From IMG/VR virus record IMGVR_UViG_3300014204_000116, positions 1 to 64,000 of that record: DNA of 64,000 nt. The stretch is one strand, 5' to 3'. The notes below the pieces were generated by a model. The model saw nothing but the letters and a program-made list of their open reading frames with translations, had not been told where the DNA came from and ran no database searches. Source of the stretch: a virus (lineage: Duplodnaviria > Caudoviricetes). Below, piece after piece: positions 1-64,000 of the stretch. The position numbers and the translations under genes were made by a program. The number at the start of each line of letters is the position of its first letter. Within the stretch, counting starts at the first letter, position 1.

Positions 1-2180
1 AACTCAGGGAAATCGTCGCACAGAATGACGTTGTCCCACTCCAGCCCCTTTGCACGGTGTGCCGTGACCAGTGTGATATCCGCATCCTCCTGGTAGGGCA
101 CAAGACTCTTGCGGACCTGCTCAATTTGGCTGGGCACGCTATCCTGGTACTTGTCCACTATCGCGCGGCTGACCATATATTCGGCATCCGCGTTGCCGGT
201 ATCGCAGAATTCCTTGAATTCCCAGTAGTCTTGGAACAGCCTCAACTCGGGATCTCGGATTTCGAACTTGTTACCCTTCCAAAGGTGGAACACGTTCATG
301 ACACTATCGAACAAGGGCAAGTTGCCGGTGGTGCCAGCCCCAGGTGTGTAGAGCTTAAACTTACCGGCCAAGCCACAGGCGTAGGCAAACAAAAACGCGT
401 TGGTGCGGCTTAGATAGGTGTAAGGCGTGCTCGGCATCTTTTCCTCCAAGCCCAGGATATGCCCTGGCTGCCCCAGGCCGGTGAGGAGGCGCTTTTCGCC
501 GAAGAAGGTGCCCAGAAGAGTATTTGCTACCCCGGCTATTTCCGGCCCAAACCGAAACGACTGCGTAAGGTAATACGGGGGCGCATCAATCTTCTGGAGA
601 GCGTCTACGGCCCCGCGCCATCGGTAGATCTGCTGGTAAGCGTCTCCGGCCAGGAAAATGTTGGTGCCATATTGGGCTTGGCTCATTATGATGTCCTGCG
701 TCACCGGGTTGCAGTTATGGGTGACGATGCCATTAGAGATATAGGTGTGATCACGGGCCACTTCTATTGAGTAGACCCACCCGTCGTAGGATACCCGAGA
801 GACCTCTATCGGAGACCAGCAGGTTCCATTTCTATGCACTTGGTTTGATCGATGCACGATGGTGTTAGCACCATTAAGTAATGACTCACTATCTATGAAT
901 TCCATACCTGTAAGCAAATTGCAGGCTCTTATTGTCGAAGCACGAGTATAGAGCAAGTAATCCGATCTGTTTCCAGTTTCCGTGAATTTGCGCGTTGCGA
1001 TTGGGTAGCGTATATCACGCCCGTAGAATTCCAGGCATTTTTCGGCACGGTCAGATATATTTCCTATCTTAAACCAAATCTGGTCAAGTTCTGACTGAGT
1101 GATGTAATCACGCGAACTGTTAGTGCAGAATCGAATTTCTGGAATTGAAAACACGGCGGATACTTCCATTTCCGCATTTCTAGCGGTGCGACGGTCACCA
1201 AAAATGGCTAGGATGTAAATCGCGTCAGCACGCTCTTCTCGTAGTCTCCCTGCCAAACCCGATTCTCTTCCATTCTTGCCATGATTTGCAGATGTTATGC
1301 CAATCCGCCAATAATCATTTTTTCGCATCAGGTATAAAATAGATTTGCCCTTGAGGGCAGGGCCTATTTTTGCCACACAAATGTGCCCAGGGGTTCCTAG
1401 AAATTCTTTTCCGCTTGATGTAACGGCTTTAACCAGTGTACCAACGTGCCTATGAGAACTTGCTGAAATCACAGTGCTGCCCTGCTTTCGAAGGCGTAGT
1501 CCAGAACCGTCATAACTGATGACTTTATCACCGACACGGATTTTCTCCACGTCAAGGGTAGAGCCATCAACCATCGTTACCTTTGTTCCAGGTGGCTGGC
1601 AGTCCTGAGCCTCGTCGAGCATGATCAGGTCGTAGTTGAGGCGGGGCTTGGAGAGCTGATACATCTTCAGATAGGCATAGTGGGTCATCGGAAAGTCTCG
1701 ATCTCGGCCATCCAAGATGAGTGACCACACCTTGCGGGCCATGTCTACTTCGATAGCGCTCATGTCCTCGGTGTAGCGGTCGATGAAGTCCGGTGCCGCA
1801 TGGGACAAGTTTATCTCGGGATCAGCGCTGTTGGCCCAGAATTCAAGAGTCTTGTGCACCAACGAGGCCAGGTAGTAATCGATTTTGAAGTGCCCCGCTG
1901 TCTTGAAAACTGATAGCTTTCCAAGGGCGTATTTGGCCGTCTTGCCGAGGATCGCGTGATAGGCAAGGGAATGCTGCGTCTTAGACGTAACGGTCGCTGG
2001 AAACCGCTTCTTGGCCTCCTCTGCCACCGACTTGTTGAAGGCCAGGTACAAAGTTCGTTGTGGGGCTGCCTGAGCGCGGGCAACAAACGTAGACGTTTTC
2101 CCGGTTCCCGCATAGGCCACCACCTTAAGGTTGCCCTTTGGGGCCTCTATGACGGCTTGCTGTTCTTTTGTGGGGTTCAT
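1..2180 (-). CDS. UvrD/Rep-like SF1 DNA helicase containing an intein; 3' end runs off the window
   Basis: Hand-translated; absent from the ORF track. Reads MNPTKEQQAVIE..VVAYAGTGKTST (Walker A)..YLAFNK..DLIMLDEAQD (Walker B) [intein] CNPV..GDAYQQIYRWRGA..YLTQSFRFGPEIA..LSRTNA..TAHRAKGLEWDNV. One frame, no stop before base 1. Confidence 0.93.
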   Translation of the reverse strand, partial: MNPTKEQQAVIEAPKGNLKVVAYAGTGKTSTFVARAQAAPQRTLYLAFNKSVAEEAKKRFPATVTSKTQHSLAYHAILGKTAKYALGKLSVFKTAGHFKIDYYLASLVHKTLEFWANSADPEINLSHAAPDFIDRYTEDMSAIEVDMARKVWSLILDGRDRDFPMTHYAYLKMYQLSKPRLNYDLIMLDEAQDCQPPGTKVTMVDGSTLDVEKIRVGDKVISYDGSGLRLRKQGSTVISASSHRHVGTLVKAVTSSGKEFLGTPGHICVAKIGPALKGKSILYLMRKNDYWRIGITSANHGKNGRESGLAGRLREERADAIYILAIFGDRRTARNAEMEVSAVFSIPEIRFCTNSSRDYITQSELDQIWFKIGNISDRAEKCLEFYGRDIRYPIATRKFTETGNRSDYLLYTRASTIRACNLLTGMEFIDSESLLNGANTIVHRSNQVHRNGTCWSPIEVSRVSYDGWVYSIEVARDHTYISNGIVTHNCNPVTQDIIMSQAQYGTNIFLAGDAYQQIYRWRGAVDALQKIDAPPYYLTQSFRFGPEIAGVANTLLGTFFGEKRLLTGLGQPGHILGLEEKMPSTPYTYLSRTNAFLFAYACGLAGKFKLYTPGAGTTGNLPLFDSVMNVFHLWKGNKFEIRDPELRLFQDYWEFKEFCDTGNADAEYMVSRAIVDKYQDSVPSQIEQVRKSLVPYQEDADITLVTAHRAKGLEWDNVILCDDFPE
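714..1601 (-). mobile_element. Intein (296 aa) in the helicase, inserted directly after Walker B DEAQD
   Basis: Begins CQPPGTKV, has block B 'GTPGHIC', ends 'VYSIEVARDHTYISNGIVTHN' followed by +1 Cys. 888 nt, in frame, lower GC than the flanks. Confidence 0.93.
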
Positions 2181-2201
2181 ATCAAAATATAGGCGATAAA
2201 G

Positions 2202-2229
2202 GAGGGGAAGAGCACTGGCCCTTCCCCTC
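2202..2229 (-). terminator. Hairpin, possible intrinsic terminator after the DUF932 gene
   Basis: GAGGGGAAG..CTTCCCCTC inverted repeat between the DUF932 stop and the helicase start. Confidence 0.45.
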
Positions 2230-2246
2230 AGGATCTGTCGGAATTT

Positions 2247-3053
2247 TCAGTTGTTGGCCACGGTGGCCGTCGCGTCATCCGTGCCAGCGGTGATGGCTTC
2301 CGGCGTCCGGCTGATGATGTCACATTCCGCATCCATCAGGGCGTGGAGGCTCTGAGTTCGCTTGGGGAGGATAAACACCCCGGATTCCTTGGCTATTTCT
2401 GTGAAGGCATTGAACAAGCGCCAGGCCGTCTTGCCGCAGGAAACAAATTCCTGGTGGCGCGGGTTGCGCCATTCTTTGATGATGTAAGGGAGCTGCTGAG
2501 GGGTGGCAGCGCCGACGTCCAGGGCGCGAACGGCGATATCGTGAACCTGGGCATCTACCAGTTCCTTTGCCTTGTAGGCCTCATAGCGGGCGTTCATGTC
2601 CATCCATTTTTCGGAGAGCTGGCCAACGGCGCGACCGGTGAGGACGGGGAGATCACGCATGATATTGGTGGTGTGCTTACGGGCGATGCTGATTTCGCCA
2701 GAGAACGCGAGGTTGTCGCACACGAACACGCCCGAACCAACCACCAGACCAGCCGGGAAACATTTGTCATGCGAGTTGCGGAGGCCCAGGACGTAAGCGT
2801 AGTCTTCGCTAACAGTCTTGCAGTTGGCGACTTGAAGAAGGGCGAAGTAGCGCTGTCCGTTCCGTCCGAGGGCGTGCTGCTCGGTGATGACGCGCATGTT
2901 CATCTGGGTGAGGGCACTGGTAACCTGATCGTAGAGAGCGCGGTGGGGAATCGGGCACCAGCGGTCTACCGCTTCCGGGGTGCTGACCTGGGAGATTTGA
3001 TCGAGAGTTGCTTGAGCGGCACCAGCGTGAAGACAAAGGTTTAAGTTGTGCAT
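2247..3053 (-). CDS. DUF932-family phage protein
   Basis: PIPH..GLRNSHDK.FPAGL..G..VFVCDNLAFSG..RKHT..TAW.LFNAFTE motifs. Start refined to MHNLNL, behind a sigma70-like promoter. Confidence 0.8.
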   Translation of the reverse strand: MHNLNLCLHAGAAQATLDQISQVSTPEAVDRWCPIPHRALYDQVTSALTQMNMRVITEQHALGRNGQRYFALLQVANCKTVSEDYAYVLGLRNSHDKCFPAGLVVGSGVFVCDNLAFSGEISIARKHTTNIMRDLPVLTGRAVGQLSEKWMDMNARYEAYKAKELVDAQVHDIAVRALDVGAATPQQLPYIIKEWRNPRHQEFVSCGKTAWRLFNAFTEIAKESGVFILPKRTQSLHALMDAECDIISRTPEAITAGTDDATATVANN

Positions 3054-3122
3054 ATTTGTGATCTTTTCAGTGTTTCCTGTTTTGTTCGTGCTGCGAGAAC
3101 CATTCCCGCTTTCAACGCATCC

Positions 3123-3152
3123 AGAATAGCATGAAATAGAAGCGCAGCGCAA
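3123..3152 (-). promoter_or_regulatory. Sigma70-like early promoter
   Basis: TTGCGC-N18-TATTCT with an extended TG and an AT-rich upstream region. Confidence 0.5.
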
Positions 3153-3265
3153 GAAAAAATATAGATTATTTTCGTGGTAATACTTAATACAATGATTTTG
3201 AGGCACTTGCACAAGAAACTTTTTTGATGTATGGCGGCTGTAGTTATCTTGAAAGGCCAAAACTT

Positions 3266-3484
3266 ATGCCAGTATCAATTGAAAAGACAGACGGAAAATA
3301 CCGAGTGAGTACTCCGCACGGAGTGAAGGCCAAGCATACGACTAAGGCAAAGGCAGAGCGGCAGCGCAATTTGTTAAATGCGGTCGAACATGGATGGGAA
3401 CCGACAGGCGCTCCGGCACGTGACACGAAGGAGTCACTCCAGGGAAAAGCTCAAGCGCTTGTTGACGCCATGCTTGACGAATGA
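3266..3484 (+). CDS. Small hypothetical late protein with C-terminal AQALVDAMLDE motif
   Basis: ORF preceded by GTAGTTA at 3240. Confidence 0.65.
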   Translation: MPVSIEKTDGKYRVSTPHGVKAKHTTKAKAERQRNLLNAVEHGWEPTGAPARDTKESLQGKAQALVDAMLDE

Positions 3485-4152
3485 TGAGAGACGATTTGCC
3501 AGATCTCCCCTTGGCCAAAGCCTCGAAAAAATATGCTCGTCTAACGAGTAAAGATTTGGGGTCTGACTGGAGTAAGAAGGTAGACATGTTTATGGACATG
3601 ATTTCTGCGGAAACTAACCAACCCAAGGAAGGATTTAGAAATATCGATGCGGCAGGCAAAGTGCCACACGCGATAAAGGAGGCTAGTCAGGCCGCACTCG
3701 AATTAGCTGCACAGGCCTGGTGTGATGATCGCACAAGCCGCGTGACCATGAACGTGGACTTGGCCGAAGTTTTTGCTGATATACTGGATGCCGTGGAAAA
3801 AAAGGGATTGGCCAAATATCATGCTCAATGCACCGTTACCCCAGGCGAGTTAGCTGAGACAGTCGTAAGCGTTCTAATGGATGACGACGACGAACGAATT
3901 GTTGCAGCGGCGGTGAAGGGCAGCAACGGTAAGATCTACCGTGGAAAGGCTCATTTCGGAGCGATACAGAGTGCAGCCCACGATGGGCAGATGTACATGG
4001 TTCACTTTGGGGATGATGACCTCGGATTTGTCACCAGTAAGGGTCGATGGGTGGACCGGCCAGAGGCAGAGCTTATAGGCATGAGGCATAAGCAGCTAAG
4101 GCCTGAAATATCCGATCCTGTCCAGGTTCATGCAGCAGATTTTAGATTTTGA
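3481..4152 (+). CDS. Hypothetical protein; C-terminal domain paralogous to that of 43103..44035
   Basis: Translationally coupled ORF; IVAAAVK..G.AH..GFVTSKGRWVDRPEA. Confidence 0.7.
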   Translation: MMRDDLPDLPLAKASKKYARLTSKDLGSDWSKKVDMFMDMISAETNQPKEGFRNIDAAGKVPHAIKEASQAALELAAQAWCDDRTSRVTMNVDLAEVFADILDAVEKKGLAKYHAQCTVTPGELAETVVSVLMDDDDERIVAAAVKGSNGKIYRGKAHFGAIQSAAHDGQMYMVHFGDDDLGFVTSKGRWVDRPEAELIGMRHKQLRPEISDPVQVHAADFRF

Positions 4153-4154
4153 TT

Positions 4155-6521
4155 ATGGCAGATAACGCCCAATTAAATCAGATTGTACGCCTAATAGACG
4201 ACGCATCAAAGCATAGCGCCCGCGCCGATAAGTCGTGGGAAAGCATTGCTAGCAGCGTCGATTCTATTACTCGCCAATTTGAGAGTGGGTGGCCAGCAGC
4301 TTTTGCAAAGAGTGGGGGATTACAACGCCAGGCTCTATCCTTCGGCAACATTATCAAGTCTTCGCTGATGGGAGAGAAGGCAGGTATCCTTAAGCTGCTG
4401 GAGGGAATGGAAGAAAAGCTGGTTAGCCTGGAGGCCCAGCGGAGAATACTTGAGAGTGATCCTGCGCTAAAAACTCCCACAGGACGCATGTCCAAGGCGG
4501 GCAAGGCACGGATAGAGGAAGCCACCGCCGATATCAAGTTGCAGAACGCGAAGATTACCTGCTTGAACGTAATCTCGAATCTGGAAAAACACGAGGCATT
4601 TACCTATCTTCCGGCTATGCTGAATGGCCTGGGCAAGGCACAAAAGTTCCACGAGGCTATCAACATCTCTCTGATAGAATCGAATAGTAGCTGGGGGCAG
4701 AGGCTGTCCATGATGGAGAAGATAAACGCAGTTCAGATACGAACTGGTATTGCTACTGATGACATGGCAGAAGCCACGAAATCACTGCTCAAATATGGCC
4801 ACGATCTAACCGACAATTTCGCGGAAGCGCTTGCCCTTACGACGATGATGAAAGTCGGCCTGGGCGTATCGGCTGATACAACCTCCCAGATGCTGGCCAC
4901 CACAAAGTCTATTGGGGGTAATTGGAAAGAAGTCGCAGACGGTATAGCACGAGTCAAAGAGGACACAGCACTCGCAGCGGATCAAGCGGCCAGGTTTGCC
5001 ATAGAGATCGGCAACGCGATGGCATTGCTGGGGCCAAAAGCAGGCACTCAACTTGGTGCAATTGGCGAATACATCAATCGGCTAGAAGGATCAGCGCAGA
5101 AACTTGGCGTCCAGGCCGGTGGAATTAAAGACGTTTTGGTAGGGTTTACGACTGAGAAGGGAATGATGGGGGCGACTGCCCTGGGTCTTGATCCTACGTT
5201 TTTAACGGATCTCGAAAGAACCCGCATGGCAACCGAGCGCTTTTCGAGTTTCGTTAATCAGCAGCTCTCGGGTACAACGGGTTGGCAGCGCATGGTAATG
5301 CTGCAACAGTTGGCCGAATATTTTGGCACGAGCATCGAGGTCATCGGTCGTCTTAACGAGATTGTTGCCGATCAGAATAAGCAGCGAAAGTCCCAGATTA
5401 CCGTAGAGAGCGCGTTTGCAAATCAGACGAAGACACTTACGGATCAGTGGAATCGGCTAAAGGCTAGCTTAGGCGCTATTATTAACGCGGTGCTGATTCC
5501 TGTGATTGCCACTGCAAATGCAGTTATCTGGCCATTTACAAAGCTTTTGGGCGTTATCGGCAAATCTGAGAAGGCCCTGTGGGCTTTGTCTGCGGCCATG
5601 ACAGCGGTGATGGTTATCCAGATGGCAAAAATGATAGCAGCACTTCGCACCATGGCTATCGGAGATATCATCCTTGGATCTTTAGGTAAGGGAGTCATTG
5701 GCAAAGGTATCTCGGGATTTTTAGCAAGATTCCTGGGCGGTGGTGGGGCCGCTACCGCTGCTAAAGGGGTTGCCACTGCTGCTACGCGCGCGACGGGATG
5801 GCAAATGATAGTTCGGCTTCTTCCTCAGATTGGGAGAGGATTGCTCACCTTGGGTGGCACTGTCAGTGCAGCATTCCTGGGCACGGCACTCGCTATCGGG
5901 GCAGTAGTCACGGGAGCTGTGGTCCTGGGCACTAACCTGTATTACAAGCGCCTCGATGCTTTAAACCGAAAGAATCAGAATGACTACGTAAAAGCCATAC
6001 TGTCGGGCTCCGGCAAATCGATGGATGTATGGAGGGCAGAAACATCGAAATTCATCGAAGCTCATCCCCAGATGTCTGAAAAAGACATTAGTCGATACCT
6101 CCACAAGACTACCTCTGACTTGGCAGTAGTTCAGCAAGCTCTCATGAAGGGTGACAAAGCTGCGGCCAAGCGCATTGTTGAGGGTGTATTCAACGAGTTT
6201 ATAAACACGGGAGCAACGGCTCGCTATCGCCGGTCGATGAGTGAGAATGTTACTATAAACCGCGAGCAGGACATGGCGCGAGATCGAATATTCCTCGATA
6301 CCCTAAAGCGCAGTGCTACAAATCAGGGGCTTGTGGTAACCACTCTGGAAGATACATCGCGTAAGCAGCTAATCGAACTCGAAAAGTCCAGGATTCGAGA
6401 CGATGAATGGCGCGAGTGGCGCGAAAATCACGAGATGCTTTTACGATCTACGATTTCTAACTCTAGCTCGGCATCTACGGGTTTAAACATGGATGCCGGA
6501 GTGCATCGAACTGACCATTAA
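4155..6521 (+). CDS. Tail tape measure protein
   Basis: ~790 aa, Ala/Gly-rich helical composition, hydrophobic central segments, tail context. Confidence 0.75.
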   Translation: MADNAQLNQIVRLIDDASKHSARADKSWESIASSVDSITRQFESGWPAAFAKSGGLQRQALSFGNIIKSSLMGEKAGILKLLEGMEEKLVSLEAQRRILESDPALKTPTGRMSKAGKARIEEATADIKLQNAKITCLNVISNLEKHEAFTYLPAMLNGLGKAQKFHEAINISLIESNSSWGQRLSMMEKINAVQIRTGIATDDMAEATKSLLKYGHDLTDNFAEALALTTMMKVGLGVSADTTSQMLATTKSIGGNWKEVADGIARVKEDTALAADQAARFAIEIGNAMALLGPKAGTQLGAIGEYINRLEGSAQKLGVQAGGIKDVLVGFTTEKGMMGATALGLDPTFLTDLERTRMATERFSSFVNQQLSGTTGWQRMVMLQQLAEYFGTSIEVIGRLNEIVADQNKQRKSQITVESAFANQTKTLTDQWNRLKASLGAIINAVLIPVIATANAVIWPFTKLLGVIGKSEKALWALSAAMTAVMVIQMAKMIAALRTMAIGDIILGSLGKGVIGKGISGFLARFLGGGGAATAAKGVATAATRATGWQMIVRLLPQIGRGLLTLGGTVSAAFLGTALAIGAVVTGAVVLGTNLYYKRLDALNRKNQNDYVKAILSGSGKSMDVWRAETSKFIEAHPQMSEKDISRYLHKTTSDLAVVQQALMKGDKAAAKRIVEGVFNEFINTGATARYRRSMSENVTINREQDMARDRIFLDTLKRSATNQGLVVTTLEDTSRKQLIELEKSRIRDDEWREWRENHEMLLRSTISNSSSASTGLNMDAGVHRTDH

Positions 6522-6523
6522 CC

Positions 6524-7414
6524 ATGGACGACTTTCCTAGAATTTACCGTGAGAAGGGCTACCCGGCTTGTGGGCGTCTTATCGTCCTGGACGACGGCAC
6601 CCAAGCTGATCATTTACAGCCCCTGGACCAGAACAAGTTTTTCTCAATCGACTTTCCAGCGATGCCAGATCAAATTGAGCTGGCGCGCCAGGCCGACTAC
6701 AGAGTCCAGACAAACTATGCCATGCCTGATGGCGTGCACCTATACCGAGGGACTAACCCAATGGAAGTCCCATTTGAGTTCAAGCTGCACTATTTGGACA
6801 AGAGCTACTGTAAGGAAGGGGCACTAACCCTTATCAACATTGCAGCTCGATTACACGCCCTGGTGTTGCCTATGGGAAATTCCACACTGCGAATCACAGT
6901 GCAGAATGATTCTCCTCTGGATCACAATGGCCAGACCGACCAGGGGGCTAAGAAGCCAGGCACTGAAACTGCCCAGTCTGCGCGTGCAGGCCAAAATTCG
7001 GCGGATAACAGCGGGATTAATCAGCAGGCAGATGCGGATTCTTCTGCTACTGTTACGTTAGACTCATCGAATGCCATAGATCCTCCTGTGACATGCCGCC
7101 TGGAACTGATGTATTCAACATCCACCGGTCCTGGCGTTGTGTGCAATGGCTACGTTAAAAACGTTAAAGTGGCGTTTCTTAAGCCTTGGCTACGTGGACC
7201 GAACGGGTCTTTTAACCTGCCCTCGGGAGGCATATACTCGTTCACGTTTATTCATCACCCAGGGCATGGCAACTATTTTTCGAACAGAACGGGAGTGGCA
7301 GCAATATCGCAGCAGGCCAACGCCTACGCAGACTTTATGCGTAGCCGGTTTTACAATACGCGCATGCTGCAAACTACTTCCAAGTATCGCGGGTTTAGTC
7401 GAACGACGCGTTAG
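6524..7414 (+). CDS. Putative baseplate or tube-initiator protein downstream of the tape measure gene
   Basis: Position after the TMP; beta-rich pattern IDFPAMPDQI..Y.GT.P..V.F.FKL..PPVTCRL..NGYVKNV.V. Confidence 0.55.
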   Translation: MDDFPRIYREKGYPACGRLIVLDDGTQADHLQPLDQNKFFSIDFPAMPDQIELARQADYRVQTNYAMPDGVHLYRGTNPMEVPFEFKLHYLDKSYCKEGALTLINIAARLHALVLPMGNSTLRITVQNDSPLDHNGQTDQGAKKPGTETAQSARAGQNSADNSGINQQADADSSATVTLDSSNAIDPPVTCRLELMYSTSTGPGVVCNGYVKNVKVAFLKPWLRGPNGSFNLPSGGIYSFTFIHHPGHGNYFSNRTGVAAISQQANAYADFMRSRFYNTRMLQTTSKYRGFSRTTR

Positions 7415-9362
7415 TTTTCCACGAGAGTTTGGTCTCGCCTTGGCCAGTTTTCTGCGCAACCAGGACGTAATCGGCGTAGCTGGCAACCTCGGGATGGTGA
7501 TCCACCACGAATATGAGGATGCCCAGGCGGTGCGCGGTTTCTTTGAGGTAGGTTAGGATGCTGCGCCTGATAACGGTATCCTGCGAGCTTAGGATCTCAT
7601 CGTACCACCTGAATCCGATTCTTTTGCTGACCGACCCGACCTCTGAAAGCGTTTCTGCAATAATGAGGTTTGTCAGACCGGATTCACCCTTGGAGCTTCC
7701 CTCGATACGCTTAGAGCCTATTTTGTTATTAACGCGGATGACAAGCTCTGATGACGTGCCCTTGCCACTAGCCAGTTGCCGGGATGTATCGTACGAGACC
7801 TCAATCGTCCCACCGGTCATCAGATTGCTGATGCGGCGTGAAATTTCGTTTAGCGGGGCTATCGCTTCCGACAGGATCAGGTTGGGTATGCCAGTGGGGC
7901 TGAAGGCTTCTGTCCAATAGCCGACAACTTTAACCACTTCCTGCGCCTCAGCCAGCTTTGCGGAGGTCTCTTCCACGTCTGTAGTGATCTTCGCACTTTG
8001 GTCTTTTCGTTCGGTAACAACGGCTCCATAGCGTTCTATTCCAGATCGATCCGGTCCTCGGCTGAGGGCTTGAAGGCGCAATTGCGCCTGGTTGATGGCA
8101 CTGTTCGACAAGTTGATGTCCCGCTCATTTTCTTCGTACTCATAACTAAGGGTGCTCGATTGCGCCGGAGTGCGAAGCTTGCTTATTTGCTCCTCGATAG
8201 CCCTTACTTGGTTGCGGATATCACCAGCCGATTTGTCTACATCCTGGATTTTAACCACCACCCCATCGTAGGATTTTTTGAATGATACGACGGCCAACTC
8301 CTGCTTTTTAATCTCATCTGCACTATGGGCTTTATCCCACGGCTTGCCACACGTGGGGCAATTGTCGGGTATGGACCTCATTTCATCGAGCACTTTGACC
8401 TGGGCTTGCTGCGCCGTAAAAGCCTTGGCCTTTTTCTCCACGAGGTCATTCCGTTTAATTTGGAGCGTGCTGGCATCCGTGTTAAGCGCCAAACGTTTCT
8501 TTTCAAGCTGGGCATAGGCAGCGGCCCCCTCCACTTCTAACCGCTTCAACTCAGATTTAATGGCTGCCTGGCGGGCCTGCAATTTAGCAACATGATCCTG
8601 GCGGATGCTGAGGCGGTTCTGTACCTCGGTGCACTGCGCAGCAATTTTAGCCTCCTCTTCCGCTATTCTATCCTTTTCATCCTGTAGGGTACGCAATGCA
8701 GATTTTATTGCCTCTTCCAACCGTTCCTTTTCGCCTTTGAGCCAGTTCAACCTTGTCTCTTCAGATTCAGCATCTCGCTGGGCATTTCCCAGCATTTTTC
8801 GAGAATGCTCATTTATTTTATCCCAAGATGGCTGTTGTAGCGCTGCCATGAGCAGGCCGACTGAATCACGCTCTGACTGCTTGTTAAAGCGCAGCCGATC
8901 CCCGTCAATGTAGACGGTCCATTCTGCAAGCTCCGGTGTGACAGAGATCGCAGACGCAAGTTCTTGCCGGGTTTCTCGGACGTAGCCTCGCTCAATGATG
9001 CCCTGATCATCGAATTTAAACCGCAGGCCTTCGCCCGTGGGGCTGATTTCCTTGCATTTATGTCCGAGTTCTACCACCAAAGGCTTTTGGCTTAGGTCGG
9101 TTTCCACACGGACGTACATGTTTCCCTTTCCGTGCGTGCTGTAATGGCCCAAGTTCGTGTAGCGGCCATCTATACCAGTAAGCGTTCGGCAGAGGGCCTC
9201 CCCCAAGGCTGTTTTTCCGGCCCCGACCGAGGACATTTTACCCGCAGATGCCAAGTTGTCACCGTTTACGAGGACGAGCCCCTGCTTGGGAAATGTAAGT
9301 TCGGCTTGACGAATCGTCATCCAGTTGCGAATATGAACACGGCGTAGTTTAAGCTCGCTCAT
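7395..9362 (-). CDS. SbcC/Rad50-like (T4 gp46-like) recombination ATPase
   Basis: Walker A GAGKT, long coiled coil with central CPTCG zinc hook, signature S.GE, Walker B 'WYDE', H-loop 'VVDH'. Confidence 0.92.
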   Translation of the reverse strand: MSELKLRRVHIRNWMTIRQAELTFPKQGLVLVNGDNLASAGKMSSVGAGKTALGEALCRTLTGIDGRYTNLGHYSTHGKGNMYVRVETDLSQKPLVVELGHKCKEISPTGEGLRFKFDDQGIIERGYVRETRQELASAISVTPELAEWTVYIDGDRLRFNKQSERDSVGLLMAALQQPSWDKINEHSRKMLGNAQRDAESEETRLNWLKGEKERLEEAIKSALRTLQDEKDRIAEEEAKIAAQCTEVQNRLSIRQDHVAKLQARQAAIKSELKRLEVEGAAAYAQLEKKRLALNTDASTLQIKRNDLVEKKAKAFTAQQAQVKVLDEMRSIPDNCPTCGKPWDKAHSADEIKKQELAVVSFKKSYDGVVVKIQDVDKSAGDIRNQVRAIEEQISKLRTPAQSSTLSYEYEENERDINLSNSAINQAQLRLQALSRGPDRSGIERYGAVVTERKDQSAKITTDVEETSAKLAEAQEVVKVVGYWTEAFSPTGIPNLILSEAIAPLNEISRRISNLMTGGTIEVSYDTSRQLASGKGTSSELVIRVNNKIGSKRIEGSSKGESGLTNLIIAETLSEVGSVSKRIGFRWYDEILSSQDTVIRRSILTYLKETAHRLGILIFVVDHHPEVASYADYVLVAQKTGQGETKLSWKTNASFD

Positions 9363-9395
9363 TACACTAAAGAACAGAACCGTAGTTATTATCAA

Positions 9396-9941
9396 ATGGC
9401 TGATTTCGAGAAAAGTTCAATTTCCAACTCGGCACAGGGATTTATGATAATTCCCTCCGTCCCGCTATTGAGCCATGGTGTAAGAGTTCCCGTTAAAGAG
9501 GGCGAAGACTTCATGGCAGCAACAGCAAATATTCTGGAGCACCATGGAATTTTGACCCAGGATCTCGCAACCTACATGCACAATAATGCAGACGAGGTTG
9601 TGCAGAAGATAATTGATGTCTACAAAATGACGTATATCGTCAAAATTGGCGAGGAAGTAAGCGTTTACAGCCCGAAGCGCCGACAAAGGCTGCCTGAAGA
9701 AGCGGCCAGACACGTCATGATCATGATGGACATCAATCCTCGCACTCCTGTTGGATGGTATGCAACGACAGACGGCAACCCATATTTTTCTACGGCTGAC
9801 GTAGTGCTTTTCGGAGGGAAGGAACCTCCCGCTGTAAAGGCGGCTAAAACTAAGCGCTTAACACGGCGCATTTTAAGGCCAACGAGCACTGATGAGTGTA
9901 ATGCGAATACCGTTGTTAACCAAATGATAGGCCCACGATGA
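9396..9941 (+). CDS. Hypothetical late protein
   Basis: 181-aa ORF preceded by GTAGTTA at 9382; C-terminal ANTVVNQMIG motif. Confidence 0.65.
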   Translation: MADFEKSSISNSAQGFMIIPSVPLLSHGVRVPVKEGEDFMAATANILEHHGILTQDLATYMHNNADEVVQKIIDVYKMTYIVKIGEEVSVYSPKRRQRLPEEAARHVMIMMDINPRTPVGWYATTDGNPYFSTADVVLFGGKEPPAVKAAKTKRLTRRILRPTSTDECNANTVVNQMIGPR

Positions 9942-11284
9942 AGCAACAGCTTACGCTTCAAGAATTGCTCGACGCCATTGCTTCTGAGGAACTATTCGAG
10001 GACATGACGTATGCGGATTTTTTGCGCCTGGCCGATCCTGGCCGACTTCAAAGATCCGGGTATGTGCGTGGCCCGCCGATGGAGATCTACGGTAATTCTA
10101 AGCAAGAATACCACGTTTTCAACTACAAATCCTACCCGAGCACGACAGGATTTAGGCATAAGGGCTACATCGCGTTTAAAAAGCCGAAGGGTAAGCCCCG
10201 CCCCGTAGAACAATTGGCCGTCGAAGTAGATTGCGATTGCGACGATTACCGCTACCGCTGGGCCTGGGCTAACCGCCAAAAGGGAGCCGGTAAGATCGGG
10301 CCGCAAAGTCTTAACAAGTGCATAAACCGTGCCCCCAGGATTACTAATCCATCGGGCAAGCCCGCGCTGTGTAAGCACCTACTCGCCGCGCGGCACAGCA
10401 TAATGGGCTTACTGGCTCACTTCCCAAAACCCACAGAAGGCGAGACAGACGTAGACATATCCTGGAAATTAGATCAGCTCGTAAAGCAGACGCAGAAGCG
10501 CTCTGACAATTATGCTGCGGCCCGCGAAAAAGCGCGCGCGATGACCAAGTCCAAGAACCTGGTGCGCAACTACAGAAACGTCTACGGCCCGATGGCCCAG
10601 GCAGAAGTTCCCCCAGCGCCTGAAGATGAGCCTGTGCCCCTTCCACCTGAAATGCCCGAAGAACCCCGGATGTCACCCCGGAAGTCGCCTTTAGCACCGC
10701 CTGCACCAGGAGCCTTAGGCCCGCAACTTCCAGCGGCCCCGCCAGTAGCTCCAAAAAAGAGTGAGAAATTGGGGGCAAGCCCTGCTGCTAAACCACCGAC
10801 TCCTGTGCCACGTAAGCCTCAAAGTAAAAAGCGTGGAGAATCTCTCGTAGTTATACAGAACAGTGATACTCGTATGAATGCTGAACTACTCAAAGAATCC
10901 AAGACCATCGTTGAAGAGATGGGTGACGAACTTGACACAGAACTTTCGGCTCCCGGTGGTGCCGAGGGTAATCCTGGTGAAGAACTTCCTCCTCCTGCGA
11001 CCACGGATGAAATGCCCCCGATGGGTGACGAAATGCCACCTGGAGAAGGCGGCTCTCCTGAGGACGAAGCGCTTAATCTTTTGCGAGAGATCGCCGGAGG
11101 CATAACTCGCCTGGCTGACGAAATCGCGCCTATCGCCGCCGAAGAGGAAGCCGAAATCGAAGGAGAGGCTGAACCTCTGCCCGACGAGGATGAAGGCGAA
11201 GGAGACAAGAAAGACATCGCGGTTCCTCCGGTTGAGGACGAGGATGAATTCTCAGAAACTATGCCGGTTCCCACAGGCGCATAA
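9938..11284 (+). CDS. SWIM-type zinc-finger protein with Pro-rich linker and acidic C-terminus
   Basis: CDCDDY...CKHL (CxC..CxH); low-complexity P/E-rich tail. Confidence 0.7.
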   Translation: MKQQLTLQELLDAIASEELFEDMTYADFLRLADPGRLQRSGYVRGPPMEIYGNSKQEYHVFNYKSYPSTTGFRHKGYIAFKKPKGKPRPVEQLAVEVDCDCDDYRYRWAWANRQKGAGKIGPQSLNKCINRAPRITNPSGKPALCKHLLAARHSIMGLLAHFPKPTEGETDVDISWKLDQLVKQTQKRSDNYAAAREKARAMTKSKNLVRNYRNVYGPMAQAEVPPAPEDEPVPLPPEMPEEPRMSPRKSPLAPPAPGALGPQLPAAPPVAPKKSEKLGASPAAKPPTPVPRKPQSKKRGESLVVIQNSDTRMNAELLKESKTIVEEMGDELDTELSAPGGAEGNPGEELPPPATTDEMPPMGDEMPPGEGGSPEDEALNLLREIAGGITRLADEIAPIAAEEEAEIEGEAEPLPDEDEGEGDKKDIAVPPVEDEDEFSETMPVPTGA

Positions 11285-11296
11285 CGAAAGACTACT

Positions 11297-11788
11297 ATGT
11301 CGTACCCAGGCGAATATATTGATCCACTGCCGCGAGTATCCAACGTGCAATGCGCGATGGTAAGCGGCTACGCCTGCGCACGCCTCCGCCGCGAAGATCC
11401 TATTTTCTTCGCGGGTTCCGGCGATGATGATGAAGCGCAGGTCTACCTACAGAATACAGGCGATGCCAACTTTACTGTTCAGTTGAAGCAAACCCGCCAA
11501 ACTGCCGCTCCTGGCACCGACTCCACCAGCACGCCTACGGGCACCCGGTTTAATGTCGGCACAGCGCAGACACTAGTTCCCGGTGGGCGTTCTACGATTC
11601 AGGTCGCCCCGTGGATGGAATACCTGGAGCTGTGGTGTACTGCTGGAACATCGGGTAAGGGTTTTGTTCGGGCACAGATTACCGGTCGGGTTCGCTGGCA
11701 AAAAATGGCCTTCGACAAGACCGAGACAGTTGTTGCGCCCCAGATTTTGAATAACCTCAAGATCGTTCCCGTCGCACCCCTCATTTAA
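11297..11788 (+). CDS. Small beta-sandwich virion-type protein (paralogue family A)
   Basis: QNTGDANFTVQL..VG....LVPGG shared with 26326..26823 and 19563..19919. Confidence 0.6.
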   Translation: MSYPGEYIDPLPRVSNVQCAMVSGYACARLRREDPIFFAGSGDDDEAQVYLQNTGDANFTVQLKQTRQTAAPGTDSTSTPTGTRFNVGTAQTLVPGGRSTIQVAPWMEYLELWCTAGTSGKGFVRAQITGRVRWQKMAFDKTETVVAPQILNNLKIVPVAPLI

Positions 11789-13107
11789 GGTGCTGCATTC
11801 GGATCACGAGCGTCCAGGAATAACCTCCTGGACGTTTCTTTTCCTGCCCCCTTGGTCGTCGCAGAAGATGCAGTGTCACCAATGTTGAGAGCCTGGCCCT
11901 CGGCGGAGTTTGGCGCACTTATGACATTTTGCCCCTGTTGCACAAGTTGGGTATGTGATGCCTGATTTACGTAGTACTCTCCACGCTCCAGAATGACTGT
12001 GGACATCAGAGAAGTCTTTTCCACGTTGTGCGTGACAGTGGGCACGTAATACATGCCGGAAGTTGGCGTAGTCTGAGATTGGGAGGGATTTACAACTAGG
12101 TTTACGATATCCCCCGCCCGGAAAAACAATGACTTAGCCAGCGAAAGCTCCACCCGATAATTCCCGGCTCTTGTGCGCTCGTAGATGCTTTGGCCGATAG
12201 CACTTACTTCGGATATGCGGTTTGACCCAACGTGATACAAGACATTTTTCTGTATCCCTTTGACCTTGGCGATATCAGGGAGTGTATTACCGAGCTTCAG
12301 GGCCAGGGCAGGATCAGATTCAATGTCCTGCCGAATACCTGAGTAAGGATCGTGTATCACCACGCGCACCCCGCCAGAGCCCGCATCAACCCTGCTCTGG
12401 GTTGCATCTATATGCCGGAGTGATATGCCAGAACTGGCATAATAAGCAAACTCCTTTACGTCGGCCTGGTAATCCATCGTGTGGAAGTGGAGCGTTCCAT
12501 CCTTGAAGAAAAATTTGTAGTTTCCACGGCCTTTGTCATTAATGGCACGGGGTATCATCCTGTTCAGGATAAACTCGTAATCGCTAATGTAGCTTTGAAC
12601 CCAGATGCCCTCATATTTGGTTTCTTCGACGACTGCGGGCACGCCATGAAAGTCAGCGATACCTTTGACAATATCGCTTATCTTGCCCTTGCGCGCTTGC
12701 ACGCGGTTGACACGATGGATCTCAAACAGCTTATCGCAGCACGTCAAGGACGCCATGTATCCCGCCCCTTTTCCCAGGCCGACAATCGTGGAGGCATCAC
12801 TTCTGATCAGGTATTCTCCCCAGGGCAGCCACTTAATGCTATTACCGGCTGAACCGTAGCCGATCCGCAGGCGGATATGCGGAGTTCCTCCTTTGGTAGA
12901 GTCTCTGATCAAACTGTCTACAAAATTCCGTGTGCTCGTTTGAACATTTATTACCCACTGGCCAAAGCCCAGGACAGTTTCGATGATATGGGCACCAATG
13001 AAGATATTTTCGGCGTTGAATACGGGCGTGACCTTGTTCGTCGTCGGCTGCCTAATTTCAGCTTCGACTAGGACAAGACCTTCTGCAATTGTAGGGACTT
13101 CTGCCAC
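11785..13107 (-). CDS. Baseplate hub / late-control-D-like (gp27/gpD-like) protein
   Basis: G.ISDIV..IA..G..VE.T..W.Q...SDY.F...M..A...Y.FFFKDGTLHF..R.GD.V..SG.YYV..VTH pattern. Confidence 0.7.
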   Translation of the reverse strand: MAEVPTIAEGLVLVEAEIRQPTTNKVTPVFNAENIFIGAHIIETVLGFGQWVINVQTSTRNFVDSLIRDSTKGGTPHIRLRIGYGSAGNSIKWLPWGEYLIRSDASTIVGLGKGAGYMASLTCCDKLFEIHRVNRVQARKGKISDIVKGIADFHGVPAVVEETKYEGIWVQSYISDYEFILNRMIPRAINDKGRGNYKFFFKDGTLHFHTMDYQADVKEFAYYASSGISLRHIDATQSRVDAGSGGVRVVIHDPYSGIRQDIESDPALALKLGNTLPDIAKVKGIQKNVLYHVGSNRISEVSAIGQSIYERTRAGNYRVELSLAKSLFFRAGDIVNLVVNPSQSQTTPTSGMYYVPTVTHNVEKTSLMSTVILERGEYYVNQASHTQLVQQGQNVISAPNSAEGQALNIGDTASSATTKGAGKETSRRLFLDARDPNAAP

Positions 13108-13114
13108 TTAATAC

Positions 13115-13408
13115 CTACAGTTCATCCACGGTCGAAAAGCGCTTTTCCAAAGTGGCTTGGACGTCATCGGGAAGTTCCAGGTTGAACAATTCCAGGTTGG
13201 CATTGGTAACCGGGTCGATAGCCTCTATGAAGCTATTTACCGACTTGACGCTAGAAAATAACAGCTTGCACTCTTCCCCGTCGAATTCAATCTGCTGGCG
13301 ACCACGGTGTACGACCGCCTTCGATGAGTCTTCCGTGACAACTGTATCTGGCACGCCATCCTCTTTAAGCGTTTCGATTAGTTCGATTAGTTCTGCGGAT
13401 TTTTTCAT
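13115..13408 (-). CDS. Small acidic hypothetical protein
   Basis: 97-aa ORF directly upstream of the hub gene. Confidence 0.55.
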   Translation of the reverse strand: MKKSAELIELIETLKEDGVPDTVVTEDSSKAVVHRGRQQIEFDGEECKLLFSSVKSVNSFIEAIDPVTNANLELFNLELPDDVQATLEKRFSTVDEL

Positions 13409-13428
13409 CTTGCACTATACTTACATTG

Positions 13429-13992
13429 ATGAGATTTACGGATCGCAAAGAGTTTACCTATGACCCCGCGCTGTTTAAACGCTCAGATACCCAGACAGCA
13501 CTCGGGATGCAGGCTGAATATGTAAAAGCGTACAGTGCTCAACCGTACCCGAAATTCTTCGAGGTAAACCGGTCGGATTCAAAAGTTGATGATCTCTGGC
13601 ACGTTCCACTGGATGATAGAACAGTTTTCTCCAGAATTTTAGAGATACCGGCAATAAATATGTTTGAAAAGCCGGAATGGAAATTGACTAAACTGGGCCT
13701 TGTTCCGGCCCGCCGAGACAAGTTTTGGCTCGCAAACACGCATCTTCAGCCTGCTCCGGTCGGATTTGACTATTTTCCTGAGCGAGGAGACCTGGTCTAT
13801 TGGAACGGCTACCGCTATACGATTCGGGACGTTACTCTTGATCCAACAGCATATTGGCAGCAGACAGGCGTATGGCTCGGCCTTATCGTCGAGTGCGTCA
13901 TCGCTCCCCAAGGAGATGCCAGGCCGGTTAGCAATAGTGGAGAGGCGGTCCCTCGGGAGACTTCTGAAACGCGTCTTAAACCAGAGGTATGA
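13429..13992 (+). CDS. Putative neck / head-closure protein (gp14-like)
   Basis: VDDLW..., P.RGDLVYW...Y.I..V pattern; located before the terminator and sheath genes. Confidence 0.55.
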   Translation: MRFTDRKEFTYDPALFKRSDTQTALGMQAEYVKAYSAQPYPKFFEVNRSDSKVDDLWHVPLDDRTVFSRILEIPAINMFEKPEWKLTKLGLVPARRDKFWLANTHLQPAPVGFDYFPERGDLVYWNGYRYTIRDVTLDPTAYWQQTGVWLGLIVECVIAPQGDARPVSNSGEAVPRETSETRLKPEV

Positions 13993-14351
13993 GCAAAGGG
14001 CTGTGGGACAGCATAACGGGTGGCGGGGGCGAAAAGCTTTTTGTAGACAGTTTGTCAAACGGCATGACGCTGGAAGATCGGCGGCACATCGCTGAAAACT
14101 TGAAGAACTGGCTCGTAAACACCACCCGCAAAAAACAGGTGGTAGACCTCGACCAGCGCTTAGTGCAGTGGGGCAAACGCTTCGATAAATTAGCCGAAAA
14201 TTGCAGTTTCAGCATGAGGAACGATGAAGTTGTAGTTATGGTAGCAGACGGTGATGCCGACACTCTGCGTGCACTGAAGAATGGCACGAGTTGGTTTGAT
14301 CCGTGTAACAACGTAGTTAATGTGATGATTTCGGCGCTGCTGAAGTCGTAA
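13989..14351 (+). CDS. Hypothetical virion-region protein
   Basis: Coupled 120-aa ORF. Confidence 0.55.
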   Translation: MSKGLWDSITGGGGEKLFVDSLSNGMTLEDRRHIAENLKNWLVNTTRKKQVVDLDQRLVQWGKRFDKLAENCSFSMRNDEVVVMVADGDADTLRALKNGTSWFDPCNNVVNVMISALLKS

Positions 14352-14366
14352 TTAAGTGAGAAAATT

Positions 14367-14636
14367 ATGGACAAGACGACTATCAACAAAGTGATTGAAC
14401 AGGCTATACTGAAACCCACAAAGCAAGCTGTCGCGGAAGCTACTGCGAAGCTGCTCAGTGAGGATATCAAAGTAGGCCAGGAAGTTGTCAGCGTTGACCC
14501 CGAAACCATCGTAGGTGGCTACGTCGGCAAAGGCCGGGTCAAGAAGCTGTCTAACGACCCCAGCGGATGTGCTGAAGTTGAATTTCCGAACGGCACCGTA
14601 GTCCAGGCTCAAGTCAGCCTTCTTGTCCCGGTGTAA
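14367..14636 (+). CDS. Small hypothetical protein, SH3-like C-terminus
   Basis: Preceded by GTAATTAAG and followed by a terminator. Confidence 0.6.
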   Translation: MDKTTINKVIEQAILKPTKQAVAEATAKLLSEDIKVGQEVVSVDPETIVGGYVGKGRVKKLSNDPSGCAEVEFPNGTVVQAQVSLLVPV

Positions 14637-14671
14637 ATCGCGGCCCATCACGCACAAAACTCAATTTCAAC

Positions 14672-14703
14672 GCCCAGGTTCTCACACCTGGGCTTTTTGT
14701 TTT
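14672..14703 (+). terminator. Intrinsic terminator
   Basis: GCCCAGGT-tctcac-ACCTGGGC followed by TTTTTGTTTT. Confidence 0.8.
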
Positions 14704-14718
14704 GGTAGTTAATCCAGT

Positions 14719-15738
14719 ATGGCTGCTAATATGACTAACCAAGTTAGAAGTGGTGCCCTAGAGTCAACCTCTATGCGCTATCACGAGTTTGCAATGCAAG
14801 CTTGGTTATACAGCCATTTTTATGTGAGAGAGGGCTATCCTGTGCCCGTGGTATTTGGCACACCCATGGATGCGTTCTCCAAGTTCAAAGATCTGTGGGC
14901 TAAGTCCACCAATCCATTCAATTACCTCTTTGACTTGAAAGACGAGAATGGAACACCGCTTTACGAGCCGCATCCAGCAGTGCCGCGTTACCCCCTTATA
15001 TCGGTATCACGCAAAGGCTGGAAGTATCGCACGAGCCAGAACTACTCTATCCACCAGTGGCGTCGGCTAAATTGGCCAACCGTCGCGGATGACGTAAAAC
15101 GGGAGGATCTGGGATACGTCACAGTTAGCGATATGCCTATGGCGTGGGATTATCGGTTTCAGATTACGTTTTATTCCACGCGGCCCGATACCCAGGCATT
15201 TTTTATCGAGTCCTTCATGCGTGAATTCAACAGGACTGGTGGCACGCCTCAGACCTGGCTTCCCATCAGTTACCCTGGTATTGGAAACCACCTTATCCGG
15301 CTGTTCATGGCGGATGAATCCATCGAGTGGGAAACTCCTGAAGAACCAGAGCCCGATAAGATCATGGAGTACAGAACCTCCATCAACGTAACTCTCGAAG
15401 GTTACTCCATCGATGCTAGGTTTAGGCCGGTGCCTGCTTTGTGGACATTGATCATTGGGGGTGGCCCTGCAACTGTAGACGAACTGACCCAAATTTCTCC
15501 GATTGTAACTGACAATCTGCGCATAGGGAACAATAACCCGGTTTTGGATGACCGGGCGAATGTTCCCGCAAATGGGACTAACGCGCAGCCGGTGTATGGG
15601 CAGCCCATCACAAGCATACTGTCATTCGGGACAGGAACGCCTAGTACGGCTGATCCTACCTATTTTTCACCGTCGAGCTATACCTATGGGATTGTGTCGA
15701 GTGAAGTTTTTGGAAATCCGGTTGTAGTTACACTGTGA
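14719..15738 (+). CDS. Putative tail terminator / sheath stabiliser (gp15-like)
   Basis: VPVVFGTP..., RYPLISVSR, P...D.RFQI.F pattern; immediately upstream of the sheath gene. Confidence 0.6.
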   Translation: MAANMTNQVRSGALESTSMRYHEFAMQAWLYSHFYVREGYPVPVVFGTPMDAFSKFKDLWAKSTNPFNYLFDLKDENGTPLYEPHPAVPRYPLISVSRKGWKYRTSQNYSIHQWRRLNWPTVADDVKREDLGYVTVSDMPMAWDYRFQITFYSTRPDTQAFFIESFMREFNRTGGTPQTWLPISYPGIGNHLIRLFMADESIEWETPEEPEPDKIMEYRTSINVTLEGYSIDARFRPVPALWTLIIGGGPATVDELTQISPIVTDNLRIGNNNPVLDDRANVPANGTNAQPVYGQPITSILSFGTGTPSTADPTYFSPSSYTYGIVSSEVFGNPVVVTL

Positions 15739-15815
15739 TTTGTAGACGGCCACGCCCTGAGTTGAACGGATAAGGCCGTGCGAAAGATTGTATTTAGAAA
15801 AACGATAATAAGCTT

Positions 15816-18056
15816 ATGGCAACAGTACGCGCAAGAACATTTCCTGGTGTTTATACCACCATCACCGATGCCAGCTTCTTGACCCCTGCCGAAAGTCGGT
15901 TTCGCGTGGGTCTCATTGGAGTAGCCGCCAAGGGTCCGCTGAACGTGCCCACTCATGTCCTGTCACTCAAAGATTTCCGGCGTCAGTTCGGAAAGAGTTT
16001 GGGGGCTGGCTATTACCTGGCCGATGCCGCCGCTATCCTGGCAGATCTTTCCGATGGCACTTATGTCCTCCGCGTAGCACATGAATACTCTCCCGTGGAC
16101 AACTGTGCTGCATCCGGCACATCCGGTGCTTATAAGCTCTATACGCCGAAAGCAGCGGTGTTCGATCCTGCCAATTTTGACAGCGATCCCACGACAAACC
16201 TTTATCTCCGTGTCACCCAGACGGGACTTCCATCTACGGTAAACGCAATCGTAGCCAGCGCTCCGCTGACCGATTCCGGTGGTGCTTATATCTTGCTCCG
16301 TTCCAATACCGGCGATCCTGCCCTATCGGCCAATTATACGAGTGCAAACATCGCCTATAGCGAGCTTGATGGAGCCTCTAACAACGCAGAATCAACGGTC
16401 TATGCCTACACCTATGAGGCCGCGCCGATTGGTGCAGGAACCATCAGTGGTGATAAGTCCTCGTTCCAGTTGCTCTACACGGGCGGCGGTGGCGTGGCTG
16501 ATTGGGAAGTGGGCGGGGTCTACAAGATCACCGAGACAAACAAGGTGACCACCCAGGAAATACGCGTCAAACGCGTGCTGGCCGATACCCCCGTCGTTGT
16601 TGAATTTGAAACGTCAGACATCGCCCAGGTTGGATACCAAGCCGTATCCCTCCAGGATAGCTATTCGGCTGCGACAGCCTATAAGATCGACAGCACCGCT
16701 GCTAATGTGGCTGCACTCTACCTGATGGCTGCATCTCCTGGAACATGGGCTAACGGCGCAGCTAGCACTACGGGGCTGTTCGTTAAGGTCCGCCCCGGCT
16801 CGAAGGCTGGCACCAAAATGCTCGAAGTCTATGAAGACTCGGCGCTCGTGGAAACTTTCGACAACCTCACGAACGTATCCACTTCCGCAAACTATTACAA
16901 CACTGCCATAAACGGTGTTTCGTCTTACATCACGGTATCCTACGTTGGAAACGGTGATCCTGCGAACTCTACCACTCCTTGGGATTCAGCACTCACCCTG
17001 CTGACTACTCCTAAGTCGATGCCAAAGGGCGCGATCAACAACGGCCAGGCCGGTGGAACTCATGGCAGCTTTGCCAACGGAGCGAATGGCGCAAACATCA
17101 CGGATGCCGACATCATCGGCACTGTCGATCCGAGTGACGATAGCCTCACCGGTATCAAAGCGTTTGAGGATACCGAGCAGGCCGAAGTTGACTTCATCTG
17201 CGCGCCTGGTATATCCAGCTTTGCCAACGGCGTTGTTTCTGCCGGTAATATATCGGTTGCAGTGATGCAAGAAATGGCCCGCGTGGCGGCTAAAGTTAAT
17301 GCAATCGCTCTGGCCGATGTTCCTCGTGGCTTAACTGCCAGGGAAGCCATTGACTGGCATAATGGGCAGGGCCTCTACGCAAACCGTGGTGGTCGTATTG
17401 ATTCCCGAAACCTGGCAGTCTACTGGAATTGGTTTACGATGACAGATCGGTTCGCGACTGACCCGACCGTCACCAAGGTAGTTCCTCCGACTCTCGCTGC
17501 TCTTCGCTGTGAGGCCTACACGTTCGATTCCTACCATCCTTGGGAAGCGGCTGCTGGCGAAACACGGGGCTTGATCCCGGAGGCACTTACCCTCGACTAC
17601 ACCAAGATTTCTGCGGATACCAAAAATGCCATGTATGGCAACGGTAATTCCGTGAACCCAATCATCCTGAGCCGGGGAACCACTATGCTCTATGGCGAAC
17701 GCACCATGCAAGTAGCTGAGAGCAAGCTATCCGTCGTTCATTCCAATGTCCTGATTCACTACATTGTGAATAACATGGCGGCGATTGCGCGCAGGTTCGT
17801 GTTTGACCCGAACGATATCCAGCTTCTCACCCAGCTTAAGCTGGTATTCACTGAGTTCCTGGACAAGGTCAAGAACGAGCGCGGCATCGAAGAGTACAAT
17901 CTCGTAATTGACGAGACCAACAACAACGCTGAATCTCGCAATCGCCGTGAGGTCAATGTCGATCTCTACGTTATCCCTACGGATACCGTCGAGCGCGTAT
18001 ACATCAACGCGATTGTGCGTGAGTCCGGTGCAAATCTGCAATCAGTAAACGTATAA
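15816..18056 (+). CDS. Contractile tail sheath protein
   Basis: N-terminal FPGVY..KGPLN.P; C-terminal LYGERT..FVFDPND..FL..VK..RGI..Y.LVIDETNN..V..YVIPT...E..YI. Confidence 0.95.
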   Translation: MATVRARTFPGVYTTITDASFLTPAESRFRVGLIGVAAKGPLNVPTHVLSLKDFRRQFGKSLGAGYYLADAAAILADLSDGTYVLRVAHEYSPVDNCAASGTSGAYKLYTPKAAVFDPANFDSDPTTNLYLRVTQTGLPSTVNAIVASAPLTDSGGAYILLRSNTGDPALSANYTSANIAYSELDGASNNAESTVYAYTYEAAPIGAGTISGDKSSFQLLYTGGGGVADWEVGGVYKITETNKVTTQEIRVKRVLADTPVVVEFETSDIAQVGYQAVSLQDSYSAATAYKIDSTAANVAALYLMAASPGTWANGAASTTGLFVKVRPGSKAGTKMLEVYEDSALVETFDNLTNVSTSANYYNTAINGVSSYITVSYVGNGDPANSTTPWDSALTLLTTPKSMPKGAINNGQAGGTHGSFANGANGANITDADIIGTVDPSDDSLTGIKAFEDTEQAEVDFICAPGISSFANGVVSAGNISVAVMQEMARVAAKVNAIALADVPRGLTAREAIDWHNGQGLYANRGGRIDSRNLAVYWNWFTMTDRFATDPTVTKVVPPTLAALRCEAYTFDSYHPWEAAAGETRGLIPEALTLDYTKISADTKNAMYGNGNSVNPIILSRGTTMLYGERTMQVAESKLSVVHSNVLIHYIVNNMAAIARRFVFDPNDIQLLTQLKLVFTEFLDKVKNERGIEEYNLVIDETNNNAESRNRREVNVDLYVIPTDTVERVYINAIVRESGANLQSVNV

Positions 18057-18062
18057 AGTTTT

Positions 18063-18671
18063 ATGGGACGAATTGTATTCAACAACACATTTGGGTCTCA
18101 AGGCTCGCGCCTGGACCTTCAGCGCAATGACCTGTGGAAAGTGTATATTTCACTGCCCACAGGCATAACACTCAAGTGGGACGAGGAAGTCCAGTTCGCA
18201 GTGGAAAAATTCCCGTTCCCTGCCCGCGAAAAAGAGGGCATACCTATCAAGTATTTGCAGCAGACCAACACCCAGATCGGTGGCGACGTGGCCATGGCTC
18301 CCGTGGAGCTTACCATTCGCTATCCATTTGCTGCCAAGACGGCGCAGGCCCTTGAGCAATGGTTTTGGCTTGTGGCCAATCCTAAAACGGGTGGCGTCGG
18401 GCTCACCAGCCAGGTTAAGTCGAAGGGGTATTTCCAATACCTTGTTCCAAACATGGCCCGCCAGATCGCAGACTTACAGAGCAGCGCGCAGAGCAGCCAG
18501 GACACACTCAAAAACGGTTTGAAATGGATCTTGGAAGGCGTGTGGCCTAAAGCGTTCAAAATGACGGATGCAGACATGTCCACCGGTAACGCGGTTTCCA
18601 TGTGTCTGGTTACATTCTCCGTGGACCGCTACTACCCCGAGGATGTCAATTCTATGCAGGTAGCGCTTTAA
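18063..18671 (+). CDS. Tail tube protein (gp19-like)
   Basis: Directly follows the sheath gene; L.GVWP....D.D......VTFSVD pattern. Confidence 0.85.
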   Translation: MGRIVFNNTFGSQGSRLDLQRNDLWKVYISLPTGITLKWDEEVQFAVEKFPFPAREKEGIPIKYLQQTNTQIGGDVAMAPVELTIRYPFAAKTAQALEQWFWLVANPKTGGVGLTSQVKSKGYFQYLVPNMARQIADLQSSAQSSQDTLKNGLKWILEGVWPKAFKMTDADMSTGNAVSMCLVTFSVDRYYPEDVNSMQVAL

Positions 18672-18674
18672 GTG

Positions 18675-19250
18675 ATGTCATTCAATACTTTACGAACTGA
18701 AAGCACCGTAATCAGGCCAAAAGGTTTGGTTACGGTGTCTAGCATCAAGCTGGCTAATGGTCAGTCCATTTCAACACAGCAAGCTGTGGACTATGGCTGG
18801 ATCATTCCGGCCCCAGGAAGATCTCCCACTGGATGGGGCCTGGAGAAGCACGAAGTCTCCCTGGGAGAAAATCTGTTCGTTGATCAAGGGCGACAGCTAC
18901 TCGCGTTTTGCTTCGGATTTAGAAGCCCGATATCGGACTTCACGGTTCAACAGTTTTCGGTGGGCACCGGCCTTACAGCGCCCCAGGTCACAGACGTCGC
19001 CCTTGAGGCACCAATCACGCTCGTATCCACGGCATCCACACTGGCCCCAATTGACGGCGTGGACTTTCTGACGCCTTTCGTGGTCCGCGTATCCTACACG
19101 ATAGCATTGGGGGATGCAAACGGGTATCTCATTACAGAACGTGGCCTGCTTAGTGGTAACGGTGTGCTATTTGCCCGGCACGTTAGCAGCGCGGGCATCG
19201 CGAAGTCGAGTGACTACAGCCCAACCCTGACCTGGAGGATTCGATTCTAA
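18675..19250 (+). CDS. Putative baseplate / fibre-attachment protein
   Basis: ENL.VD.G..., VGTG..AP...D..L..., D.NG..ITE.GL.....LFAR.....TWRIRF pattern seen in tail-collar-type proteins. Confidence 0.6.
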   Translation: MSFNTLRTESTVIRPKGLVTVSSIKLANGQSISTQQAVDYGWIIPAPGRSPTGWGLEKHEVSLGENLFVDQGRQLLAFCFGFRSPISDFTVQQFSVGTGLTAPQVTDVALEAPITLVSTASTLAPIDGVDFLTPFVVRVSYTIALGDANGYLITERGLLSGNGVLFARHVSSAGIAKSSDYSPTLTWRIRF

Positions 19251-19555
19251 TGGCCAATCACGCACACATCCTGGCACGGTTGCACGAGGACTTCAGCACC
19301 AACCCAAACTATGGGGTGGGTGATAAGCAGCGTTCTGGAGACTCCAAGGTTGTCCCTGAGATCACGAAGAAGGAAGGCAGTGACTTTCACCCAACCGGTG
19401 AAGAGCGCCGGGAAATCCATCTGGCTGATAAAATCTTGAAAGCTGCCAAGAATTTGGCATCCACGCCGGATGTAGACGAAATTATCCGATGTGCCGAGGA
19501 ACTAAAACAGTTACACGGTGTTACAGAGGGTAACCCGGATAACACATCCAAGTAG
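19250..19555 (+). CDS. Hypothetical protein
   Basis: Coupled 101-aa ORF. Confidence 0.55.
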   Translation: MANHAHILARLHEDFSTNPNYGVGDKQRSGDSKVVPEITKKEGSDFHPTGEERREIHLADKILKAAKNLASTPDVDEIIRCAEELKQLHGVTEGNPDNTSK

Positions 19556-19562
19556 TTATAAT

Positions 19563-19919
19563 ATGGCAACCATTTTCTACACCGACACACAAGTAGTGGG
19601 AGAGACCTCATCTACCCTATTTTCCATGATTCAGCAGGGGCCGGTGTCAGCTCAGTTGATCATTAAAAACACGGGTGTTAACACGATCAACTACAGGCTC
19701 CAGGAATACAATGGAACTGCCTGGGTGGATCTTGGGGCAAGTGGAAGCGATTTCTACACCACGTTAACCGCCGATGAAGTGAAGTCGGTGAAGGTGACAT
19801 CGAACTATCCCCAGGTGCGCATGGTCGGGAATGCCTCTGGTGGTGCCTATCTTGACTTCGATGTCACACGCTATGCCGAACGCGCTAGCGGGGGTGCTTT
19901 GCCTATCTTGAGCCTATAA
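19563..19919 (+). CDS. Small beta-sandwich virion-type protein (paralogue family A)
   Basis: Start refined to MATIFY behind GTAGTTA at 19552; KNTGVNTINYRLQ motif. Confidence 0.65.
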   Translation: MATIFYTDTQVVGETSSTLFSMIQQGPVSAQLIIKNTGVNTINYRLQEYNGTAWVDLGASGSDFYTTLTADEVKSVKVTSNYPQVRMVGNASGGAYLDFDVTRYAERASGGALPILSL

Positions 19920-19921
19920 GC

Positions 19922-20761
19922 CTAATCTTCGCGGCTTGCCATCCTGGGCGTGTAGACTGAGAAGTATTCTCCGTACACTTGGGCGTAATGATCAAAAATT
20001 TCAGCCAGATCGTGCTTCGTTAAGTCCTTTGGCTTGCACCACGATATGGCCTGTGGCTCTGGCACGTCAGGGATATCACAATCGAGTAGCGTCAGACCCA
20101 AAGCTTCGTAGAAATCATCGAGCTTTGACGCCGGTATTTGATCTACGATAGCGCCGAGAGCAGTTTCAAAATCCATGTCCGGGGTGACCGCCTCAAATAG
20201 CACTTGTGCTTTCTTCCGTCCCCATCCTTTAATCCCTTTGATGTTGTCCGATGAGTCTCCCTGAATTGCCAGGGTGATAGCGAGTTGCAATGGCCGCTTA
20301 ATGTGCCACCGGCTAAGTATTTCCCGACGTCCAATCATGCCCTTTGCAGCGACGTCAAAAATGGATATTCTATCGCTGCTGAGCTGGCAGAGATCCTTAT
20401 CCCCCGTCGCTATGATGACATGATCGGATGTGCTGTGCGTAGCGGCTGTGGCTATGAGATCGTCGGCCTCGTACGGTTCTATACGCGCGCTATGCGCTCC
20501 CCACAGGAGCTGCATGTAGCCTTTCACGTACTCCTTGGTGTCCTCATACTCCTTGGGTCGCTCCACGCGCTCCTTGGCCTTTTTCTGGCCTGCATCCCAG
20601 CAAAATAGCACACGATCAATATTTTCGCCTACACGCTTGGGATCTAGGCACATTAGAGCTAGCTGGAGGGTGGTAACGATACACTCTCGCTGCCTGCCCT
20701 GCACTCCGTACCACGCGCGGGCGTAAATCGAGTTCGTGTCAATTATTACATCTGTAGCCAT
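19922..20761 (-). CDS. 5'-3' exonuclease / flap endonuclease (T4 RNase H-like)
   Basis: IIDTNS..., EADDLIA, ATGDKDL.QL, GDSSDNIKGIKGWG.K.A (helix-hairpin-helix). Confidence 0.92.
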   Translation of the reverse strand: MATDVIIDTNSIYARAWYGVQGRQRECIVTTLQLALMCLDPKRVGENIDRVLFCWDAGQKKAKERVERPKEYEDTKEYVKGYMQLLWGAHSARIEPYEADDLIATAATHSTSDHVIIATGDKDLCQLSSDRISIFDVAAKGMIGRREILSRWHIKRPLQLAITLAIQGDSSDNIKGIKGWGRKKAQVLFEAVTPDMDFETALGAIVDQIPASKLDDFYEALGLTLLDCDIPDVPEPQAISWCKPKDLTKHDLAEIFDHYAQVYGEYFSVYTPRMASRED

Positions 20762-20763
20762 CG

Positions 20764-20934
20764 TCAGCCTGCATTTTCGGAGTCTAAACGCTCCTTTTCC
20801 CAGGTGGCGTACTTGTCGAGCATAAAATCCGGTAGTTTGGTTATATCAACGTACAACCCGCGAGCGTTTAGAGCAAGGTAATAAAGCTTTGTCCACCTTG
20901 CCTCTATCCCATCAACGCTCGCCTGTTCGAAAAA
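20764..20934 (-). CDS. Start-less 56-codon ORF, probable frameshift extension of the tail chaperone
   Basis: +1 frame FFEQASVDGIEARWTKLYYLALNARGLYVDITKLPDFMLDKYATWEKERLDSENAG* exactly fills the gap to the exonuclease gene. Confidence 0.6.
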   Translation of the reverse strand, partial: FFEQASVDGIEARWTKLYYLALNARGLYVDITKLPDFMLDKYATWEKERLDSENAG

Positions 20935-21688
20935 AGTCGGTGTTCAGGTCGAGAGAGTAGATAAACTTGCGCCCGCAGCTATCACAGACATGGGGCAGGT
21001 CAGTATTAAGGTGGGGATACAGCGATCCCTGCTGGCGGTCGAGATAGTCGGCGTCCTTAGGGGACAGCGCGTTATACCAGGTGAGGATCTCCTGCCGGTT
21101 TTCTACGGCACCCCCACCGATTTCGATTATGGGCAGAAGGACGTGCGCCAGGTGATCTGACATCTCATTTCTAAGCTCAGGTGAACGCTCAGAAATGCTG
21201 ATCTCGTCCGCTATCGTGAGAAATTTCACTTTCACTGCGTCTTTTGTCTCGGGCAGGGTAATAAGTTCGGTGCCGCTGAAGTCCAGTTCTTTCTTGGCAG
21301 AAACTTCGAGTTCATCAGGCACACGCACACTTTCTGAATGCTCGGTATTGCAGTTGGGGCAGACGGCGGTGTACTCCACCACGCAGTTGTTCCGTATGGA
21401 TTTTGACACCATCAAGATGGTCCAGGCGTCCGAAACGAGCAGCTTTCCAACGTCGCAACCTTTCAGATCACAAACCTTGGCCGTTGCGTCCCAGAGGGCC
21501 ATCTCGCGCTTGGGCTGGCGGCATCGTTCTGTCAGCCATGCGTCCAAAACACTGTCCCAGGGGTAAACAGTGATTTCTCCGGTGGGAAAGGCCTTACGGT
21601 CGTAGAAGGCACCACTGACGAGTCGGACGTTGCGTTTATACTGTTCCCGACGAGGGGCCAAAGACTTCAAATTGGTGTGAATAGCCAT
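20912..21688 (-). CDS. Tail/baseplate assembly chaperone (T4 gp26-like)
   Basis: L...DA..IL...+....Y...CP.C, LP.T...V.VKFLT..DE, C..CG......DFF C-terminus. Confidence 0.75.
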   Translation of the reverse strand: MAIHTNLKSLAPRREQYKRNVRLVSGAFYDRKAFPTGEITVYPWDSVLDAWLTERCRQPKREMALWDATAKVCDLKGCDVGKLLVSDAWTILMVSKSIRNNCVVEYTAVCPNCNTEHSESVRVPDELEVSAKKELDFSGTELITLPETKDAVKVKFLTIADEISISERSPELRNEMSDHLAHVLLPIIEIGGGAVENRQEILTWYNALSPKDADYLDRQQGSLYPHLNTDLPHVCDSCGRKFIYSLDLNTDFFRTGER

Positions 21689-21720
21689 ACGGTATTAAGA
21701 ACAAACCTAAAATGTAGACA

Positions 21721-22743
21721 TTAGTCCTGAATTGTGATCGTTTTCGATAGGATAGACGACAGCAAGCCGGATACTTCCCTTTGAGGAGAGATTATAGGTG
21801 GACCCGTTGGGCTGCCATCGTTACCATTGGAATGCGTGTGACCTGCGGCCCAGAGCAGAAAAACATTCCAAAGCTGGACGAGTCTCTCTCCCAGGACAGC
21901 GGGCTCTGTAGCCTCGGCACCAAACCGCATAAATGGGGATGCAATGGCAAAGTTGGTTGCCGCGTTCAGGCGCATAACCTGGCCGGACGTGATCGTAGCA
22001 CTTAGCCCTGCGGTGAGATCATACGTGGTGCCATAGGTCTCTTCACCCTTTCCCAGCGCTGCCGTGGTGCGGTTGAGAGCTATTTTTTCTGTAACGCTTT
22101 GGCCGCACACGAGATCGATGTTTCCAATAGTCGTGACAAAATCTATGGAGCTTGACACGGAACGCCATTGTCCTCCTGAAATTTGCTGGCAATCGCCTAT
22201 CACGTAAATTGTGAGCAGTTGATTCTGGTCGTCGAGTTCCCACATCTGGCCACGGGGCGTGCTGATCTTGATCTGGCCATTTAGCAACAGCGGATTTCCA
22301 TTCAGCATGGAGAATTGATACCCTGACTTCGTGCTCATGAACATCGAGCCCGAGTTGATCTCAAATGTGTGCCCATAGCGGATCAAGCCTGCACGCTCTG
22401 GAGTGCCAACAGGAGTGCCAACGCCGTAGTTGTGTATTTTATACCCTTTAGACTGGTCTATGGTCTGCATCATCCACATCCACACCGGTTTTTCTGGCTC
22501 ACCGTCTAGAAAGAATACGAGAACTTGATCCCCTGGCTCCGGCAGCCAGTCTATACCGCCAGATAATGCCGATCCACCCGCAGGCAAGCCAGCGGGAATT
22601 GCCCAGGGCAAGTCGTTCACGCTAATGCCCCCGAGTTCTGAATCAGGTACTCCGTAGACGTGCGCGACCGACACTTTCACACGACCCAGTTTTTCTGGGT
22701 CTTTGTTGGACTCTACCACGCCGACATATGGGCCGCATTCCAT
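21721..22743 (-). CDS. Baseplate central spike (gp5/VgrG OB-fold, gpV-like)
   Basis: GVV..NKDPEKLGRVKV..WA.P..P.PGDQV.V.FLDG.P..P; C-terminal HTH..G.PTGPP iron-binding tip. Confidence 0.9.
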   Translation of the reverse strand: MECGPYVGVVESNKDPEKLGRVKVSVAHVYGVPDSELGGISVNDLPWAIPAGLPAGGSALSGGIDWLPEPGDQVLVFFLDGEPEKPVWMWMMQTIDQSKGYKIHNYGVGTPVGTPERAGLIRYGHTFEINSGSMFMSTKSGYQFSMLNGNPLLLNGQIKISTPRGQMWELDDQNQLLTIYVIGDCQQISGGQWRSVSSSIDFVTTIGNIDLVCGQSVTEKIALNRTTAALGKGEETYGTTYDLTAGLSATITSGQVMRLNAATNFAIASPFMRFGAEATEPAVLGERLVQLWNVFLLWAAGHTHSNGNDGSPTGPPIISPQREVSGLLSSILSKTITIQD

Positions 22744-22790
22744 GCCTTAACTACCCACAATAATCAATACGAACTAGTAGTTAACAGCGT

Positions 22791-23645
22791 ATGGGCAGAA
22801 TAATCTCTCAGCAGCGCAATACCTGGGGAAGTGCGGGGAATACGGATAATCCCCAGAGGGCAGATCTCTGGGTTGTAGACCTCCAGTCCGTGGTCCGGGG
22901 GCTCAACGCTGCCATCGTGGCTAATCCAACGTTTGATATTGCTCAATTAGTGGAACTTCCTCTCTACTTTGCACAGAGCATAGCACTGCCGGAATTGAAA
23001 GTTACGCCTGCTGAGTTTGGGCGCGATTCAAATCCGCACCAGATGCCTCTTAACGACGAAGCCACGGGTATGGTCCGCATCGTCTTCTACATGGATTCCC
23101 CTGGAAATCAAGCCCGGTCTAAGGTATACCAGCTTTTAGACACCTGGCGGACATTTGTGCGCGCCGGTCGCCCCACGTTTGGATCAGAAAATGGGATTCC
23201 ACTTTACACAACATCCGATAAAGTAACGTACAGCACAGATCACGCGTTCAACATAAGCGTTCAGCTTTTACGTGGTGCTTCCAAGCCAGAGATCATTGAT
23301 GTTGTGAACAATATCTCTAATGAATACTATGGCAACTTAGACGAATTTTCCCGCGAGTTGGCATCCTTGCCGGTTGAAGAGCGAGAAGCCAGGATGAAGC
23401 AGATGCTGGTTAACGCGGGGCGCACTGATGAAGTCGGCGTGATCAATGATCTTGAAGTGTGTGGGCACTATCAGATCCAGCAGGCCTGGCTGAGCAGCTT
23501 TAGAGTATCTGATTTATCTTACGTTAACGGGGGAGCACTCACCACAATCGAGGCTAACATCTATGCTGATTATTTCATAGATATGGCCGCAAGCGCCAAA
23601 AAGACCGCGTCTGTCTACTCCACCATGTCAGGCGTGACCTCTTAA
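22791..23645 (+). CDS. Second tail-tube-like protein (tube initiator, gp48/gp54-like)
   Basis: N-terminus MGRIISQQRNTWGSAG..QRADLW parallels the tube protein MGRIVFNNTFGSQG..QRNDLW. Confidence 0.65.
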   Translation: MGRIISQQRNTWGSAGNTDNPQRADLWVVDLQSVVRGLNAAIVANPTFDIAQLVELPLYFAQSIALPELKVTPAEFGRDSNPHQMPLNDEATGMVRIVFYMDSPGNQARSKVYQLLDTWRTFVRAGRPTFGSENGIPLYTTSDKVTYSTDHAFNISVQLLRGASKPEIIDVVNNISNEYYGNLDEFSRELASLPVEEREARMKQMLVNAGRTDEVGVINDLEVCGHYQIQQAWLSSFRVSDLSYVNGGALTTIEANIYADYFIDMAASAKKTASVYSTMSGVTS

Positions 23646-23836
23646 TTTGGGATCGGCATGGTGCCAAGTGGGGGAATGGGCTTCTCCACCGGGGCGGGCT
23701 TCTCCGCTTGACGGCGTGCCATATCCAGCGCTATGTTGACCTGCGCGGAGTGGTCAGTAGTTGGAATCGCAGCAGGCGTTTCCGATTTTGATCCTTCTAC
23801 CTTTTTGGCAATGTCTATGTAGTCATTAACGTTCAC
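23642..23836 (-). CDS. Small hypothetical protein
   Basis: GTG start behind a TGTTCT motif at 23844-23849. Confidence 0.45.
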   Translation of the reverse strand: MNVNDYIDIAKKVEGSKSETPAAIPTTDHSAQVNIALDMARRQAEKPAPVEKPIPPLGTMPIPN

Positions 23837-23896
23837 ACCATTAAGAACAAAAATCGCGTGCAAACCTTGGATAATTTACGTTCTTAGCCTCGGGCT

Positions 23897-24997
23897 ATGA
23901 CAGGGCAAACTCTTAAGCATACCGTTGAGACCATGTTTGATGTCGTGCGCGACAGGTGCACGCCAGACGAAATAGTCTTCATCTGCCCACAGCCCGGTTG
24001 TGGTGATTCCACCGGCAACCGTTCAGTAAACCTGAAAAGTGGCAAGACTTCCTGCTGGAGATGCAACATAGGCGGTGATTTCGTAAAGTGGGCGCGCTGG
24101 ATAGGCTTTGCCCTGGAGGACAGCGGCGAGGCAGGCGTTACCGTAGAAGATTTACGCGCAGCCATAGAAGCCCCCACTAAACCGGCTCCGTTTGTGCCCG
24201 TTATCTCGGAGATCACCCTCCCGGTTGGGTTTAAGACCTGTTATGATAATCCAGATTCTGTCTACACTCGGCTCATAGGAGAGATGGCCAGGAGGAAAAA
24301 TCTTGAGCCCGAGGATCTCATCAATGCCGGGGTTGGCTACACGAATGACATGAAGTCCAAGTGGGAGCCATTCGCAATTTTTCCAGTCTTGGAGTATGGC
24401 CGCACTGTGTATTACCAGGGCAGAACGTACTGGGATGATCCGGGGGTTAGCACAAAGCGCTTTCCCAGCCGACTAGAGGCCCCACTATCCTCCAAGTATT
24501 GGCTCTACAACATAGACGCTTTACACGCGGAGACCGCGCGGACTGCCGTCGTTGTGGAGTCAATGCTGAACGTTTTAAGCCTTCAAAAGGAGTTTGGTGC
24601 CCGTGGCATCACCGACATGGTGCCAGTATGTGCGTTTAAGCACGCGGTAAGCAAGCCTCAGTTCTACAAATTGCTGCGGTTTAAACACCTTACGGAAGTA
24701 TGCCTCCTGTTCGACTTTGACGCAATTGAGCTATCCTGGCAGGATGCCAAGAAGATCGATAACAACATCCACGTATCCATAGCCGAAATGCCATTGAATG
24801 CGAAAAATCCTAAGTTTGACCCAAACGATGACGTTAAAGCCGCTATGGAGGCCATCTACGCTCGGAAGCCATTTCATCTATCCGATCTTACGGCTCGCCG
24901 CTTGCAGTCAGTTGACTATTCTTTCATGTCTCGATCCTTAAGCGGGCAGCTCATCGACTTCCTTCATCCCGTTCCTGTCGAATTGTCTACTAAATAA
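23897..24997 (+). CDS. DNA primase (zinc finger plus TOPRIM)
   Basis: CPQPGCGD...CWRC zinc finger, YYQGR, VVVES, LLFDFDA, DPND. Confidence 0.88.
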   Translation: MTGQTLKHTVETMFDVVRDRCTPDEIVFICPQPGCGDSTGNRSVNLKSGKTSCWRCNIGGDFVKWARWIGFALEDSGEAGVTVEDLRAAIEAPTKPAPFVPVISEITLPVGFKTCYDNPDSVYTRLIGEMARRKNLEPEDLINAGVGYTNDMKSKWEPFAIFPVLEYGRTVYYQGRTYWDDPGVSTKRFPSRLEAPLSSKYWLYNIDALHAETARTAVVVESMLNVLSLQKEFGARGITDMVPVCAFKHAVSKPQFYKLLRFKHLTEVCLLFDFDAIELSWQDAKKIDNNIHVSIAEMPLNAKNPKFDPNDDVKAAMEAIYARKPFHLSDLTARRLQSVDYSFMSRSLSGQLIDFLHPVPVELSTK

Positions 24998-25014
24998 TAT
25001 TGTTCTCATACACT

Positions 25015-25605
25015 ATGAGCAAGCTGCATTTATTGAACGAAAAGATTGCGGTGCAAGAGATACGCGAAGAACTTCAGGGCTCTATCGCCCTGCCTGAGCA
25101 TCGCCTTATCAAGCACGAACTGGGCCGAGTTGTCGCTGTCGGCAATGGCAAATACCGCACTGGTGAAAACAAAACGATGTGGGTGAAAGAGGGTGACATC
25201 GTACTCTACCAGCTTGGTGCCCCACAGCAAAACAACGCGCTGTTTAAAATCGACGGTAAGCCACTCAAGGTGTTTCACCAGGGCGACGTCATCGCCCGCT
25301 TGTCGAGCCCTACCGTGAAGATGGAGAACTTCGCAATTGTTGGGAATTGGGTGCTCTTGTCCGTGGAAGTCGAACAGGGCGTTATCCTCGTGCCTGAGGC
25401 CATCGCTCCCTCCGAGACTTTCAAGTTCAGACTGCTCCAAAAAGGTGCAGGCTTTGACCTGCCCGGCGTCGAGATCGGAGACGAAGTGCTCCCCGAGCGT
25501 GGACGATGCGCCCCCATAGAAATCGATGGTAAAACTTACGTGTTTACGCTCCAGGACTTCATCCACGGCACTGTCACGGACGGCAAGTCAAAAGCGACTA
25601 AGTAA
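25015..25605 (+). CDS. Co-chaperonin with two tandem GroES-like domains
   Basis: Domain 1: GSIALP..GRVVAVGNG..VKEGDIVLY..IDGK..DVIA. Domain 2: GVILVP..GAG..VEIGDEVL..IDGKTY. Confidence 0.8.
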   Translation: MSKLHLLNEKIAVQEIREELQGSIALPEHRLIKHELGRVVAVGNGKYRTGENKTMWVKEGDIVLYQLGAPQQNNALFKIDGKPLKVFHQGDVIARLSSPTVKMENFAIVGNWVLLSVEVEQGVILVPEAIAPSETFKFRLLQKGAGFDLPGVEIGDEVLPERGRCAPIEIDGKTYVFTLQDFIHGTVTDGKSKATK

Positions 25606-26260
25606 GAGTCGCAGGGGGATCAGTGAGAAGCCGCTCGTCATTGAGCGGCTTCTCTGTTTTAAGGCCCGCAATCTCAGGGAACTGAAGTTCGTCATCGTGA
25701 GTGGGCAGCCACTCGGCAGGAACATCTTTTAGGAAGCTGGTATCTTTTAGCTGCCGGTTCATTTCGCTGTTCTCATCCGAAGCATTTTGAATGATGAACA
25801 TCACCGACTTTATAATGTGCTGCTCTGGATCTTTTATGTTCTGCCGAAGCTCCACGTACACTACCAGGGATTGTGTGCCTGTGACTGTCACTCGGAGTAG
25901 ATCACGGGAATGGAGCTGAGAGCGCTGCCAGGCACGCCCCTTCTTGACTATGCCCGGTCGATTGGTTTTGCTGATCTCCTTGGTGGGATCAAAGTCTGGA
26001 TTGGACGTAACGTAAGCCATTCTTCCACCGGCCTGGTTGTCCTCCAGCTTAAGCTCGATGCTGAAGCGCTTTCTTTCAGTCACAAGCGAGCCATCCTCCG
26101 CTGCCAGTGTGTTGAACTTAAAGCCTTCTTCCAGGAATGCGCCAAGACGCCGTATGGCACTGCAATAAGCTCCTATCCGTTCTTCTCGACAGGTAGGTAG
26201 TTTTCTTCCGGTCGCAGGGATAGATACCGGCTGGCTTTCATACCTCGTGATTTCGTTCAT
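25598..26260 (-). CDS. Hypothetical protein
   Basis: 220-aa ORF behind a TGTTCT motif at 26268-26273. Confidence 0.65.
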   Translation of the reverse strand: MNEITRYESQPVSIPATGRKLPTCREERIGAYCSAIRRLGAFLEEGFKFNTLAAEDGSLVTERKRFSIELKLEDNQAGGRMAYVTSNPDFDPTKEISKTNRPGIVKKGRAWQRSQLHSRDLLRVTVTGTQSLVVYVELRQNIKDPEQHIIKSVMFIIQNASDENSEMNRQLKDTSFLKDVPAEWLPTHDDELQFPEIAGLKTEKPLNDERLLTDPPATLT

Positions 26261-26273
26261 TATTTACAGAACA

Positions 26274-26302
26274 AAAAGCCGCCCCAAATTGGGACGGCTT
26301 TT
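26274..26302 (-). terminator. Intrinsic terminator, possibly bidirectional
   Basis: AAAAGCCG-CCC..GGG-ACGGCTTTT inverted repeat flanked by A/T runs. Confidence 0.75.
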
Positions 26303-26325
26303 GATCGTATCCGAAGAGATGGCGT

Positions 26326-26823
26326 TTAGACGCCTTCTTTTGTGGAGTCGATAATACCGGTCGCAGGAGCCACAGTGCCCCATTTCTTTTTGAGCTCGGT
26401 CTTGTTCCAACCCTCATCATAGCCCCAGGAACGACGACCGGTGGCCACGATATCGATCTGTGCATTGCGCAGGTCGGCTTTGTTGCGGAGAACGGCGGTA
26501 ATGTTGGCCTTTGCCCCGACCGCTGCACCACTGAGGGAGTTGTAGGTCGAGCTGACGGTGGCGTTACCCGATCCGAAGAATGCAACGCGCTTCGAGAGCA
26601 GGTTGAATGATTTGGTCTGGGTTCCACCGGGCACGACTACGAACGGAGTTCCAACCTTGGCCCAACCTGACGGCGAAGAATCGCCATCGTAGGATCGAAG
26701 CTGAATAACCACCGTGTTAGCACCCGTATTTTCGACGATGAAATCGATGTTGCCGAGGCGGTCGTTGGCCGACTGCGCATAACCGGCGAATACATCGATA
26801 TTCGTGCCGAATCCAAATGTCAT
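26326..26823 (-). CDS. Small beta-sandwich virion-type protein (paralogue family A)
   Basis: ENTGANTVVIQL..VG....VVPGG; start uncertain (ATG 26823 or TTG 26832). Confidence 0.65.
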   Translation of the reverse strand: MTFGFGTNIDVFAGYAQSANDRLGNIDFIVENTGANTVVIQLRSYDGDSSPSGWAKVGTPFVVVPGGTQTKSFNLLSKRVAFFGSGNATVSSTYNSLSGAAVGAKANITAVLRNKADLRNAQIDIVATGRRSWGYDEGWNKTELKKKWGTVAPATGIIDSTKEGV

Positions 26824-26997
26824 CTGGTTCAATTGAGTCTTTCTGTGAGATTGCTCAATCCTAGCAGATACTCACTATGCTAGCCGTTTTGTTGATAGTG
26901 GGATTGGCACTATCCTTAGAAACAACGTGTTTCTCAGTAACACTGTAACAAGCGTAAATGTGCAGCTTTTTTCTTAAAGCTGTGGGAAGCTAATCTT

Positions 26998-28047
26998 TTA
27001 CGAAGAGTATACCTCCATTCCGAACTTGAGCATCTCCTCACTCGAAATGGGTATACCCCGATCCGAAGGTGGATTTTTATCCAGATAATGTCGCATCACG
27101 CGCTCCGGTGTCCAGGATTCGCTGGCGACCTCAGCCCGGCTCTCCGCAAGAGCAGCAGAAACATCGAAATCATATTGTGGCTCAGCACGATGCGAAAATT
27201 TGTGGGCGTAAAATTGGGCGGCTTCTTCAGGCGATTTCAGAACAACACGAAACCGATCTTCGCATCCTTCTGTGCAGAGATCGTTAAACTCGTGCAGTTT
27301 GACCTCGCGATATTCGGGAAAGCCCGCGATGTCTACCCATTGCAGATCGATCTCGCCTTCAGGTGAAATGTCTACAATTCCCACTCGTTTTTCTTCGCCA
27401 GCCTCGCCCCAGTCCTGTTGAAACGGGCTGCCAACATAGTGGCAGTTTCCAATCTGCTGTGGCCGGTGGATGTGGCCGAGGAGGCCCAGTTTGAACCAGG
27501 CTAACTTTTCGATGGTCAAGCCTGCCAGCAATTGGCCACTTGGACCCCAACAGCCTGAAATCTGAAAATGGCCAAGCAGGATGCTCTTAATACCCTGAGA
27601 CTCTGCCCGCTCCTTTTCTAGCCAGGTAGCCAGCTCGATCTCGTCAGCCGGATAGGGAGCGCAGACGACCTGGACATGGTCATTGACCATGAAGGACCAC
27701 GGCTGGCTGACCACTCTGAAATAGGGCTGGAATAGCTGTCCTACGGTGACCTGGGTATTGCGCAAGTACTGCTCGTGGTTACCGACCAGCTTCACGTTGA
27801 AGTCGTTCCAGGGAAATTGAGCGAGATTGGCACAGAGGGCGTCAATGGCTGGGACAGGGATAGCAGTGCGGTCGTCAGTCGTGTCGCCCAGATCCCACAG
27901 GGCGGTGCAATTGAACTTCTTGTAGATGTCTAGCAACGACTGGTAGAATTGATTTACACGCCATATCTGGAGTGACTGGGTTGGGTTGCTGTATAGATGT
28001 TCATGGCCATCGGTGGCCTGGAGATCAGCGTAAACAAGTGCTCGCAT
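26998..28047 (-). CDS. SbcD/Mre11-like metallophosphoesterase nuclease (T4 gp47-like)
   Basis: ADLQ, LGD, GNHE, LGHIH, YVGSPFQQDWGE motifs. Confidence 0.92.
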   Translation of the reverse strand: MRALVYADLQATDGHEHLYSNPTQSLQIWRVNQFYQSLLDIYKKFNCTALWDLGDTTDDRTAIPVPAIDALCANLAQFPWNDFNVKLVGNHEQYLRNTQVTVGQLFQPYFRVVSQPWSFMVNDHVQVVCAPYPADEIELATWLEKERAESQGIKSILLGHFQISGCWGPSGQLLAGLTIEKLAWFKLGLLGHIHRPQQIGNCHYVGSPFQQDWGEAGEEKRVGIVDISPEGEIDLQWVDIAGFPEYREVKLHEFNDLCTEGCEDRFRVVLKSPEEAAQFYAHKFSHRAEPQYDFDVSAALAESRAEVASESWTPERVMRHYLDKNPPSDRGIPISSEEMLKFGMEVYSS

Positions 28048-28093
28048 AGTTTCTCTTTACAAGAACACATTAATTCGATAATATGTGTAAGGT

Positions 28094-28270
28094 ATGCGAA
28101 ACAAAATTGTTACATTTGGCGATTTCATCAGGGCGACACTCGGTACAAAAATGAGGCCGAGTAAAGCCACCAAAATTGTGAACAGTGACCTTTTGACCGG
28201 TTCCATCAAATTCTGCGATCCCAGTGCAGCCCGCCAGTGCATCCGCCAATTCACCGAGAGTTTCGGTTGA
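28094..28270 (+). CDS. Small hypothetical protein (58 aa), not in the ORF track
   Basis: Hand-translated MRNKIVTFGDFIRATLG...FTESFG*. Confidence 0.35.
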   Translation: MRNKIVTFGDFIRATLGTKMRPSKATKIVNSDLLTGSIKFCDPSAARQCIRQFTESFG

Positions 28271-28340
28271 TTTTTCAATTGTTTATAGCGCAGTTTGTTG
28301 ACACCGTAATTTTGTTCTTTAAAGCAGGACATTTAGTACG

Positions 28341-28547
28341 ATGCAAGTCTACGCTTTATACAACGGTAGTGATAAGGTCTGCGAGGTTGACGTTGAGACC
28401 GTGCCATGGCTGCCGGTAAAACCGAGAGTGCCGGACGCGTGGCTGCGTATTTTCGTAAAAACGGCGCTTAGCAGCTATTTCGGCCAGTCTAAACGTCCTG
28501 CACGGCGTTCTAATCGGCTTGCAACAAGCCTGGATTCATGCCGCTAG
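28341..28547 (+). CDS. Small hypothetical protein
   Basis: ORF behind TGTTCT at 28313. Confidence 0.45.
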   Translation: MQVYALYNGSDKVCEVDVETVPWLPVKPRVPDAWLRIFVKTALSSYFGQSKRPARRSNRLATSLDSCR

Positions 28548-28577
28548 CTGATCCCACTTCCTACCAGGTGTAGTTAG

Positions 28578-28952
28578 ATGCGTATGAACATCACGTACGA
28601 GCGCATTGCAAAAATAATGCAGGAAGATGCGGCCCCGTCCCAAGTTGGCCACAAGACTTCTGTGTTCATAAACCGCATGATGATGCGCTTGTTCTCTGCG
28701 CCTTCGCTGCTATCAACACTCGCCGACGTAGGAATTGTGTCCGAGGGAGCAACCAATGGTGGATCAACCACCATCCAGCTTGATTTTCAGCGTTTACCTG
28801 AGGAGGCTATTCCCGTCGTTATCAGCCTCATAGCGTCCCCGGTGCCCATGCGCATGCTGAAATATGTGAAAAACGGCCAGGCCCGCAATGGGTTTGAATT
28901 TAAGCTTTCCGAAGCCGATCTACCCTGCGACGACTACGACATGGCTAATTAA
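28578..28952 (+). CDS. Hypothetical late protein
   Basis: Preceded by GTAGTTA at 28570. Confidence 0.6.
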   Translation: MRMNITYERIAKIMQEDAAPSQVGHKTSVFINRMMMRLFSAPSLLSTLADVGIVSEGATNGGSTTIQLDFQRLPEEAIPVVISLIASPVPMRMLKYVKNGQARNGFEFKLSEADLPCDDYDMAN

Positions 28953-28961
28953 GCGCCTATC

Positions 28962-29288
28962 ATGGTATCTCCTACCGCGAAAAAGATCGTTGGCGTATTT
29001 ATCCCGGATGACACACGACCCCGGCCCTCCACGATTAAATGGGTGCAAGAAGAGTGCCGTAAGGGCAGCCTTAGGAAAGTAGTGGACGAGTTCACAAGGG
29101 CTCAGGATGAGCCCTTGGATGCAGACCTTTTACTGGTGGAAAAGATAGATGATTCGGGCATGACATGCCGAATACCCTGCAAGGTTACAGATCACGAAAG
29201 TCCTCACGCATTTTACACAGAGGTATGGTTTCGGCTTGATCCGGTCGCTAAGGAGTGCGCGCGCTTAAACGATCAACGCGCGACTTAG
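28962..29288 (+). CDS. Hypothetical protein
   Basis: 108-aa ORF in an operon with the previous gene. Confidence 0.55.
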   Translation: MVSPTAKKIVGVFIPDDTRPRPSTIKWVQEECRKGSLRKVVDEFTRAQDEPLDADLLLVEKIDDSGMTCRIPCKVTDHESPHAFYTEVWFRLDPVAKECARLNDQRAT

Positions 29289-29311
29289 TGATAAACGCGC
29301 GACTTTAACCT

Positions 29312-29557
29312 CTACTGGCCGGGAGGTTGGTTAAGAGCTGCCATTTGATCCAAAACTTCCGGGTCGGCGCTCAGATCACTCGGATTTTTGTAGGCTAGGC
29401 GTCCGGCCATCCAATCCAGGGCGAGCTTACGGTAGAATTTATTCGCAGTATCACAGTTGATGATTGGGCTCGCACGGAGCATATCTTCCACCTTGTTGTC
29501 AATTACTTGCGAAATTCGGAAGGAAGCCACGCGGTCTTTTAAGCTTTTTTTGCTCAT
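29312..29557 (-). CDS. Small basic protein, possible ribbon-helix-helix regulator
   Basis: MSKKSLKDRVASFRIS followed by helices; TGTTCT motif upstream. Confidence 0.5.
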   Translation of the reverse strand: MSKKSLKDRVASFRISQVIDNKVEDMLRASPIINCDTANKFYRKLALDWMAGRLAYKNPSDLSADPEVLDQMAALNQPPGQ

Positions 29558-29621
29558 ATCTCTATAGGAGAACAGAAATCGGAAGAAATGGCAATACTTT
29601 TTGTTCTTTGTAGTTAATATT

Positions 29622-31595
29622 ATGGCGCAGACCATCTCGACAAATTTGCTGTCCTACCTGGGACTCCTTGGCTCTACAGGCTCACACACGGGCTCTCTCG
29701 TACCCCGAGCGAACACGCCCCAGGCAAGTCAGGAATTGTGGAAGGACTTCCTTGATGCTGGCCGCGTAGCTGATCCCGACATATGGTCGAAGTTTAACCA
29801 GGTGATGAAACGGCCTGTCACCTTCGACGCCATGCTCCAGTTGTGGGAAGAAATGGCGACCTGGGATCTCATGGCAGCCGCACTGGTCGAAATTGTAGAC
29901 GAAGCCACGCAGGTGGATGCAAATTCTCCTGCTACAGTCTGGTACACGTGTAATGATCGTGCTTTTGAAGACGAGCTAAATTCGATGCTGGTTCGGCTGG
30001 ATGTGGAGAGTAACGCTCCTTCTCAGGTTTGGCACATCGCCGCCCTGGGAAATCACTTTGAAAAGCTTGAGTATGCCCCAGAAGAAGGCGTTTTGGGAAT
30101 GAGCTACACGCACCCGATGGACGTCCGCAGGTATTGGCTGGAGCGAAACCGAAAGCCAATTGGATTCCGATGGGCCGGGCACAAGCCCTCGAAAGAAAAC
30201 GCTTTTGTAATGCCGGATAATAAGACCCCTATTCCACGCGTGGTCCTTTCGGATGGTGGCAAGAGCACCGAAGAACTGTGGTATCCGTGGGACTTCATGC
30301 ACATGCGCCGGATGTTCCGGCTCCGCATTTCAGAGCATGGCGAGCCCATTTTTGACGAGGCCGAAGGAATTTACAAAAAGCTGAAGATGGCCATCGATCA
30401 GATGGTTGTCCACCGCGCCCAGGTGCAGCCGGATCGCTACGTTATTAACGTGGACGTGAAGGATCAACCCCCGGCTGAGCAGGTCAAAACCATCCAGCGG
30501 TGGAAGCAAGCCCTCAGATCTAAGCTAGCGTTTGGCCAGGCGCAGCAAGGGGGCACAGCCGGTGCGCTCACGTCTCCAACTGATTTCCAGTCGTTTTACA
30601 ACGCCTGGGCGCTGGATACGATTCTGTGGGTTGCTAAGCCTCGGGACTTCCAGCACTCGGTCGAAAAGCTCCAGGGAACACAAAACATTCCCGATGTGTA
30701 CGATATCGAGCTGCTGACAGATCTATTTTACAGCATCATTGGCATGCCCCGTTCCTGGTTTTCGGCTAAGATGGGTGAAGGCAGCGAGGGTAATGCTCCC
30801 TCCGGTAAAGCGCTTCTTGCCCAGGATATGCGCTTCTTGCGCAAGATTAAGTCTATCCGCCGACCGATGATCAATTGCTACACGTGGCTTGGCTATTTTC
30901 ACGCCGTGTTGAAGGGAAAAGATATTCGGCAGCTCGACATCAAGGCCAACATGCCGCCCATCGGCAGCCTCGAAGACCAGATGAAGATGGAGATGCTAAA
31001 GCAGCAGGCTGAAGTCCTCGACATCCTGGCCGACGTAATGGAGAAATATTCGTTGCCCAAGGAAGCCTGGATCGAGATCGTGTTTAAGAAATACCTCCAT
31101 CTCCCCGATGAAATTGTTAACATCTTCATCACGGCCTTGCCTGGTGAAATGGAACCGATGCCCGTCGAGAGCATGCAGCATGCGAAAGCTCCACAGTCAT
31201 ACCGCATCATTCGTCAGATCCAGGAAGAGGTCCAGAACAATCCAGCTTTAGCGGCCAAGATTGAGCTGCTAAAGAGTTCGATTTATGCCGACAATCCCCA
31301 GCGCATAACGGAAGATAAGATCCGCAAGATGCGGGGGACGAACATGGCTGAGAACATGTTCAAGATGCCCTCATTTCAGGACATGGATCTTATCGTATCG
31401 TCCTACGGCAGGCATCCCTTCGAGCTGAAGCGGCTCAAAGACAACCATAACCGTGAAACGGGCAAAGTCATGATCCAGCCGGGGGCAATCATGGAATCCG
31501 CGCCGAGTAATGCAGCAGTAGACGCGGCTGTAAACGAACGTCCGGCACCCGTGCAAGATTCTGGGTATAGGAAGTACATGCCGTCCAAGTTCTAG
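29622..31595 (+). CDS. Portal protein (T4 gp20-like)
   Basis: AAL..IVDEAT, H.R...GEPIF..A..I.KKLKM..D.MVVHR....PDR.V..VDV..P pattern; SVEKLQG.QN..D..DIE. Confidence 0.9.
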   Translation: MAQTISTNLLSYLGLLGSTGSHTGSLVPRANTPQASQELWKDFLDAGRVADPDIWSKFNQVMKRPVTFDAMLQLWEEMATWDLMAAALVEIVDEATQVDANSPATVWYTCNDRAFEDELNSMLVRLDVESNAPSQVWHIAALGNHFEKLEYAPEEGVLGMSYTHPMDVRRYWLERNRKPIGFRWAGHKPSKENAFVMPDNKTPIPRVVLSDGGKSTEELWYPWDFMHMRRMFRLRISEHGEPIFDEAEGIYKKLKMAIDQMVVHRAQVQPDRYVINVDVKDQPPAEQVKTIQRWKQALRSKLAFGQAQQGGTAGALTSPTDFQSFYNAWALDTILWVAKPRDFQHSVEKLQGTQNIPDVYDIELLTDLFYSIIGMPRSWFSAKMGEGSEGNAPSGKALLAQDMRFLRKIKSIRRPMINCYTWLGYFHAVLKGKDIRQLDIKANMPPIGSLEDQMKMEMLKQQAEVLDILADVMEKYSLPKEAWIEIVFKKYLHLPDEIVNIFITALPGEMEPMPVESMQHAKAPQSYRIIRQIQEEVQNNPALAAKIELLKSSIYADNPQRITEDKIRKMRGTNMAENMFKMPSFQDMDLIVSSYGRHPFELKRLKDNHNRETGKVMIQPGAIMESAPSNAAVDAAVNERPAPVQDSGYRKYMPSKF

Positions 31596-31597
31596 CC

Positions 31598-32344
31598 ATG
31601 CTTTACGTCACTAAAGGTCTTAGCGGAGTTGATACAGGTGAGGCGATCACTATGGTAGATGCTGCGTACGAAGACGCAGCTAACGGAGCAAATGTTATCA
31701 TCGACGCGTTTGTTCACGAGACCGATGTGCTGCTTCCCAACCAAGTCGTCAGTGCCTACCTGGATTGGAACGATGGCGGTGCCACGGTGTTATTCCCTAA
31801 GATTGTCGGGGGCCTGCTACACGTTAGTGCTACACGGTTTTTAGCGCCGGGGCAATATGTGATACGGCTTAATGCCCAAAACTATCGGTCTCCTCTCCAG
31901 AACAAGGTAGCTGTAAACTACTTCGTCACTGTCACTTCGACGACCCCAGTATCTAACCCACAAAAATACATATTTGGCCCAATATTACCAAGAGACTCGG
32001 GGTTTCCAAATGTCAACCAGTGGGAATTTCAGCTAGACTCAGATCAGCTAATTTTGGAATCGTCTGTCAAGATGCTGCTACTCACATCCAAAGGTGAGCG
32101 CGTAATGGAGCCGAATTACGGGACAAACATCCGGCGCATCCTGTTCGAATTGCAAATAGCTGGGATAGATAGTTTGCTACAGGATGAAATCGTGAGCGCT
32201 TTAGCTCTCTGGGAGCCCCGTGTCGAGCTGCAATCACTCACGCTACAACGCGATCAAAACAACCGAAATGTCTGCATGAATTTGGTTCTTATATCCAAGC
32301 TCAGCAAGCAGGCATTTGAAACAAGCGTTGAGTATGTGAGATGA
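31598..32344 (+). CDS. gp25/gpW-like baseplate wedge protein with N-terminal PKD-like domain
   Basis: LLLT.KGERVMEPNYGT.IRRILFE...I..AL..WEPRV; N-terminal DWNDG motif. Confidence 0.9.
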   Translation: MLYVTKGLSGVDTGEAITMVDAAYEDAANGANVIIDAFVHETDVLLPNQVVSAYLDWNDGGATVLFPKIVGGLLHVSATRFLAPGQYVIRLNAQNYRSPLQNKVAVNYFVTVTSTTPVSNPQKYIFGPILPRDSGFPNVNQWEFQLDSDQLILESSVKMLLLTSKGERVMEPNYGTNIRRILFELQIAGIDSLLQDEIVSALALWEPRVELQSLTLQRDQNNRNVCMNLVLISKLSKQAFETSVEYVR

Positions 32345-32679
32345 AAAAGGCTATAACCGTAGGAAGATCAGATTTTGTAAAGCAGTTGATGCGGCGCTCT
32401 GGATTTAAGTACGTAGAGGCGTGCCAGGCATACGAAACGATGATATCCACCCTATCCGACGCTATTACGCGCGGTGATTACGTGTGCCTCGGCGAAATTG
32501 GTGCCCTGGTCCCATCCATAGTGCCGCCGAAGCAAGTTCGAATGGGATTCGTAATGAAAAAGGGTGGAAAGACGGAGAAGCTCACGCGGGAATTCTTTTT
32601 AGACAGCCGACTCAAGTATAAATTTCGGCTGTTCAAGGGTTTCGTCAAAAACCATCAATTACACTGGCCCGTGCAGTAG
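32341..32679 (+). CDS. HU/IHF-like DNA-binding protein
   Basis: Two N-terminal helices, 'AI..GD.V.LG.IG.L', basic beta arm, 'KFR..K.F'. Confidence 0.7.
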   Translation: MKKAITVGRSDFVKQLMRRSGFKYVEACQAYETMISTLSDAITRGDYVCLGEIGALVPSIVPPKQVRMGFVMKKGGKTEKLTREFFLDSRLKYKFRLFKGFVKNHQLHWPVQ

Positions 32680-32688
32680 TTAAGGCGT

Positions 32689-34002
32689 ATGTCAATAGAC
32701 CCGTTATCTCTTCCGAGTGCCGCAGGTATCAACTACGGTGAAGGAGACGTTCGGCATTTCTCCGAGGGTGATGCCGTAGCAGTCCCCTCATTATCAAATC
32801 CGACACGCCACCTGGCCCAGCGTGATTCTTTGATCGTCGATAAGCTGAATGAAGTAGTCTCCGAGGTCAACAACAAAGAGCAGATTGTGCCACTCCCGGT
32901 GTATCGCACTGTCATCCCTGCCAATACCGAAGAGATCATCGCCAACCTGCGCATCCCTCCCAGCTATGAAGCCCGAGTGTTGAGTGCAGCGATTGGATCT
33001 AGTCCTATATCATCTAACGTCGAGCTGAATGTCCTGTGGAATAGCACTTTTGGGAACACCACCGGCACATCGGTCTTAACAACCGCCGCAGAGACAAATG
33101 GCGGCACCAAATTTTCGCCTAGTGGCGAGTTCATAATTTCTGTCAAGAATAAGGGTGATACAACACTCGATATCATGGCTAGTGTTACGCTTACCATGCG
33201 CCCGACGTCTACAGTTACAAGCGCACTGTTGCCCGCGCCATCGCTGGCACCCTCTGGTCCTCCGGGGCCTAAAGGAGATAAAGGAGATCTTGGCGGGGCT
33301 GGCCCTACTGGGCCTGCGGGAAGTCCAGGATTGATCTATCGAGGCCAGTGGGCTAAGACTCCTTACCCTCAGAATTATTCTGCGAATGACGTAGTAACTC
33401 ACAACTTCGCAGGGACTAGTGGATCTTCCTCATACGTGTGCTTGACACCCCACATCGCTGACGACATAAACAAACCGAACCCCACTTTAACACCGAGCAC
33501 TTACTGGGATTTCATCGCATCTGCGGGCGCTATTGGCGCGTCTGGAAGCGTAGGATCAGCCGGAACTACGGCATTGTTTGGCTTCAGCGATAACCTCGTT
33601 CAAGGAACGCTTATCACCAGCAGTGATTTCTACGGGGATATTTTCAACTCGACTTACAACTCGGCGAGTATACTGCCAGGCAAGACATATGGCTTATCGT
33701 TCCATGAGATATCCATGGTAGCTCCCGACAATAGCCCGAGTGGAATTTGCATGATACAGGCGCAAACCACCGCTTGTTTCTCTGGCACGCTGGCACTATA
33801 TCTCCCTGGGCTGATTAATGGAGGGCTGGCAGATTACAATCTTCAGCACTGCAACATAAACGTAACATCTCACGGTTCAATTGCAGATGTGGCTTCAGCG
33901 CTATTCGTAGTTCCTTCGGGCACAACCGGCGTTGAAATCGTTCAGTCAGGAACGGCGCGGCCAATATGGATATCTGTGAGTGGGCAGCAGCTAGTGCCTT
34001 AA
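32689..34002 (+). CDS. Tail fibre / appendage protein with short collagen-like repeat
   Basis: NPTRHLAQRD motif, GPPGPKGDKGDLGGAGPTGPAGSPG, then RGQW...Y..NDVV..SSYVC...H...W carbohydrate-binding-like module. Confidence 0.75.
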   Translation: MSIDPLSLPSAAGINYGEGDVRHFSEGDAVAVPSLSNPTRHLAQRDSLIVDKLNEVVSEVNNKEQIVPLPVYRTVIPANTEEIIANLRIPPSYEARVLSAAIGSSPISSNVELNVLWNSTFGNTTGTSVLTTAAETNGGTKFSPSGEFIISVKNKGDTTLDIMASVTLTMRPTSTVTSALLPAPSLAPSGPPGPKGDKGDLGGAGPTGPAGSPGLIYRGQWAKTPYPQNYSANDVVTHNFAGTSGSSSYVCLTPHIADDINKPNPTLTPSTYWDFIASAGAIGASGSVGSAGTTALFGFSDNLVQGTLITSSDFYGDIFNSTYNSASILPGKTYGLSFHEISMVAPDNSPSGICMIQAQTTACFSGTLALYLPGLINGGLADYNLQHCNINVTSHGSIADVASALFVVPSGTTGVEIVQSGTARPIWISVSGQQLVP

Positions 34003-35135
34003 GAAGCGTAGAGCAGAGCGGCCCCAGGTAACCGTCTATCGTAATAATAGTCGGTATCTGAGTCAGGACCACCAAATATCCAAGATCCATCTTCGTCATT
34101 TGCAGAGAATAAGCAAACGTTTGTATACGCATTGCCAAATCCGCCTACGAATTTTACGCGCACGAATTGGACCGGGACACTGTCATTACCGGCTGTCGAA
34201 TACTTTAGGGTGCATGATCGGTTATTGGCCGATATCGAAAACGTCGTGGGCTTACGCCCGGCGTGACAAGACCCTGATACACCGCCTGCGCCTGTTGGAT
34301 TCAAGTCATACCAGATGACACTCAGTGAATATGGATTAGACCCAGAAGGCCACCCGACCGGTCCAGCCCCGTTTGTCTGCCATATGGTCTTAAACGTCGC
34401 AGTCGAAGTAGGCACCTTCAAATATATCGTGCCTTCCTGATCATCGTCTGCCGCGCGGTGGACGCGATTATACCATTGTGATCCTGAGTGCAGAGTGAAA
34501 AGCTTAGCACCCCGAGGAGTCTGAGGAGGGCCATAACCTGCGGATTGCATCGATACGTCACCAGGCAGCTTATAGGCCCGGCCATTAACCCCAATTGTGA
34601 CAGTATTCCTTCCGATAGTGTGCCCGTAAGTGTCGAGCACGTCCTCGGTGGTATGCGACGTTCCGCCATGGGCTTGTAACTCGCGTATGTCATCGATTGT
34701 CATGTTCGAATGCGCGAGCAAGAGTTGATTGTAGACGTACGCTTGTTCAAACGCATCGGCAGACGGCGAATACGTTACGAGAGTTTTTGACTGAATCGGC
34801 ACGCCTGGCATATTGCTGCCCGTCGTGGTACTGCTCAACCCACCATCACTTGTGGAATGAGGACCAGGATCACTCGGCGTGGCATAGTAAGATGTTAGCC
34901 TGCAAGGCACATAAATTGTGGTATCGTTCGGGGGATCTCCAAAGTGGAACGCAAGGACCATTTCCCCGATCCTATCCCCGCCATTGTCGTAATAGGGAGT
35001 GCTGACAATGTTTATCCCGTGGACCTTTGACATCGACCCGTTGATATGGGCATTCAAGTTCTTCTTGAGCTGGTCTAATTGGGAATTTAGCTCAGCAAGC
35101 TCGGCTTGAGTGAATAGTTGGACCTGGCTCGGCAT
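33999..35135 (-). CDS. Putative virion structural protein
   Basis: S/T/G-rich ORF co-transcribed with the Ig-domain gene. Confidence 0.55.
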   Translation of the reverse strand: MPSQVQLFTQAELAELNSQLDQLKKNLNAHINGSMSKVHGINIVSTPYYDNGGDRIGEMVLAFHFGDPPNDTTIYVPCRLTSYYATPSDPGPHSTSDGGLSSTTTGSNMPGVPIQSKTLVTYSPSADAFEQAYVYNQLLLAHSNMTIDDIRELQAHGGTSHTTEDVLDTYGHTIGRNTVTIGVNGRAYKLPGDVSMQSAGYGPPQTPRGAKLFTLHSGSQWYNRVHRAADDDQEGTIYLKVPTSTATFKTIWQTNGAGPVGWPSGSNPYSLSVIWYDLNPTGAGGVSGSCHAGRKPTTFSISANNRSCTLKYSTAGNDSVPVQFVRVKFVGGFGNAYTNVCLFSANDEDGSWIFGGPDSDTDYYYDRRLPGAALLYAS

Positions 35136-35140
35136 AGTCT

Positions 35141-35755
35141 CTAATAAGGCCGCGTAGGGACGGCTTCTCCTGTTGTGGATTGTATCGCAATAGTGGCAAT
35201 TTCTGACAGAGTTTGGCCATTTGCGTTAGTTGCGATGCAGACGTAATTTCCCACGTCGGACTCTGAAAAATTAGAGAAGAATAGCGACGTGGACGTTGCG
35301 CCAGTGACTGGTATTCCGTCTTTGGTCCAGCGGATGAGTATCGGCGGAGTCCCGATAACCGTGCATTCAACCACTGCCTGATCACCCAGGGCGATAGCAG
35401 TGCTGGGTGGCTGCACCGTAAATGAGGGCGCTGTGGCCGTAGGAGATCCAGACCACGTGCCGGTGCTGACAAATACGCCAGAATCAATAGCTGGGATGTA
35501 GACACCGTAGTTTGTGCCATTAGCCGTAATCAGGAGCCTTAGCCAGCACGAGTTCTCAATCGTATGCTGAGTGTGAGCTTCATCAGACGGAGCTTCACTG
35601 GGAGTAATGGTCCAGGGAAGATCTACCTTATTCGTCTCGTTGTGCTGCCACCAATCCCCGGCCATGTGGGCAGCAATACCTCCTGCTGCACTCGCTGCTA
35701 CCTGTGTAGCAACGTCGCGTGTGGATTCGGTGGCAACGCTGGTCTCACTAGCCAT
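35141..35755 (-). CDS. Ig (I-set)-domain virion protein
   Basis: PSFTVQP..G....EC...G.PP..I.W.KDG..I......L.......DVG.Y.C.ATN..G signature. Confidence 0.85.
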   Translation of the reverse strand: MASETSVATESTRDVATQVAASAAGGIAAHMAGDWWQHNETNKVDLPWTITPSEAPSDEAHTQHTIENSCWLRLLITANGTNYGVYIPAIDSGVFVSTGTWSGSPTATAPSFTVQPPSTAIALGDQAVVECTVIGTPPILIRWTKDGIPVTGATSTSLFFSNFSESDVGNYVCIATNANGQTLSEIATIAIQSTTGEAVPTRPY

Positions 35756-35768
35756 GGCGAGTTCAGAG

Positions 35769-36305
35769 TTAGTCTAAGGGTGGAGCGGGAAGTAAAATAC
35801 CCTTCGCTCGACCGAGGGGGCCTCTTTCGGCACCAGGGCCAGTTGGCCTGCCGGTTGGCATAGCACGATCAATGATTTCACGCTCTTCTGGAGACAGCTT
35901 CGGCCCTTCCTCAAACTCGCCGCCTTCCTCGCCCTCTCCACCTTCAGGAGCGCCTTCACCACCCTCAAACGGCTCTTCCTCCTCACCGCTCGGCGGCGGT
36001 GGGAGTTTTCCGGCTTCAAGCTCGGTATCCCCTGGGGGTGCTTCATCGGCTGAGATTTCCTCCCCAGCTTCATCCTGGGTCTTTTTGGACGCATCGCGCT
36101 GCTCTTTAAACTCGGCACTGTCAACTCCAGGGGGCGCTACGTTGTCCAGCCAATACACCAGCTCGGCGTACATTTCGTCTGCCAGGGGCTCTGCGTGATC
36201 CTTTTCCAAGGCGTTTCGGATAGCCACTAGCTGCCCATAGCTGAGCGAAACGTCGTAATCGTTGAAAGTGTCTATACCGTCAAATTTAGCTTTCTTAATC
36301 TTCAT
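35769..36305 (-). CDS. Acidic E/G/P-rich late protein
   Basis: Preceded by GTAGTTA on the minus strand at 36333-36339. Confidence 0.65.
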   Translation of the reverse strand: MKIKKAKFDGIDTFNDYDVSLSYGQLVAIRNALEKDHAEPLADEMYAELVYWLDNVAPPGVDSAEFKEQRDASKKTQDEAGEEISADEAPPGDTELEAGKLPPPPSGEEEEPFEGGEGAPEGGEGEEGGEFEEGPKLSPEEREIIDRAMPTGRPTGPGAERGPLGRAKGILLPAPPLD

Positions 36306-36409
36306 AAGCTTTACGCTGGCCTTTGTCCTGTTTAACTACGCTCGCGCCCCAGAGATTGAATTAGCAGAACTTGTCTACAAATGGTTTCAGTTCTCTAAAA
36401 TACACATAT

Positions 36410-37678
36410 ATGAACAAAGTTCGATTTCATGAGCCGGTAACACTCAGCTTTCGCAAGTCGGCGGGCGGCTCCACAATGACGTTTGACGCCCACAGGGATT
36501 GGATTATACCCAACGCCCAATTGGATCGAATCATGCAGGATGCGAATATCAAGGCCCGCACCTACAAAATCTCCAAAATTGACAACTTGATACCAAACTT
36601 CAACGTTAATGTCCCCAAAAAGCCAGGGGCCAATCGAGCGCTAGTTTACAACGGCAGCGGTGGCTACGGCGACCAGCTAATGACGTGGCCCCTGACACTC
36701 ATACTGACGCGTATGGGCTACGAAGTGCACATGATGGTAGATCCCGGAAATCAAATTTGTTGGTGGAATGTTCCGTGGGTCAAATCGGTGCATGTCGTTC
36801 CGATGCAAGATGAAGTGTTTCAAATGTTTGACCACCACATCATCTTCGATACGGCGTGCAACATGATGGAGCATCCGAATCATCCGCATCCACTGGATTT
36901 GATGCTGCGAAAAATCGGAATAGATCCCAGTACGGTGCCAGACAACCTTAAAGTAGTCCGACCACTATTCACATCGGGAGAAATGGCAGCTACTTTACCC
37001 TACCGGGAGCGGCAGCTTGCACTGTACCAGTTTGCGAGCGCCAATCCTGTGCGCAATCTTCCTGCACCTGATAGCGCTTTTATGCTGAGCCGCCTGAGCG
37101 AAACTTTTCCGCAGTACACGTGGATGGCGCTCTACGACGAGTTCATCCCCAAAGAGTACGTCCAATCGGTGATGGAGGACGTGGTTGACCCTGATACAAA
37201 GGAGGTCAAAAAAGACGAAAAGGGCAACGTTCTCAAAAAGGTAAAGTTTCCGAACTGCATAGTTTTGTTTTGCCCTAACCTGCGGGAGCTGTGGGCGATC
37301 ACATCCCAGGCCAAAATCGTTGTAGCCCCCGACAGTATGATGGTCCACGTGGCGGGTTCATTGGGAATCCCGTGCGTCGGCCTGTGGGGGCCTTATGATC
37401 CCCGAAGTCGTGTAAAATATTACCAAAAGCACTACCCTGTGTTCAATGTGTCAGCTTGCCCCCAGGCCCCGTGTTCGCATTATTTGGCTACATTTCCGAA
37501 GTACTGCCCGCCCAGAGCCGGTCGTAACGTTTGCGAAGTTATGGCTGCGATTACCCCGGAGCAGGTAATTGATGGTATTCACTCACTCGTGCCAGAATCA
37601 AAACTGCAACCGAAGATCTCAGCAGAAGAGCCTGTGTTTGACAAGCCACCGTCTGTGGATATAATCAAAGAGCCGTGA
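36410..37678 (+). CDS. GT9 (heptosyltransferase-like) glycosyltransferase
   Basis: GGYGD, 'VAPDS.MVH.A.SLGIP.VGLWGP', C-terminal Cys cluster then 'M.AITPEQV'. Confidence 0.85.
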   Translation: MNKVRFHEPVTLSFRKSAGGSTMTFDAHRDWIIPNAQLDRIMQDANIKARTYKISKIDNLIPNFNVNVPKKPGANRALVYNGSGGYGDQLMTWPLTLILTRMGYEVHMMVDPGNQICWWNVPWVKSVHVVPMQDEVFQMFDHHIIFDTACNMMEHPNHPHPLDLMLRKIGIDPSTVPDNLKVVRPLFTSGEMAATLPYRERQLALYQFASANPVRNLPAPDSAFMLSRLSETFPQYTWMALYDEFIPKEYVQSVMEDVVDPDTKEVKKDEKGNVLKKVKFPNCIVLFCPNLRELWAITSQAKIVVAPDSMMVHVAGSLGIPCVGLWGPYDPRSRVKYYQKHYPVFNVSACPQAPCSHYLATFPKYCPPRAGRNVCEVMAAITPEQVIDGIHSLVPESKLQPKISAEEPVFDKPPSVDIIKEP

Positions 37679-39501
37679 TTACACTGCTCGAAAAAAGCAT
37701 TTATCTGTACTTGGCAGGCCCTCCGAACGATCTGTATGATCTGTCGGATGCTTTGAAAATTCAGCATCCTCAGCGGGATAAAATTGACCTGTACCATTTG
37801 TGGAAGAGGACCAAAGGCGAAAAAGGATGGGATGGCACGGTTAAGCCCCTCAAAGTTGATCGCTCCGGCCACGAGGCGTCCATCCTTCGGGGTCACAAGA
37901 GCAGGGTTCTCACAACAATGGGTAAACTGGGCATAGAAGTAAGCCCAAACAGCAAGCTGATAACCTCCCCGTTCGCAGAACTGACATCAAACGACATCAA
38001 CCCAGATTGCATCGCGGGTGATTTTCCCCTGGATCATAATCAGATACACTGCATCTTAAAATGGCTCCAGAACGGAATGGGCATTGGCAAGATCGCCGTC
38101 AATGGGGGAAAAACGGCAACTTTCGCTGGCTTCGCGGCTACGCTAAAAAGTTACATGGAAGATGCGCGTTTTGTCTACATAACCGACCGCGAACGTCTAC
38201 AGTCCCAGGTTGGGGATGAGATGCCAAAATTCTTGCCCGGCTGGGGCATTTCTATCTTCGGGGGAGGAGGGCAGGACTACGAGGGAAAGGACATGGTTAT
38301 CTGCACCTTGGCCATGCTGCGGACGCACAAGAATGACCTGGAGGCCCTCGGGTGGTTTAACACTTTCAACGCGGTGTTGTTCGACGAATGCCACCACGCC
38401 AACGCCGACAGCGCCGAAGAACTGATGCTGAGGTTTGGTGGTGCTTTCTTCCGCATTGGCGCGTCGGATACGGCGAGGGAAAAGGATATATTAGCCCAAA
38501 ACCGGATCACGGGACTTCTCGGGCCTGTGCTCATGCAGGTCGATCAGGTGGAGCTTATCGGCCTGGGGAGAAGTGCACAACCCCACATTTACGTCATAGA
38601 CGATAAAAGCTGGACTGGCCGGTATGATTTGGTTCCTTACACGCCCCAAGTTGGGACTACAGCCTGGGCACTTTTGGACGGCCAAACTGAGATGACCCAA
38701 GGGATTTATAAAGGCCCCGTCATAGAGCTGGATGATCAGGGCAACCAGGTAGTGGTGGATAAACGCATCTTGGAGGGGGTTAAATTTGTAAAGGTAACGG
38801 AGCCCAAGACTGTGCCGGGTTTGCACCTTATCGAGGTCAATGGGGTAGACTATGAAATTAACTCGTCGTACTGCCTCCTTGAACGTTCTGTAGACAGATG
38901 TATCGTAAGATTCAAAGAGCGAAATGATTTAATCACGGAATGGTCTACATTTTTTGCAAAACAGGGCAAGCGCACGCTGGTTGTGGCTACCCGGCTAATG
39001 CACATTCTTATCCTGGAGAGCCTCATCTGCAACGCCTACGATCCCGACCTTGTGCGCACGCTGACCGGTGAAGACTCGGTAGGCACCAAAAATAAAACTT
39101 TCGAGTGGTTCAAGAAGACCAAGGGCGCAATCCTCATTACTTCACTGGTAAAAGAGGGCGTCAGCATAAACGAAATAGAAGCAGGCGTCGTGGCCGACTA
39201 CATCGGAGATGCCGAATTTGCCAACCAGATCGTGGGCCGTTTTCTCCGCCGAAAAAAAGAGGGGGAGAACGTAACTGAAATCGCCTGGTTTCTCGACCGT
39301 CAACAGCGCCGGTTTGAGCGGGGCTGCAAGTCGGTCATACAGCGCCTAAGCGAAGCGGAAAAGGGCTTTATTTTTTACCATCCACTCGTGCATCCTTCAG
39401 ACCTTTCGTCTGAACCTCGGGGATATCAGGTTTGGGATAGCCAGCACGAGGGGGAGTGGCGAAAAGACGAGGGCGAGCTTCCTGCACATATTTCTCTGTA
39501 G
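37675..39501 (+). CDS. SF2 DNA helicase (UvsW-like)
   Basis: NGGKT, DECHH, EGVSI, Q.VGR.LR motifs. Confidence 0.88.
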   Translation: MITLLEKSIYLYLAGPPNDLYDLSDALKIQHPQRDKIDLYHLWKRTKGEKGWDGTVKPLKVDRSGHEASILRGHKSRVLTTMGKLGIEVSPNSKLITSPFAELTSNDINPDCIAGDFPLDHNQIHCILKWLQNGMGIGKIAVNGGKTATFAGFAATLKSYMEDARFVYITDRERLQSQVGDEMPKFLPGWGISIFGGGGQDYEGKDMVICTLAMLRTHKNDLEALGWFNTFNAVLFDECHHANADSAEELMLRFGGAFFRIGASDTAREKDILAQNRITGLLGPVLMQVDQVELIGLGRSAQPHIYVIDDKSWTGRYDLVPYTPQVGTTAWALLDGQTEMTQGIYKGPVIELDDQGNQVVVDKRILEGVKFVKVTEPKTVPGLHLIEVNGVDYEINSSYCLLERSVDRCIVRFKERNDLITEWSTFFAKQGKRTLVVATRLMHILILESLICNAYDPDLVRTLTGEDSVGTKNKTFEWFKKTKGAILITSLVKEGVSINEIEAGVVADYIGDAEFANQIVGRFLRRKKEGENVTEIAWFLDRQQRRFERGCKSVIQRLSEAEKGFIFYHPLVHPSDLSSEPRGYQVWDSQHEGEWRKDEGELPAHISL

Positions 39502-39539
39502 ACTTCCTTTTTTCCCGTTCTAGGAGTAGAGCACTAAGC

Positions 39540-40296
39540 TCAATTTTACTCTGTATACATCTACATTATTTCACGCCAAACGCGGAGGGCGTCAGGCTCG
39601 GACCTGTTAAAGCCGCCGTCTTGCCGAATCCGACGATAAGAACGGCTGCCCTGGTACGGCAGGACACGTAACTGAAAAATTACATATCCGTTAAACAGCC
39701 AATGTTGGCAAGCCACAAGCTTGTTTCAGAAACACCGGTCGTTTGAGGACCACGCGGTCGGTGTAAAGCGCGAATGCCCGAAATAATAGTAGGCGCGAGT
39801 TGGCCCGGTCTGTTCAAACACACGGCGTGCCGTGGCCAAAGACAGACGCAGTGGAAAGAGGTTTTCACTGGAGTACAAGATCCGGCTCAGCCCGAAAAAT
39901 ATCAGGCTGTACCTTGAGGAGTGCGAGATCCCTCTCCCGACCTGCATCAAGGGGAGACTGGATATTTAGCCCCGTCGCCCCACGCTTGAGTATACTGTGT
40001 GGTTTGCATAAAGCCGCAGGTTGCAGCCTGCGAACTGAGCACAGATCCCTGTTCCTATTCGATTTATTTCCGGCAAAACAACACCTGAAGTGTGCCCTTT
40101 GTTAGCCCGGAATTTATCAAGTCTATCCAATTCTACCTAAAACTGTGTAGAAATGGTTAGAAATCTGATGTCACCGCCATTAGGGAGTGGTGAAGAGACG
40201 ACATAGGGGCTCGGTGTGCCCACAGGACAGCACACCCGACGCCCAGGGGCTAACCCCGTTCGGGAGAACATGTACACATGTGATGACATAAAATTC
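39540..40296 (+). ncRNA. Candidate large structured non-coding RNA (~750 nt)
   Basis: No credible ORF, more than 12 local stems, nested 5'-3' complementarity, GTTCT promoter-like motif at 39516. Strand inferred. Confidence 0.55.
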
Positions 40297-40298
40297 TC

Positions 40299-40327
40299 TT
40301 GCCATCTGCTTTGCATTTTGCTACACT
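40299..40327 (+). promoter_or_regulatory. Sigma70-like early promoter
   Basis: TTGCCA-N17-TACACT with an extended TG. Confidence 0.6.
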
Positions 40328-40346
40328 CCTCAGCATTGGAACGATT

Positions 40347-40622
40347 ATGAGCCATAAAGCAAAGCTGAAACTCAAACAACCCGGTGATAAATCGGTTAGC
40401 GTCCACATGGAATGGATAGTCCAAGGCACTGATTACACCATTGTGAGGCATGTGCCGAATGGTAGTGTAAATTCCAGTGCAGCCAACCAACGCCGGATCA
40501 ACTGGTATGTTTCCGGCCCCAACGAAGAGATCATTTCAGTTCCAGCCAACATCCATAAGCATGAGGCCTCCATAGCCAGGTGGCTGCTTTCAGCAAGAAA
40601 GGACGCACATGAAAAAGATTAA
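40347..40622 (+). CDS. Hypothetical protein
   Basis: Start refined to MSHKAK behind the promoter. Confidence 0.55.
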   Translation: MSHKAKLKLKQPGDKSVSVHMEWIVQGTDYTIVRHVPNGSVNSSAANQRRINWYVSGPNEEIISVPANIHKHEASIARWLLSARKDAHEKD

Positions 40623-41325
40623 CTGGACCAAAGCAAATGCGTGGATCGATAGCTACCTCACCCACATTACCAACCCGAACACCATCCCCTGTCGGTTTGG
40701 ACGGGCATGGCTGGAGCAGGAAGCCGTGAAGGTGGGCCTGGTTGAAGATGATGGCCAGAGTTGGGAGTTTATGGAAAGCCATGCGACCTGGTATAATGCA
40801 CTAATCAATACGGGTCGGCTCTACCTGGTGATCAACACGGAAAAGGCAGTATCGAACCGAGGCCAGAAAGGTGAGCCCACTACACTCGATGCCGTTCGTG
40901 ATCTCCTTTCTGAAGAGAAGCGTAACACACTTGCCGCCAATGTATTTCGCGACGTGCTGACAGCGGTGGGGGACATTAGCCCAGTTAATGGCCACACCAA
41001 AGTAGCACTTCACCCTGCACTCAAGCTCTTTCAGCAGCTCTTCGAGGAGGCCTGCAAGAATCCTGGCCCTGAGTCTGTAACGAATTATGTCCCTCGTGCG
41101 GTGTTTCACAAGCGCGCGCAAGAGGAGGGGATGTTAACGTCCGATTCCTGGGTAGACGCGTTGAAATGGGAAGAAGAGGTCGGGATGCCTGAATTTGCGC
41201 ACAAGTTGTTCGCCAAGCACCACAAGAAGGTAGGCTCTGATTTTACCCCGATGGAAAAGGGCAAGTGGAGAAACTACAGGAAGATGAAAGCTCTTCGCCT
41301 GGGTCAGCAGCTCAAGGGATCGTAG
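40609..41325 (+). CDS. Hypothetical protein
   Basis: 238-aa overlapping ORF. Confidence 0.65.
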   Translation: MKKINWTKANAWIDSYLTHITNPNTIPCRFGRAWLEQEAVKVGLVEDDGQSWEFMESHATWYNALINTGRLYLVINTEKAVSNRGQKGEPTTLDAVRDLLSEEKRNTLAANVFRDVLTAVGDISPVNGHTKVALHPALKLFQQLFEEACKNPGPESVTNYVPRAVFHKRAQEEGMLTSDSWVDALKWEEEVGMPEFAHKLFAKHHKKVGSDFTPMEKGKWRNYRKMKALRLGQQLKGS

Positions 41326-41355
41326 TATTACGGACAAACTTTCTGAACTTTTCTA

Positions 41356-41384
41356 TTGCATTCGTAATTGAGTACTGCTAGGAT
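41356..41384 (+). promoter_or_regulatory. Sigma70-like early promoter, probably leaderless transcript
   Basis: TTGCAT-N17-TAGGAT; GTG start 6 nt downstream. Confidence 0.65.
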
Positions 41385-41390
41385 GGCGGC

Positions 41391-42383
41391 GTGATAAACG
41401 AAACGACCACGACCCCTGACCTGAGCAGCTACGACTACTTCATCGTTGCATTGTCGGGTGGCAAAGACTCCGTTGCCTGCGCCCTCTGGCTGATCGAGCA
41501 GGGCGTTGATCTCTCCAAGATCGAGCTGTGGCATCACGATATCGACGGTCGCGAAGGATCTGATCTGATGGATTGGACCGTCACCCGCGATTACTGCAAG
41601 AAATTCGCTGCCGCATTCGGGCTGAAGATCTACTTCTCCTGGCTCCAGGGCGGTTTCGAACGCGAGATGAATCGCAACAACAGCCTCAAAGCCCCGACCT
41701 CCTGGGAAAACCCCGATGGCACCGTTGGCACCAGCGGCGGCGTCCGTGGCAAAGCCAACACCCGCCAGGTATTTCCCCAGGTAAGCGCTGATCTGTCCGT
41801 TCGCTGGTGCTCAGCATATCTGAAGATCGATGTAATGAGCGCAGCCATCTGTGGTCAGGAACGCTTCAACGGCAAGCGCACCCTCATCCTTACCGGCGAG
41901 CGCGCCGAAGAATCCTCCGCTCGCGCCAAGTATGCCACCTTCGAGCCCCATCGCGCCGACGCTCGTAACGGTCGCAAAGCCCGCCATATAGATCAGCTCC
42001 GCCCCGTTCACGGCTGGTCCACCCGGCAAGTCTGGGACATTATCGCGCGCCACAACGTGAATCCTCACCCTTGCTACCGCGCCGGTTTCGGTCGCTGCTC
42101 CTGCATGTTCTGCATTTTCGCCTCCGCCTGCCAGGCCGCTACATCCCGCCTGATTGATCCTGTCCGTCACGCCCGCGTTGCCGCATACGAAGCCAAGTTT
42201 GGCAAGACCATCAAGCGCAACAAGAGCCTGGATCAGCTCGCCGACGAGGGCACCCCTTACGCCGCTAGCCAAGCCGACATCGAAGCCTGCCGCAAGTCCA
42301 CCTTCGACGAAGCGATCATTCTCCCTGATGGCCAGTGGAAGTTACCCCTGGGAGCATTTGCTGAATCCTGTGGACCTGTGTAA
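41391..42383 (+). CDS. PAPS-reductase-family (PP-loop) protein
   Basis: SGGKDS PP-loop, RWCSAYLK, GERAEES..RA, P..GWS..QVW, HPCY..GF.RCSC.FC. Confidence 0.88.
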   Translation: MINETTTTPDLSSYDYFIVALSGGKDSVACALWLIEQGVDLSKIELWHHDIDGREGSDLMDWTVTRDYCKKFAAAFGLKIYFSWLQGGFEREMNRNNSLKAPTSWENPDGTVGTSGGVRGKANTRQVFPQVSADLSVRWCSAYLKIDVMSAAICGQERFNGKRTLILTGERAEESSARAKYATFEPHRADARNGRKARHIDQLRPVHGWSTRQVWDIIARHNVNPHPCYRAGFGRCSCMFCIFASACQAATSRLIDPVRHARVAAYEAKFGKTIKRNKSLDQLADEGTPYAASQADIEACRKSTFDEAIILPDGQWKLPLGAFAESCGPV

Positions 42384-42390
42384 TTAAGAT

Positions 42391-42657
42391 ATGCACTATC
42401 GAGCAATTCTAAACAAAACGCTGGAAAAGCTGAGGGCCATGGGCCACGACGCTGCATTGGTAAAGAAACTGGGCTATGCCGAGAACATGGACGAGCTGCA
42501 CAGTGTCTTGCGTGAATACGTCCTGGGCACCGACGCCAAAGTCAATGCCTTCCTAGACCAGGTGAAGGGCGAGCTTCAAGGTCAAGCATCTCAAGTAGTT
42601 GGCCGAATGCTCGATACCCCGGCGAGGAAATGCCCGAACTGTGGATACACTTTATGA
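42391..42657 (+). CDS. Small hypothetical protein with C-terminal CPNC
   Basis: Behind GTAATTAAG; ASQVVGRMLD motif. Confidence 0.6.
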   Translation: MHYRAILNKTLEKLRAMGHDAALVKKLGYAENMDELHSVLREYVLGTDAKVNAFLDQVKGELQGQASQVVGRMLDTPARKCPNCGYTL

Positions 42658-43094
42658 GCAGGATTGCCAAGCAGATCGTAGGAGAAGCTGCCGAGAGAAT
42701 ACCCTACTGGGAGCGTGAAGAAAAACAGCAGCACATAGCCAACCTTAAGGGGAACCGTATTTAATTTGTGGCACGCGAATCACAATTTGTAGACAGATAC
42801 CTCTCCCTGAATGGGAAGCGTGGATGGGACGACGGCCTTACGATTGGCTCATATCTCCATTCCGTTCTTGGGGGTAAGGCTAGACAATTTTCGGCCAAAT
42901 ATGCTGTTGCGCTGCAAAGGGCATGCTGGAATCGCGTCATGACAGGCAGGGCTCGAAAAGGAACGAGCAAGCTCGGGGGCACCGCTTACTATCCCACGCT
43001 CGATGTTAATGCAGTTGTAGACAGATTACTCGATATGCCGTCCAAGCCATCTGAGTCGGCCTACGACATCGATGATCCGCAACTCGGAGAATAG
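42654..43094 (+). pseudogene. Hypothetical gene split by one in-frame TAA (or two tiny in-frame genes)
   Basis: ATG 42654 MSRIAKQIVGE..NRI, TAA at 42762-42764, same frame continues FVARESQ.. to 43094. Confidence 0.45.
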
Positions 43095-43102
43095 CACGAA
43101 GT

Positions 43103-44035
43103 ATGACCAACCTTAAGAAGATATTCAAGCCTGGGACCGTCTGGACGCGGACGAATCATCGCTTTCCCTACCGGAGAGACGGGAAGATAGTGGAGCCCAC
43201 TGGGAGTCCTGTCCAGGTCAAAGTAGTGCGCCTCTACCCCGATGCGGTAGCGTTTCAGCTCGATCACGAGACTATTTCGTATCTGTCCTGGCCGCAGCCG
43301 CCGCTGGAGGTTAGAGCTTCTCCCGATAAGGTCGAGATCTCGGACAACCAGGGTATTCTCCTGACCTACGTGAAGGTGCCATCTCTTTCCGAAGTCAACA
43401 AGGTCACCCTGGCCGACTTCCTCAGCAATGGCTTTTTGCTGATGAAACTCATCCCGTTCTGGTATGCCGTCCACTGGCGCGGTGAGAGGGTCGGGGCCGT
43501 CCGTATACCGTCTTGGAGCAACCCACAGCGGGTTGTCACCTGGCTGAACATGGCGAACCAGAAGATGCCGTTCGACTTATCTGTAGGCAATTTCCACAAC
43601 TGGATGAAGAGGCTGGAAGCAGAGAAGGTCATGCCAAAGTTTCCCATCTTGCCACGCGTATTGAACAAGGTTGCGGAGTCAGTTGTAGACAGCATGCTCG
43701 AAAACGCCGTGACCAAAGCAGCTATCCGCATCAAGGACGGTCGGATATTCAGCGGCCCCATCCATTGCATGGCAGTCTCAGTGATGCAGGATCAGAAAGT
43801 GCTATCGCCAGCAGAGGAAGATCTCGAAGGTGAGCTTCGGAATCTGGGTGCAGAGTTCGGCTGGCTGGACGAAGAAGGCCAGTTCCTTACCCGCCGCCAG
43901 GCTTACAAGCTCGCGGTCGCCTCCGGCCAGATAGCCGACACATACGGGCCTGATGGGGCTCTGACCCATGACATGCTCGACGATACGTCGATTGCCATCG
44001 ACGTAGAAGATAACGCTGAGGGCGTTAGTCCTTAA
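43103..44035 (+). CDS. Multidomain hypothetical protein; C-terminal domain paralogous to 3481..4152
   Basis: AESVVDSMLE motif, then AAIR..DG.IFSG..H..FGWLD..GQFLTR.QA...A..SGQI. Confidence 0.7.
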   Translation: MTNLKKIFKPGTVWTRTNHRFPYRRDGKIVEPTGSPVQVKVVRLYPDAVAFQLDHETISYLSWPQPPLEVRASPDKVEISDNQGILLTYVKVPSLSEVNKVTLADFLSNGFLLMKLIPFWYAVHWRGERVGAVRIPSWSNPQRVVTWLNMANQKMPFDLSVGNFHNWMKRLEAEKVMPKFPILPRVLNKVAESVVDSMLENAVTKAAIRIKDGRIFSGPIHCMAVSVMQDQKVLSPAEEDLEGELRNLGAEFGWLDEEGQFLTRRQAYKLAVASGQIADTYGPDGALTHDMLDDTSIAIDVEDNAEGVSP

Positions 44036-44057
44036 CCATATCGCGCAAATCCGCAAT

Positions 44058-44606
44058 ATGGTTAGGGGAGTAAAGCATCGTAGACGCGTTCTTCTATACA
44101 TGCTGGATAAAGTCTCTCGGCAAATGCTACGACATGTCTGCTACTGCCATCCCAGGGGAAACCCAAAAGATCCTTACCGCCATTTTGACATCAGCGAAGG
44201 CCACATGGTTCGGGGATCATTGTTCATCTGCAACGGGTGCGACCGTAGAAAGCGGTGGAAGTCTGCGGATCTTAGCGCGATTTGTAAGCATAACTCAGTC
44301 GAAAAGATAATCCATCGACTTTTGTTCGCGCACAAATGCCGGTTCATTCCCGGCTATTGCTTAGGAAATTTCAAGTTCGACTACGCAATACCACACCTTC
44401 GTGTTTTGGTGGAGATTGATGGAAAAACTTATCACAAGGAAGAAAAGCCTACAGAAGACGGCCTGCCTAAACCTTTAGTGCCGGGCACCAAAGCTTGGGT
44501 CGTCCACGAGCACGGCTGGAAATTAGTGCGGGTGCAGAATGGCCCACGGTTGAGAGAGCGGTTTATTGCAGAAGTGCTAAAAGCGTGCCAGGTAGTTAAG
44601 GCATGA
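44058..44606 (+). CDS. DUF559/Vsr-like PD-(D/E)xK endonuclease
   Basis: FDYAIP...VLVEIDG..YH...GWKLVRV pattern; Cys-rich N-terminus. Confidence 0.75.
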   Translation: MVRGVKHRRRVLLYMLDKVSRQMLRHVCYCHPRGNPKDPYRHFDISEGHMVRGSLFICNGCDRRKRWKSADLSAICKHNSVEKIIHRLLFAHKCRFIPGYCLGNFKFDYAIPHLRVLVEIDGKTYHKEEKPTEDGLPKPLVPGTKAWVVHEHGWKLVRVQNGPRLRERFIAEVLKACQVVKA

Positions 44607-45430
44607 ACAATCCCGCGATTGCAGAGTGCGCTGTAGACATTATGCTAGATGCTTTTCCTGCCCAGCAGGAAGGTGTCGAGTCTTCATCTGCTGTTCCTAC
44701 GCCGCCCGCAGAGGGTGGGGTATCCTTTACGACGAGTGACATGCGCGATCTTTTCTACAGTTCGCACACTTACGGGCCAATCTTACTCCTGGTTAGTGAA
44801 GCGGACAAGTGGGAAGGCAGCACCCTGGATGGGCATGTCACGAGAATTAGCCATCAGTATTTGCACGAGAATACCATCATATTCCAATGGAGTGATTACA
44901 ACTACACCAGGGAATGGACTGATAAAGGTACCGGCGAAAGGATACCAGAAAAAGCTGCCTTGGCTATTGACGAGCTAATCGACAAAGTTGAGAAGCTAAT
45001 GACTCGGCATGTTCGAACAATTAGCAAGCACATCTACAGGGATTTGGAAAAAGAATACAATTATCTGAATAGCGAGGAAAGCGTTGCTGAGATTATCCGT
45101 GCAAATATTTACAAGTTCGACGAGGATGGCGAGTATGATGACAGCGAGGAAGGCGTGGAGTATGATGATCTGAGTGACAGGGCCAAAGAAAAAGCCCGAG
45201 AGTGGTACACATCAAACGGTATAGACTATGATTGGTGGGAGGACGTATGTGACACCTGGAAGAGTCGGCTAAATGAAATGGGATTTGGGAGTGGCCCAGA
45301 GTACGTCAATATAGGATTTTCTGGATTTTCCAGCCAAGGTGACGGAGCGTCGTTCACTTGCAAGTCTTTCGATATTCGGGCGTACGCTCGCTACCTGGTG
45401 TCTGGAAAAGCAAAGGATCTTGGCTTATGA
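44603..45430 (+). CDS. Hypothetical late protein of a phage/ICE family with an SGFxSQGDGA motif
   Basis: IYRDLEKEYNYL.SEE, LSDRAKEKAREWY and FSGFSSQGDGASF; GTAGTTA at 44592. Confidence 0.7.
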   Translation: MNNPAIAECAVDIMLDAFPAQQEGVESSSAVPTPPAEGGVSFTTSDMRDLFYSSHTYGPILLLVSEADKWEGSTLDGHVTRISHQYLHENTIIFQWSDYNYTREWTDKGTGERIPEKAALAIDELIDKVEKLMTRHVRTISKHIYRDLEKEYNYLNSEESVAEIIRANIYKFDEDGEYDDSEEGVEYDDLSDRAKEKAREWYTSNGIDYDWWEDVCDTWKSRLNEMGFGSGPEYVNIGFSGFSSQGDGASFTCKSFDIRAYARYLVSGKAKDLGL

Positions 45431-45717
45431 CTACTCTTGCCGAAAAGATCATTGGTGAGCCCAATAAACAACGGTTTGTCTCGCTATTCATGCACATGAA
45501 CTCGGAGGATCGGAAGCTCATCCACCACTGGAGTATCGATCACGATGATTCAGTTTCGAAAGTTTGCTTCTACATGACTCTGATTGGCCAGGGATTTATC
45601 GAGTTCATCTCGGATTACACCGATAGGCATAACGGGGATTTCAGGATGTACCCCTATGGGGCGTGGATTTGCGTGGAGCTAATGATACCTGATAGTAGCC
45701 CAGATAAGCTGCCCTGA
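45427..45717 (+). CDS. Hypothetical protein
   Basis: Coupled ORF beginning MTTLAEKIIGE. Confidence 0.55.
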   Translation: MTTLAEKIIGEPNKQRFVSLFMHMNSEDRKLIHHWSIDHDDSVSKVCFYMTLIGQGFIEFISDYTDRHNGDFRMYPYGAWICVELMIPDSSPDKLP

Positions 45718-45763
45718 CTACATCTTCTGCACAACCCGTATTTTAATTACGGTAGTTATAGGG

Positions 45764-46225
45764 ATGGCTGTTGTTCTTACAACCGAGCAACTTGATTTTC
45801 TGGCAAAGACCGCCTCTTGGAAGTTCGATGTGGACTTCAAGGATCTGCGGGACAGCGTTACGTACACAGGCGACGGAGTAGATGACCTGGACATGCTCAT
45901 TAACAGGCTGACAGGCCCACTGTACATGCAGCCCAAGATCCTGTGCGATGTGGGCAAGCTGTTTAGTAGCTGGATAATCGTGACTGTAGATGATATTTAC
46001 GCGCTGAGAGGGCGCTACATAGAAATTCACGGTACAGCTAGCAAACCACCCGAGTATTACGATCAGCGCGCGGGCTCGACGATTGAAGTGACGGGCACCA
46101 CCTACGAGGCTGGGAACGTAGCGGGGCCAAACCCAGAGGGCAACTACGGCGACTTTACAGACTATGGAGATGGTCGGGGCCGGACTCATCCGTCTACAAC
46201 TCCTGACCAGGTGGTGGGGCTATGA
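45764..46225 (+). CDS. Hypothetical late protein
   Basis: GTAGTTA at 45752. Confidence 0.6.
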   Translation: MAVVLTTEQLDFLAKTASWKFDVDFKDLRDSVTYTGDGVDDLDMLINRLTGPLYMQPKILCDVGKLFSSWIIVTVDDIYALRGRYIEIHGTASKPPEYYDQRAGSTIEVTGTTYEAGNVAGPNPEGNYGDFTDYGDGRGRTHPSTTPDQVVGL

Positions 46226-47997
46226 GAACGGTTCACGAAGTTATAGCAGCTATGCCCGATGATTTTGGCATTGAACCTCGCGAAATAGTAAGAGCAGCAC
46301 TATTTCAAACGCGCGAAAAATTACTCGATGACTTCGGCCTGAAGAAGGATGACAAGGAAAACTACATAATACCGGATACTGGGTGGACAGAGCATTACTA
46401 CAATCTCTACGACCGGGCCAACTACCTGGCTTTCATTAAGCACTTTAAGCCGTGGGTAAAATCCAGCCCGCATGGAACTGAAGAAGGAGCGGTTATCCTG
46501 CATAGGTCGCTATTTTTCATGCCGACGTCCAAGATAAAAGAGCTTTTGGATGCCATCACGGATATTAAGGACAATTATCCAGTTCTTGATGAGGAGATCC
46601 TAAGTGATTTGGAAGTGGAATTGTCGGAGGAAGCCTGGGGGAGCACATATCGAAAAGAGTTCAAGAAACTGGTAAAAGATGCCGTCTCTCCCTTCTTTGA
46701 GGATATTACCCCCGAAGAAGGCGCATCACCCTGGGAGATGGTTGAAGATCTTTTGGACGGTGATGAAGGCGATGGTATACTCGATGATTTTTTTAGGTAT
46801 TATCAAGAGCACTCAAATGGCGATGACTGGGAGTTCGAAGATAGTGGTGGCGTAAGACTTCGATTGAAAAAGGTGGAGCAGGATATTTACAATAGTGATT
46901 TAGGTGTGAAATGGGCACGCGAGCTGAAAAACAAGCTATGGCCGGAAGACCCGAGGCAGCTAAAGTTTAAATTTGCCGAGTGCATTGTCGGGCATTTACT
47001 GGCGGGCTGCGTCACTCTGATAGAGTCGTCTGGAGCTGCCCGTATAATGGCCGCGCAACTCATGGAGGACAGCGGCCCCCATGAGTATTCGTGCGTAATG
47101 ATAGATCTTCCACCGGATATGTCGGCTAAAATCATTGCGTGGGGTCGGCAGCAGATTCCTAATGAGCAGCTTTTTGTAGACAAAGATGGTGGTAGCGGTC
47201 GGGAGGAAGAGATTCATGTAACCGTGAAATACGGACTTCACGACGCGATGCCGAATGAGGCGCTCAAGAAAATTTTCGGTAGCACTGCGCCATTTGAAAT
47301 AGAACTTGCCCCGATCAGCTTGTTTAGGAACGAGGGTCATGACGTCGTAAAAATGGAAGTTAGTAGTCCACAGCTTCGGGAGCTAAACCGGGTGATAACG
47401 GCATCGTGCGATTGCACGGATTCCTACCCGGAGTATAAGCCACATGTCACTCTGGCTTATGTCCGCCCCGGCACCTGTGACCGGTTGGAGGGAACATCCC
47501 CGTTTGATAACCCGATTAAAATGGGCGCGACCACTCTCAGGAAGGAAGGCCATTTTACGGCTAACCAGGTTGTCTTTTCGTCCAGAACTGGCATAAAGAA
47601 GAGCTATAGCTTAGGCCCGGAAGAGCCGGAGAAGGAACAAGTAGAAGAAGATGACAGCGCAGGCGAATCAACGCCCGGAATAGATCCGGCTGAGATTGCG
47701 CGTCCTTTTATCAGGGGTAAGGAAGTGTCATTGAAGAACCTTCGATTAGCGGCTAGCCGTGAACTCATAAGGTCGATCCATGTCAACAGAAGGGGCGTGG
47801 GTAGCTATCCTGAAGGAAGACTGACTTTCTTTTTTATGCGCGGTGCAAATAGATACGTTGATTTTTGTTCCCTAGGGGTGCTGGCTCAAGCACTTCGGGA
47901 ATGGCGAAACCTTAAGGGTGTCCCACTCTTCGTCGATAATGCGACAGCCGGTGTGGTTTCCTACCAGAATCCAGTTCTAGCGGCTTTGGCTCGCTGA
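46222..47997 (+). CDS. Multidomain protein containing a 2H phosphoesterase (T4 57B/Acb1-like) domain
   Basis: Two HxT motifs, 'IHVTVKYGL' and 'YPEYKPHVTLAY', at about 47080-47615. Confidence 0.8.
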   Translation: MRTVHEVIAAMPDDFGIEPREIVRAALFQTREKLLDDFGLKKDDKENYIIPDTGWTEHYYNLYDRANYLAFIKHFKPWVKSSPHGTEEGAVILHRSLFFMPTSKIKELLDAITDIKDNYPVLDEEILSDLEVELSEEAWGSTYRKEFKKLVKDAVSPFFEDITPEEGASPWEMVEDLLDGDEGDGILDDFFRYYQEHSNGDDWEFEDSGGVRLRLKKVEQDIYNSDLGVKWARELKNKLWPEDPRQLKFKFAECIVGHLLAGCVTLIESSGAARIMAAQLMEDSGPHEYSCVMIDLPPDMSAKIIAWGRQQIPNEQLFVDKDGGSGREEEIHVTVKYGLHDAMPNEALKKIFGSTAPFEIELAPISLFRNEGHDVVKMEVSSPQLRELNRVITASCDCTDSYPEYKPHVTLAYVRPGTCDRLEGTSPFDNPIKMGATTLRKEGHFTANQVVFSSRTGIKKSYSLGPEEPEKEQVEEDDSAGESTPGIDPAEIARPFIRGKEVSLKNLRLAASRELIRSIHVNRRGVGSYPEGRLTFFFMRGANRYVDFCSLGVLAQALREWRNLKGVPLFVDNATAGVVSYQNPVLAALAR

Positions 47998-48015
47998 CCG
48001 TAGTTAAGCTGGCGT

Positions 48016-51000
48016 ATGTCGCTCCAAAACCTTAAGGAATCGTACCTGTACAACTTACTCCCGGCTGGAGTACTGGACATGGATGAGAACGGCCTTCTTG
48101 CAGCAGTTATAGGCGGCGTGCAAGACCGTTTGGGCGATCTGCGCTCATATGTCAGGAAATACGAGCTTTTCTTCGACACGACGGGGCTGGCGAACAAGAA
48201 CACGGTTGTCCTTGTCACATTCAGTACTGACTACGGCAAAGTTGTAACCAGATCCCTGGACATTCAGAATGATACCCCGTCTGTGGCCGGGGCAAGCCTC
48301 ACAGCATGGGCGGCTGAGCAGATGGATATCGATCAATCTCTCATCACGTCGTGCGTTTTTGGAGAGGATCTTCTGCGCTATGTCGATATCAACACGCTTC
48401 AGTATATCGCGGCCAGCGTAGGTGCGATTCTGTACGCTACCTCTGCCCAGTCTGGCACGGAGCAGTTGAATCAGCAACGAATCCTTGATAGCTATTTTCC
48501 TCGCCTTAAAGTAAAAGGCACAGTCCAGTCATTCGATGTCCTTGGCCGACTGCTAGGCTTCGATGACGTGCAGATCATTCCGTTATGGGGGCGTCTGAGC
48601 CCGAGAATTTCTAACGATTTTGGCAATCCTGCCAATGACGCAGATTTTGCACATTCTCCCCAGTATCAGCCACAGCAGGTAATCGGCGTTGCATACAATC
48701 CGTATTCAATGCGGGATGGGCCGTTCTACGCATGGTCGGGTACTGTTAGCGCCGACGAGTCTCTTGATTACTACTACCCAGAGGCGATCAACGGACGTCA
48801 GCCTTGGGTAAAAGTGTCGGTAACAGGCACCGTGGTGCATCCTGCCATTGGCCAAGTGGTTACTCTCGGAGGGGGCGGGCCGCATGTCAAAGCCTACGCC
48901 TTACTCGATTCGAACGGTCTTAAATTCGAGGCTGTTGGCGAAGGTGATAGCTTCAACGGCCTCCAGGTTGAATTTTCGGACTGGAACTCCGGTACTTCTC
49001 GAATCGTATCCATAGTGGATCGGCTGTCAGCGATCAAGTATCGCACGAGCTATTTTGACTCGGTTGTGACACTGACAGATGCAAGGGCTATCGAGCAATT
49101 TGGAACAGTGGCTGCAAAGCGGAGTGCAGACCTGGCCAGCATTCCAACGCTCGACAGCGATGGCACTGCATTGCCTCCCTATAGGCCTTGGTACTCTGGT
49201 AGCACTAAGGTGGATGTCGTCTACAACGACTATACCTACAAGGTCCAGGACGGGCCAATGCAGCTCGTTCCGAGCGATCCCAGGCTCCAGGCCACATCTT
49301 CCCAGACTCAGTTCAACGTGTCTGACATGCAGAGCGCGGCGGTTCAGTATGTCCAGGCTATTGAGGAAGTAAAGCCCGCGACTCGCTTACCTCGAAGAGT
49401 TAGCATAGGGTGGCTAAACAGGGATCAGGCGGCTTACGCTGCCTACTTGGAAGAGAGCCTGCTAGCTACACTCAGCGGGACAAGCGCTGAGGGTGTGGCC
49501 AGTGCCATAGGAAAGCCCTACATTGTAAACTTTACCATTGATTACGCAGGGACAGTGACAGAAGTACCTGCGGAGTATAATCCTGTATCCAGTGGAAGTT
49601 TGGTCAATTTTGTACTCCCGTCCGTAGTGTCTGGGACTTACAATCGTTCAACTGACTACTTCAAGATAGTGCCCATCGCTCCCGGCAGCATGTCCGTCTA
49701 CGCGAATTGGACCCCAGGCTCGACAGAAGTCATACGCTCATACGCTGGTACCGATGTTCTAACAGGATATCAGAGTCGTCCCGAGAGCGAAGCGGGCACT
49801 GCGACACCTTTTGAAACTGTAGACGAATTCCCCTGGCGCACAGAAGTTGTAAACGGGGGTGATCTTGTCGAGGTTAAGGGGTACGCGGTTTCCGTGGTGG
49901 CCGAATATGGCAAGCTCTCGGTGCAGAGTATGGTGGCAGTAAAGGATCAGACCGGCATGGACTACAACCTTTTTGGAGTTCCATCCACGGTTAAGCCATT
50001 CAAGATGGTTTTGGAGGCGAGGCCTACTGATTCAACCTACCAACCAGGGCAGTTGGCCATAGGTTACAGCAAAGGTTTTAAGAGCCTGGATGATATCCCG
50101 GCCAGTGACTTTAAGCTGCCGGGCCGATACTCCACTGACCTGGATGTCTATTTCCTGCCAGGATCACAGCTTTTCCACGTGGGCTTAGCCCAGGGCGTGC
50201 TGGTCGCGGATTTGCCGAAGTTTTTCGGCCCGCACCACCGTGATGGGCTGGTGGGCTGGCTTCCACTAAACGAGCACCCCGATGAAGGCGCAGTGGCTTT
50301 TGATCGTTCGTCCACGGCAACTACGCAGACGGTCAAGGGCTTCGAGCTGACTGGAAGCTTTGCAGACAGAAAATGGAGTGATGAACGCGGATGGTATTTG
50401 GACGTCAACAGGGGCGGAACGGTAGCCACGAGTGATCATCGCCAGCTTAAAACGGATTATACGCTGTCGATGTGGATCATGCCAGAGGGCACAGTATCGA
50501 CGACGGGCACCCTGCCAATATTTCAGCATGGCCCAGTTAAGCTAGACCTGCCTGATGACAAAAACGCGCTCATTCTCAGCGTGTTCAACACAGCGGGCAC
50601 TCATGAGCAAATTGCTTCAATTCCAGTCTCTCAAGGCACCTGGAACAATATCGTAGTTGGCCTGGATGATTGCTACACCTACTACGGGGCTGCCTTGCTC
50701 TCTGGGTCATTAGCCCTCGCGCCAAAGGCCAGCGCATATGAGTTTCAGAGCTTTGACGAAGTCGGCGATGCGATGATTGTAAGTTATGGTTCAAATCGTG
50801 GGTATGGCATCCAGGACATTCGCATATGGAGTGAGCTGAAGGATCAATCCGACGTAGATAAGATCCATCAGCACAACCCCACACCGACGATTTGCACGTA
50901 TTGGCCTGCTAACATTCTAATTGCCGGAACCGGTGACCGCTATGGAATGAAAGTCACCCCGTCTGGGTTTGTCTACCTCGACAAGATGCCGCCTGCGGTT

Positions 51001-52260
51001 CGCATGAATCAGCTCGCGCGCATTGTTTGCTACAATAGCATGGGTCGATACCAGGGGGAAGAACGACGGAAAGAAGTCGGACTTGGGGGAGGAACAACAC
51101 TGCCTAGCGTCTACGTGTTGGGCCAGCGGGGCTACAGCTTGTTTTCGACCGGAACTGCCGTGGTATCTACGGCCACGGGCGCGCTGCCTGGGTACAATGC
51201 CCTGTGGAACAGTGTCCAAAGTGGTACCATGACACTTGATCCGATGCAGAGCACTAATCCATGCCGCAGCACCATCTGGATCTCAGGCACCGATAATAGA
51301 GTTTACGAAGTCTATTTGGTCAGCTCGGGCACAGCCAACGCCCAGCTCTACGGGACATTACCCGCCGCTCCAACCGGGGCCAGCGTGCTTTTGTCAGACG
51401 GCGTGTTAAAGCTCGCGTGTGCCACGAATGGAAATGTATTCCAGACCTCGGGGACTGGGATCAATACCCCGCCTTTGTTCATGTATCTTAACTCCAGGGT
51501 GACTGATAATGCTACCCAGGCGTATTCTCAGTGGACTGGCCGGGATACACCCACCGCTTTTGGCAATAAGCAATCGCCTCCTGTGGCAGCCCTGGACAAA
51601 GCGGGGCAGCTTGAGTTCGAGTGCACGAGCACACTCTACCCTGGCAATTATCGGCTGACGATTACGTCGGGAAATATTGGAAAGGTCGATGAAGACTTCG
51701 ACGGATTTTCTGTAGAAATTAGCGTTGATACCCTTCTTTTGACAGGGCGTCTATGCCAGGGAAAGTCCGGTGCGGATTTTACTGCCACGGATATCTTTGA
51801 ATTTCAGGTCACGGAGGCCATTCCAGCCAACTGGTTCATGACAGTAAACTGGCTGAACGCTTACTCTAATCTGTCAAAAGGCGTGGCAAGAAAGCTTCGG
51901 ATTGATAGCTACAAGGTTGAGTGGATTCGCTCGGAATTGTTCAAAGTTGAAATGACTGGCACAAGTGGTCAACCACCGGCAATTACTGCGCAGGATACGA
52001 CTCAGTTTGATCCTGCGGTAGGCGGTGGCTGGCTGGCAACTATAAACAGCTACGGCACAGTTTGCCAGTGGAGGCATGAATCCCAGGTGTATCCGTCAAA
52101 CGATACTGTAGTATCGGTGGTGCCCTTATCTGATTTGCTGACTAGCAATACGTTGGATCGCAAAGATGACCAGATCATTACTTCATTTGCAGGTAACGAT
52201 GTTCTGGTGGAAGAAGCTGTCCCCGCGATGCCCGTATTTAGCACACCAACAGTAACATGA
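48016..52260 (+). CDS. Large baseplate-wedge / tail protein with LamG-like domain
   Basis: 1414 aa; N-terminal LYNLLP....D..L..IA..VG..KGT..S...LG (gp7/gpI-like); YTLSMWI.P..W.NIV..IQDIRIW (LamG). Confidence 0.75.
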   Translation: MSLQNLKESYLYNLLPAGVLDMDENGLLAAVIGGVQDRLGDLRSYVRKYELFFDTTGLANKNTVVLVTFSTDYGKVVTRSLDIQNDTPSVAGASLTAWAAEQMDIDQSLITSCVFGEDLLRYVDINTLQYIAASVGAILYATSAQSGTEQLNQQRILDSYFPRLKVKGTVQSFDVLGRLLGFDDVQIIPLWGRLSPRISNDFGNPANDADFAHSPQYQPQQVIGVAYNPYSMRDGPFYAWSGTVSADESLDYYYPEAINGRQPWVKVSVTGTVVHPAIGQVVTLGGGGPHVKAYALLDSNGLKFEAVGEGDSFNGLQVEFSDWNSGTSRIVSIVDRLSAIKYRTSYFDSVVTLTDARAIEQFGTVAAKRSADLASIPTLDSDGTALPPYRPWYSGSTKVDVVYNDYTYKVQDGPMQLVPSDPRLQATSSQTQFNVSDMQSAAVQYVQAIEEVKPATRLPRRVSIGWLNRDQAAYAAYLEESLLATLSGTSAEGVASAIGKPYIVNFTIDYAGTVTEVPAEYNPVSSGSLVNFVLPSVVSGTYNRSTDYFKIVPIAPGSMSVYANWTPGSTEVIRSYAGTDVLTGYQSRPESEAGTATPFETVDEFPWRTEVVNGGDLVEVKGYAVSVVAEYGKLSVQSMVAVKDQTGMDYNLFGVPSTVKPFKMVLEARPTDSTYQPGQLAIGYSKGFKSLDDIPASDFKLPGRYSTDLDVYFLPGSQLFHVGLAQGVLVADLPKFFGPHHRDGLVGWLPLNEHPDEGAVAFDRSSTATTQTVKGFELTGSFADRKWSDERGWYLDVNRGGTVATSDHRQLKTDYTLSMWIMPEGTVSTTGTLPIFQHGPVKLDLPDDKNALILSVFNTAGTHEQIASIPVSQGTWNNIVVGLDDCYTYYGAALLSGSLALAPKASAYEFQSFDEVGDAMIVSYGSNRGYGIQDIRIWSELKDQSDVDKIHQHNPTPTICTYWPANILIAGTGDRYGMKVTPSGFVYLDKMPPAVRMNQLARIVCYNSMGRYQGEERRKEVGLGGGTTLPSVYVLGQRGYSLFSTGTAVVSTATGALPGYNALWNSVQSGTMTLDPMQSTNPCRSTIWISGTDNRVYEVYLVSSGTANAQLYGTLPAAPTGASVLLSDGVLKLACATNGNVFQTSGTGINTPPLFMYLNSRVTDNATQAYSQWTGRDTPTAFGNKQSPPVAALDKAGQLEFECTSTLYPGNYRLTITSGNIGKVDEDFDGFSVEISVDTLLLTGRLCQGKSGADFTATDIFEFQVTEAIPANWFMTVNWLNAYSNLSKGVARKLRIDSYKVEWIRSELFKVEMTGTSGQPPAITAQDTTQFDPAVGGGWLATINSYGTVCQWRHESQVYPSNDTVVSVVPLSDLLTSNTLDRKDDQIITSFAGNDVLVEEAVPAMPVFSTPTVT

Positions 52261-53435
52261 ACGTAGGAGACGTAAAAACATTCACCCTCCCAGGCACGTT
52301 GACTTCAGATATGAGGTACGTGTGGAAATGGTGGGATGGCCAGACGGATTGCACCACGGTCAACAGCATAAATAAGTCGTTGAACATGGGCGGAAATCCG
52401 TCCGATGGTTTTCTTCTGCGCTATACGGTGACGCCTGTTGATCCTCTCGGGCAATCAGCAGAGTATTCAGGTAATTTCGTGGCTAACAACCCTCCACAGA
52501 TCGTGGTGGGATCGGCGCGCCTATCTCAAAACGGGCAACAGGTAAACTTTGACACGACTGCGTCCGTAGACGTTTATGACCTGGAGGGGCAGCAGCTCAG
52601 CTATGCGTGGACGTCAGATGGCGTGTTTTTAGGCCATGGCACTGCAACGCCCATCGGTTTGATTCCTGGCACTTACTCGGGCACCTACTGCGGTCTGTTC
52701 TGGGGCACGCGCGTTTCTCTGGACTATACCGTCGAGCATATAGTCACGCTTGGCCTTAACGTTACCGATGCCTTAGGAGGAGAGACGGAAATAGAGTTTC
52801 CGCTCTACGGATACAGACTTGCAGATGCGGCCTATGCTCCAGTCGCATCTCCTCTGACACAGACCGATGAATCGTCCAGCCTCCCGATAGTCACAATCGG
52901 AGAGCCCGCTGTATTTTCGGTGTACGCCGCTACGCCTGTGGCAACAACGCGCTTTTCGTGGGTATTCTCGGGCACTAATGGATGGGCCTCCCCGACGTCC
53001 TCTGAAGGCGTGGCTAATACCCTGCCAGACGGATCTGTGCAGAGCACGGTAGTGAAGTCAACGATCAGCGAAGTGCCTGGGCACAAAATCGCAGAAGTTG
53101 ACGTTATTGACATAACGCATGATACGAGGGCACACATCGAAATTCCAATTGAGCTAGTGCTGAATGAATCACCAATAATCGATTCTACGGAATTTCTTCC
53201 TGCGGCTCCTGTAGCCGGGAATTGGGTAAAGTTTAGCGTGAACTACATTGATCCTAACGCGGACATCGCTACAGTCATTTGGAATTTTACTTCCCCGAGC
53301 GTGGTTCTTTATGGCAGGACAGTATGGGTTGATACCCTCGGGATGTCCTCTGGAAATGTCGTAGTCGGCACTTGCACAGTCTATGATCGGTTTAATGCCA
53401 CAGACTCTGAGGCTATCAGCGTTACGCTGGCATGA
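52257..53435 (+). CDS. PKD/Ig-repeat virion protein
   Basis: Repeated N.PP.I..D.EG..LSY.W and DPN.D....W.F modules. Confidence 0.7.
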   Translation: MNVGDVKTFTLPGTLTSDMRYVWKWWDGQTDCTTVNSINKSLNMGGNPSDGFLLRYTVTPVDPLGQSAEYSGNFVANNPPQIVVGSARLSQNGQQVNFDTTASVDVYDLEGQQLSYAWTSDGVFLGHGTATPIGLIPGTYSGTYCGLFWGTRVSLDYTVEHIVTLGLNVTDALGGETEIEFPLYGYRLADAAYAPVASPLTQTDESSSLPIVTIGEPAVFSVYAATPVATTRFSWVFSGTNGWASPTSSEGVANTLPDGSVQSTVVKSTISEVPGHKIAEVDVIDITHDTRAHIEIPIELVLNESPIIDSTEFLPAAPVAGNWVKFSVNYIDPNADIATVIWNFTSPSVVLYGRTVWVDTLGMSSGNVVVGTCTVYDRFNATDSEAISVTLA

Positions 53436-53532
53436 CCGTATTATTACGGATACGGTTTTTCTATATTTTTCGTTGTGCTCCACTCTCAGGCCTGCTAAAG
53501 TAGGGCACGATGAAAACATCCTGGACCTCAAG

Positions 53533-53700
53533 ATGATCATTTCTACCGTGGTAACTGCGACCTCGATGCTGGCCGTTTTAATACTGGCCGCGCTCTTTGT
53601 CCAGTCGAATGATCCACGGGATATGCTCCTAGGGTGGTTTGTCCTGGTGGTCTATGCTGGCGTTGGAATTCGCCGTTGGACCACGCGGCATGAGGAATAA
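53533..53700 (+). CDS. Small protein with two predicted TM helices
   Basis: Two hydrophobic stretches and a basic C-terminus. Confidence 0.45.
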   Translation: MIISTVVTATSMLAVLILAALFVQSNDPRDMLLGWFVLVVYAGVGIRRWTTRHEE

Positions 53701-53708
53701 ACAAGACT

Positions 53709-53978
53709 ATGCAAGACGAAGCTTACTACAGCAGCAAATATCCCACCGTTCCACACCCGGTATTGACCAGCGTAATCGCTTACGTCAATCAGCACCGGGC
53801 AGTCGGCGGTTTCGTTCGATCCGTCCTGGAGAATGACCTCCAGCGGGCGCTTGGCAGCGCGGACGGTCGTAGTCTGGTGGCCTTGCGTGAAATAGCCAAA
53901 TTCGTATATTACGAAGTACCCAGTAATTGCTGTGGCAGCTCAAAAGCTGTTGCTGAGTGGCTAGGAGATCGGAGCTAA
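53709..53978 (+). CDS. Conserved-looking phage hypothetical protein
   Basis: GGF.RSVLENDL..A...AD...L.......P..C.GS..V..WL pattern. Confidence 0.7.
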   Translation: MQDEAYYSSKYPTVPHPVLTSVIAYVNQHRAVGGFVRSVLENDLQRALGSADGRSLVALREIAKFVYYEVPSNCCGSSKAVAEWLGDRS

Positions 53979-53982
53979 AACT

Positions 53983-54477
53983 ATGAGCAAGACGGCTAAT
54001 GTGCAAAAGTCTAAGGGCACCCCGTGGTCGATAGGATACTATGACCGGCACAAGGGCATTGAGCGCGATTTGATCCCGTATTCCAGTCCACGCTCACGAA
54101 GTCTGTGGCTGGATGGCTGGGACAGCGCTGATGCGGAAATAATAGTTGAGAAAGGTGCACGGGATTATAAAGAGCTGGGGGTAGGCACCATTTTGGACAA
54201 CAGCATTGGCTGTGGTACGACCCTTTTCTACCAGGTTACCTGCCGCAAGGGCGACTTGATTACGGTCAGAAGGCTTAAGAGCCATTACTTAAATCACAAC
54301 CGGAAATCCCAAACGTGCGACGTGCTACCTCTTAGAGACCAGTTCGCCGGGGATGAGGAGGAAAAGAAGCTCCGGCTGAAGATCGGACATCGCGGAAAAT
54401 TGCAGATTGGCCCCATCAAACGCATGATCTGGTGGGGAATTTGGGACGGTAAGCCCAGTGCTCAGTGGTCAGCTTAA
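53983..54477 (+). CDS. Hypothetical protein with Rmf/CrpP-like N-terminal motif
   Basis: GY....G.....PY.....R..WL.GW..A. Confidence 0.6.
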   Translation: MSKTANVQKSKGTPWSIGYYDRHKGIERDLIPYSSPRSRSLWLDGWDSADAEIIVEKGARDYKELGVGTILDNSIGCGTTLFYQVTCRKGDLITVRRLKSHYLNHNRKSQTCDVLPLRDQFAGDEEEKKLRLKIGHRGKLQIGPIKRMIWWGIWDGKPSAQWSA

Positions 54478-54489
54478 CAGATTACAATT

Positions 54490-54975
54490 ATGAAATTAAC
54501 ACCAGGACAGATCAAAGCTCTAATTATGCTTCACAACGCAAGTGCAACAGGCACGACCAGCCTAGTGCTACCCCAGTTGCCCGAGTGGTGGGAAAAGCAC
54601 ACTCCAGTTTCCATGCAGAGCTTTGCTGCTCTCGAATCTAAGGGCTTGGCCAAGATCTACCGGCATCGCACGTGTGCTTTAACCCAGAAAGGGAAATTCG
54701 AGATTTATCGGCAGAGCCGCCCCGAAGAATGCGGTGTGCCTGCGCCTAAAATTCGCCCAAATACATCGCAACCTGGCCCAAAGTCGCCGGGGGACGATGA
54801 GTCCGAATCATGGAATCCTCCCCCGCCTCCACACATGTCCAATGAGATGACATTTCCTGTGTATCTCACCGAGTCGGAGATCAATTTTCTCACGAGGTTG
54901 CTGACTCGCACAGAGAGCATGAGGGACAAAAGCAGGATACGCCGGATTCAGGATAAGTTGGAATCCGCAGGCTGA
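54490..54975 (+). CDS. Hypothetical protein, possible winged helix
   Basis: MKLTPGQ..AL...LESKGL.....LT.KG pattern. Confidence 0.55.
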   Translation: MKLTPGQIKALIMLHNASATGTTSLVLPQLPEWWEKHTPVSMQSFAALESKGLAKIYRHRTCALTQKGKFEIYRQSRPEECGVPAPKIRPNTSQPGPKSPGDDESESWNPPPPPHMSNEMTFPVYLTESEINFLTRLLTRTESMRDKSRIRRIQDKLESAG

Positions 54976-55467
54976 GCATATGAAAGGATAAGGCATGATT
55001 CGGCGCTGTATTCCATATTTACAGCCTTAAAACGCTGTTGGATAAGTAGCCTAAAAGGATAAGACATGATTTGGGAAATTGCGCACAATAGCTGGTGGTG
55101 TTACGATTGCCTTTGGCTGAATGAGCAAGTAACGGAAAATAATGCTTACTTCATAGCCACCTGGATGCCTCCGGTCAAGGCTCACGAGTGCGTGCCTAAT
55201 AGCCTGGCGATTGAACAACGGGCCATAAGCACGCCCAGGAAGCCGCGACCGATATTTCAACCGTGCTGGTCGGCGCGCAGATGGAAGAGCAAAACATGAA
55301 AAAGATATGGCACAAGCTGGTACAGTGGTTGTTCGGGCCTACCCAGGCCGAGGTTGAGGACTATAGGCGTCGGTTTCCACGGCGCTGTATGGTGTGCTCA
55401 TTCCACGCCTGGGGATACTCGAATGGCTTGACTGATGACCCCAGTCCACCTTCACATACCCACGAAA

Positions 55468-56166
55468 ATGAGTAATGACCTGGAAGCACTGTATGTCGAT
55501 ATGCGAAAGGGAGTCGAACTGATCCCTCGGAGGCGCGTCGAAACCGTTTGGGATAGGCTCAAGGCTCCCCTCCGCATCGGCCAGCGAGTATGGTGGTATT
55601 TTCAGGAGGATGCCAAGCTTGCGCGGAAGAGCGGTTTAAAGCCCCAAGATTGTGCCAGGTACAGTGGTATAATCATACCACAGCCTGGGTGCGACTGCCG
55701 AAGTCAAATGGAGCCGGAGGATGCTATCGTTGTCCACGATTGGTATCCCTTCGAAAAGCACCATTCTAGTGTGCAGTATACTACCTTGATCCGACTTCTT
55801 TTGGCTCCTGGCCTAGTGGAAATCTTTTTGCGTGGCCATAACCAGAATCCAGCCGAAATCCACTTGGCCGAAATTAACCCCAGGTTCAAATATGATTGTG
55901 GTCACTGCAAGGTCAATTGGTGCTGCGGGGAGCTTTGTGCTTGTGAAAATAAGTCTCTGTCCAAAGACTGGATCAAAACTCCACTTAGCCGCCAGCGCCA
56001 AGTCGTAAGATGGCAGGCCGAGCAACAAAAGTATTTCTATTTGCCAGACGCACCCGACAAATTCGAAAAATACACGGCGTTAAAAGCGCGCGTGCTGAAG
56101 TCACGCCAGAAGTGGTACGCGAAGCATCCAGAATTTCCATCATATGAAAATCATCAAAAGGGGTAA
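55468..56166 (+). CDS. Cys-rich hypothetical protein
   Basis: CGHCKVNWCCGELCAC cluster. Confidence 0.6.
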   Translation: MSNDLEALYVDMRKGVELIPRRRVETVWDRLKAPLRIGQRVWWYFQEDAKLARKSGLKPQDCARYSGIIIPQPGCDCRSQMEPEDAIVVHDWYPFEKHHSSVQYTTLIRLLLAPGLVEIFLRGHNQNPAEIHLAEINPRFKYDCGHCKVNWCCGELCACENKSLSKDWIKTPLSRQRQVVRWQAEQQKYFYLPDAPDKFEKYTALKARVLKSRQKWYAKHPEFPSYENHQKG

Positions 56167-56419
56167 ATTACCAAAGCCAAAATACGAATTCCGATTCGAG
56201 TGCTCTCACTGCGGGTTGATCGCCGTAGCTCTTCACGAAGAGGTTAAATTTGTGGAGGATCGCGGGGTGGATCACCCGACCTTAAACTGCCCAACGCAGG
56301 GGTGTGGTCACGTTGTCTATGGTAAGGCCATCGACAAAATATGGATTAGCCAGGTTATGGCGGATATCAAAAGTAATCATGGCAAAGTGCCAAGTTGGGT
56401 AAAGCTCGTGGATGTTTAA
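56144..56419 (+). CDS. Small zinc-ribbon protein
   Basis: CSHCG...CPTQGCG. Confidence 0.6.
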   Translation: MKIIKRGKLPKPKYEFRFECSHCGLIAVALHEEVKFVEDRGVDHPTLNCPTQGCGHVVYGKAIDKIWISQVMADIKSNHGKVPSWVKLVDV

Positions 56420-56468
56420 TGCCCACTGGAGTCCGTACAACTACCGGTAGGGTTTTCTATCTTTTTTA

Positions 56469-56496
56469 TTGCATTCAAATCCCCATTTGATAGTAT
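56469..56496 (+). promoter_or_regulatory. Sigma70-like early promoter, probably leaderless
   Basis: TTGCAT-N16-TAGTAT; ATG 6 nt downstream. Confidence 0.55.
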
Positions 56497-56502
56497 TGGG
56501 GC

Positions 56503-57162
56503 ATGAGAAACGCATACGCTGCTGCTGATCACGTCGAATACTGCCGTCTCTGTGGTGCTGAAATCGTTCGTATGACCTATGCCAATGGCCAGCCTTATTA
56601 TACGGACGTTGTCATTGGCCCAAATGGCCAAAAGCGGGTTATCACTGGCTCGGGCAACCACCTTAACTGGAAGCGATCCCATGACTGCGTCGGGGAGGCC
56701 AAGCGCGTGTGGGAAGAAAGCGTCAGAAATCTCGAACGGTATACCCAGGAATTGGAAACACTCCGGCAGTCTGTCGCCGCCTATCGCACTCTCAGAGATG
56801 CTCCTGCGCCAACCACGCCTGCGCTGATCGAGACGGTTAAATCCTTGATGAGCAGCCTGTCCCAGGTGGAGGCGCAACTGGCTGAGAAGGAGAAGTCTGT
56901 TGCACAGTATCAGCCTTATGTCGCCCAGTTCAGGGCCAACTACGATAAGCTCGCTTCCGGCGTATCCATCATCCCCGAGTCTGCGGTGCAAGTCGGAAAG
57001 ACGGTTAAAGTGGTTAAGGGCCGCAAAGTTCCCGTTGGCACAGTTGGGCGTGTTTTTTGGATGGGGGAAGACCAATACAGGGAAGGCCAGATGCGCGTTG
57101 GTATAGCCACGGCAGACGGATCAAAGCACTATACCGCCGCCACCAATGTGGAGGTTTTATGA
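56503..57162 (+). CDS. Hypothetical protein: zinc finger, coiled coil, KOW/SH3-like C-terminus
   Basis: CRLCG..HDC; VGKTVKVVKGRKVPVGTVG.VFW.G. Confidence 0.7.
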   Translation: MRNAYAAADHVEYCRLCGAEIVRMTYANGQPYYTDVVIGPNGQKRVITGSGNHLNWKRSHDCVGEAKRVWEESVRNLERYTQELETLRQSVAAYRTLRDAPAPTTPALIETVKSLMSSLSQVEAQLAEKEKSVAQYQPYVAQFRANYDKLASGVSIIPESAVQVGKTVKVVKGRKVPVGTVGRVFWMGEDQYREGQMRVGIATADGSKHYTAATNVEVL

Positions 57163-57321
57163 TGCAACTGAAAAGCCGTTGATCGGCGCGAACCAATCAA
57201 CGGCTGTTTTCTCCGCTAACGAGACAAGCGGAGATTGGCGGATGGGACCACCCTAAACCACGCATTAAATTGGTGCAGGAAAGTCCTGCTGTCAACATCT
57301 GAAATTTCTGAAATAAAATCG

Positions 57322-57350
57322 TTGACACCCTGCAACTAATTTGATAGATT
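57322..57350 (+). promoter_or_regulatory. Sigma70-like early promoter
   Basis: TTGACA-N17-TAGATT with an extended TG. Confidence 0.7.
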
Positions 57351-57374
57351 ACACAAATAATAAAAGCTAAGCAT

Positions 57375-58274
57375 ATGGACAGCAAGGATAATAATAAAAC
57401 GGCAGCTATTGCAACGGCCAACGAGATTGGTCAGCGCTTTCAAAAGGTGCTAACGGCGGCTGGTTTCAGCCTCGAAGTCCGTGGAAAACCTGGCGAGGAC
57501 AACTCGCCGCATAGCGTTTGGATATCATTTCCCCAGCACAGCGATAGCTGGAGAGAACGTGCCAGCATTAAGATTCAGGGAAAATGGCGATTTAAGGGAT
57601 CAACAATGGAGTACAGCCCCTTGCTGGAATTGCGCACAAATAAGCGCATAGGCTCTACGTGCAGAATGCGCAAATACACCAACTTGAGTGACGCCAACAT
57701 CCAAAAGATCTGCCGTGAGATGTTGAAGCGAGTTGAGCAATACGCTGAATCCCGGCAGCAGGAGAAGCAGGTTCAGCAAGAGCAGGACGAGCTGAAAGCG
57801 CTTCGCCGAGAGATTTTAAAAGGCCTTGTTGTACCTCCAGCCATGTCCGTGCACATCGTTCAAGAGACAGATGCGTGGACCGGGGATAAATCCTCCAGGT
57901 TTTCCCTCGAATTCAAGACCTATGGAACTCCTTCCCTTCGGGATATGAGGTTTAACCGCGAGCAATTGGGCGCTATTTGCGCGGGGTTTAGAAAAGCCCT
58001 GGGGCTGGATACGGCTTACGTAATCCGAGTTGAGCCCGAGATCGCCGGGGTGGATAATAAAGGGCCAAAACCACGCACTTATCGTGGAGTCGGGTGTACG
58101 ATGACAACCCGCTATGTCAGCGAGGCCCACATATATGCCACGGAGATCGAAGCCAACAACGCTTTAAAAGAATTGCCAGATGCTTACCTTACGAACGCCA
58201 AGGTCGTGCGTTACGCCGACGAGTTTCTCAGCGATCCCACAGGCCAACTTTTGGATGCCTGGGTAAGAGGGTAG
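57375..58274 (+). CDS. Hypothetical early protein
   Basis: 299-aa ORF behind the promoter. Confidence 0.65.
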   Translation: MDSKDNNKTAAIATANEIGQRFQKVLTAAGFSLEVRGKPGEDNSPHSVWISFPQHSDSWRERASIKIQGKWRFKGSTMEYSPLLELRTNKRIGSTCRMRKYTNLSDANIQKICREMLKRVEQYAESRQQEKQVQQEQDELKALRREILKGLVVPPAMSVHIVQETDAWTGDKSSRFSLEFKTYGTPSLRDMRFNREQLGAICAGFRKALGLDTAYVIRVEPEIAGVDNKGPKPRTYRGVGCTMTTRYVSEAHIYATEIEANNALKELPDAYLTNAKVVRYADEFLSDPTGQLLDAWVRG

Positions 58275-58286
58275 AAGGGCTAATTT

Positions 58287-58730
58287 ATGAGCAGAACACG
58301 AAAACCAAAACCAGTAGATCCTCCCGAACAATTGGGATGCCCGTGGTGTGGGGAGAGTTTCATCACTGCTGCGCTAAAGCGCAAAGCGGGCATAACTGTA
58401 TCGGCGCGCTTGGTCTGTTTTACATGCCGGGCACAGGGGCCGATAGCACCGACATTGGCCGAGGCATGCCTAAAGTGGGATACGCGTGTTTCGACTGCTA
58501 CGGATTCCCACAAGGTCAGCAATGAGCACAACGAACATCATGAATGTAGCACAGCGAATGGCACTGTTAGAGCGGAAAATGAACAACCGATCACCCAAGG
58601 CGTCCAAGCGTCTACAACACAGCCTGGCAGCTCTACAGTGGGATCTCCTGTTCAACTGCCTGGGGGAAAAAGATCAGTCCCTGGTGAGGAACCGGACGCA
58701 TCCATGCCTAAGCCATTCCCCCAAGCGTAA
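58287..58730 (+). CDS. Lar-like (restriction alleviation) zinc-finger protein
   Basis: CPWCG..VC..C.A.GP...A...W..R N-terminal domain. Confidence 0.55.
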   Translation: MSRTRKPKPVDPPEQLGCPWCGESFITAALKRKAGITVSARLVCFTCRAQGPIAPTLAEACLKWDTRVSTATDSHKVSNEHNEHHECSTANGTVRAENEQPITQGVQASTTQPGSSTVGSPVQLPGGKRSVPGEEPDASMPKPFPQA

Positions 58731-58786
58731 CTGACAATTTTCCTGACGCTACACGGAAATCGTGGCATATTCACAGGCGCACAAAT

Positions 58787-59206
58787 ATGAGTGAGTTTGA
58801 CCTAGTTTTTCAGGACTTGTTGGCGAGCGAACCAGCGCGCGAGTCTGCCCAGATTGCCCGGCACAAGGAAAAGGAACACTGGAGGATGGTGGCGGGTGGT
58901 TTTAGCCATATTGCAGAAATGGGGGCGGTGCTGGCAGCTCTTGACCGCCCGATCCCCCTTATGCTTGATGGGCCCCCAGGCACGATATTTTATCCTAGCA
59001 TAGCCAGCTTTAGCCTGAAGCCGGTGGTTGAGCAATCGGAAGCTGATGTCATCTATGCTCCATCGGATGAACTTTTGACGCCAGGACATCCAGCCAAGGT
59101 TATGTACGGCCATTACTTGAAGAATCGAGCGCGCACAGTCGCTGTGGATATGAGCGAGGGTAAGTCTCGCCAGGTTATGTGCAGCCTGGAAATGCGATGC
59201 ACTTAG
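58787..59206 (+). CDS. Hypothetical protein
   Basis: 139-aa ORF. Confidence 0.5.
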   Translation: MSEFDLVFQDLLASEPARESAQIARHKEKEHWRMVAGGFSHIAEMGAVLAALDRPIPLMLDGPPGTIFYPSIASFSLKPVVEQSEADVIYAPSDELLTPGHPAKVMYGHYLKNRARTVAVDMSEGKSRQVMCSLEMRCT

Positions 59207-59233
59207 AACTAAGCGGATTCAATTAAACTACGT

Positions 59234-59644
59234 ATGAACGCAGGAAAAGGTGATACACGTCGGCCCACAGACGAGAAGAAAGTCGCTGAGAATTGGCCCG
59301 CCGATCTCGGCCCAGAAGATGGCAAGGTGAAGCGCTTTCACAAAGTCTACGGTGGGTCAGCTACGACGGCGCATAAATTGGTCTGCTCATTTGGAAGGGT
59401 GAACAAGTTCTCGCCTTACATAGAGTATGTCCACCACGGCGCTAAGGTTACGGTCAGAGAAGATCTCAAAGGCACACACCGTGATCATTGCCTGTGCTTT
59501 AGCTGTGCTAAGTTCAGGCCAAACAACCACGGAGAAAACTGCCGAGTTGCCAATGACACGTTTGCCAATTGCGCGAAGCACAACCTCACTACACCCGTAT
59601 TCGAGTGCCTGAATTTTGTAGAAGGAGAACCAGATGCTTCGTAG
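59234..59644 (+). CDS. Cys-rich hypothetical protein
   Basis: CLC..C..F....NC......C...PVFEC..F. Confidence 0.6.
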   Translation: MNAGKGDTRRPTDEKKVAENWPADLGPEDGKVKRFHKVYGGSATTAHKLVCSFGRVNKFSPYIEYVHHGAKVTVREDLKGTHRDHCLCFSCAKFRPNNHGENCRVANDTFANCAKHNLTTPVFECLNFVEGEPDAS

Positions 59645-59963
59645 GCTTATCCAGGCTATCGGCCACTGTGGGGGCGCTCTACTTGGGTACGATTTGTGCA
59701 TTGCATCTTGCCGGGATGAGCACGGTGTCTTTCGGTGGCGATTCAAATGGGCTAGGATCGAAATAAAGCGGAAAACACGTTACGTCCTTGCCTGGAGTTT
59801 CAGGGCAGGGGATAAGACACAATTTTTCAAAACGTACGATTCATACGCCGAGGCACTCCCGTGGGCGGATGCACTCGTTATTCGCGGGGACTGCTCCTGC
59901 GTAGAAATCTGGCAAGAGGATACTGTAGACCGCCTCGTGTCACGACGAACAAAGGTCTGCTAA
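59634..59963 (+). CDS. Hypothetical protein
   Basis: Overlapping ORF. Confidence 0.45.
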   Translation: MLRRLIQAIGHCGGALLGYDLCIASCRDEHGVFRWRFKWARIEIKRKTRYVLAWSFRAGDKTQFFKTYDSYAEALPWADALVIRGDCSCVEIWQEDTVDRLVSRRTKVC

Positions 59964-59974
59964 AGGATAAGCAT

Positions 59975-60313
59975 ATGGATACAAATTCTGATATTCAAGT
60001 GGTGGAAAATGCCGTCGTCACGACTGGCGATAAGCCCGAGGTAGTGGTGGCAGCGCCGGAGAGCCTGGAAAGCCTGGCCGACAAGATCGTGGATGCCGGG
60101 CAGCAAATCCAGGTGGTCAGCGTGGATCGGGCAAAAACGGGTGAAGAGAAAGAGGCGAAAGAGGAGATGGTGGATCATGTCGCCAGGATACCAAATCCCA
60201 GTTGCAAATATTGCTATGGGCGCGGGCACCTGGGCAAGGATCTTAAGAGCGGTCGCTATGTCCATTGCCGGTGCGTTATGACTAAGGAAGAACGGAAATC
60301 TCGCCGGGCTTAG
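59975..60313 (+). CDS. Hypothetical protein with C-terminal zinc finger
   Basis: CKYCYGRG...CRCV. Confidence 0.6.
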   Translation: MDTNSDIQVVENAVVTTGDKPEVVVAAPESLESLADKIVDAGQQIQVVSVDRAKTGEEKEAKEEMVDHVARIPNPSCKYCYGRGHLGKDLKSGRYVHCRCVMTKEERKSRRA

Positions 60314-60336
60314 GGTCTCATTTCGCGCAGTCTGCT

Positions 60337-60380
60337 AAACTCCGTCCTGACACGCAGTTAGGGCGGAGTTTTTATTTTAT
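60337..60380 (+). terminator. Intrinsic terminator
   Basis: AAACTCCGTCCT..AGGGCGGAGTTT followed by TTATTTTAT. Confidence 0.8.
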
Positions 60381-60388
60381 CTTTTTTG

Positions 60389-60417
60389 TTGCACTGCAAT
60401 TGTCGCTCTGCTATATT
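60389..60417 (+). promoter_or_regulatory. Sigma70-like early promoter
   Basis: TTGCAC-N17-TATATT with an extended TG. Confidence 0.65.
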
Positions 60418-60468
60418 CTAGGCAGTGAAAGGCACAGTGTGTGCTCGAAGCGCAAAGAAAGACGAAAT

Positions 60469-61161
60469 ATGAGTAAGACAAAATCAACGAAAAACGGAAT
60501 GGTTCCCCTGGCTTCTACTGGCGTCCCTTTGGCTCCGCCCGAAGTTTCTCCCGAAGTCAACAAGACCTGCCTGGAGATCTCCATCCACGGCGATGCGGTG
60601 ACCCGCTACAACAAGCATGCGAAGGACGAAAAGGAGGCCAAGAAGGCGAAGGATAAGGCTCGGCCCGAGGTCGAGGTCGAAGCCCTGGACGAACTGTTCA
60701 AGTTCAACGTGGAAAACCCGAAGAACGTCAAAACTACCATTAAGGTCACGGATGACGAGGGTGCAAAGGCCAATGTCTCCTTCAAGAATGCCTATGCCCC
60801 ACTTTCCGACGTCCAGGAAGTGCTGAACAAACTGCGCACGCTCGGCGTTAGTGATCCGAACCGCTTTGTCCAGAAGAAGGTCGTCATCGGTTTTGATACC
60901 GATGTGTTCTACGACAAGCTCGACGGAAGCTTGAAGCTCGATCTCTACCTGGCGATGATGAATGCCATCCAGGACGTGGCTGCGAATCACGGAGTTCCAT
61001 CGCCATTCACCAGCCATGAGGTTCTGACCGTAAAGGACAGCTTCCACGAGGATCGCTGGAATATCGGCGCGAATGAATCTCCTGAAAATCGTGCGGATGC
61101 CCAGGCCTGGCTCCGCGAGACGTTCAAAAACACGGTGTCTATCACCCCGGTGGCGCAGTAG
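60469..61161 (+). CDS. Hypothetical early protein
   Basis: Strong G/C third-position bias; start refined to MSKTK. Confidence 0.75.
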   Translation: MSKTKSTKNGMVPLASTGVPLAPPEVSPEVNKTCLEISIHGDAVTRYNKHAKDEKEAKKAKDKARPEVEVEALDELFKFNVENPKNVKTTIKVTDDEGAKANVSFKNAYAPLSDVQEVLNKLRTLGVSDPNRFVQKKVVIGFDTDVFYDKLDGSLKLDLYLAMMNAIQDVAANHGVPSPFTSHEVLTVKDSFHEDRWNIGANESPENRADAQAWLRETFKNTVSITPVAQ

Positions 61162-61223
61162 CGTTAACCAGCGCCCGCCATCCTATGCGGTTAGGGTGGT
61201 GGGCGCGCAACCTCTTCTGGATC

Positions 61224-61982
61224 ATGAATACAACTCAGAAATACGAAAACAGTCTACAGACCGGCGTGCGTTGGGCTTGGTCCAGCGTGGTCGCTATGTC
61301 CTGGGCTTGCATTTTTTACCGCATCTTTCGCACGATATTTCCTGCTCGTAAGGCTCTGTCGGTGCCGGACCCTCGCGACATCGTATCGGAGAACGCCGAG
61401 TATTTGCGCAAGGCAGAGCTTACTGTCGGTAAGTTTAAAGAGGCCCTGCGCGAGGAAGCGGAGATTTTGGAGAAAACCAAGTCTCTGCCTATCGTCAACA
61501 GGCCGACATCCGAGTCGAGCTATTTCGGTGACTTGTTCGAAACTCCAGAAGAGAGTCTACGCCGCCTGATCTCTGGCCTTGTCGTAGTCAGGAAGGATGC
61601 AGCGCGCAAGTTACTTGCACAGGTAGAAGTTCCGACCAAACGCCAGGCAGCACAGGTCAGGCGGCTGGCGGCAGTCCTGGATCGAGACGATGCGAGAACG
61701 GCAGCGCTCCGCGAGAAGTTCCAACGCCAGTTTGAAGAGGATGATCGCCGTAACATCCCCAAGCTGTATGACTACTTGGTGAAGAACGGGCACTTAGACC
61801 CAAGGATCACGCTGGAGCAATTCCGCCGAAGAGCGTACCCAGAGCCGCTTATTTCCGGCAAACCTCTCGACGTAAGCAAGTTTACGGGAGTTCTAAAATT
61901 GGCGGCTGCGATTGTGATCCCGTCCTGGGTTGTTCTGACGATTGCCGCCCGAATAATCGCACCAGAACTGTTCCCATTTTGA
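61224..61982 (+). CDS. Putative membrane-anchored protein
   Basis: Hydrophobic N- and C-terminal segments flanking a charged helical core. Confidence 0.6.
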   Translation: MNTTQKYENSLQTGVRWAWSSVVAMSWACIFYRIFRTIFPARKALSVPDPRDIVSENAEYLRKAELTVGKFKEALREEAEILEKTKSLPIVNRPTSESSYFGDLFETPEESLRRLISGLVVVRKDAARKLLAQVEVPTKRQAAQVRRLAAVLDRDDARTAALREKFQRQFEEDDRRNIPKLYDYLVKNGHLDPRITLEQFRRRAYPEPLISGKPLDVSKFTGVLKLAAAIVIPSWVVLTIAARIIAPELFPF

Positions 61983-62001
61983 CAAAATTCCTGTTCTTAT
62001 T

Positions 62002-62364
62002 ATGATGGCAAGACCAAAAGGTAAACGTGACGTGGCAGAGATAAAATCCGCCATCGAGGAATGTATGGCGGGTGCTACGCTAACGAGTATCGCCGAGCGC
62101 CGAGGAGTGAGCCAGCCGACCATATCCTACTGGTTGCACAAATGGGGTAAGGTGTATTACCCCACCTTTAAATTGCGCAAGCAGGGCCGCAGGCAGGCTG
62201 TCGTCCCAACGAAGCGCGATCAGCGCATTCTTAAGGCCATTGCCTCGGGCAGGACGTTCGGAGAGGTCGCCAACAAGCACCGGATCAGCCGGACGAGGGT
62301 GGCATCCATATGTAAGACCTGGGCTGACCGGGCTTACAAAGTTCCTGTTACACCCGAGGGCTAA
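62002..62364 (+). CDS. Double-HTH DNA-binding regulator
   Basis: TLTSIAERRGVSQPTISYW and TFGEVANKHRISRTRVASI. Confidence 0.8.
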   Translation: MMARPKGKRDVAEIKSAIEECMAGATLTSIAERRGVSQPTISYWLHKWGKVYYPTFKLRKQGRRQAVVPTKRDQRILKAIASGRTFGEVANKHRISRTRVASICKTWADRAYKVPVTPEG

Positions 62365-63200
62365 CTCCGGCCTAGAGCGACTTGCAGCGCGTGCACCAAA
62401 GTGTTGTAAGTAGCAGCCTGGCTAGCACTAAGGCCGTATCCTATACTGTAATACTGAAATGCAGTTGCGGTCGCGCCAAAGTAAGATCCAGCTTCTGCGG
62501 AACTTCCTGTAGCTGAGCCATGGCTTACACCAATTCCGCATGACCATTCTGAGGGCTTAGAGTAGTCCAGCGCGACAGATTCTACAGACGTCCCATTAAG
62601 GTATAGATATGCGTTACTACCTGAATAATGCGTGGTAATTCTAAACCCAGCCGTTGTGCCACTACCACCTGTTCCAAAGGTTCCCCAAGCAAATGAGGGA
62701 GTTGTAGAGTAGTCATTGTAGACTAAATAGTGCCGAGTTGCTACAGAGCTCCTGAATACTCCCATTGGCCGTAGGTTAAATGCGTCCTTGCAATACATTG
62801 CCAGGTGCAAGTTAGTGCCGTCTGCTGATATGTAGTCGAGCCTTACGCCAGAATCGAGATATTTATAAGAAATCGTTGGGATATACCCCGCTGATTCAAC
62901 ATAGTTTGTGCCATTGACAGCCCCGACCATATTGGAAATAGTTGATTGTACCGTTGGCTGATACTTCAGCTTCACCAGAGCTGCCGTAAGATCGTTTCCA
63001 GCAAATACTCCGATATCAAGCAGGCTATCCCATATGCGGGCGGTTTTACACCCGGCTACGAAGGTTCGCACCTTGGCAACTGTGGAATCGCTAACCGTAG
63101 AGCCTGCGGCTATTATTCTAGCTTTCCAGTTGTCAACTTCGACGGTTCCTGACGACGTGGACGCCAAAAACCAAGGGTTCATTATGGTAGTTGGAATCAT
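62361..63200 (-). CDS. Putative tail-fibre-associated / receptor-binding protein (LamG-like C-terminus)
   Basis: FV..CK...IW..L; YLDSG; YLYLNG; S/T/G-rich; coupled to the fibre gene. Confidence 0.6.
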   Translation of the reverse strand: MIPTTIMNPWFLASTSSGTVEVDNWKARIIAAGSTVSDSTVAKVRTFVAGCKTARIWDSLLDIGVFAGNDLTAALVKLKYQPTVQSTISNMVGAVNGTNYVESAGYIPTISYKYLDSGVRLDYISADGTNLHLAMYCKDAFNLRPMGVFRSSVATRHYLVYNDYSTTPSFAWGTFGTGGSGTTAGFRITTHYSGSNAYLYLNGTSVESVALDYSKPSEWSCGIGVSHGSATGSSAEAGSYFGATATAFQYYSIGYGLSASQAATYNTLVHALQVALGRS

Positions 63201-63201
63201 A

Positions 63202-64000
63202 CTATGCCTGGGCTACCCAAGCTGCAACAATATCGGTCTGGCTTTGGCCAAAACAAGTAAGGGACAGGACAGCGTATTTTCCAGCAGTAAGCGTATTCGA
63301 TCCAGCACACGATGTGCCTAGCCACGACCAATTTTCTCCGAAATAGATGGCGCTGGCAGTTCCGTTTGTAGACATTCTTACACTGATCCAATTTCCGGCT
63401 GAGACATTGCTCGTGGCAAAAGATGTTGGTGCGCTGATAGCGATAGAACGAAGTCGAGGCGTGCTGCTTGAGAGATCTAGCGTAATTGTGCCTGTGGCCG
63501 GGAGCAGAGTGCCATATTCCACCATGTCTGACCAGCGTATGTCTCCGGCTGTAGACGAATTCTTTTTAAGTACCTGGCCTATTGTTCCCCCAGTGACGAT
63601 AGAAGAAACGGACGCTGTTCCTGCCCAAGCCGTATTCAAAGCTGACACTGCAATGGAATTGGCAGCACTGGCCGCATTTGTCCCTACCCAAGCTGTATTC
63701 AAGGCTGACACTGCAATGGAGTTGGCAGCTTTTGCAGCATTTGTTCCTACCCAAGCCGTGTTTAATGCAGTTACGGCGGTTCTGTTTAGACTTTTTTCTA
63801 CGTCTAAAGTCACGGACAGAGAATAATCTGCCATGTAATAAGCGTTGTCAGCAGCACTCTTGGCCAAATATGCGGCGTATGTTCCTGCCCAAGCCGTATT
63901 CAAAGCTGACACTGCAATGGAATTGGCAGCACTGGCCGCATTTGTCCCTACCCAAGCGGTGCCCAGCGCTGTAGTGGCAACTGAAAAGGCAGCCGTTGCC
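63202..64000 (-). CDS. Tail fibre protein with 21-aa repeats; 5' end outside the window
   Basis: Frame is open to the window end; GGTIGQVLKKNS...W knob motif. Confidence 0.75.
   Translation of the reverse strand, partial: ATAAFSVATTALGTAWVGTNAASAANSIAVSALNTAWAGTYAAYLAKSAADNAYYMADYSLSVTLDVEKSLNRTAVTALNTAWVGTNAAKAANSIAVSALNTAWVGTNAASAANSIAVSALNTAWAGTASVSSIVTGGTIGQVLKKNSSTAGDIRWSDMVEYGTLLPATGTITLDLSSSTPRLRSIAISAPTSFATSNVSAGNWISVRMSTNGTASAIYFGENWSWLGTSCAGSNTLTAGKYAVLSLTCFGQSQTDIVAAWVAQA
63617..63960 (-). repeat. 63-bp coding tandem repeats (ALNTAWxGTNAAxAANSIAVS)
   Basis: CCCAAGC(C/T)GTATTCAA(A/G)GCTGACACTGCAATGGA unit near 63625, 63688 and 63889; partial units near 63751 and 63952. Confidence 0.9.

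What the first reader, a model, noticed from the sequence alone, without database searches (positions are those of the whole stretch)
3266..47100. Shared short helical tag on many unrelated late proteins: candidate capsid-targeting / protease-processing system
Seen: a motif resembling A-x-x-[VIL]-V-[DNSG]-x-[ML]-[LMI]-[DEG] recurs in otherwise unrelated ORFs. Examples: AQALVDAMLDE* (3266), AETVVSVLMDD (3481), ANTVVNQMIG (9396), ASQVVGRMLD (42391), VNAVVDRLLD (42768), AESVVDSMLE (43103), AECAVDIMLD (44603), AECIVGHLL and AAQLMED (46222), plus shorter IAKQIVGE (42654) and LAEKIIGE (45427). It lies at termini or domain boundaries, mostly in genes behind GTAGTTA or GTAATTAA motifs. Known: T4 internal proteins carry a short capsid-targeting sequence removed by the gp21 protease after Glu. 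Inference: a portable docking helix that loads diverse cargo into the head for injection, with multidomain ORFs processed as polyproteins.
Basis: partly seen in the sequence, partly recalled or inferred. Interest (0 to 1): 0.8.

Follow-up and report, generated by a model that had tools for sequence, protein, structure and literature searches.

The report
Portable helical address tag on phage proteins
An uncultured giant relative of phage T4 attaches the same short helical peptide to many otherwise unrelated proteins, most likely as an enlarged version of T4's label for loading proteins into the virus head, though neither loading nor cutting has been measured.

Summary
Conservation is in the protein, not the DNA.

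The tag is portable. In ORF 46222 it is an insertion absent from a relative's ortholog. In homologs of ORF 44603 it sits at the N-terminus in some and the C-terminus in others.

The host is a 72%-complete fragment of a distant T4-type jumbo phage. S77 protease and gp23 capsid genes are absent from the fragment but present in 4 of 4 near-complete relatives. The tag's hydrophobic positions match the spacing of T4's capsid-targeting sequence.

Head loading is the best reading, but it is inferred. Cleavage is weakly supported in this window: only 2 of 8 long tags carry Glu at the expected site, and 7 of 8 are internal or C-terminal.

Earlier reports of this scan reached the same reading on this genome and on other large T4-like phages.

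The parts
3266..3484 (+). 72-aa basic ORF; long tag forms its last 11 residues (nt 3449-3481) and ends in Glu-stop. The stop overlaps the start of the next ORF.
3481..4152 (+). 223-aa ORF; internal tag at aa 125-135 (nt 3853-3885), directly before a T4 Arn.3/T4_Y16D-like domain.
9396..9941 (+). 181-aa ORF; C-terminal tag at aa 170-180 (nt 9903-9935), no Glu. The stop overlaps the start of ORF 9938.
42391..42657 (+). 88-aa ORF; tag at aa 66-76 (nt 42586-42618), 13 residues from the C-terminus.
42654..42764 (+). 36-aa ORF starting with the short N-terminal tag (M-S-R-I-A-K-Q-I-V-G-E; motif nt 42663-42686).
42768..43094 (+). 108-aa ORF; tag at aa 80-90 (nt 43005-43037).
43103..44035 (+). 310-aa ORF; internal tag at aa 191-201 (nt 43673-43705) between an N-terminal domain and a T4 Arn.3/T4_Y16D-like domain.
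44603..45430 (+). 275-aa ORF; N-terminal tag at aa 7-17 (nt 44621-44653); phrog_5162-type C-terminal domain. Homologs carry the tag at the N- or the C-terminus.
45427..45717 (+). 96-aa ORF starting with the short N-terminal tag (M-T-T-L-A-E-K-I-I-G-E; motif nt 45436-45459).
46222..47997 (+). 591-aa multidomain ORF. Two tag-like helices (nt 46975-47007 and 47050-47070) lie in a roughly 36-aa insertion just before a 2H-phosphoesterase (Acb1-like) domain (aa 328-434).
3240..3246 (+). GTAGTTA element 19 nt before the ATG at 3266. The same element lies 4-9 nt before the starts at 9396 (element at 9382), 44603 (44592), 45764 (45752) and 48016 (48000), and GTAATTA at 42380 before 42391.
29610..29616 (+). 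The same GTAGTTA element before the portal gene (ATG 29622). It also precedes the gp5-like hub gene (element at 22754, minus strand) and the fibre-like gene at 32689 (element at 32676), linking tagged genes to structural genes.

Best explanation
The motif is a short amphipathic docking helix followed by an acidic or Gly/Pro-rich stretch. Its core is A-x-x-[IVL]-V-x-x-[LM]-[LIM]-[DEG]-x, and there is a shorter N-terminal form ending in [IV]-[IV]-G-E. It works as a portable address label. By analogy with the capsid-targeting sequence (CTS) of phage T4, it would bind the scaffold core of the assembling prohead, so that any protein carrying it, at either end or between domains, is enclosed in the head and later injected with the DNA. 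Where the helix ends in [LI]-x-Glu or L-L-Glu, the lineage's T4-type S77 prohead protease would cut after the Glu. This applies to most N-terminal tags and polyprotein linkers elsewhere in the genome and to the two short tags here. Most long tags in this window end in Asp or lack an acidic residue, so I expect them to target without being cut there. Shown: the motif is real, protein-level, portable and position-independent, and each genome has its own dialect. Relatives have S77 and gp23. Tagged genes share an upstream element with structural genes. Inferred: the helix, the receptor, packaging, cleavage and injection.
For: 1. Enrichment and replication.
2. Portability. The tag segment of ORF 46222 is an insertion relative to the G001 ortholog, and a 177-aa stand-alone 2H protein in G004 has no tag. 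The domain that follows an N-terminal tag in G000 ORF 134133 follows an internal tag in G001, and G001 ORF 198925 has tags at several domain joints. In the cargo family of ORF 44603 the tag is N-terminal in the window protein, P0004 and P0033, takes the short N-terminal form in P0007 and P0008, and is C-terminal in P0009 and P0010. Only 4 of 119 homologs match the tag pattern, all among the closer full-length ones.
3. T4-type head. Sheath, tube, portal, hub and wedge genes lie in the window. S77 is found in 4 of 4 relatives that are at least 90% complete, and gp23 in 4 of 4.
4. Same geometry as the T4 CTS. IPII/IPIII, Alt and gp24 begin with hydrophobic-x-x-hydrophobic-hydrophobic-x-Glu. In IPIII, residues 4 and 7 govern targeting and residues 8 and 10 govern processing; Asp at 10 blocks processing but not targeting; Alt is also trimmed at its C-terminus (PMC9026906 passages). 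These correspond to tag positions 5, 8, 9 and 11.
5. Bona fide head proteins of the clade keep L-x-Glu near their N-termini. Of 32 distinct protease N-termini, 27 match a loose pattern of two or three hydrophobic residues followed by Glu or Asp within the first ten residues (for example ...Y-L-I-E-G...L-L-E-D). The capsid protein propeptides conserve V-L-E and L-A-E.
6. Co-regulation. 10 of 28 genes behind GTA[GA]TTA are tagged against 11 of 192 others (odds ratio 9.1, P = 3e-5). The element also precedes portal, hub and fibre-like genes.
7. Dialects. Tags are more alike within a genome than between genomes (mean identity 0.266 against 0.216; permutation p = 0.0002), as expected if all tags of one phage serve one receptor.
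8. Composition. There is 1 Pro in 288 core residues, a helical hydrophobic moment of 0.388 against 0.283 for the proteome, and 30% Asp+Glu in the next 8 residues against 11%.
Against: No virion, cleavage or binding data exist. The contig is 72% complete and holds neither S77 nor gp23, so this phage's own scaffold and core proteins were not seen. In the window 7 of 8 long tags are internal or C-terminal and only 2 of 8 carry Glu at position 10 or 11. A profile trained only on the N-termini of relatives' head-core proteins (the gene two upstream of the protease) is not enriched in this genome: 11 sites against 12.9 in shuffles. A matrix trained on tags outside the window finds few window tags: 3 at threshold 8 against 0.8, and 0 at threshold 12. 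The window uses its own dialect, with Met at position 8 in 6 of 11 sites against 2 of 21 outside (P = 0.01). My matrix does not detect T4's own CTS: the best T4 score is 9.3, below the cut-off of 11, and gp68 reaches 7.3. All tagged proteins are orphans, so none can be tied to a known virion protein. The most distant relative, G004, shows no enrichment: 2 against 1.7.
Confidence: 0.55

Rival explanations
1. The helix docks the proteins onto a different common partner: a phage-encoded hub or chaperone, or a host protein acting inside the infected cell. Nothing is loaded into the head.
For: Position independence, genome-specific dialects and portability show one shared receptor but do not identify it. 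The profile of head-core N-termini is not enriched. Most window tags lack the Glu that a head-protease substrate would need. The window has a dialect of its own, which could mean a second receptor.
Against: No candidate hub was found. The geometry matches the T4 CTS. Tagged genes share their upstream element with portal, hub and fibre-like genes. A 2987-aa string of tagged domains is easier to understand as packaged cargo cut into units.
Confidence: 0.2
2. The motif is only a conserved inter-domain joint or processing site for a protease, with no targeting role. Single-domain genes carry it as a relic of excision from polyproteins.
For: It recurs 8 and 3 times between Imm5-like units of the two giant ORFs. 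The same tag-plus-domain cassettes occur free or embedded.
Against: An amphipathic i, i+1, i+4, i+5 hydrophobic pattern with almost no Pro suits a docking helix better than an extended cleavage site. C-terminal tags that end the protein (3266; P0009, P0010) have nothing to release. Most window copies lack Glu.
Confidence: 0.1
3. The tag is a leader recognised by a modifying enzyme, as in RiPP-like systems. An earlier report of this scan proposed this for a shared tag in phage RB43.
For: An earlier finding on another genome (e1-127136) shows that shared phage tags need not be capsid signals.
Against: No radical-SAM gene was found in this contig, or in G001, which is 96% complete and enriched in tags (10 against 1.7). 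The only other hits are a sub-threshold match in G003 and one match in G002. Only the radical-SAM family was tested.
Confidence: 0.04
4. Chance, compositional bias, or a DNA- or RNA-level element read through in one frame.
For: The pattern was defined after seeing the data. The iterated matrix was trained and tested on the same proteome.
Against: No matches in non-coding frames. Synonymous codon variation. Presence in relatives and in database homologs.
Confidence: 0.01

Closest known systems
Capsid-targeting sequence (CTS) of phage T4 internal proteins IPI/IPII/IPIII, Alt and gp24, removed by the gp21 (S77) prohead protease
   Same: A short amphipathic peptide on otherwise unrelated, fast-evolving proteins, with hydrophobic-x-x-hydrophobic-hydrophobic-x-Glu spacing. 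The lineage has S77 and gp23. T4's internal proteins are described as diverse defence proteins with only the CTS conserved (PMC3012670 passage). The CTS is proposed as a way for T4-like phages to load varied proteins (PMC9026906 passage).
   Different: The tag is longer (about 11 residues plus an acidic tail). It is found at the N-terminus, at the C-terminus and between domains. It marks about 20 proteins in 160 kb rather than a handful. It recurs inside giant polyproteins. Glu is often replaced by Asp or absent in this window. There is no detectable sequence match to T4's CTS.
Propeptides of head and ejection proteins of giant phages phiKZ, 201phi2-1 and SPN3US, cut after Glu by gp21-like proteases
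   Same: Many head-internal proteins are processed after Glu at short motifs by a diverged gp21 homolog (PMC9026906 passages).
   Different: In the passages I read, those phages are described by a cleavage motif (S/A-X-E), not by a shared portable helix. I did not read PMC5694885, PMC10052503 or PMC7411985 beyond the search listing.
Polyvalent proteins of phages and conjugative elements (Iyer, Burroughs, Anand, de Souza, Aravind 2017, PMC5512222)
   Same: Multidomain conflict proteins predicted to be packaged in capsids and processed into units (passages). ORF 46222 combines an unknown N-terminal domain, a 2H phosphoesterase and a C-terminal domain, and the domains are reshuffled between relatives.
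   Different: In that paper processing is assigned to peptidase domains inside the protein. The word 'linker' has no occurrence in its main text. Here the joints carry a conserved helix, and I found no peptidase domain in the tagged window ORFs.

Membership tests
T4-type CTS / gp21 cargo system | The phage encodes an S77 (gp21-type) prohead protease and a gp23-type capsid protein | tested here: inconclusive
   Neither was found in this 72%-complete contig. Both were found in 4 of 4 relatives that are at least 90% complete, identified through the portal protein. By synteny they would lie upstream of the contig's start.
T4-type CTS / gp21 cargo system | The tag is an N-terminal propeptide of about 10 residues | tested here: not met
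   In the window only 1 of 8 long tags is N-terminal; 5 are internal and 2 C-terminal. It is met for the 2 short-form window tags and for 10 of 13 non-polyprotein tags outside the window.
T4-type CTS / gp21 cargo system | Hydrophobic residues at the spacing of IPIII positions 4, 7 and 8 | tested here: met
   Tag positions 5, 8 and 9 are [IVL]/V, [LM] and [LIM] at every site listed. T4 sequences come, and residue roles from PMC9026906.
T4-type CTS / gp21 cargo system | Glu at the cleavage position ([LI]-x-Glu) | tested here: not met
   Window: Glu at position 11 in 1 of 8, at position 10 in 1 of 8, Asp at position 10 without Glu at 11 in 4 of 8, neither in 2 of 8. Outside non-polyprotein sites: 9 of 13 have Glu at 10 or 11. 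Polyprotein sites: 7 of 11 have Glu at 11.
T4-type CTS / gp21 cargo system | The same tag sits on unrelated cargo (portability) | tested here: met
   In an all-against-all BLAST of the ten tagged window ORFs, apart from 3481/43103 (E = 0.012) the matches worth noting fall at the tags themselves (best E = 0.069); all other pairs have E of 0.077 or higher. Insertion and terminal swaps are shown.
T4-type CTS / gp21 cargo system | Sequence relatedness to T4's own CTS | tested here: not met
   My tag matrix scores no T4 ORF at or above its cut-off of 11 across 266 crude ORFs covering about 88% of the T4 genome. The best score is 9.3, and gp68 scores 7.3.
T4-type CTS / gp21 cargo system | Tagged proteins are present in virions and the tag is removed by the protease | not testable with these tools
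   The phage is uncultured (no near relative in the phage collection). No proteome is available.
Polyvalent proteins (PMC5512222) | Two to fifteen conflict-related domains in one polypeptide of a phage or conjugative element | tested here: inconclusive
   ORF 46222 has one recognisable conflict-type domain (2H/Acb1-like) flanked by unknown domains. ORFs 3481 and 43103 have an Arn.3/T4_Y16D-like domain plus an unknown one. The two giant Imm5-like ORFs lie outside the window.

The most novel reading that the evidence does not exclude
A clade of uncultured T4-like jumbo phages has turned T4's N-terminal capsid-targeting peptide into a general, position-independent address helix. The helix can sit at either end of a protein or between domains, co-evolves with its receptor as a genome-specific dialect, and comes in cleavable (Glu) and non-cleavable (Asp) versions. 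With it the phage would load dozens of ready-made counter-defence proteins into the head for co-injection. In this window these include an Acb1-like cyclic-nucleotide phosphodiesterase domain and Arn.3-like domains, and elsewhere in the genome strings of Imm5-like units.
Probability: 0.35. Interest if true: 0.7.

Novelty: new variant of a known kind. Interest (0 to 1): 0.58.

Why it matters
If the tag loads proteins into the head, it marks which orphan genes of these phages act in the first seconds of infection. That list would include candidate anti-defence proteins that need no transcription. It would also show that T4's handful of tagged internal proteins is the small end of a much larger cargo system. 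A short peptide that works at either end of a protein would be a practical handle for packaging foreign proteins into phage heads. The Glu and Asp versions would give a direct test of how targeting and cleavage are separated.

Tried and rejected
DNA-level element: rejected, because codons vary synonymously and no matches occur in other frames.

Near relatives in the phage collection: none by megablast. The portal protein finds only remote hits (Maribacter phages at 34% identity over 17% of the query, and one uncultured phage). tblastn with the domain after the tag found nothing.

Matrix cross-validation:
- A matrix trained outside the window recovers few window sites.
- HMMs of 14 columns gave weak scores. 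From outside to window the top hit was 7.1 bits, against a maximum of 3.7 in 20 shuffles. From window to outside the top hit was 5.2 bits, against a maximum of 7.9.
- The ranking is partly circular, because one pattern chose both site sets.

Link to head-core proteins: relatives' core proteins start with M-x-x-[LV]-[VI]-x-x-[IL]-[IL]-G-x, but a matrix built from 14 such N-termini is not enriched in this genome (11 against 12.9).

T4 gp68 contains a look-alike segment, but it ranks third in T4 and falls below the cut-off, so I draw nothing from it.

Radical-SAM maturase rival: no such gene in this contig or in G001.

Pfam and PHROGs on tagged proteins:
- In the window, only phrog_839, phrog_5162, phrog_755/3906 and the 2H/Acb1 families matched.
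- Of 10 tagged proteins outside the window, none has a PHROG family.
- Two further ones outside the window have no Pfam family.
- Of 10 tagged proteins from relatives, 1 has a Pfam family.

Sequencing runs: no RNA holder is listed. The stretch is held by a landfill run (possibly the source) and a groundwater run. Laying contigs of three runs showed an identical copy and a variant a few percent different, with too few differences over the tags to test selection.

The iterated matrix (30 sites against 0.27) was trained and tested on the same proteome, so it only describes the sites.

Supplementary files of the papers were not opened. Tables of cleavage sites in the SPN3US and phiKZ papers could bear on whether shared propeptide helices are already described.


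Full report
WHAT IS THERE. The window is the first 64 kb of a single 159,890-bp virus record. The record is classed as linear and about 72% complete. PHROG matches identify a distant T4-type myovirus: SbcC/SbcD-like nuclease, helicases, primase, tail sheath, tail tube, portal, gp5-like hub and baseplate wedge. No close cultured relative exists.

IS IT MORE THAN CHANCE. There the same pattern hits 6 times in 130 ORFs against 0.029 in 2000 shuffles. All 11 six-frame matches in the contig fall in called gene frames. Codons at conserved positions differ synonymously, so the constraint is on the peptide.

An iterated matrix lists 30 sites in the genome against 0.27 in shuffles. It was trained and tested on the same proteome, so I use it only as a description. 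It shows the tag at the N-terminus of many small orphans beyond the window. It also shows the tag 8 and 3 times between Imm5-like units of a 2987-aa and a 1434-aa ORF.

A second, shorter form, M-x-x-[IL]-A-[KE]-[KQ]-[IL]-[IV]-G-E, occurs 3 times, each right after an ATG, against 0.02 expected.

ANATOMY. The core has hydrophobic residues at positions 4, 5, 8 and 9. It contains almost no Pro (1 of 288 residues). Its helical hydrophobic moment is above the proteome mean (0.388 against 0.283). It is followed by a stretch with 30% Asp+Glu, against 11% in the proteome, and extra Gly and Pro. That describes a short amphipathic helix followed by a flexible acidic tail.

In the window 1 long tag is N-terminal, 2 are C-terminal and 5 are internal. 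In 3481 and 43103 the tag lies directly before a shared domain. The protein atlas assigns that domain to T4_Y16D. A local profile matches it to T4 Arn.3 (E = 1.2e-4 among 746 T4 ORFs), and the match starts after the tag.

In 46222 two tag-like helices lie just before a 2H-phosphoesterase domain that also matches the anti-CBASS Acb1 family. Apart from 3481/43103 (E = 0.012), the tagged window proteins show no significant similarity. The best remaining pair, 3266/42391 (E = 0.069), aligns over the tag itself, and every other pair has E of 0.077 or higher.

PORTABILITY. Compared with the G001 ortholog, ORF 46222 has a 36-residue insertion that holds exactly the tag segment. G004 has a 177-aa stand-alone 2H protein without a tag. 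The domain that follows the N-terminal tag of ORF 134133 follows an internal tag in G001 ORF 125707. G001 ORF 198925 has tags at several domain joints.

I examined 119 database homologs of ORF 44603.
- The close, full-length homologs carry a long tag at the N-terminus (P0004, P0033), a short form at the N-terminus (P0007, P0008), or a long tag at the C-terminus (P0009, P0010). P0005 and P0006 have none.
- Only 4 of 119 match my tag pattern, and none of the remote homologs does.
- P0002, a homolog of 43103, has the same two domains in the opposite order with a tag between them.

So the tag is a movable module whose position relative to the cargo is free.

LINEAGE. The portal protein finds 42 related IMG/VR loci. 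S77 prohead protease is present in 4 of 4 records that are at least 90% complete and absent from one 62%-complete record. The gp23-type capsid protein is present in 4 of 4. In three relatives that I read in full, the protease is fused to a long scaffold-like C-terminal region and sits just before the capsid gene. By synteny the module would lie upstream of this contig's first base.

A general tag pattern is enriched in G000 (22 against 1.2), G001 (10 against 1.7) and G003 (12 against 1.6), but not in the most distant G004 (2 against 1.7). Tags resemble each other more within a genome than between genomes (0.266 against 0.216; p = 0.0002, 5000 permutations, one site per protein). Composition differences and within-genome paralogy may contribute to that result. 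Even so, orthologous cargo wears the dialect of its own genome, which points to one receptor per phage.

COMPARISON WITH T4. I read T4's own sequences from its record. IPII and IPIII start M-K-T-Y-Q-E-F-I-A-E, Alt starts M-E-L-I-T-E-L-F-D-E, and gp24 starts M-A-K-I-N-E-L-L-R-E. Passages of PMC9026906 state the following:
- gp21 cuts after Glu at L/I-X-E.
- The first 10 residues of IPIII suffice for head incorporation.
- Residues 4 and 7 matter for targeting, and residues 8 and 10 for processing.
- Asp at position 10 blocks processing but not targeting.
- Alt is also trimmed at its C-terminus.

A passage of PMC3012670 calls the internal proteins a diverse set of defence proteins with only the CTS conserved. 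The tag's positions 5, 8, 9 and 11 reproduce that spacing.

Head proteins of the clade keep such sites. Of 32 distinct protease N-termini, 27 match a loose pattern of two or three hydrophobic residues followed by Glu or Asp within the first ten residues (for example ...Y-L-I-E-G or ...L-L-E-D). Capsid propeptides conserve V-L-E and L-A-E. There is no sequence-level match: no T4 ORF reaches my matrix cut-off.

REGULATION. GTAGTTA occurs 33 times in the contig, and 21 of these lie within 60 nt upstream of a called start. With GTAATTA included, 31 occurrences are followed within 1-21 nt by a start codon of an ORF of at least 40 aa, usually with no Shine-Dalgarno sequence between. Of 28 such genes, 10 are tagged, against 11 of 192 others (P = 3e-5). 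In the window alone the figures are 3 of 14 against 3 of 75 (P = 0.047). The element also precedes the portal, gp5-like hub and fibre-like genes. It is conserved in G003 (25 of 27 occurrences precede a start) and in G001 (15 of 23). This fits a late class but does not prove timing.

WHAT SPEAKS AGAINST.
- This window's long tags mostly lack Glu at the expected cleavage position: 1 of 8 has it at position 11 and 1 of 8 at position 10.
- The window tags use a dialect with Met at position 8 (6 of 11 against 2 of 21).
- Matrices trained outside the window recover them poorly.
- The head-core N-terminal motif of relatives looks similar by eye but gives no enrichment.
- All tagged proteins are orphans.

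I therefore separate three claims: a portable docking helix (well supported), head loading (best guess), and cleavage of the window ORFs (weak).

RIVALS. Another hub cannot be excluded. A plain processing joint fits the polyproteins but not the terminal tags. A maturase leader, raised by an earlier report on phage RB43, finds no radical-SAM gene in this contig or in G001.

EARLIER WORK IN THIS SCAN. Follow-up reports on neighbouring windows of this genome, and on several other large T4-like phages, reached the same CTS-like reading. I treated them as leads and re-derived the points above from my own calls. New here:
- N-terminal and C-terminal placement of the tag on one cargo family;
- the insertion in ORF 46222;
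- the dialect test;
- the scarcity of Glu in this window;
- the failed head-core matrix.

VERDICT. This is a new variant of a known kind: T4's CTS made longer, position-free and far more widely used. In the passages I read, none described such a shared helix in giant T4-like phages, but I read passages only and opened no supplements.

Noticed in passing
window 3240, 9382, 14705, 22754(-), 22777, 28570, 29610, 32676, 44592, 45752, 48000 and others; also G003 and G001: GTAGTTA(A) lies 1-21 nt (mostly 4-10) before start codons, with no Shine-Dalgarno sequence between. In G003, 25 of 27 occurrences precede a start. It could be a late promoter that yields leaderless mRNAs, or a translation signal that replaces Shine-Dalgarno.
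   Followed up: partly
window 46222-47997 (aa 328-434): A 2H phosphoesterase domain that also matches the anti-CBASS Acb1 family (PF23474, 28.8 bits against a cut-off of 27). It is embedded in a tagged multidomain protein. G004 has it as a stand-alone 177-aa gene.
   Followed up: partly
window 3481-4152 and 43103-44035: The domain after the tag belongs to T4_Y16D (protein atlas) and matches T4 Arn.3, an uncharacterised gene beside the anti-restriction gene arn. In homolog P0002 the two domains of ORF 43103 appear in the opposite order.
   Followed up: partly
window 10874-11284 and 48016-52260: Two ORF starts behind GTAGTTA read M-N-A-E-L-L-K-E-S and M-S-L-Q-N-L-K-E-S. This may be a third leader type, close to T4 gp24's M-A-K-I-N-E-L-L-R-E-S. 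The first is an in-frame internal start within ORF 9938.
   Followed up: no
G003 7692-9200; G001 234235-235851; G004 91784-93427(-): In relatives the S77 protease domain is fused to a roughly 300-aa scaffold-like, Ala/Pro-rich C-terminal region (502-547 aa in total). In T4, gp21 and gp22 are separate genes.
   Followed up: partly
head loci L096-L156 (gene two upstream of the protease): The core protein at the gp67/gp68 position starts with a conserved M-x-x-[LV]-[VI]-x-x-[IL]-[IL]-G-[ERK] and repeats similar h-h-G-x motifs inside. The final residue is often Arg, not Glu.
   Followed up: partly
genome 100620-101045 (L002): The ORF starts with a type IV prepilin-like N-terminus (M-K-K-A-F-T-L-I-E-L-L-I-A...). 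It appeared as a false positive of the loosest tag pattern.
   Followed up: no
window 59861-60313 (aa 73): A weak extra tag-like site (A-D-K-I-V-D-A-G...) scoring 9.3 with the matrix trained outside the window.
   Followed up: no
window 42000-48100: The same stretch is held almost word for word by a landfill run (possibly the source) and a groundwater run of another study. A variant a few percent different occurs in wastewater runs.
   Followed up: partly

Follow-up and report, generated by a model that had tools for sequence, protein, structure and literature searches.

What occupies the longest stretch without an evident gene in the genome of this phage? The window analyzed here covers the initial 64 kb of an IMG/VR virus record of 159,890 bases, which is rated 72% complete and whose genes suggest a distant T4-like jumbo phage. 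The stretch is a gap of 846 nt (39502–40346) between the stop codon of a helicase gene at 39501 and the ATG of a small open reading frame (ORF) at 40347. When ORFs are mapped greedily over the entire record, no other gap exceeds about 350 nt, the spurious ORFs that the map puts into this one aside, so an earlier sequence-only reading was right to call this the largest gap in a dense genome. That reading also proposed a novel, large, structured phage non-coding RNA on the plus strand, and its proposal is upheld by nucleotide homology without protein homology, by covariation, by recovery of held-out relatives and by the lack of a match in Rfam 15. That the locus is a real structured RNA gene is very probable. 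Our best explanation taken as a whole, in which we have somewhat better than even confidence, is that the gap is a structured non-coding RNA gene of about 750 nt that acts as a free folded RNA. The RNA would span roughly positions 39505–40260 of the plus strand, the strand of all of the RNA elements described below.

The gene directly upstream (37675–39501, plus strand) encodes a UvsW-like SF2 helicase (Pfam ResIII/Helicase_C; PHROG DNA helicase), whose closest solved relative is T4 UvsW (2OCA, E 2.4e-7); it is full length, and the length of its C-terminus is kept among relatives. A portal gene and a Hoc-like gene with an Ig domain also lie upstream of the element, and a gene of the T4_Y16D family is found near the locus in relatives. 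Downstream, a 91-codon ORF (40347–40622, plus strand) provides context; it is not conserved in relatives, belongs to no Pfam or PHROG family and has no tblastn match in the related loci. A sigma-70-like promoter of this small gene (40299–40327; 9 of 12 matches, a 17-nt spacer and a TG extension) lies outside the RNA. The last helicase codons (39452–39470) and the 3′ domain of the RNA (40183–40201) share a 19-nt direct repeat, identical at 17 of 19 positions and 731 nt apart, for which we estimate a chance probability of about 0.003 for the region.

The gap does not appear to encode a protein. Six ORFs of 62–117 codons lie inside or overlap it, and tblastn comparison of all six with the homologous loci gave no protein-level match (nothing below E 0.18), in agreement with the earlier judgement that there is no credible ORF. 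Likewise, the lengths of the indels in the gap alignments are not multiples of three. Two of the ORFs in the RNA locus, at 39800–40105 (plus strand, 101 codons) and 40137–40490 (minus strand, 117 codons), are spurious and without homologues, and one of the pair overlaps the next gene; in a relative (the contig of P0014) gene calling covered the equivalent region with a minus-strand ORF of 401 codons.

Homologues of the helicase are numerous and lie on contigs of up to about 250 kb. In each of the ten close-clade loci that were fetched (helicase 51–60% identical) the helicase is followed by a gene-free gap of 490–1060 nt, and the gene order is kept: an Ig-protein gene and a small gene on the minus strand, a glycosyltransferase-9-like gene and the helicase on the plus strand, then the gap. 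With the window included, the alignments draw on 11 loci (designated by L numbers below) that fall into two or three divergent subtypes. The helicase is the upstream neighbor of the element in 10 of the 11 loci; in L002 a 241-codon gene stands between the two. The search for homologues that the sequence-only reading had recommended was productive: nhmmer aligns the gap of the window with that of L002 over about 750 nt (E 1e-14), and from these two the chain of matches extends to L007, L011, L003/L004, L022 and L008. Taken with the tblastn results, these sequence comparisons show that the locus is conserved as nucleic acid and not as protein.

The genes on the 3′ side of the element are unrelated among relatives; among them are the 91-codon ORF of the window, an ORF of 870 codons and HNH endonucleases. 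In three loci (L008:7320–7775, L041:6303–6773 and L042:6321–6791) the RNA is followed directly by a gene for an HNH_3 homing endonuclease, and L002 has an uncalled and apparently degenerate HNH-like frame in the same place (about 8400–8620). The helicase gene itself is a frequent host of inteins, as indicated by the intein/Hint or LAGLIDADG homing-endonuclease domains in many long UvsW-like homologues of 750–1020 residues (P0012, P0016, P0018, P0028, P0030, P0040, P0076, P0086, P0092, P0106, P0108 and P0116).

The conserved core of the RNA spans 39688–39881. Its larger part is a four-way junction (39688–39807) in which a long-range helix, H1 (39698–39703 with 39799–39804), closes the junction and encloses H2 (39707–39725), H3 (39732–39764) and H4 (39769–39797). 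Next comes H5, a stem formed by 39808–39813 and 39842–39847 with an inner hairpin at 39821–39834, in which the letters have changed and the pairing has been kept in L002, L007 and L022. H6 (39849–39870) is a hairpin of 9 bp; at six of these pairs both partners have changed among six sequences, and the hairpin has been rewritten fully in L002. It is followed immediately by an unpaired 9-nt motif, GAGUMCRAG (39871–39879), that is invariant or nearly so in the window, L002, L007, L011, L022 and L003. H1, the best-supported helix, was absent from the sequence-only reading.

Support for the core comes from two alignments and two covariance models. In a MAFFT alignment of six sequences (A3), which is blind to structure, H1 is paired in 100% of the sequences and five of its six pairs are changed on both sides. 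Over this alignment as a whole 76.8% of cells are paired, against 34–36% when the 3′ partners are slid by 1–3 columns, and double-sided changes occur at 32 of 50 pairs against 6–12 in the slid controls; none of 500 shuffles reached any of the observed covariation measures. The corresponding values for a model-fitted alignment of 12 rows (A8), which leans toward the structure by construction, are 88.9% of cells paired (28–36% in slid controls) and double changes in 23 of 26 pairs. Because MAFFT misaligned the variable hairpins, the covariance models were seeded from four well-aligned sequences. The first model (R1, four sequences) recovered the held-out loci L007 (3e-10), L042 (3e-7) and L003 (1e-4), and with filters off also L004 (0.003); the second (R2, seven sequences) recovered the newly fetched L044 (3e-9). 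Every match to either model is on the helicase strand and inside the syntenic gap. The covariation among homologues that the earlier reading had named as a check is strong in the core, as the slid controls and shuffles attest.

On either side of the core lie further hairpins with varying degrees of conservation. At the 5′ edge of all 11 loci is a motif consisting of GTARAC, a spacer of 2–13 nt and GTTCT; in the window (39498–39521) it overlaps the helicase stop codon, and in L002, L003 and L004 it is clear of the upstream stop codon. A small hairpin follows (39529–39541; 4 bp with a 5-nt loop), with equivalents after the GTTCT motif in L003, L004 and L007, and in its place L008, L022, L041 and L042 have a different, GC hairpin. 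The leader at 39532–39571 is 72.5% A+T, within the top 0.3% of all 40-nt windows of the record; the gap reaches its highest A+T content here in the window, L003, L004 and L007, and elsewhere in the other loci. Then come a hairpin at 39581–39616 (39581–39584 with 39613–39616), kept with changed letters in L002, L007, L003 and L004; one at 39615–39646, whose stem has changed in letters and shifted in register and which carries a 9-nt motif (39633–39641) that is invariant in the window, L002 and L007 and nearly so in L003 and L004; and one at 39646–39665 (39650–39653 with 39660–39663, or a register shifted by four), where the same four relatives form a stem with other letters.

Beyond the core, the hairpin at 39888–39909 has a positional equivalent in all 11 loci, with partial covariation, and occupies the place where relatives have a small stem with a GNRA-like loop. 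A 6-bp hairpin at 39933–39957 is changed on both strands and still pairs in L002 and L007. The variable middle region (39960–40170) is alignable only to L002, with large gaps, and is absent or unrelated in the shorter relatives. The conserved 3′ domain (40171–40257), whose G-run motif, hairpin and second G-run recur in L002, L003, L004, L007 and L008, comprises in the window a hairpin at 40171–40193, a conserved G-run motif at 40201–40209, a hairpin at 40213–40236, a second G-run at 40243–40249 and a terminal hairpin at 40246–40257; the first two of these hairpins are rewritten in L002. In L007 a 30-nt unit containing the conserved 3′-domain hairpin is perfectly duplicated in tandem (about 7509–7568). 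Altogether, the comparison of relatives shows that the four-way-junction core, at least seven further hairpins and the 3′ domain have been kept by compensatory changes.

How do these elements compare with the stems proposed from the window alone? All of the listed stems are where they were said to be, and six have compensatory changes in relatives (39732–39764; 39808–39847 with its inner hairpin; 39849–39870; 39933–39957; 40171–40193; 40213–40236). For the stem at 39615–39646 compensatory changes were also found, with the register shifted; that at 40015–40032 is kept in part only; and those at 40068–40112 and 40131–40152 fall in the variable part, where they have no alignable counterpart. Three nested pairings proposed to join the two ends of the element are lost in L002, the sole relative alignable at both ends. 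By our estimate a region of this size would contain about 16 inverted repeats of ten nt with one mismatch by chance alone, and we have rejected the end-to-end closing helices as being at chance level and not kept in the closest relative. For the proposed crossing helix (39966/40246), L002 has a C-run/G-run pair near both sites, in an uncertain register.

The strand of the RNA was assessed in several ways. The folding z-score of the 757-nt region, which the sequence-only reading had suggested as a check, is −2.9 on the plus strand and −2.4 on the minus strand (20 shuffles each), and the raw energy of the whole region is lower on the minus strand (−274 versus −253). Because only the shuffle z-scores favor the plus strand over the 757 nt, the strand call rests on the conserved parts. 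There, all six cores fold better on the plus strand, by 5–16 kcal/mol, all four alignment folds favor it, and G-U pairs outnumber A-C pairs (33 versus 18, and 14 versus 4), which bears out the earlier plus-strand assignment from G-U pairing. When the covariation-supported helices are forced, the fold is 32 kcal/mol above the minimum-energy fold of the single sequence, and for this reason we do not give a full secondary structure.

The ends of the transcript are placed less exactly. No promoter was recognized upstream of the element on the plus strand, and the independent, middle-phase transcription proposed earlier is a conjecture. The conserved 5′-flank motif is a possible start signal or first RNA element. 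Its hexamer was considered as a promoter and rejected: the 7-mer that contains it, TGTAGAC, is present in 76 copies in 160 kb, a four-fold excess over the approximately 19.5 expected, mostly inside genes and on both strands, with several copies in repeated peptide modules at 76.5–89 kb. In the window and in most relatives the RNA locus has one copy at its 5′ edge; examples in the window are at 39497, 36379 (minus strand), 15741 and 43016. A T7-like promoter formed by the G-run motif of the 3′ domain was rejected as well, its heptamer being neither recurrent nor intergenic in the genome. At the other end, the terminal hairpin is not followed by a run of T residues, and there is thus no clear intrinsic terminator. 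The next gene has its own start signal, from which we take the RNA to end before about 40265. In L003, L004, L007 and L022 the next gene is preceded by a start-proximal motif, GTAGTTA, instead of a sigma-70-like promoter. Of the 33 copies of GTAGTTA, 23 are no more than 120 nt upstream of a start codon, 21 of these at 8–34 nt (examples in the window are at 14705, 22777, 32676, 44592, 45752 and 48000), and its placement suggests that it is probably a late-promoter or start-region signal of this phage group.

The element does not correspond to a catalogued RNA. At gathering thresholds the 64-kb window has no match in Rfam 15; when searched by E value, the region has only three matches, all at chance level and to unrelated families (E 0.67–9.6), and the eight homologous loci searched have none at E up to 5. 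No significant covariance-model match was found to GOLLD, ROOL, OLE, HEARO or any other Rfam 15 family. GOLLD and ROOL are among the Rfam 15 models. The novelty claimed for the RNA survives the Rfam comparison that had been named as its test, and the lack of a match makes this an uncatalogued RNA family. ARAGORN identifies no tRNA or tmRNA genes in the window and there is no match to an Rfam intron or ribozyme family, consistent with the earlier view that hallmarks of tmRNA and of group I and II introns are lacking. A literature search of full texts found no description of such an RNA.

The family is also narrowly distributed. The 160-kb record has one copy only. In a more distant helicase clade (L013–L036, about 44% identity) the gap is absent, a 360–436-codon ORF overlaps the helicase stop, and no locus gives a covariance-model match; the RNA thus appears to be confined to the closer helicase clade. 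IMG/VR yielded one further member only (L012); single-protein scans of it with the helicase and with a 238-codon downstream protein found nothing, and a three-block DNA pattern of the core found no further member there. Nucleotide searches of cultured phages and Escherichia coli genomes gave no match, nor did a helicase-profile scan of GTDB genomes. The three-block pattern has 23 matches in GTDB genomes, compared with about 17 estimated from its information content; model R2 confirmed none of them, and they are rejected as family members. Five such matches in Acidobacteriota share a conserved stretch, and the one that was read (L050) looks protein-coding. Judged on these searches, this is an uncatalogued single-copy RNA family of an uncultured clade of T4-like jumbo phages, with a UvsW-like helicase gene upstream.

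There are several published systems with which the element can be compared. It most resembles ROOL and GOLLD (PMC12286853) in being phage-encoded, 500–800 nt or more in length, rich in helices, non-coding and functionally unassigned, and it resembles GOLLD in combining a conserved portion with one that varies much more. It differs in that ROOL and GOLLD are often beside tRNA islands, whereas the window has no tRNA genes, the fixed neighbor here is a helicase gene, and the hosts appear to be those of Gram-negative-type jumbo phages. Assembly into a homo-oligomeric RNA-only cage is a further mark of ROOL and GOLLD. Phage RNA candidates mined from IMG/VR (PMC10690425) were likewise obtained by comparative analysis of phage intergenic regions in the same kind of data. 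The motifs in that catalogue are 29–151 nt long and each is present in at least three IMG/VR regions; the RNA described here is five times longer, though a sub-motif of it may be among them.

In the explanation that we favor, the RNA would be transcribed rightward, as a read-through extension of the helicase message or from a start close to the conserved 5′-flank motif, and would fold into a compact multi-domain particle in which the variable middle is a tolerated expansion. The folded RNA may act in its own right, alone or with protein, as ROOL and GOLLD are thought to do. The covarying multi-domain fold, unpaired motifs, GNRA-like loops, single copy, independence of neighbors and adjacent HNH genes fit a stand-alone RNA of the ROOL/GOLLD kind. 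By this analogy, that the RNA is a free folded particle rather than an agent of replication initiation is about an even proposition.

The foremost alternative is that the element is an R-loop origin of replication, with a structured pre-primer like the RNA II of ColE1, at a slot matching that of T4 oriF; we consider this rather doubtful. The transcript would hybridize to the DNA from which it was copied, cleavage would turn it into the primer of the leading strand, and the UvsW-like helicase would later remove the hybrid. The RNA II of ColE1/pMB1 is a structured pre-primer of several hundred nucleotides whose fold decides its action at the start of replication. The likeness is one of functional analogy only, and no antisense partner was found. 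That the conserved fold decides whether the pre-primer stays hybridized to its template, beside UvsW and at an oriF-equivalent origin, is a tentative suggestion and unlikely as it stands; if true, this would be the first structure-governed origin RNA of the ColE1 RNA II type in a T4-like phage.

The position of the element lends some support to an origin next to the helicase, which the earlier reading had named as its main alternative. In the T4 record the order is hoc and inh (both minus strand), segE and uvsW (both plus strand), oriF 881 nt past the uvsW stop, and then baseplate genes; here it is an Ig/Hoc-like gene and a 178-codon gene (both minus strand), a glycosyltransferase-like gene and the UvsW-like helicase (both plus strand), and then the element, which begins where the helicase gene stops and matches the oriF slot downstream of uvsW. 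The Hoc assignment rests on the Ig domain alone. T4 oriF and oriG consist of a promoter and an A+T-rich unwinding element, the transcript serves as primer, and UvsW unwinds the R-loops (PMC3016281). The element shares with oriF, also called ori(uvsY), its location just downstream of uvsW in a hoc-inh-x-uvsW neighborhood, an A+T-rich stretch, here 39532–39571 after the conserved 5′ motif, and a transcript as the presumed active species (PMC3016281). The 5′ motif, a candidate promoter at most, is followed by such a stretch in the window, L003, L004 and L007 and not in L008, L041 and L042, and the absence of the A+T-rich leader from several relatives counts against an origin, as does the lack of a distinct unwinding element after the 3′ end of the RNA. 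T4 oriF, in contrast, is a promoter and unwinding element of about 100 bp inside coding DNA that works without a conserved RNA fold, and its primer is transcribed toward uvsW, whereas the 750-nt covarying fold here runs away from the helicase. The GC skew, suggested earlier as a check, is similarly divided: the cumulative skew is flat or falling at 6–38 kb and rises almost monotonically from 38–44 kb to the end of the record, a sustained rise that an origin would account for, but one confounded with transcription, since the turn coincides with the switch to plus-strand genes at 36.3 kb in a record that is only 72% complete. No iterons were found.

A second alternative, which we consider improbable, is that the locus has no function as RNA and works as DNA, its hairpins acting in single-stranded or cruciform form (for example in recombination, in primosome assembly or as a structured origin). 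A hairpin in DNA is preserved by compensatory changes just as one in RNA is, a site beside a recombination/replication helicase would be fitting, and the element borders on an HNH endonuclease gene in L008, L041 and L042 and on a degenerate one in L002. Nonetheless, the strand asymmetry, in both the excess of G-U over A-C pairs and the greater stability of six cores on the plus strand, better fits an RNA read from one strand than cruciforms derived from a duplex, and a long-range helix closing a junction, unpaired motifs and GNRA-like loops are typical of folded RNA.

Equally improbable is a third alternative, that the element is a cis-acting part of an mRNA, serving the helicase message as a 3′ UTR or in its processing and stability, or the next gene as a regulatory leader. 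In 10 of 11 loci it does follow the helicase stop directly, and an independent promoter was not recognized. In L002, on the other hand, another gene separates helicase and element, and a multi-domain structure of 500–750 nt is far beyond the needs of known UTR elements. As for a riboswitch or other leader, there is no constant downstream gene among relatives: the downstream genes are unrelated and have their own start signals, so the RNA is not their leader. Finally, a remnant or unusual mobile self-splicing intron, or another ribozyme, associated with an HNH homing endonuclease is highly improbable: HNH genes are directly 3′ in four relatives and the inteins in the helicase gene of other relatives indicate that the locus attracts mobile elements, but no Rfam intron or ribozyme family matches even at E 5–10, no gene is interrupted (the helicase is complete, and in L002 a different gene lies upstream), and the window itself has no endonuclease gene.

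RNAs of at least 500 nt with conserved, intricate folds are rare, and most are ribozymes, the cores of ribonucleoproteins or, as recognized recently, self-assembling cages. A new 750-nt family beside a UvsW-like helicase is a concrete candidate for structural work. It bears also on the question, raised in T4, of what decides R-loop formation at origins (PMC3016281). More generally, it indicates that what looks ‘empty’ in the largest gap of such genomes is functional sequence, which gene callers fill with spurious ORFs.
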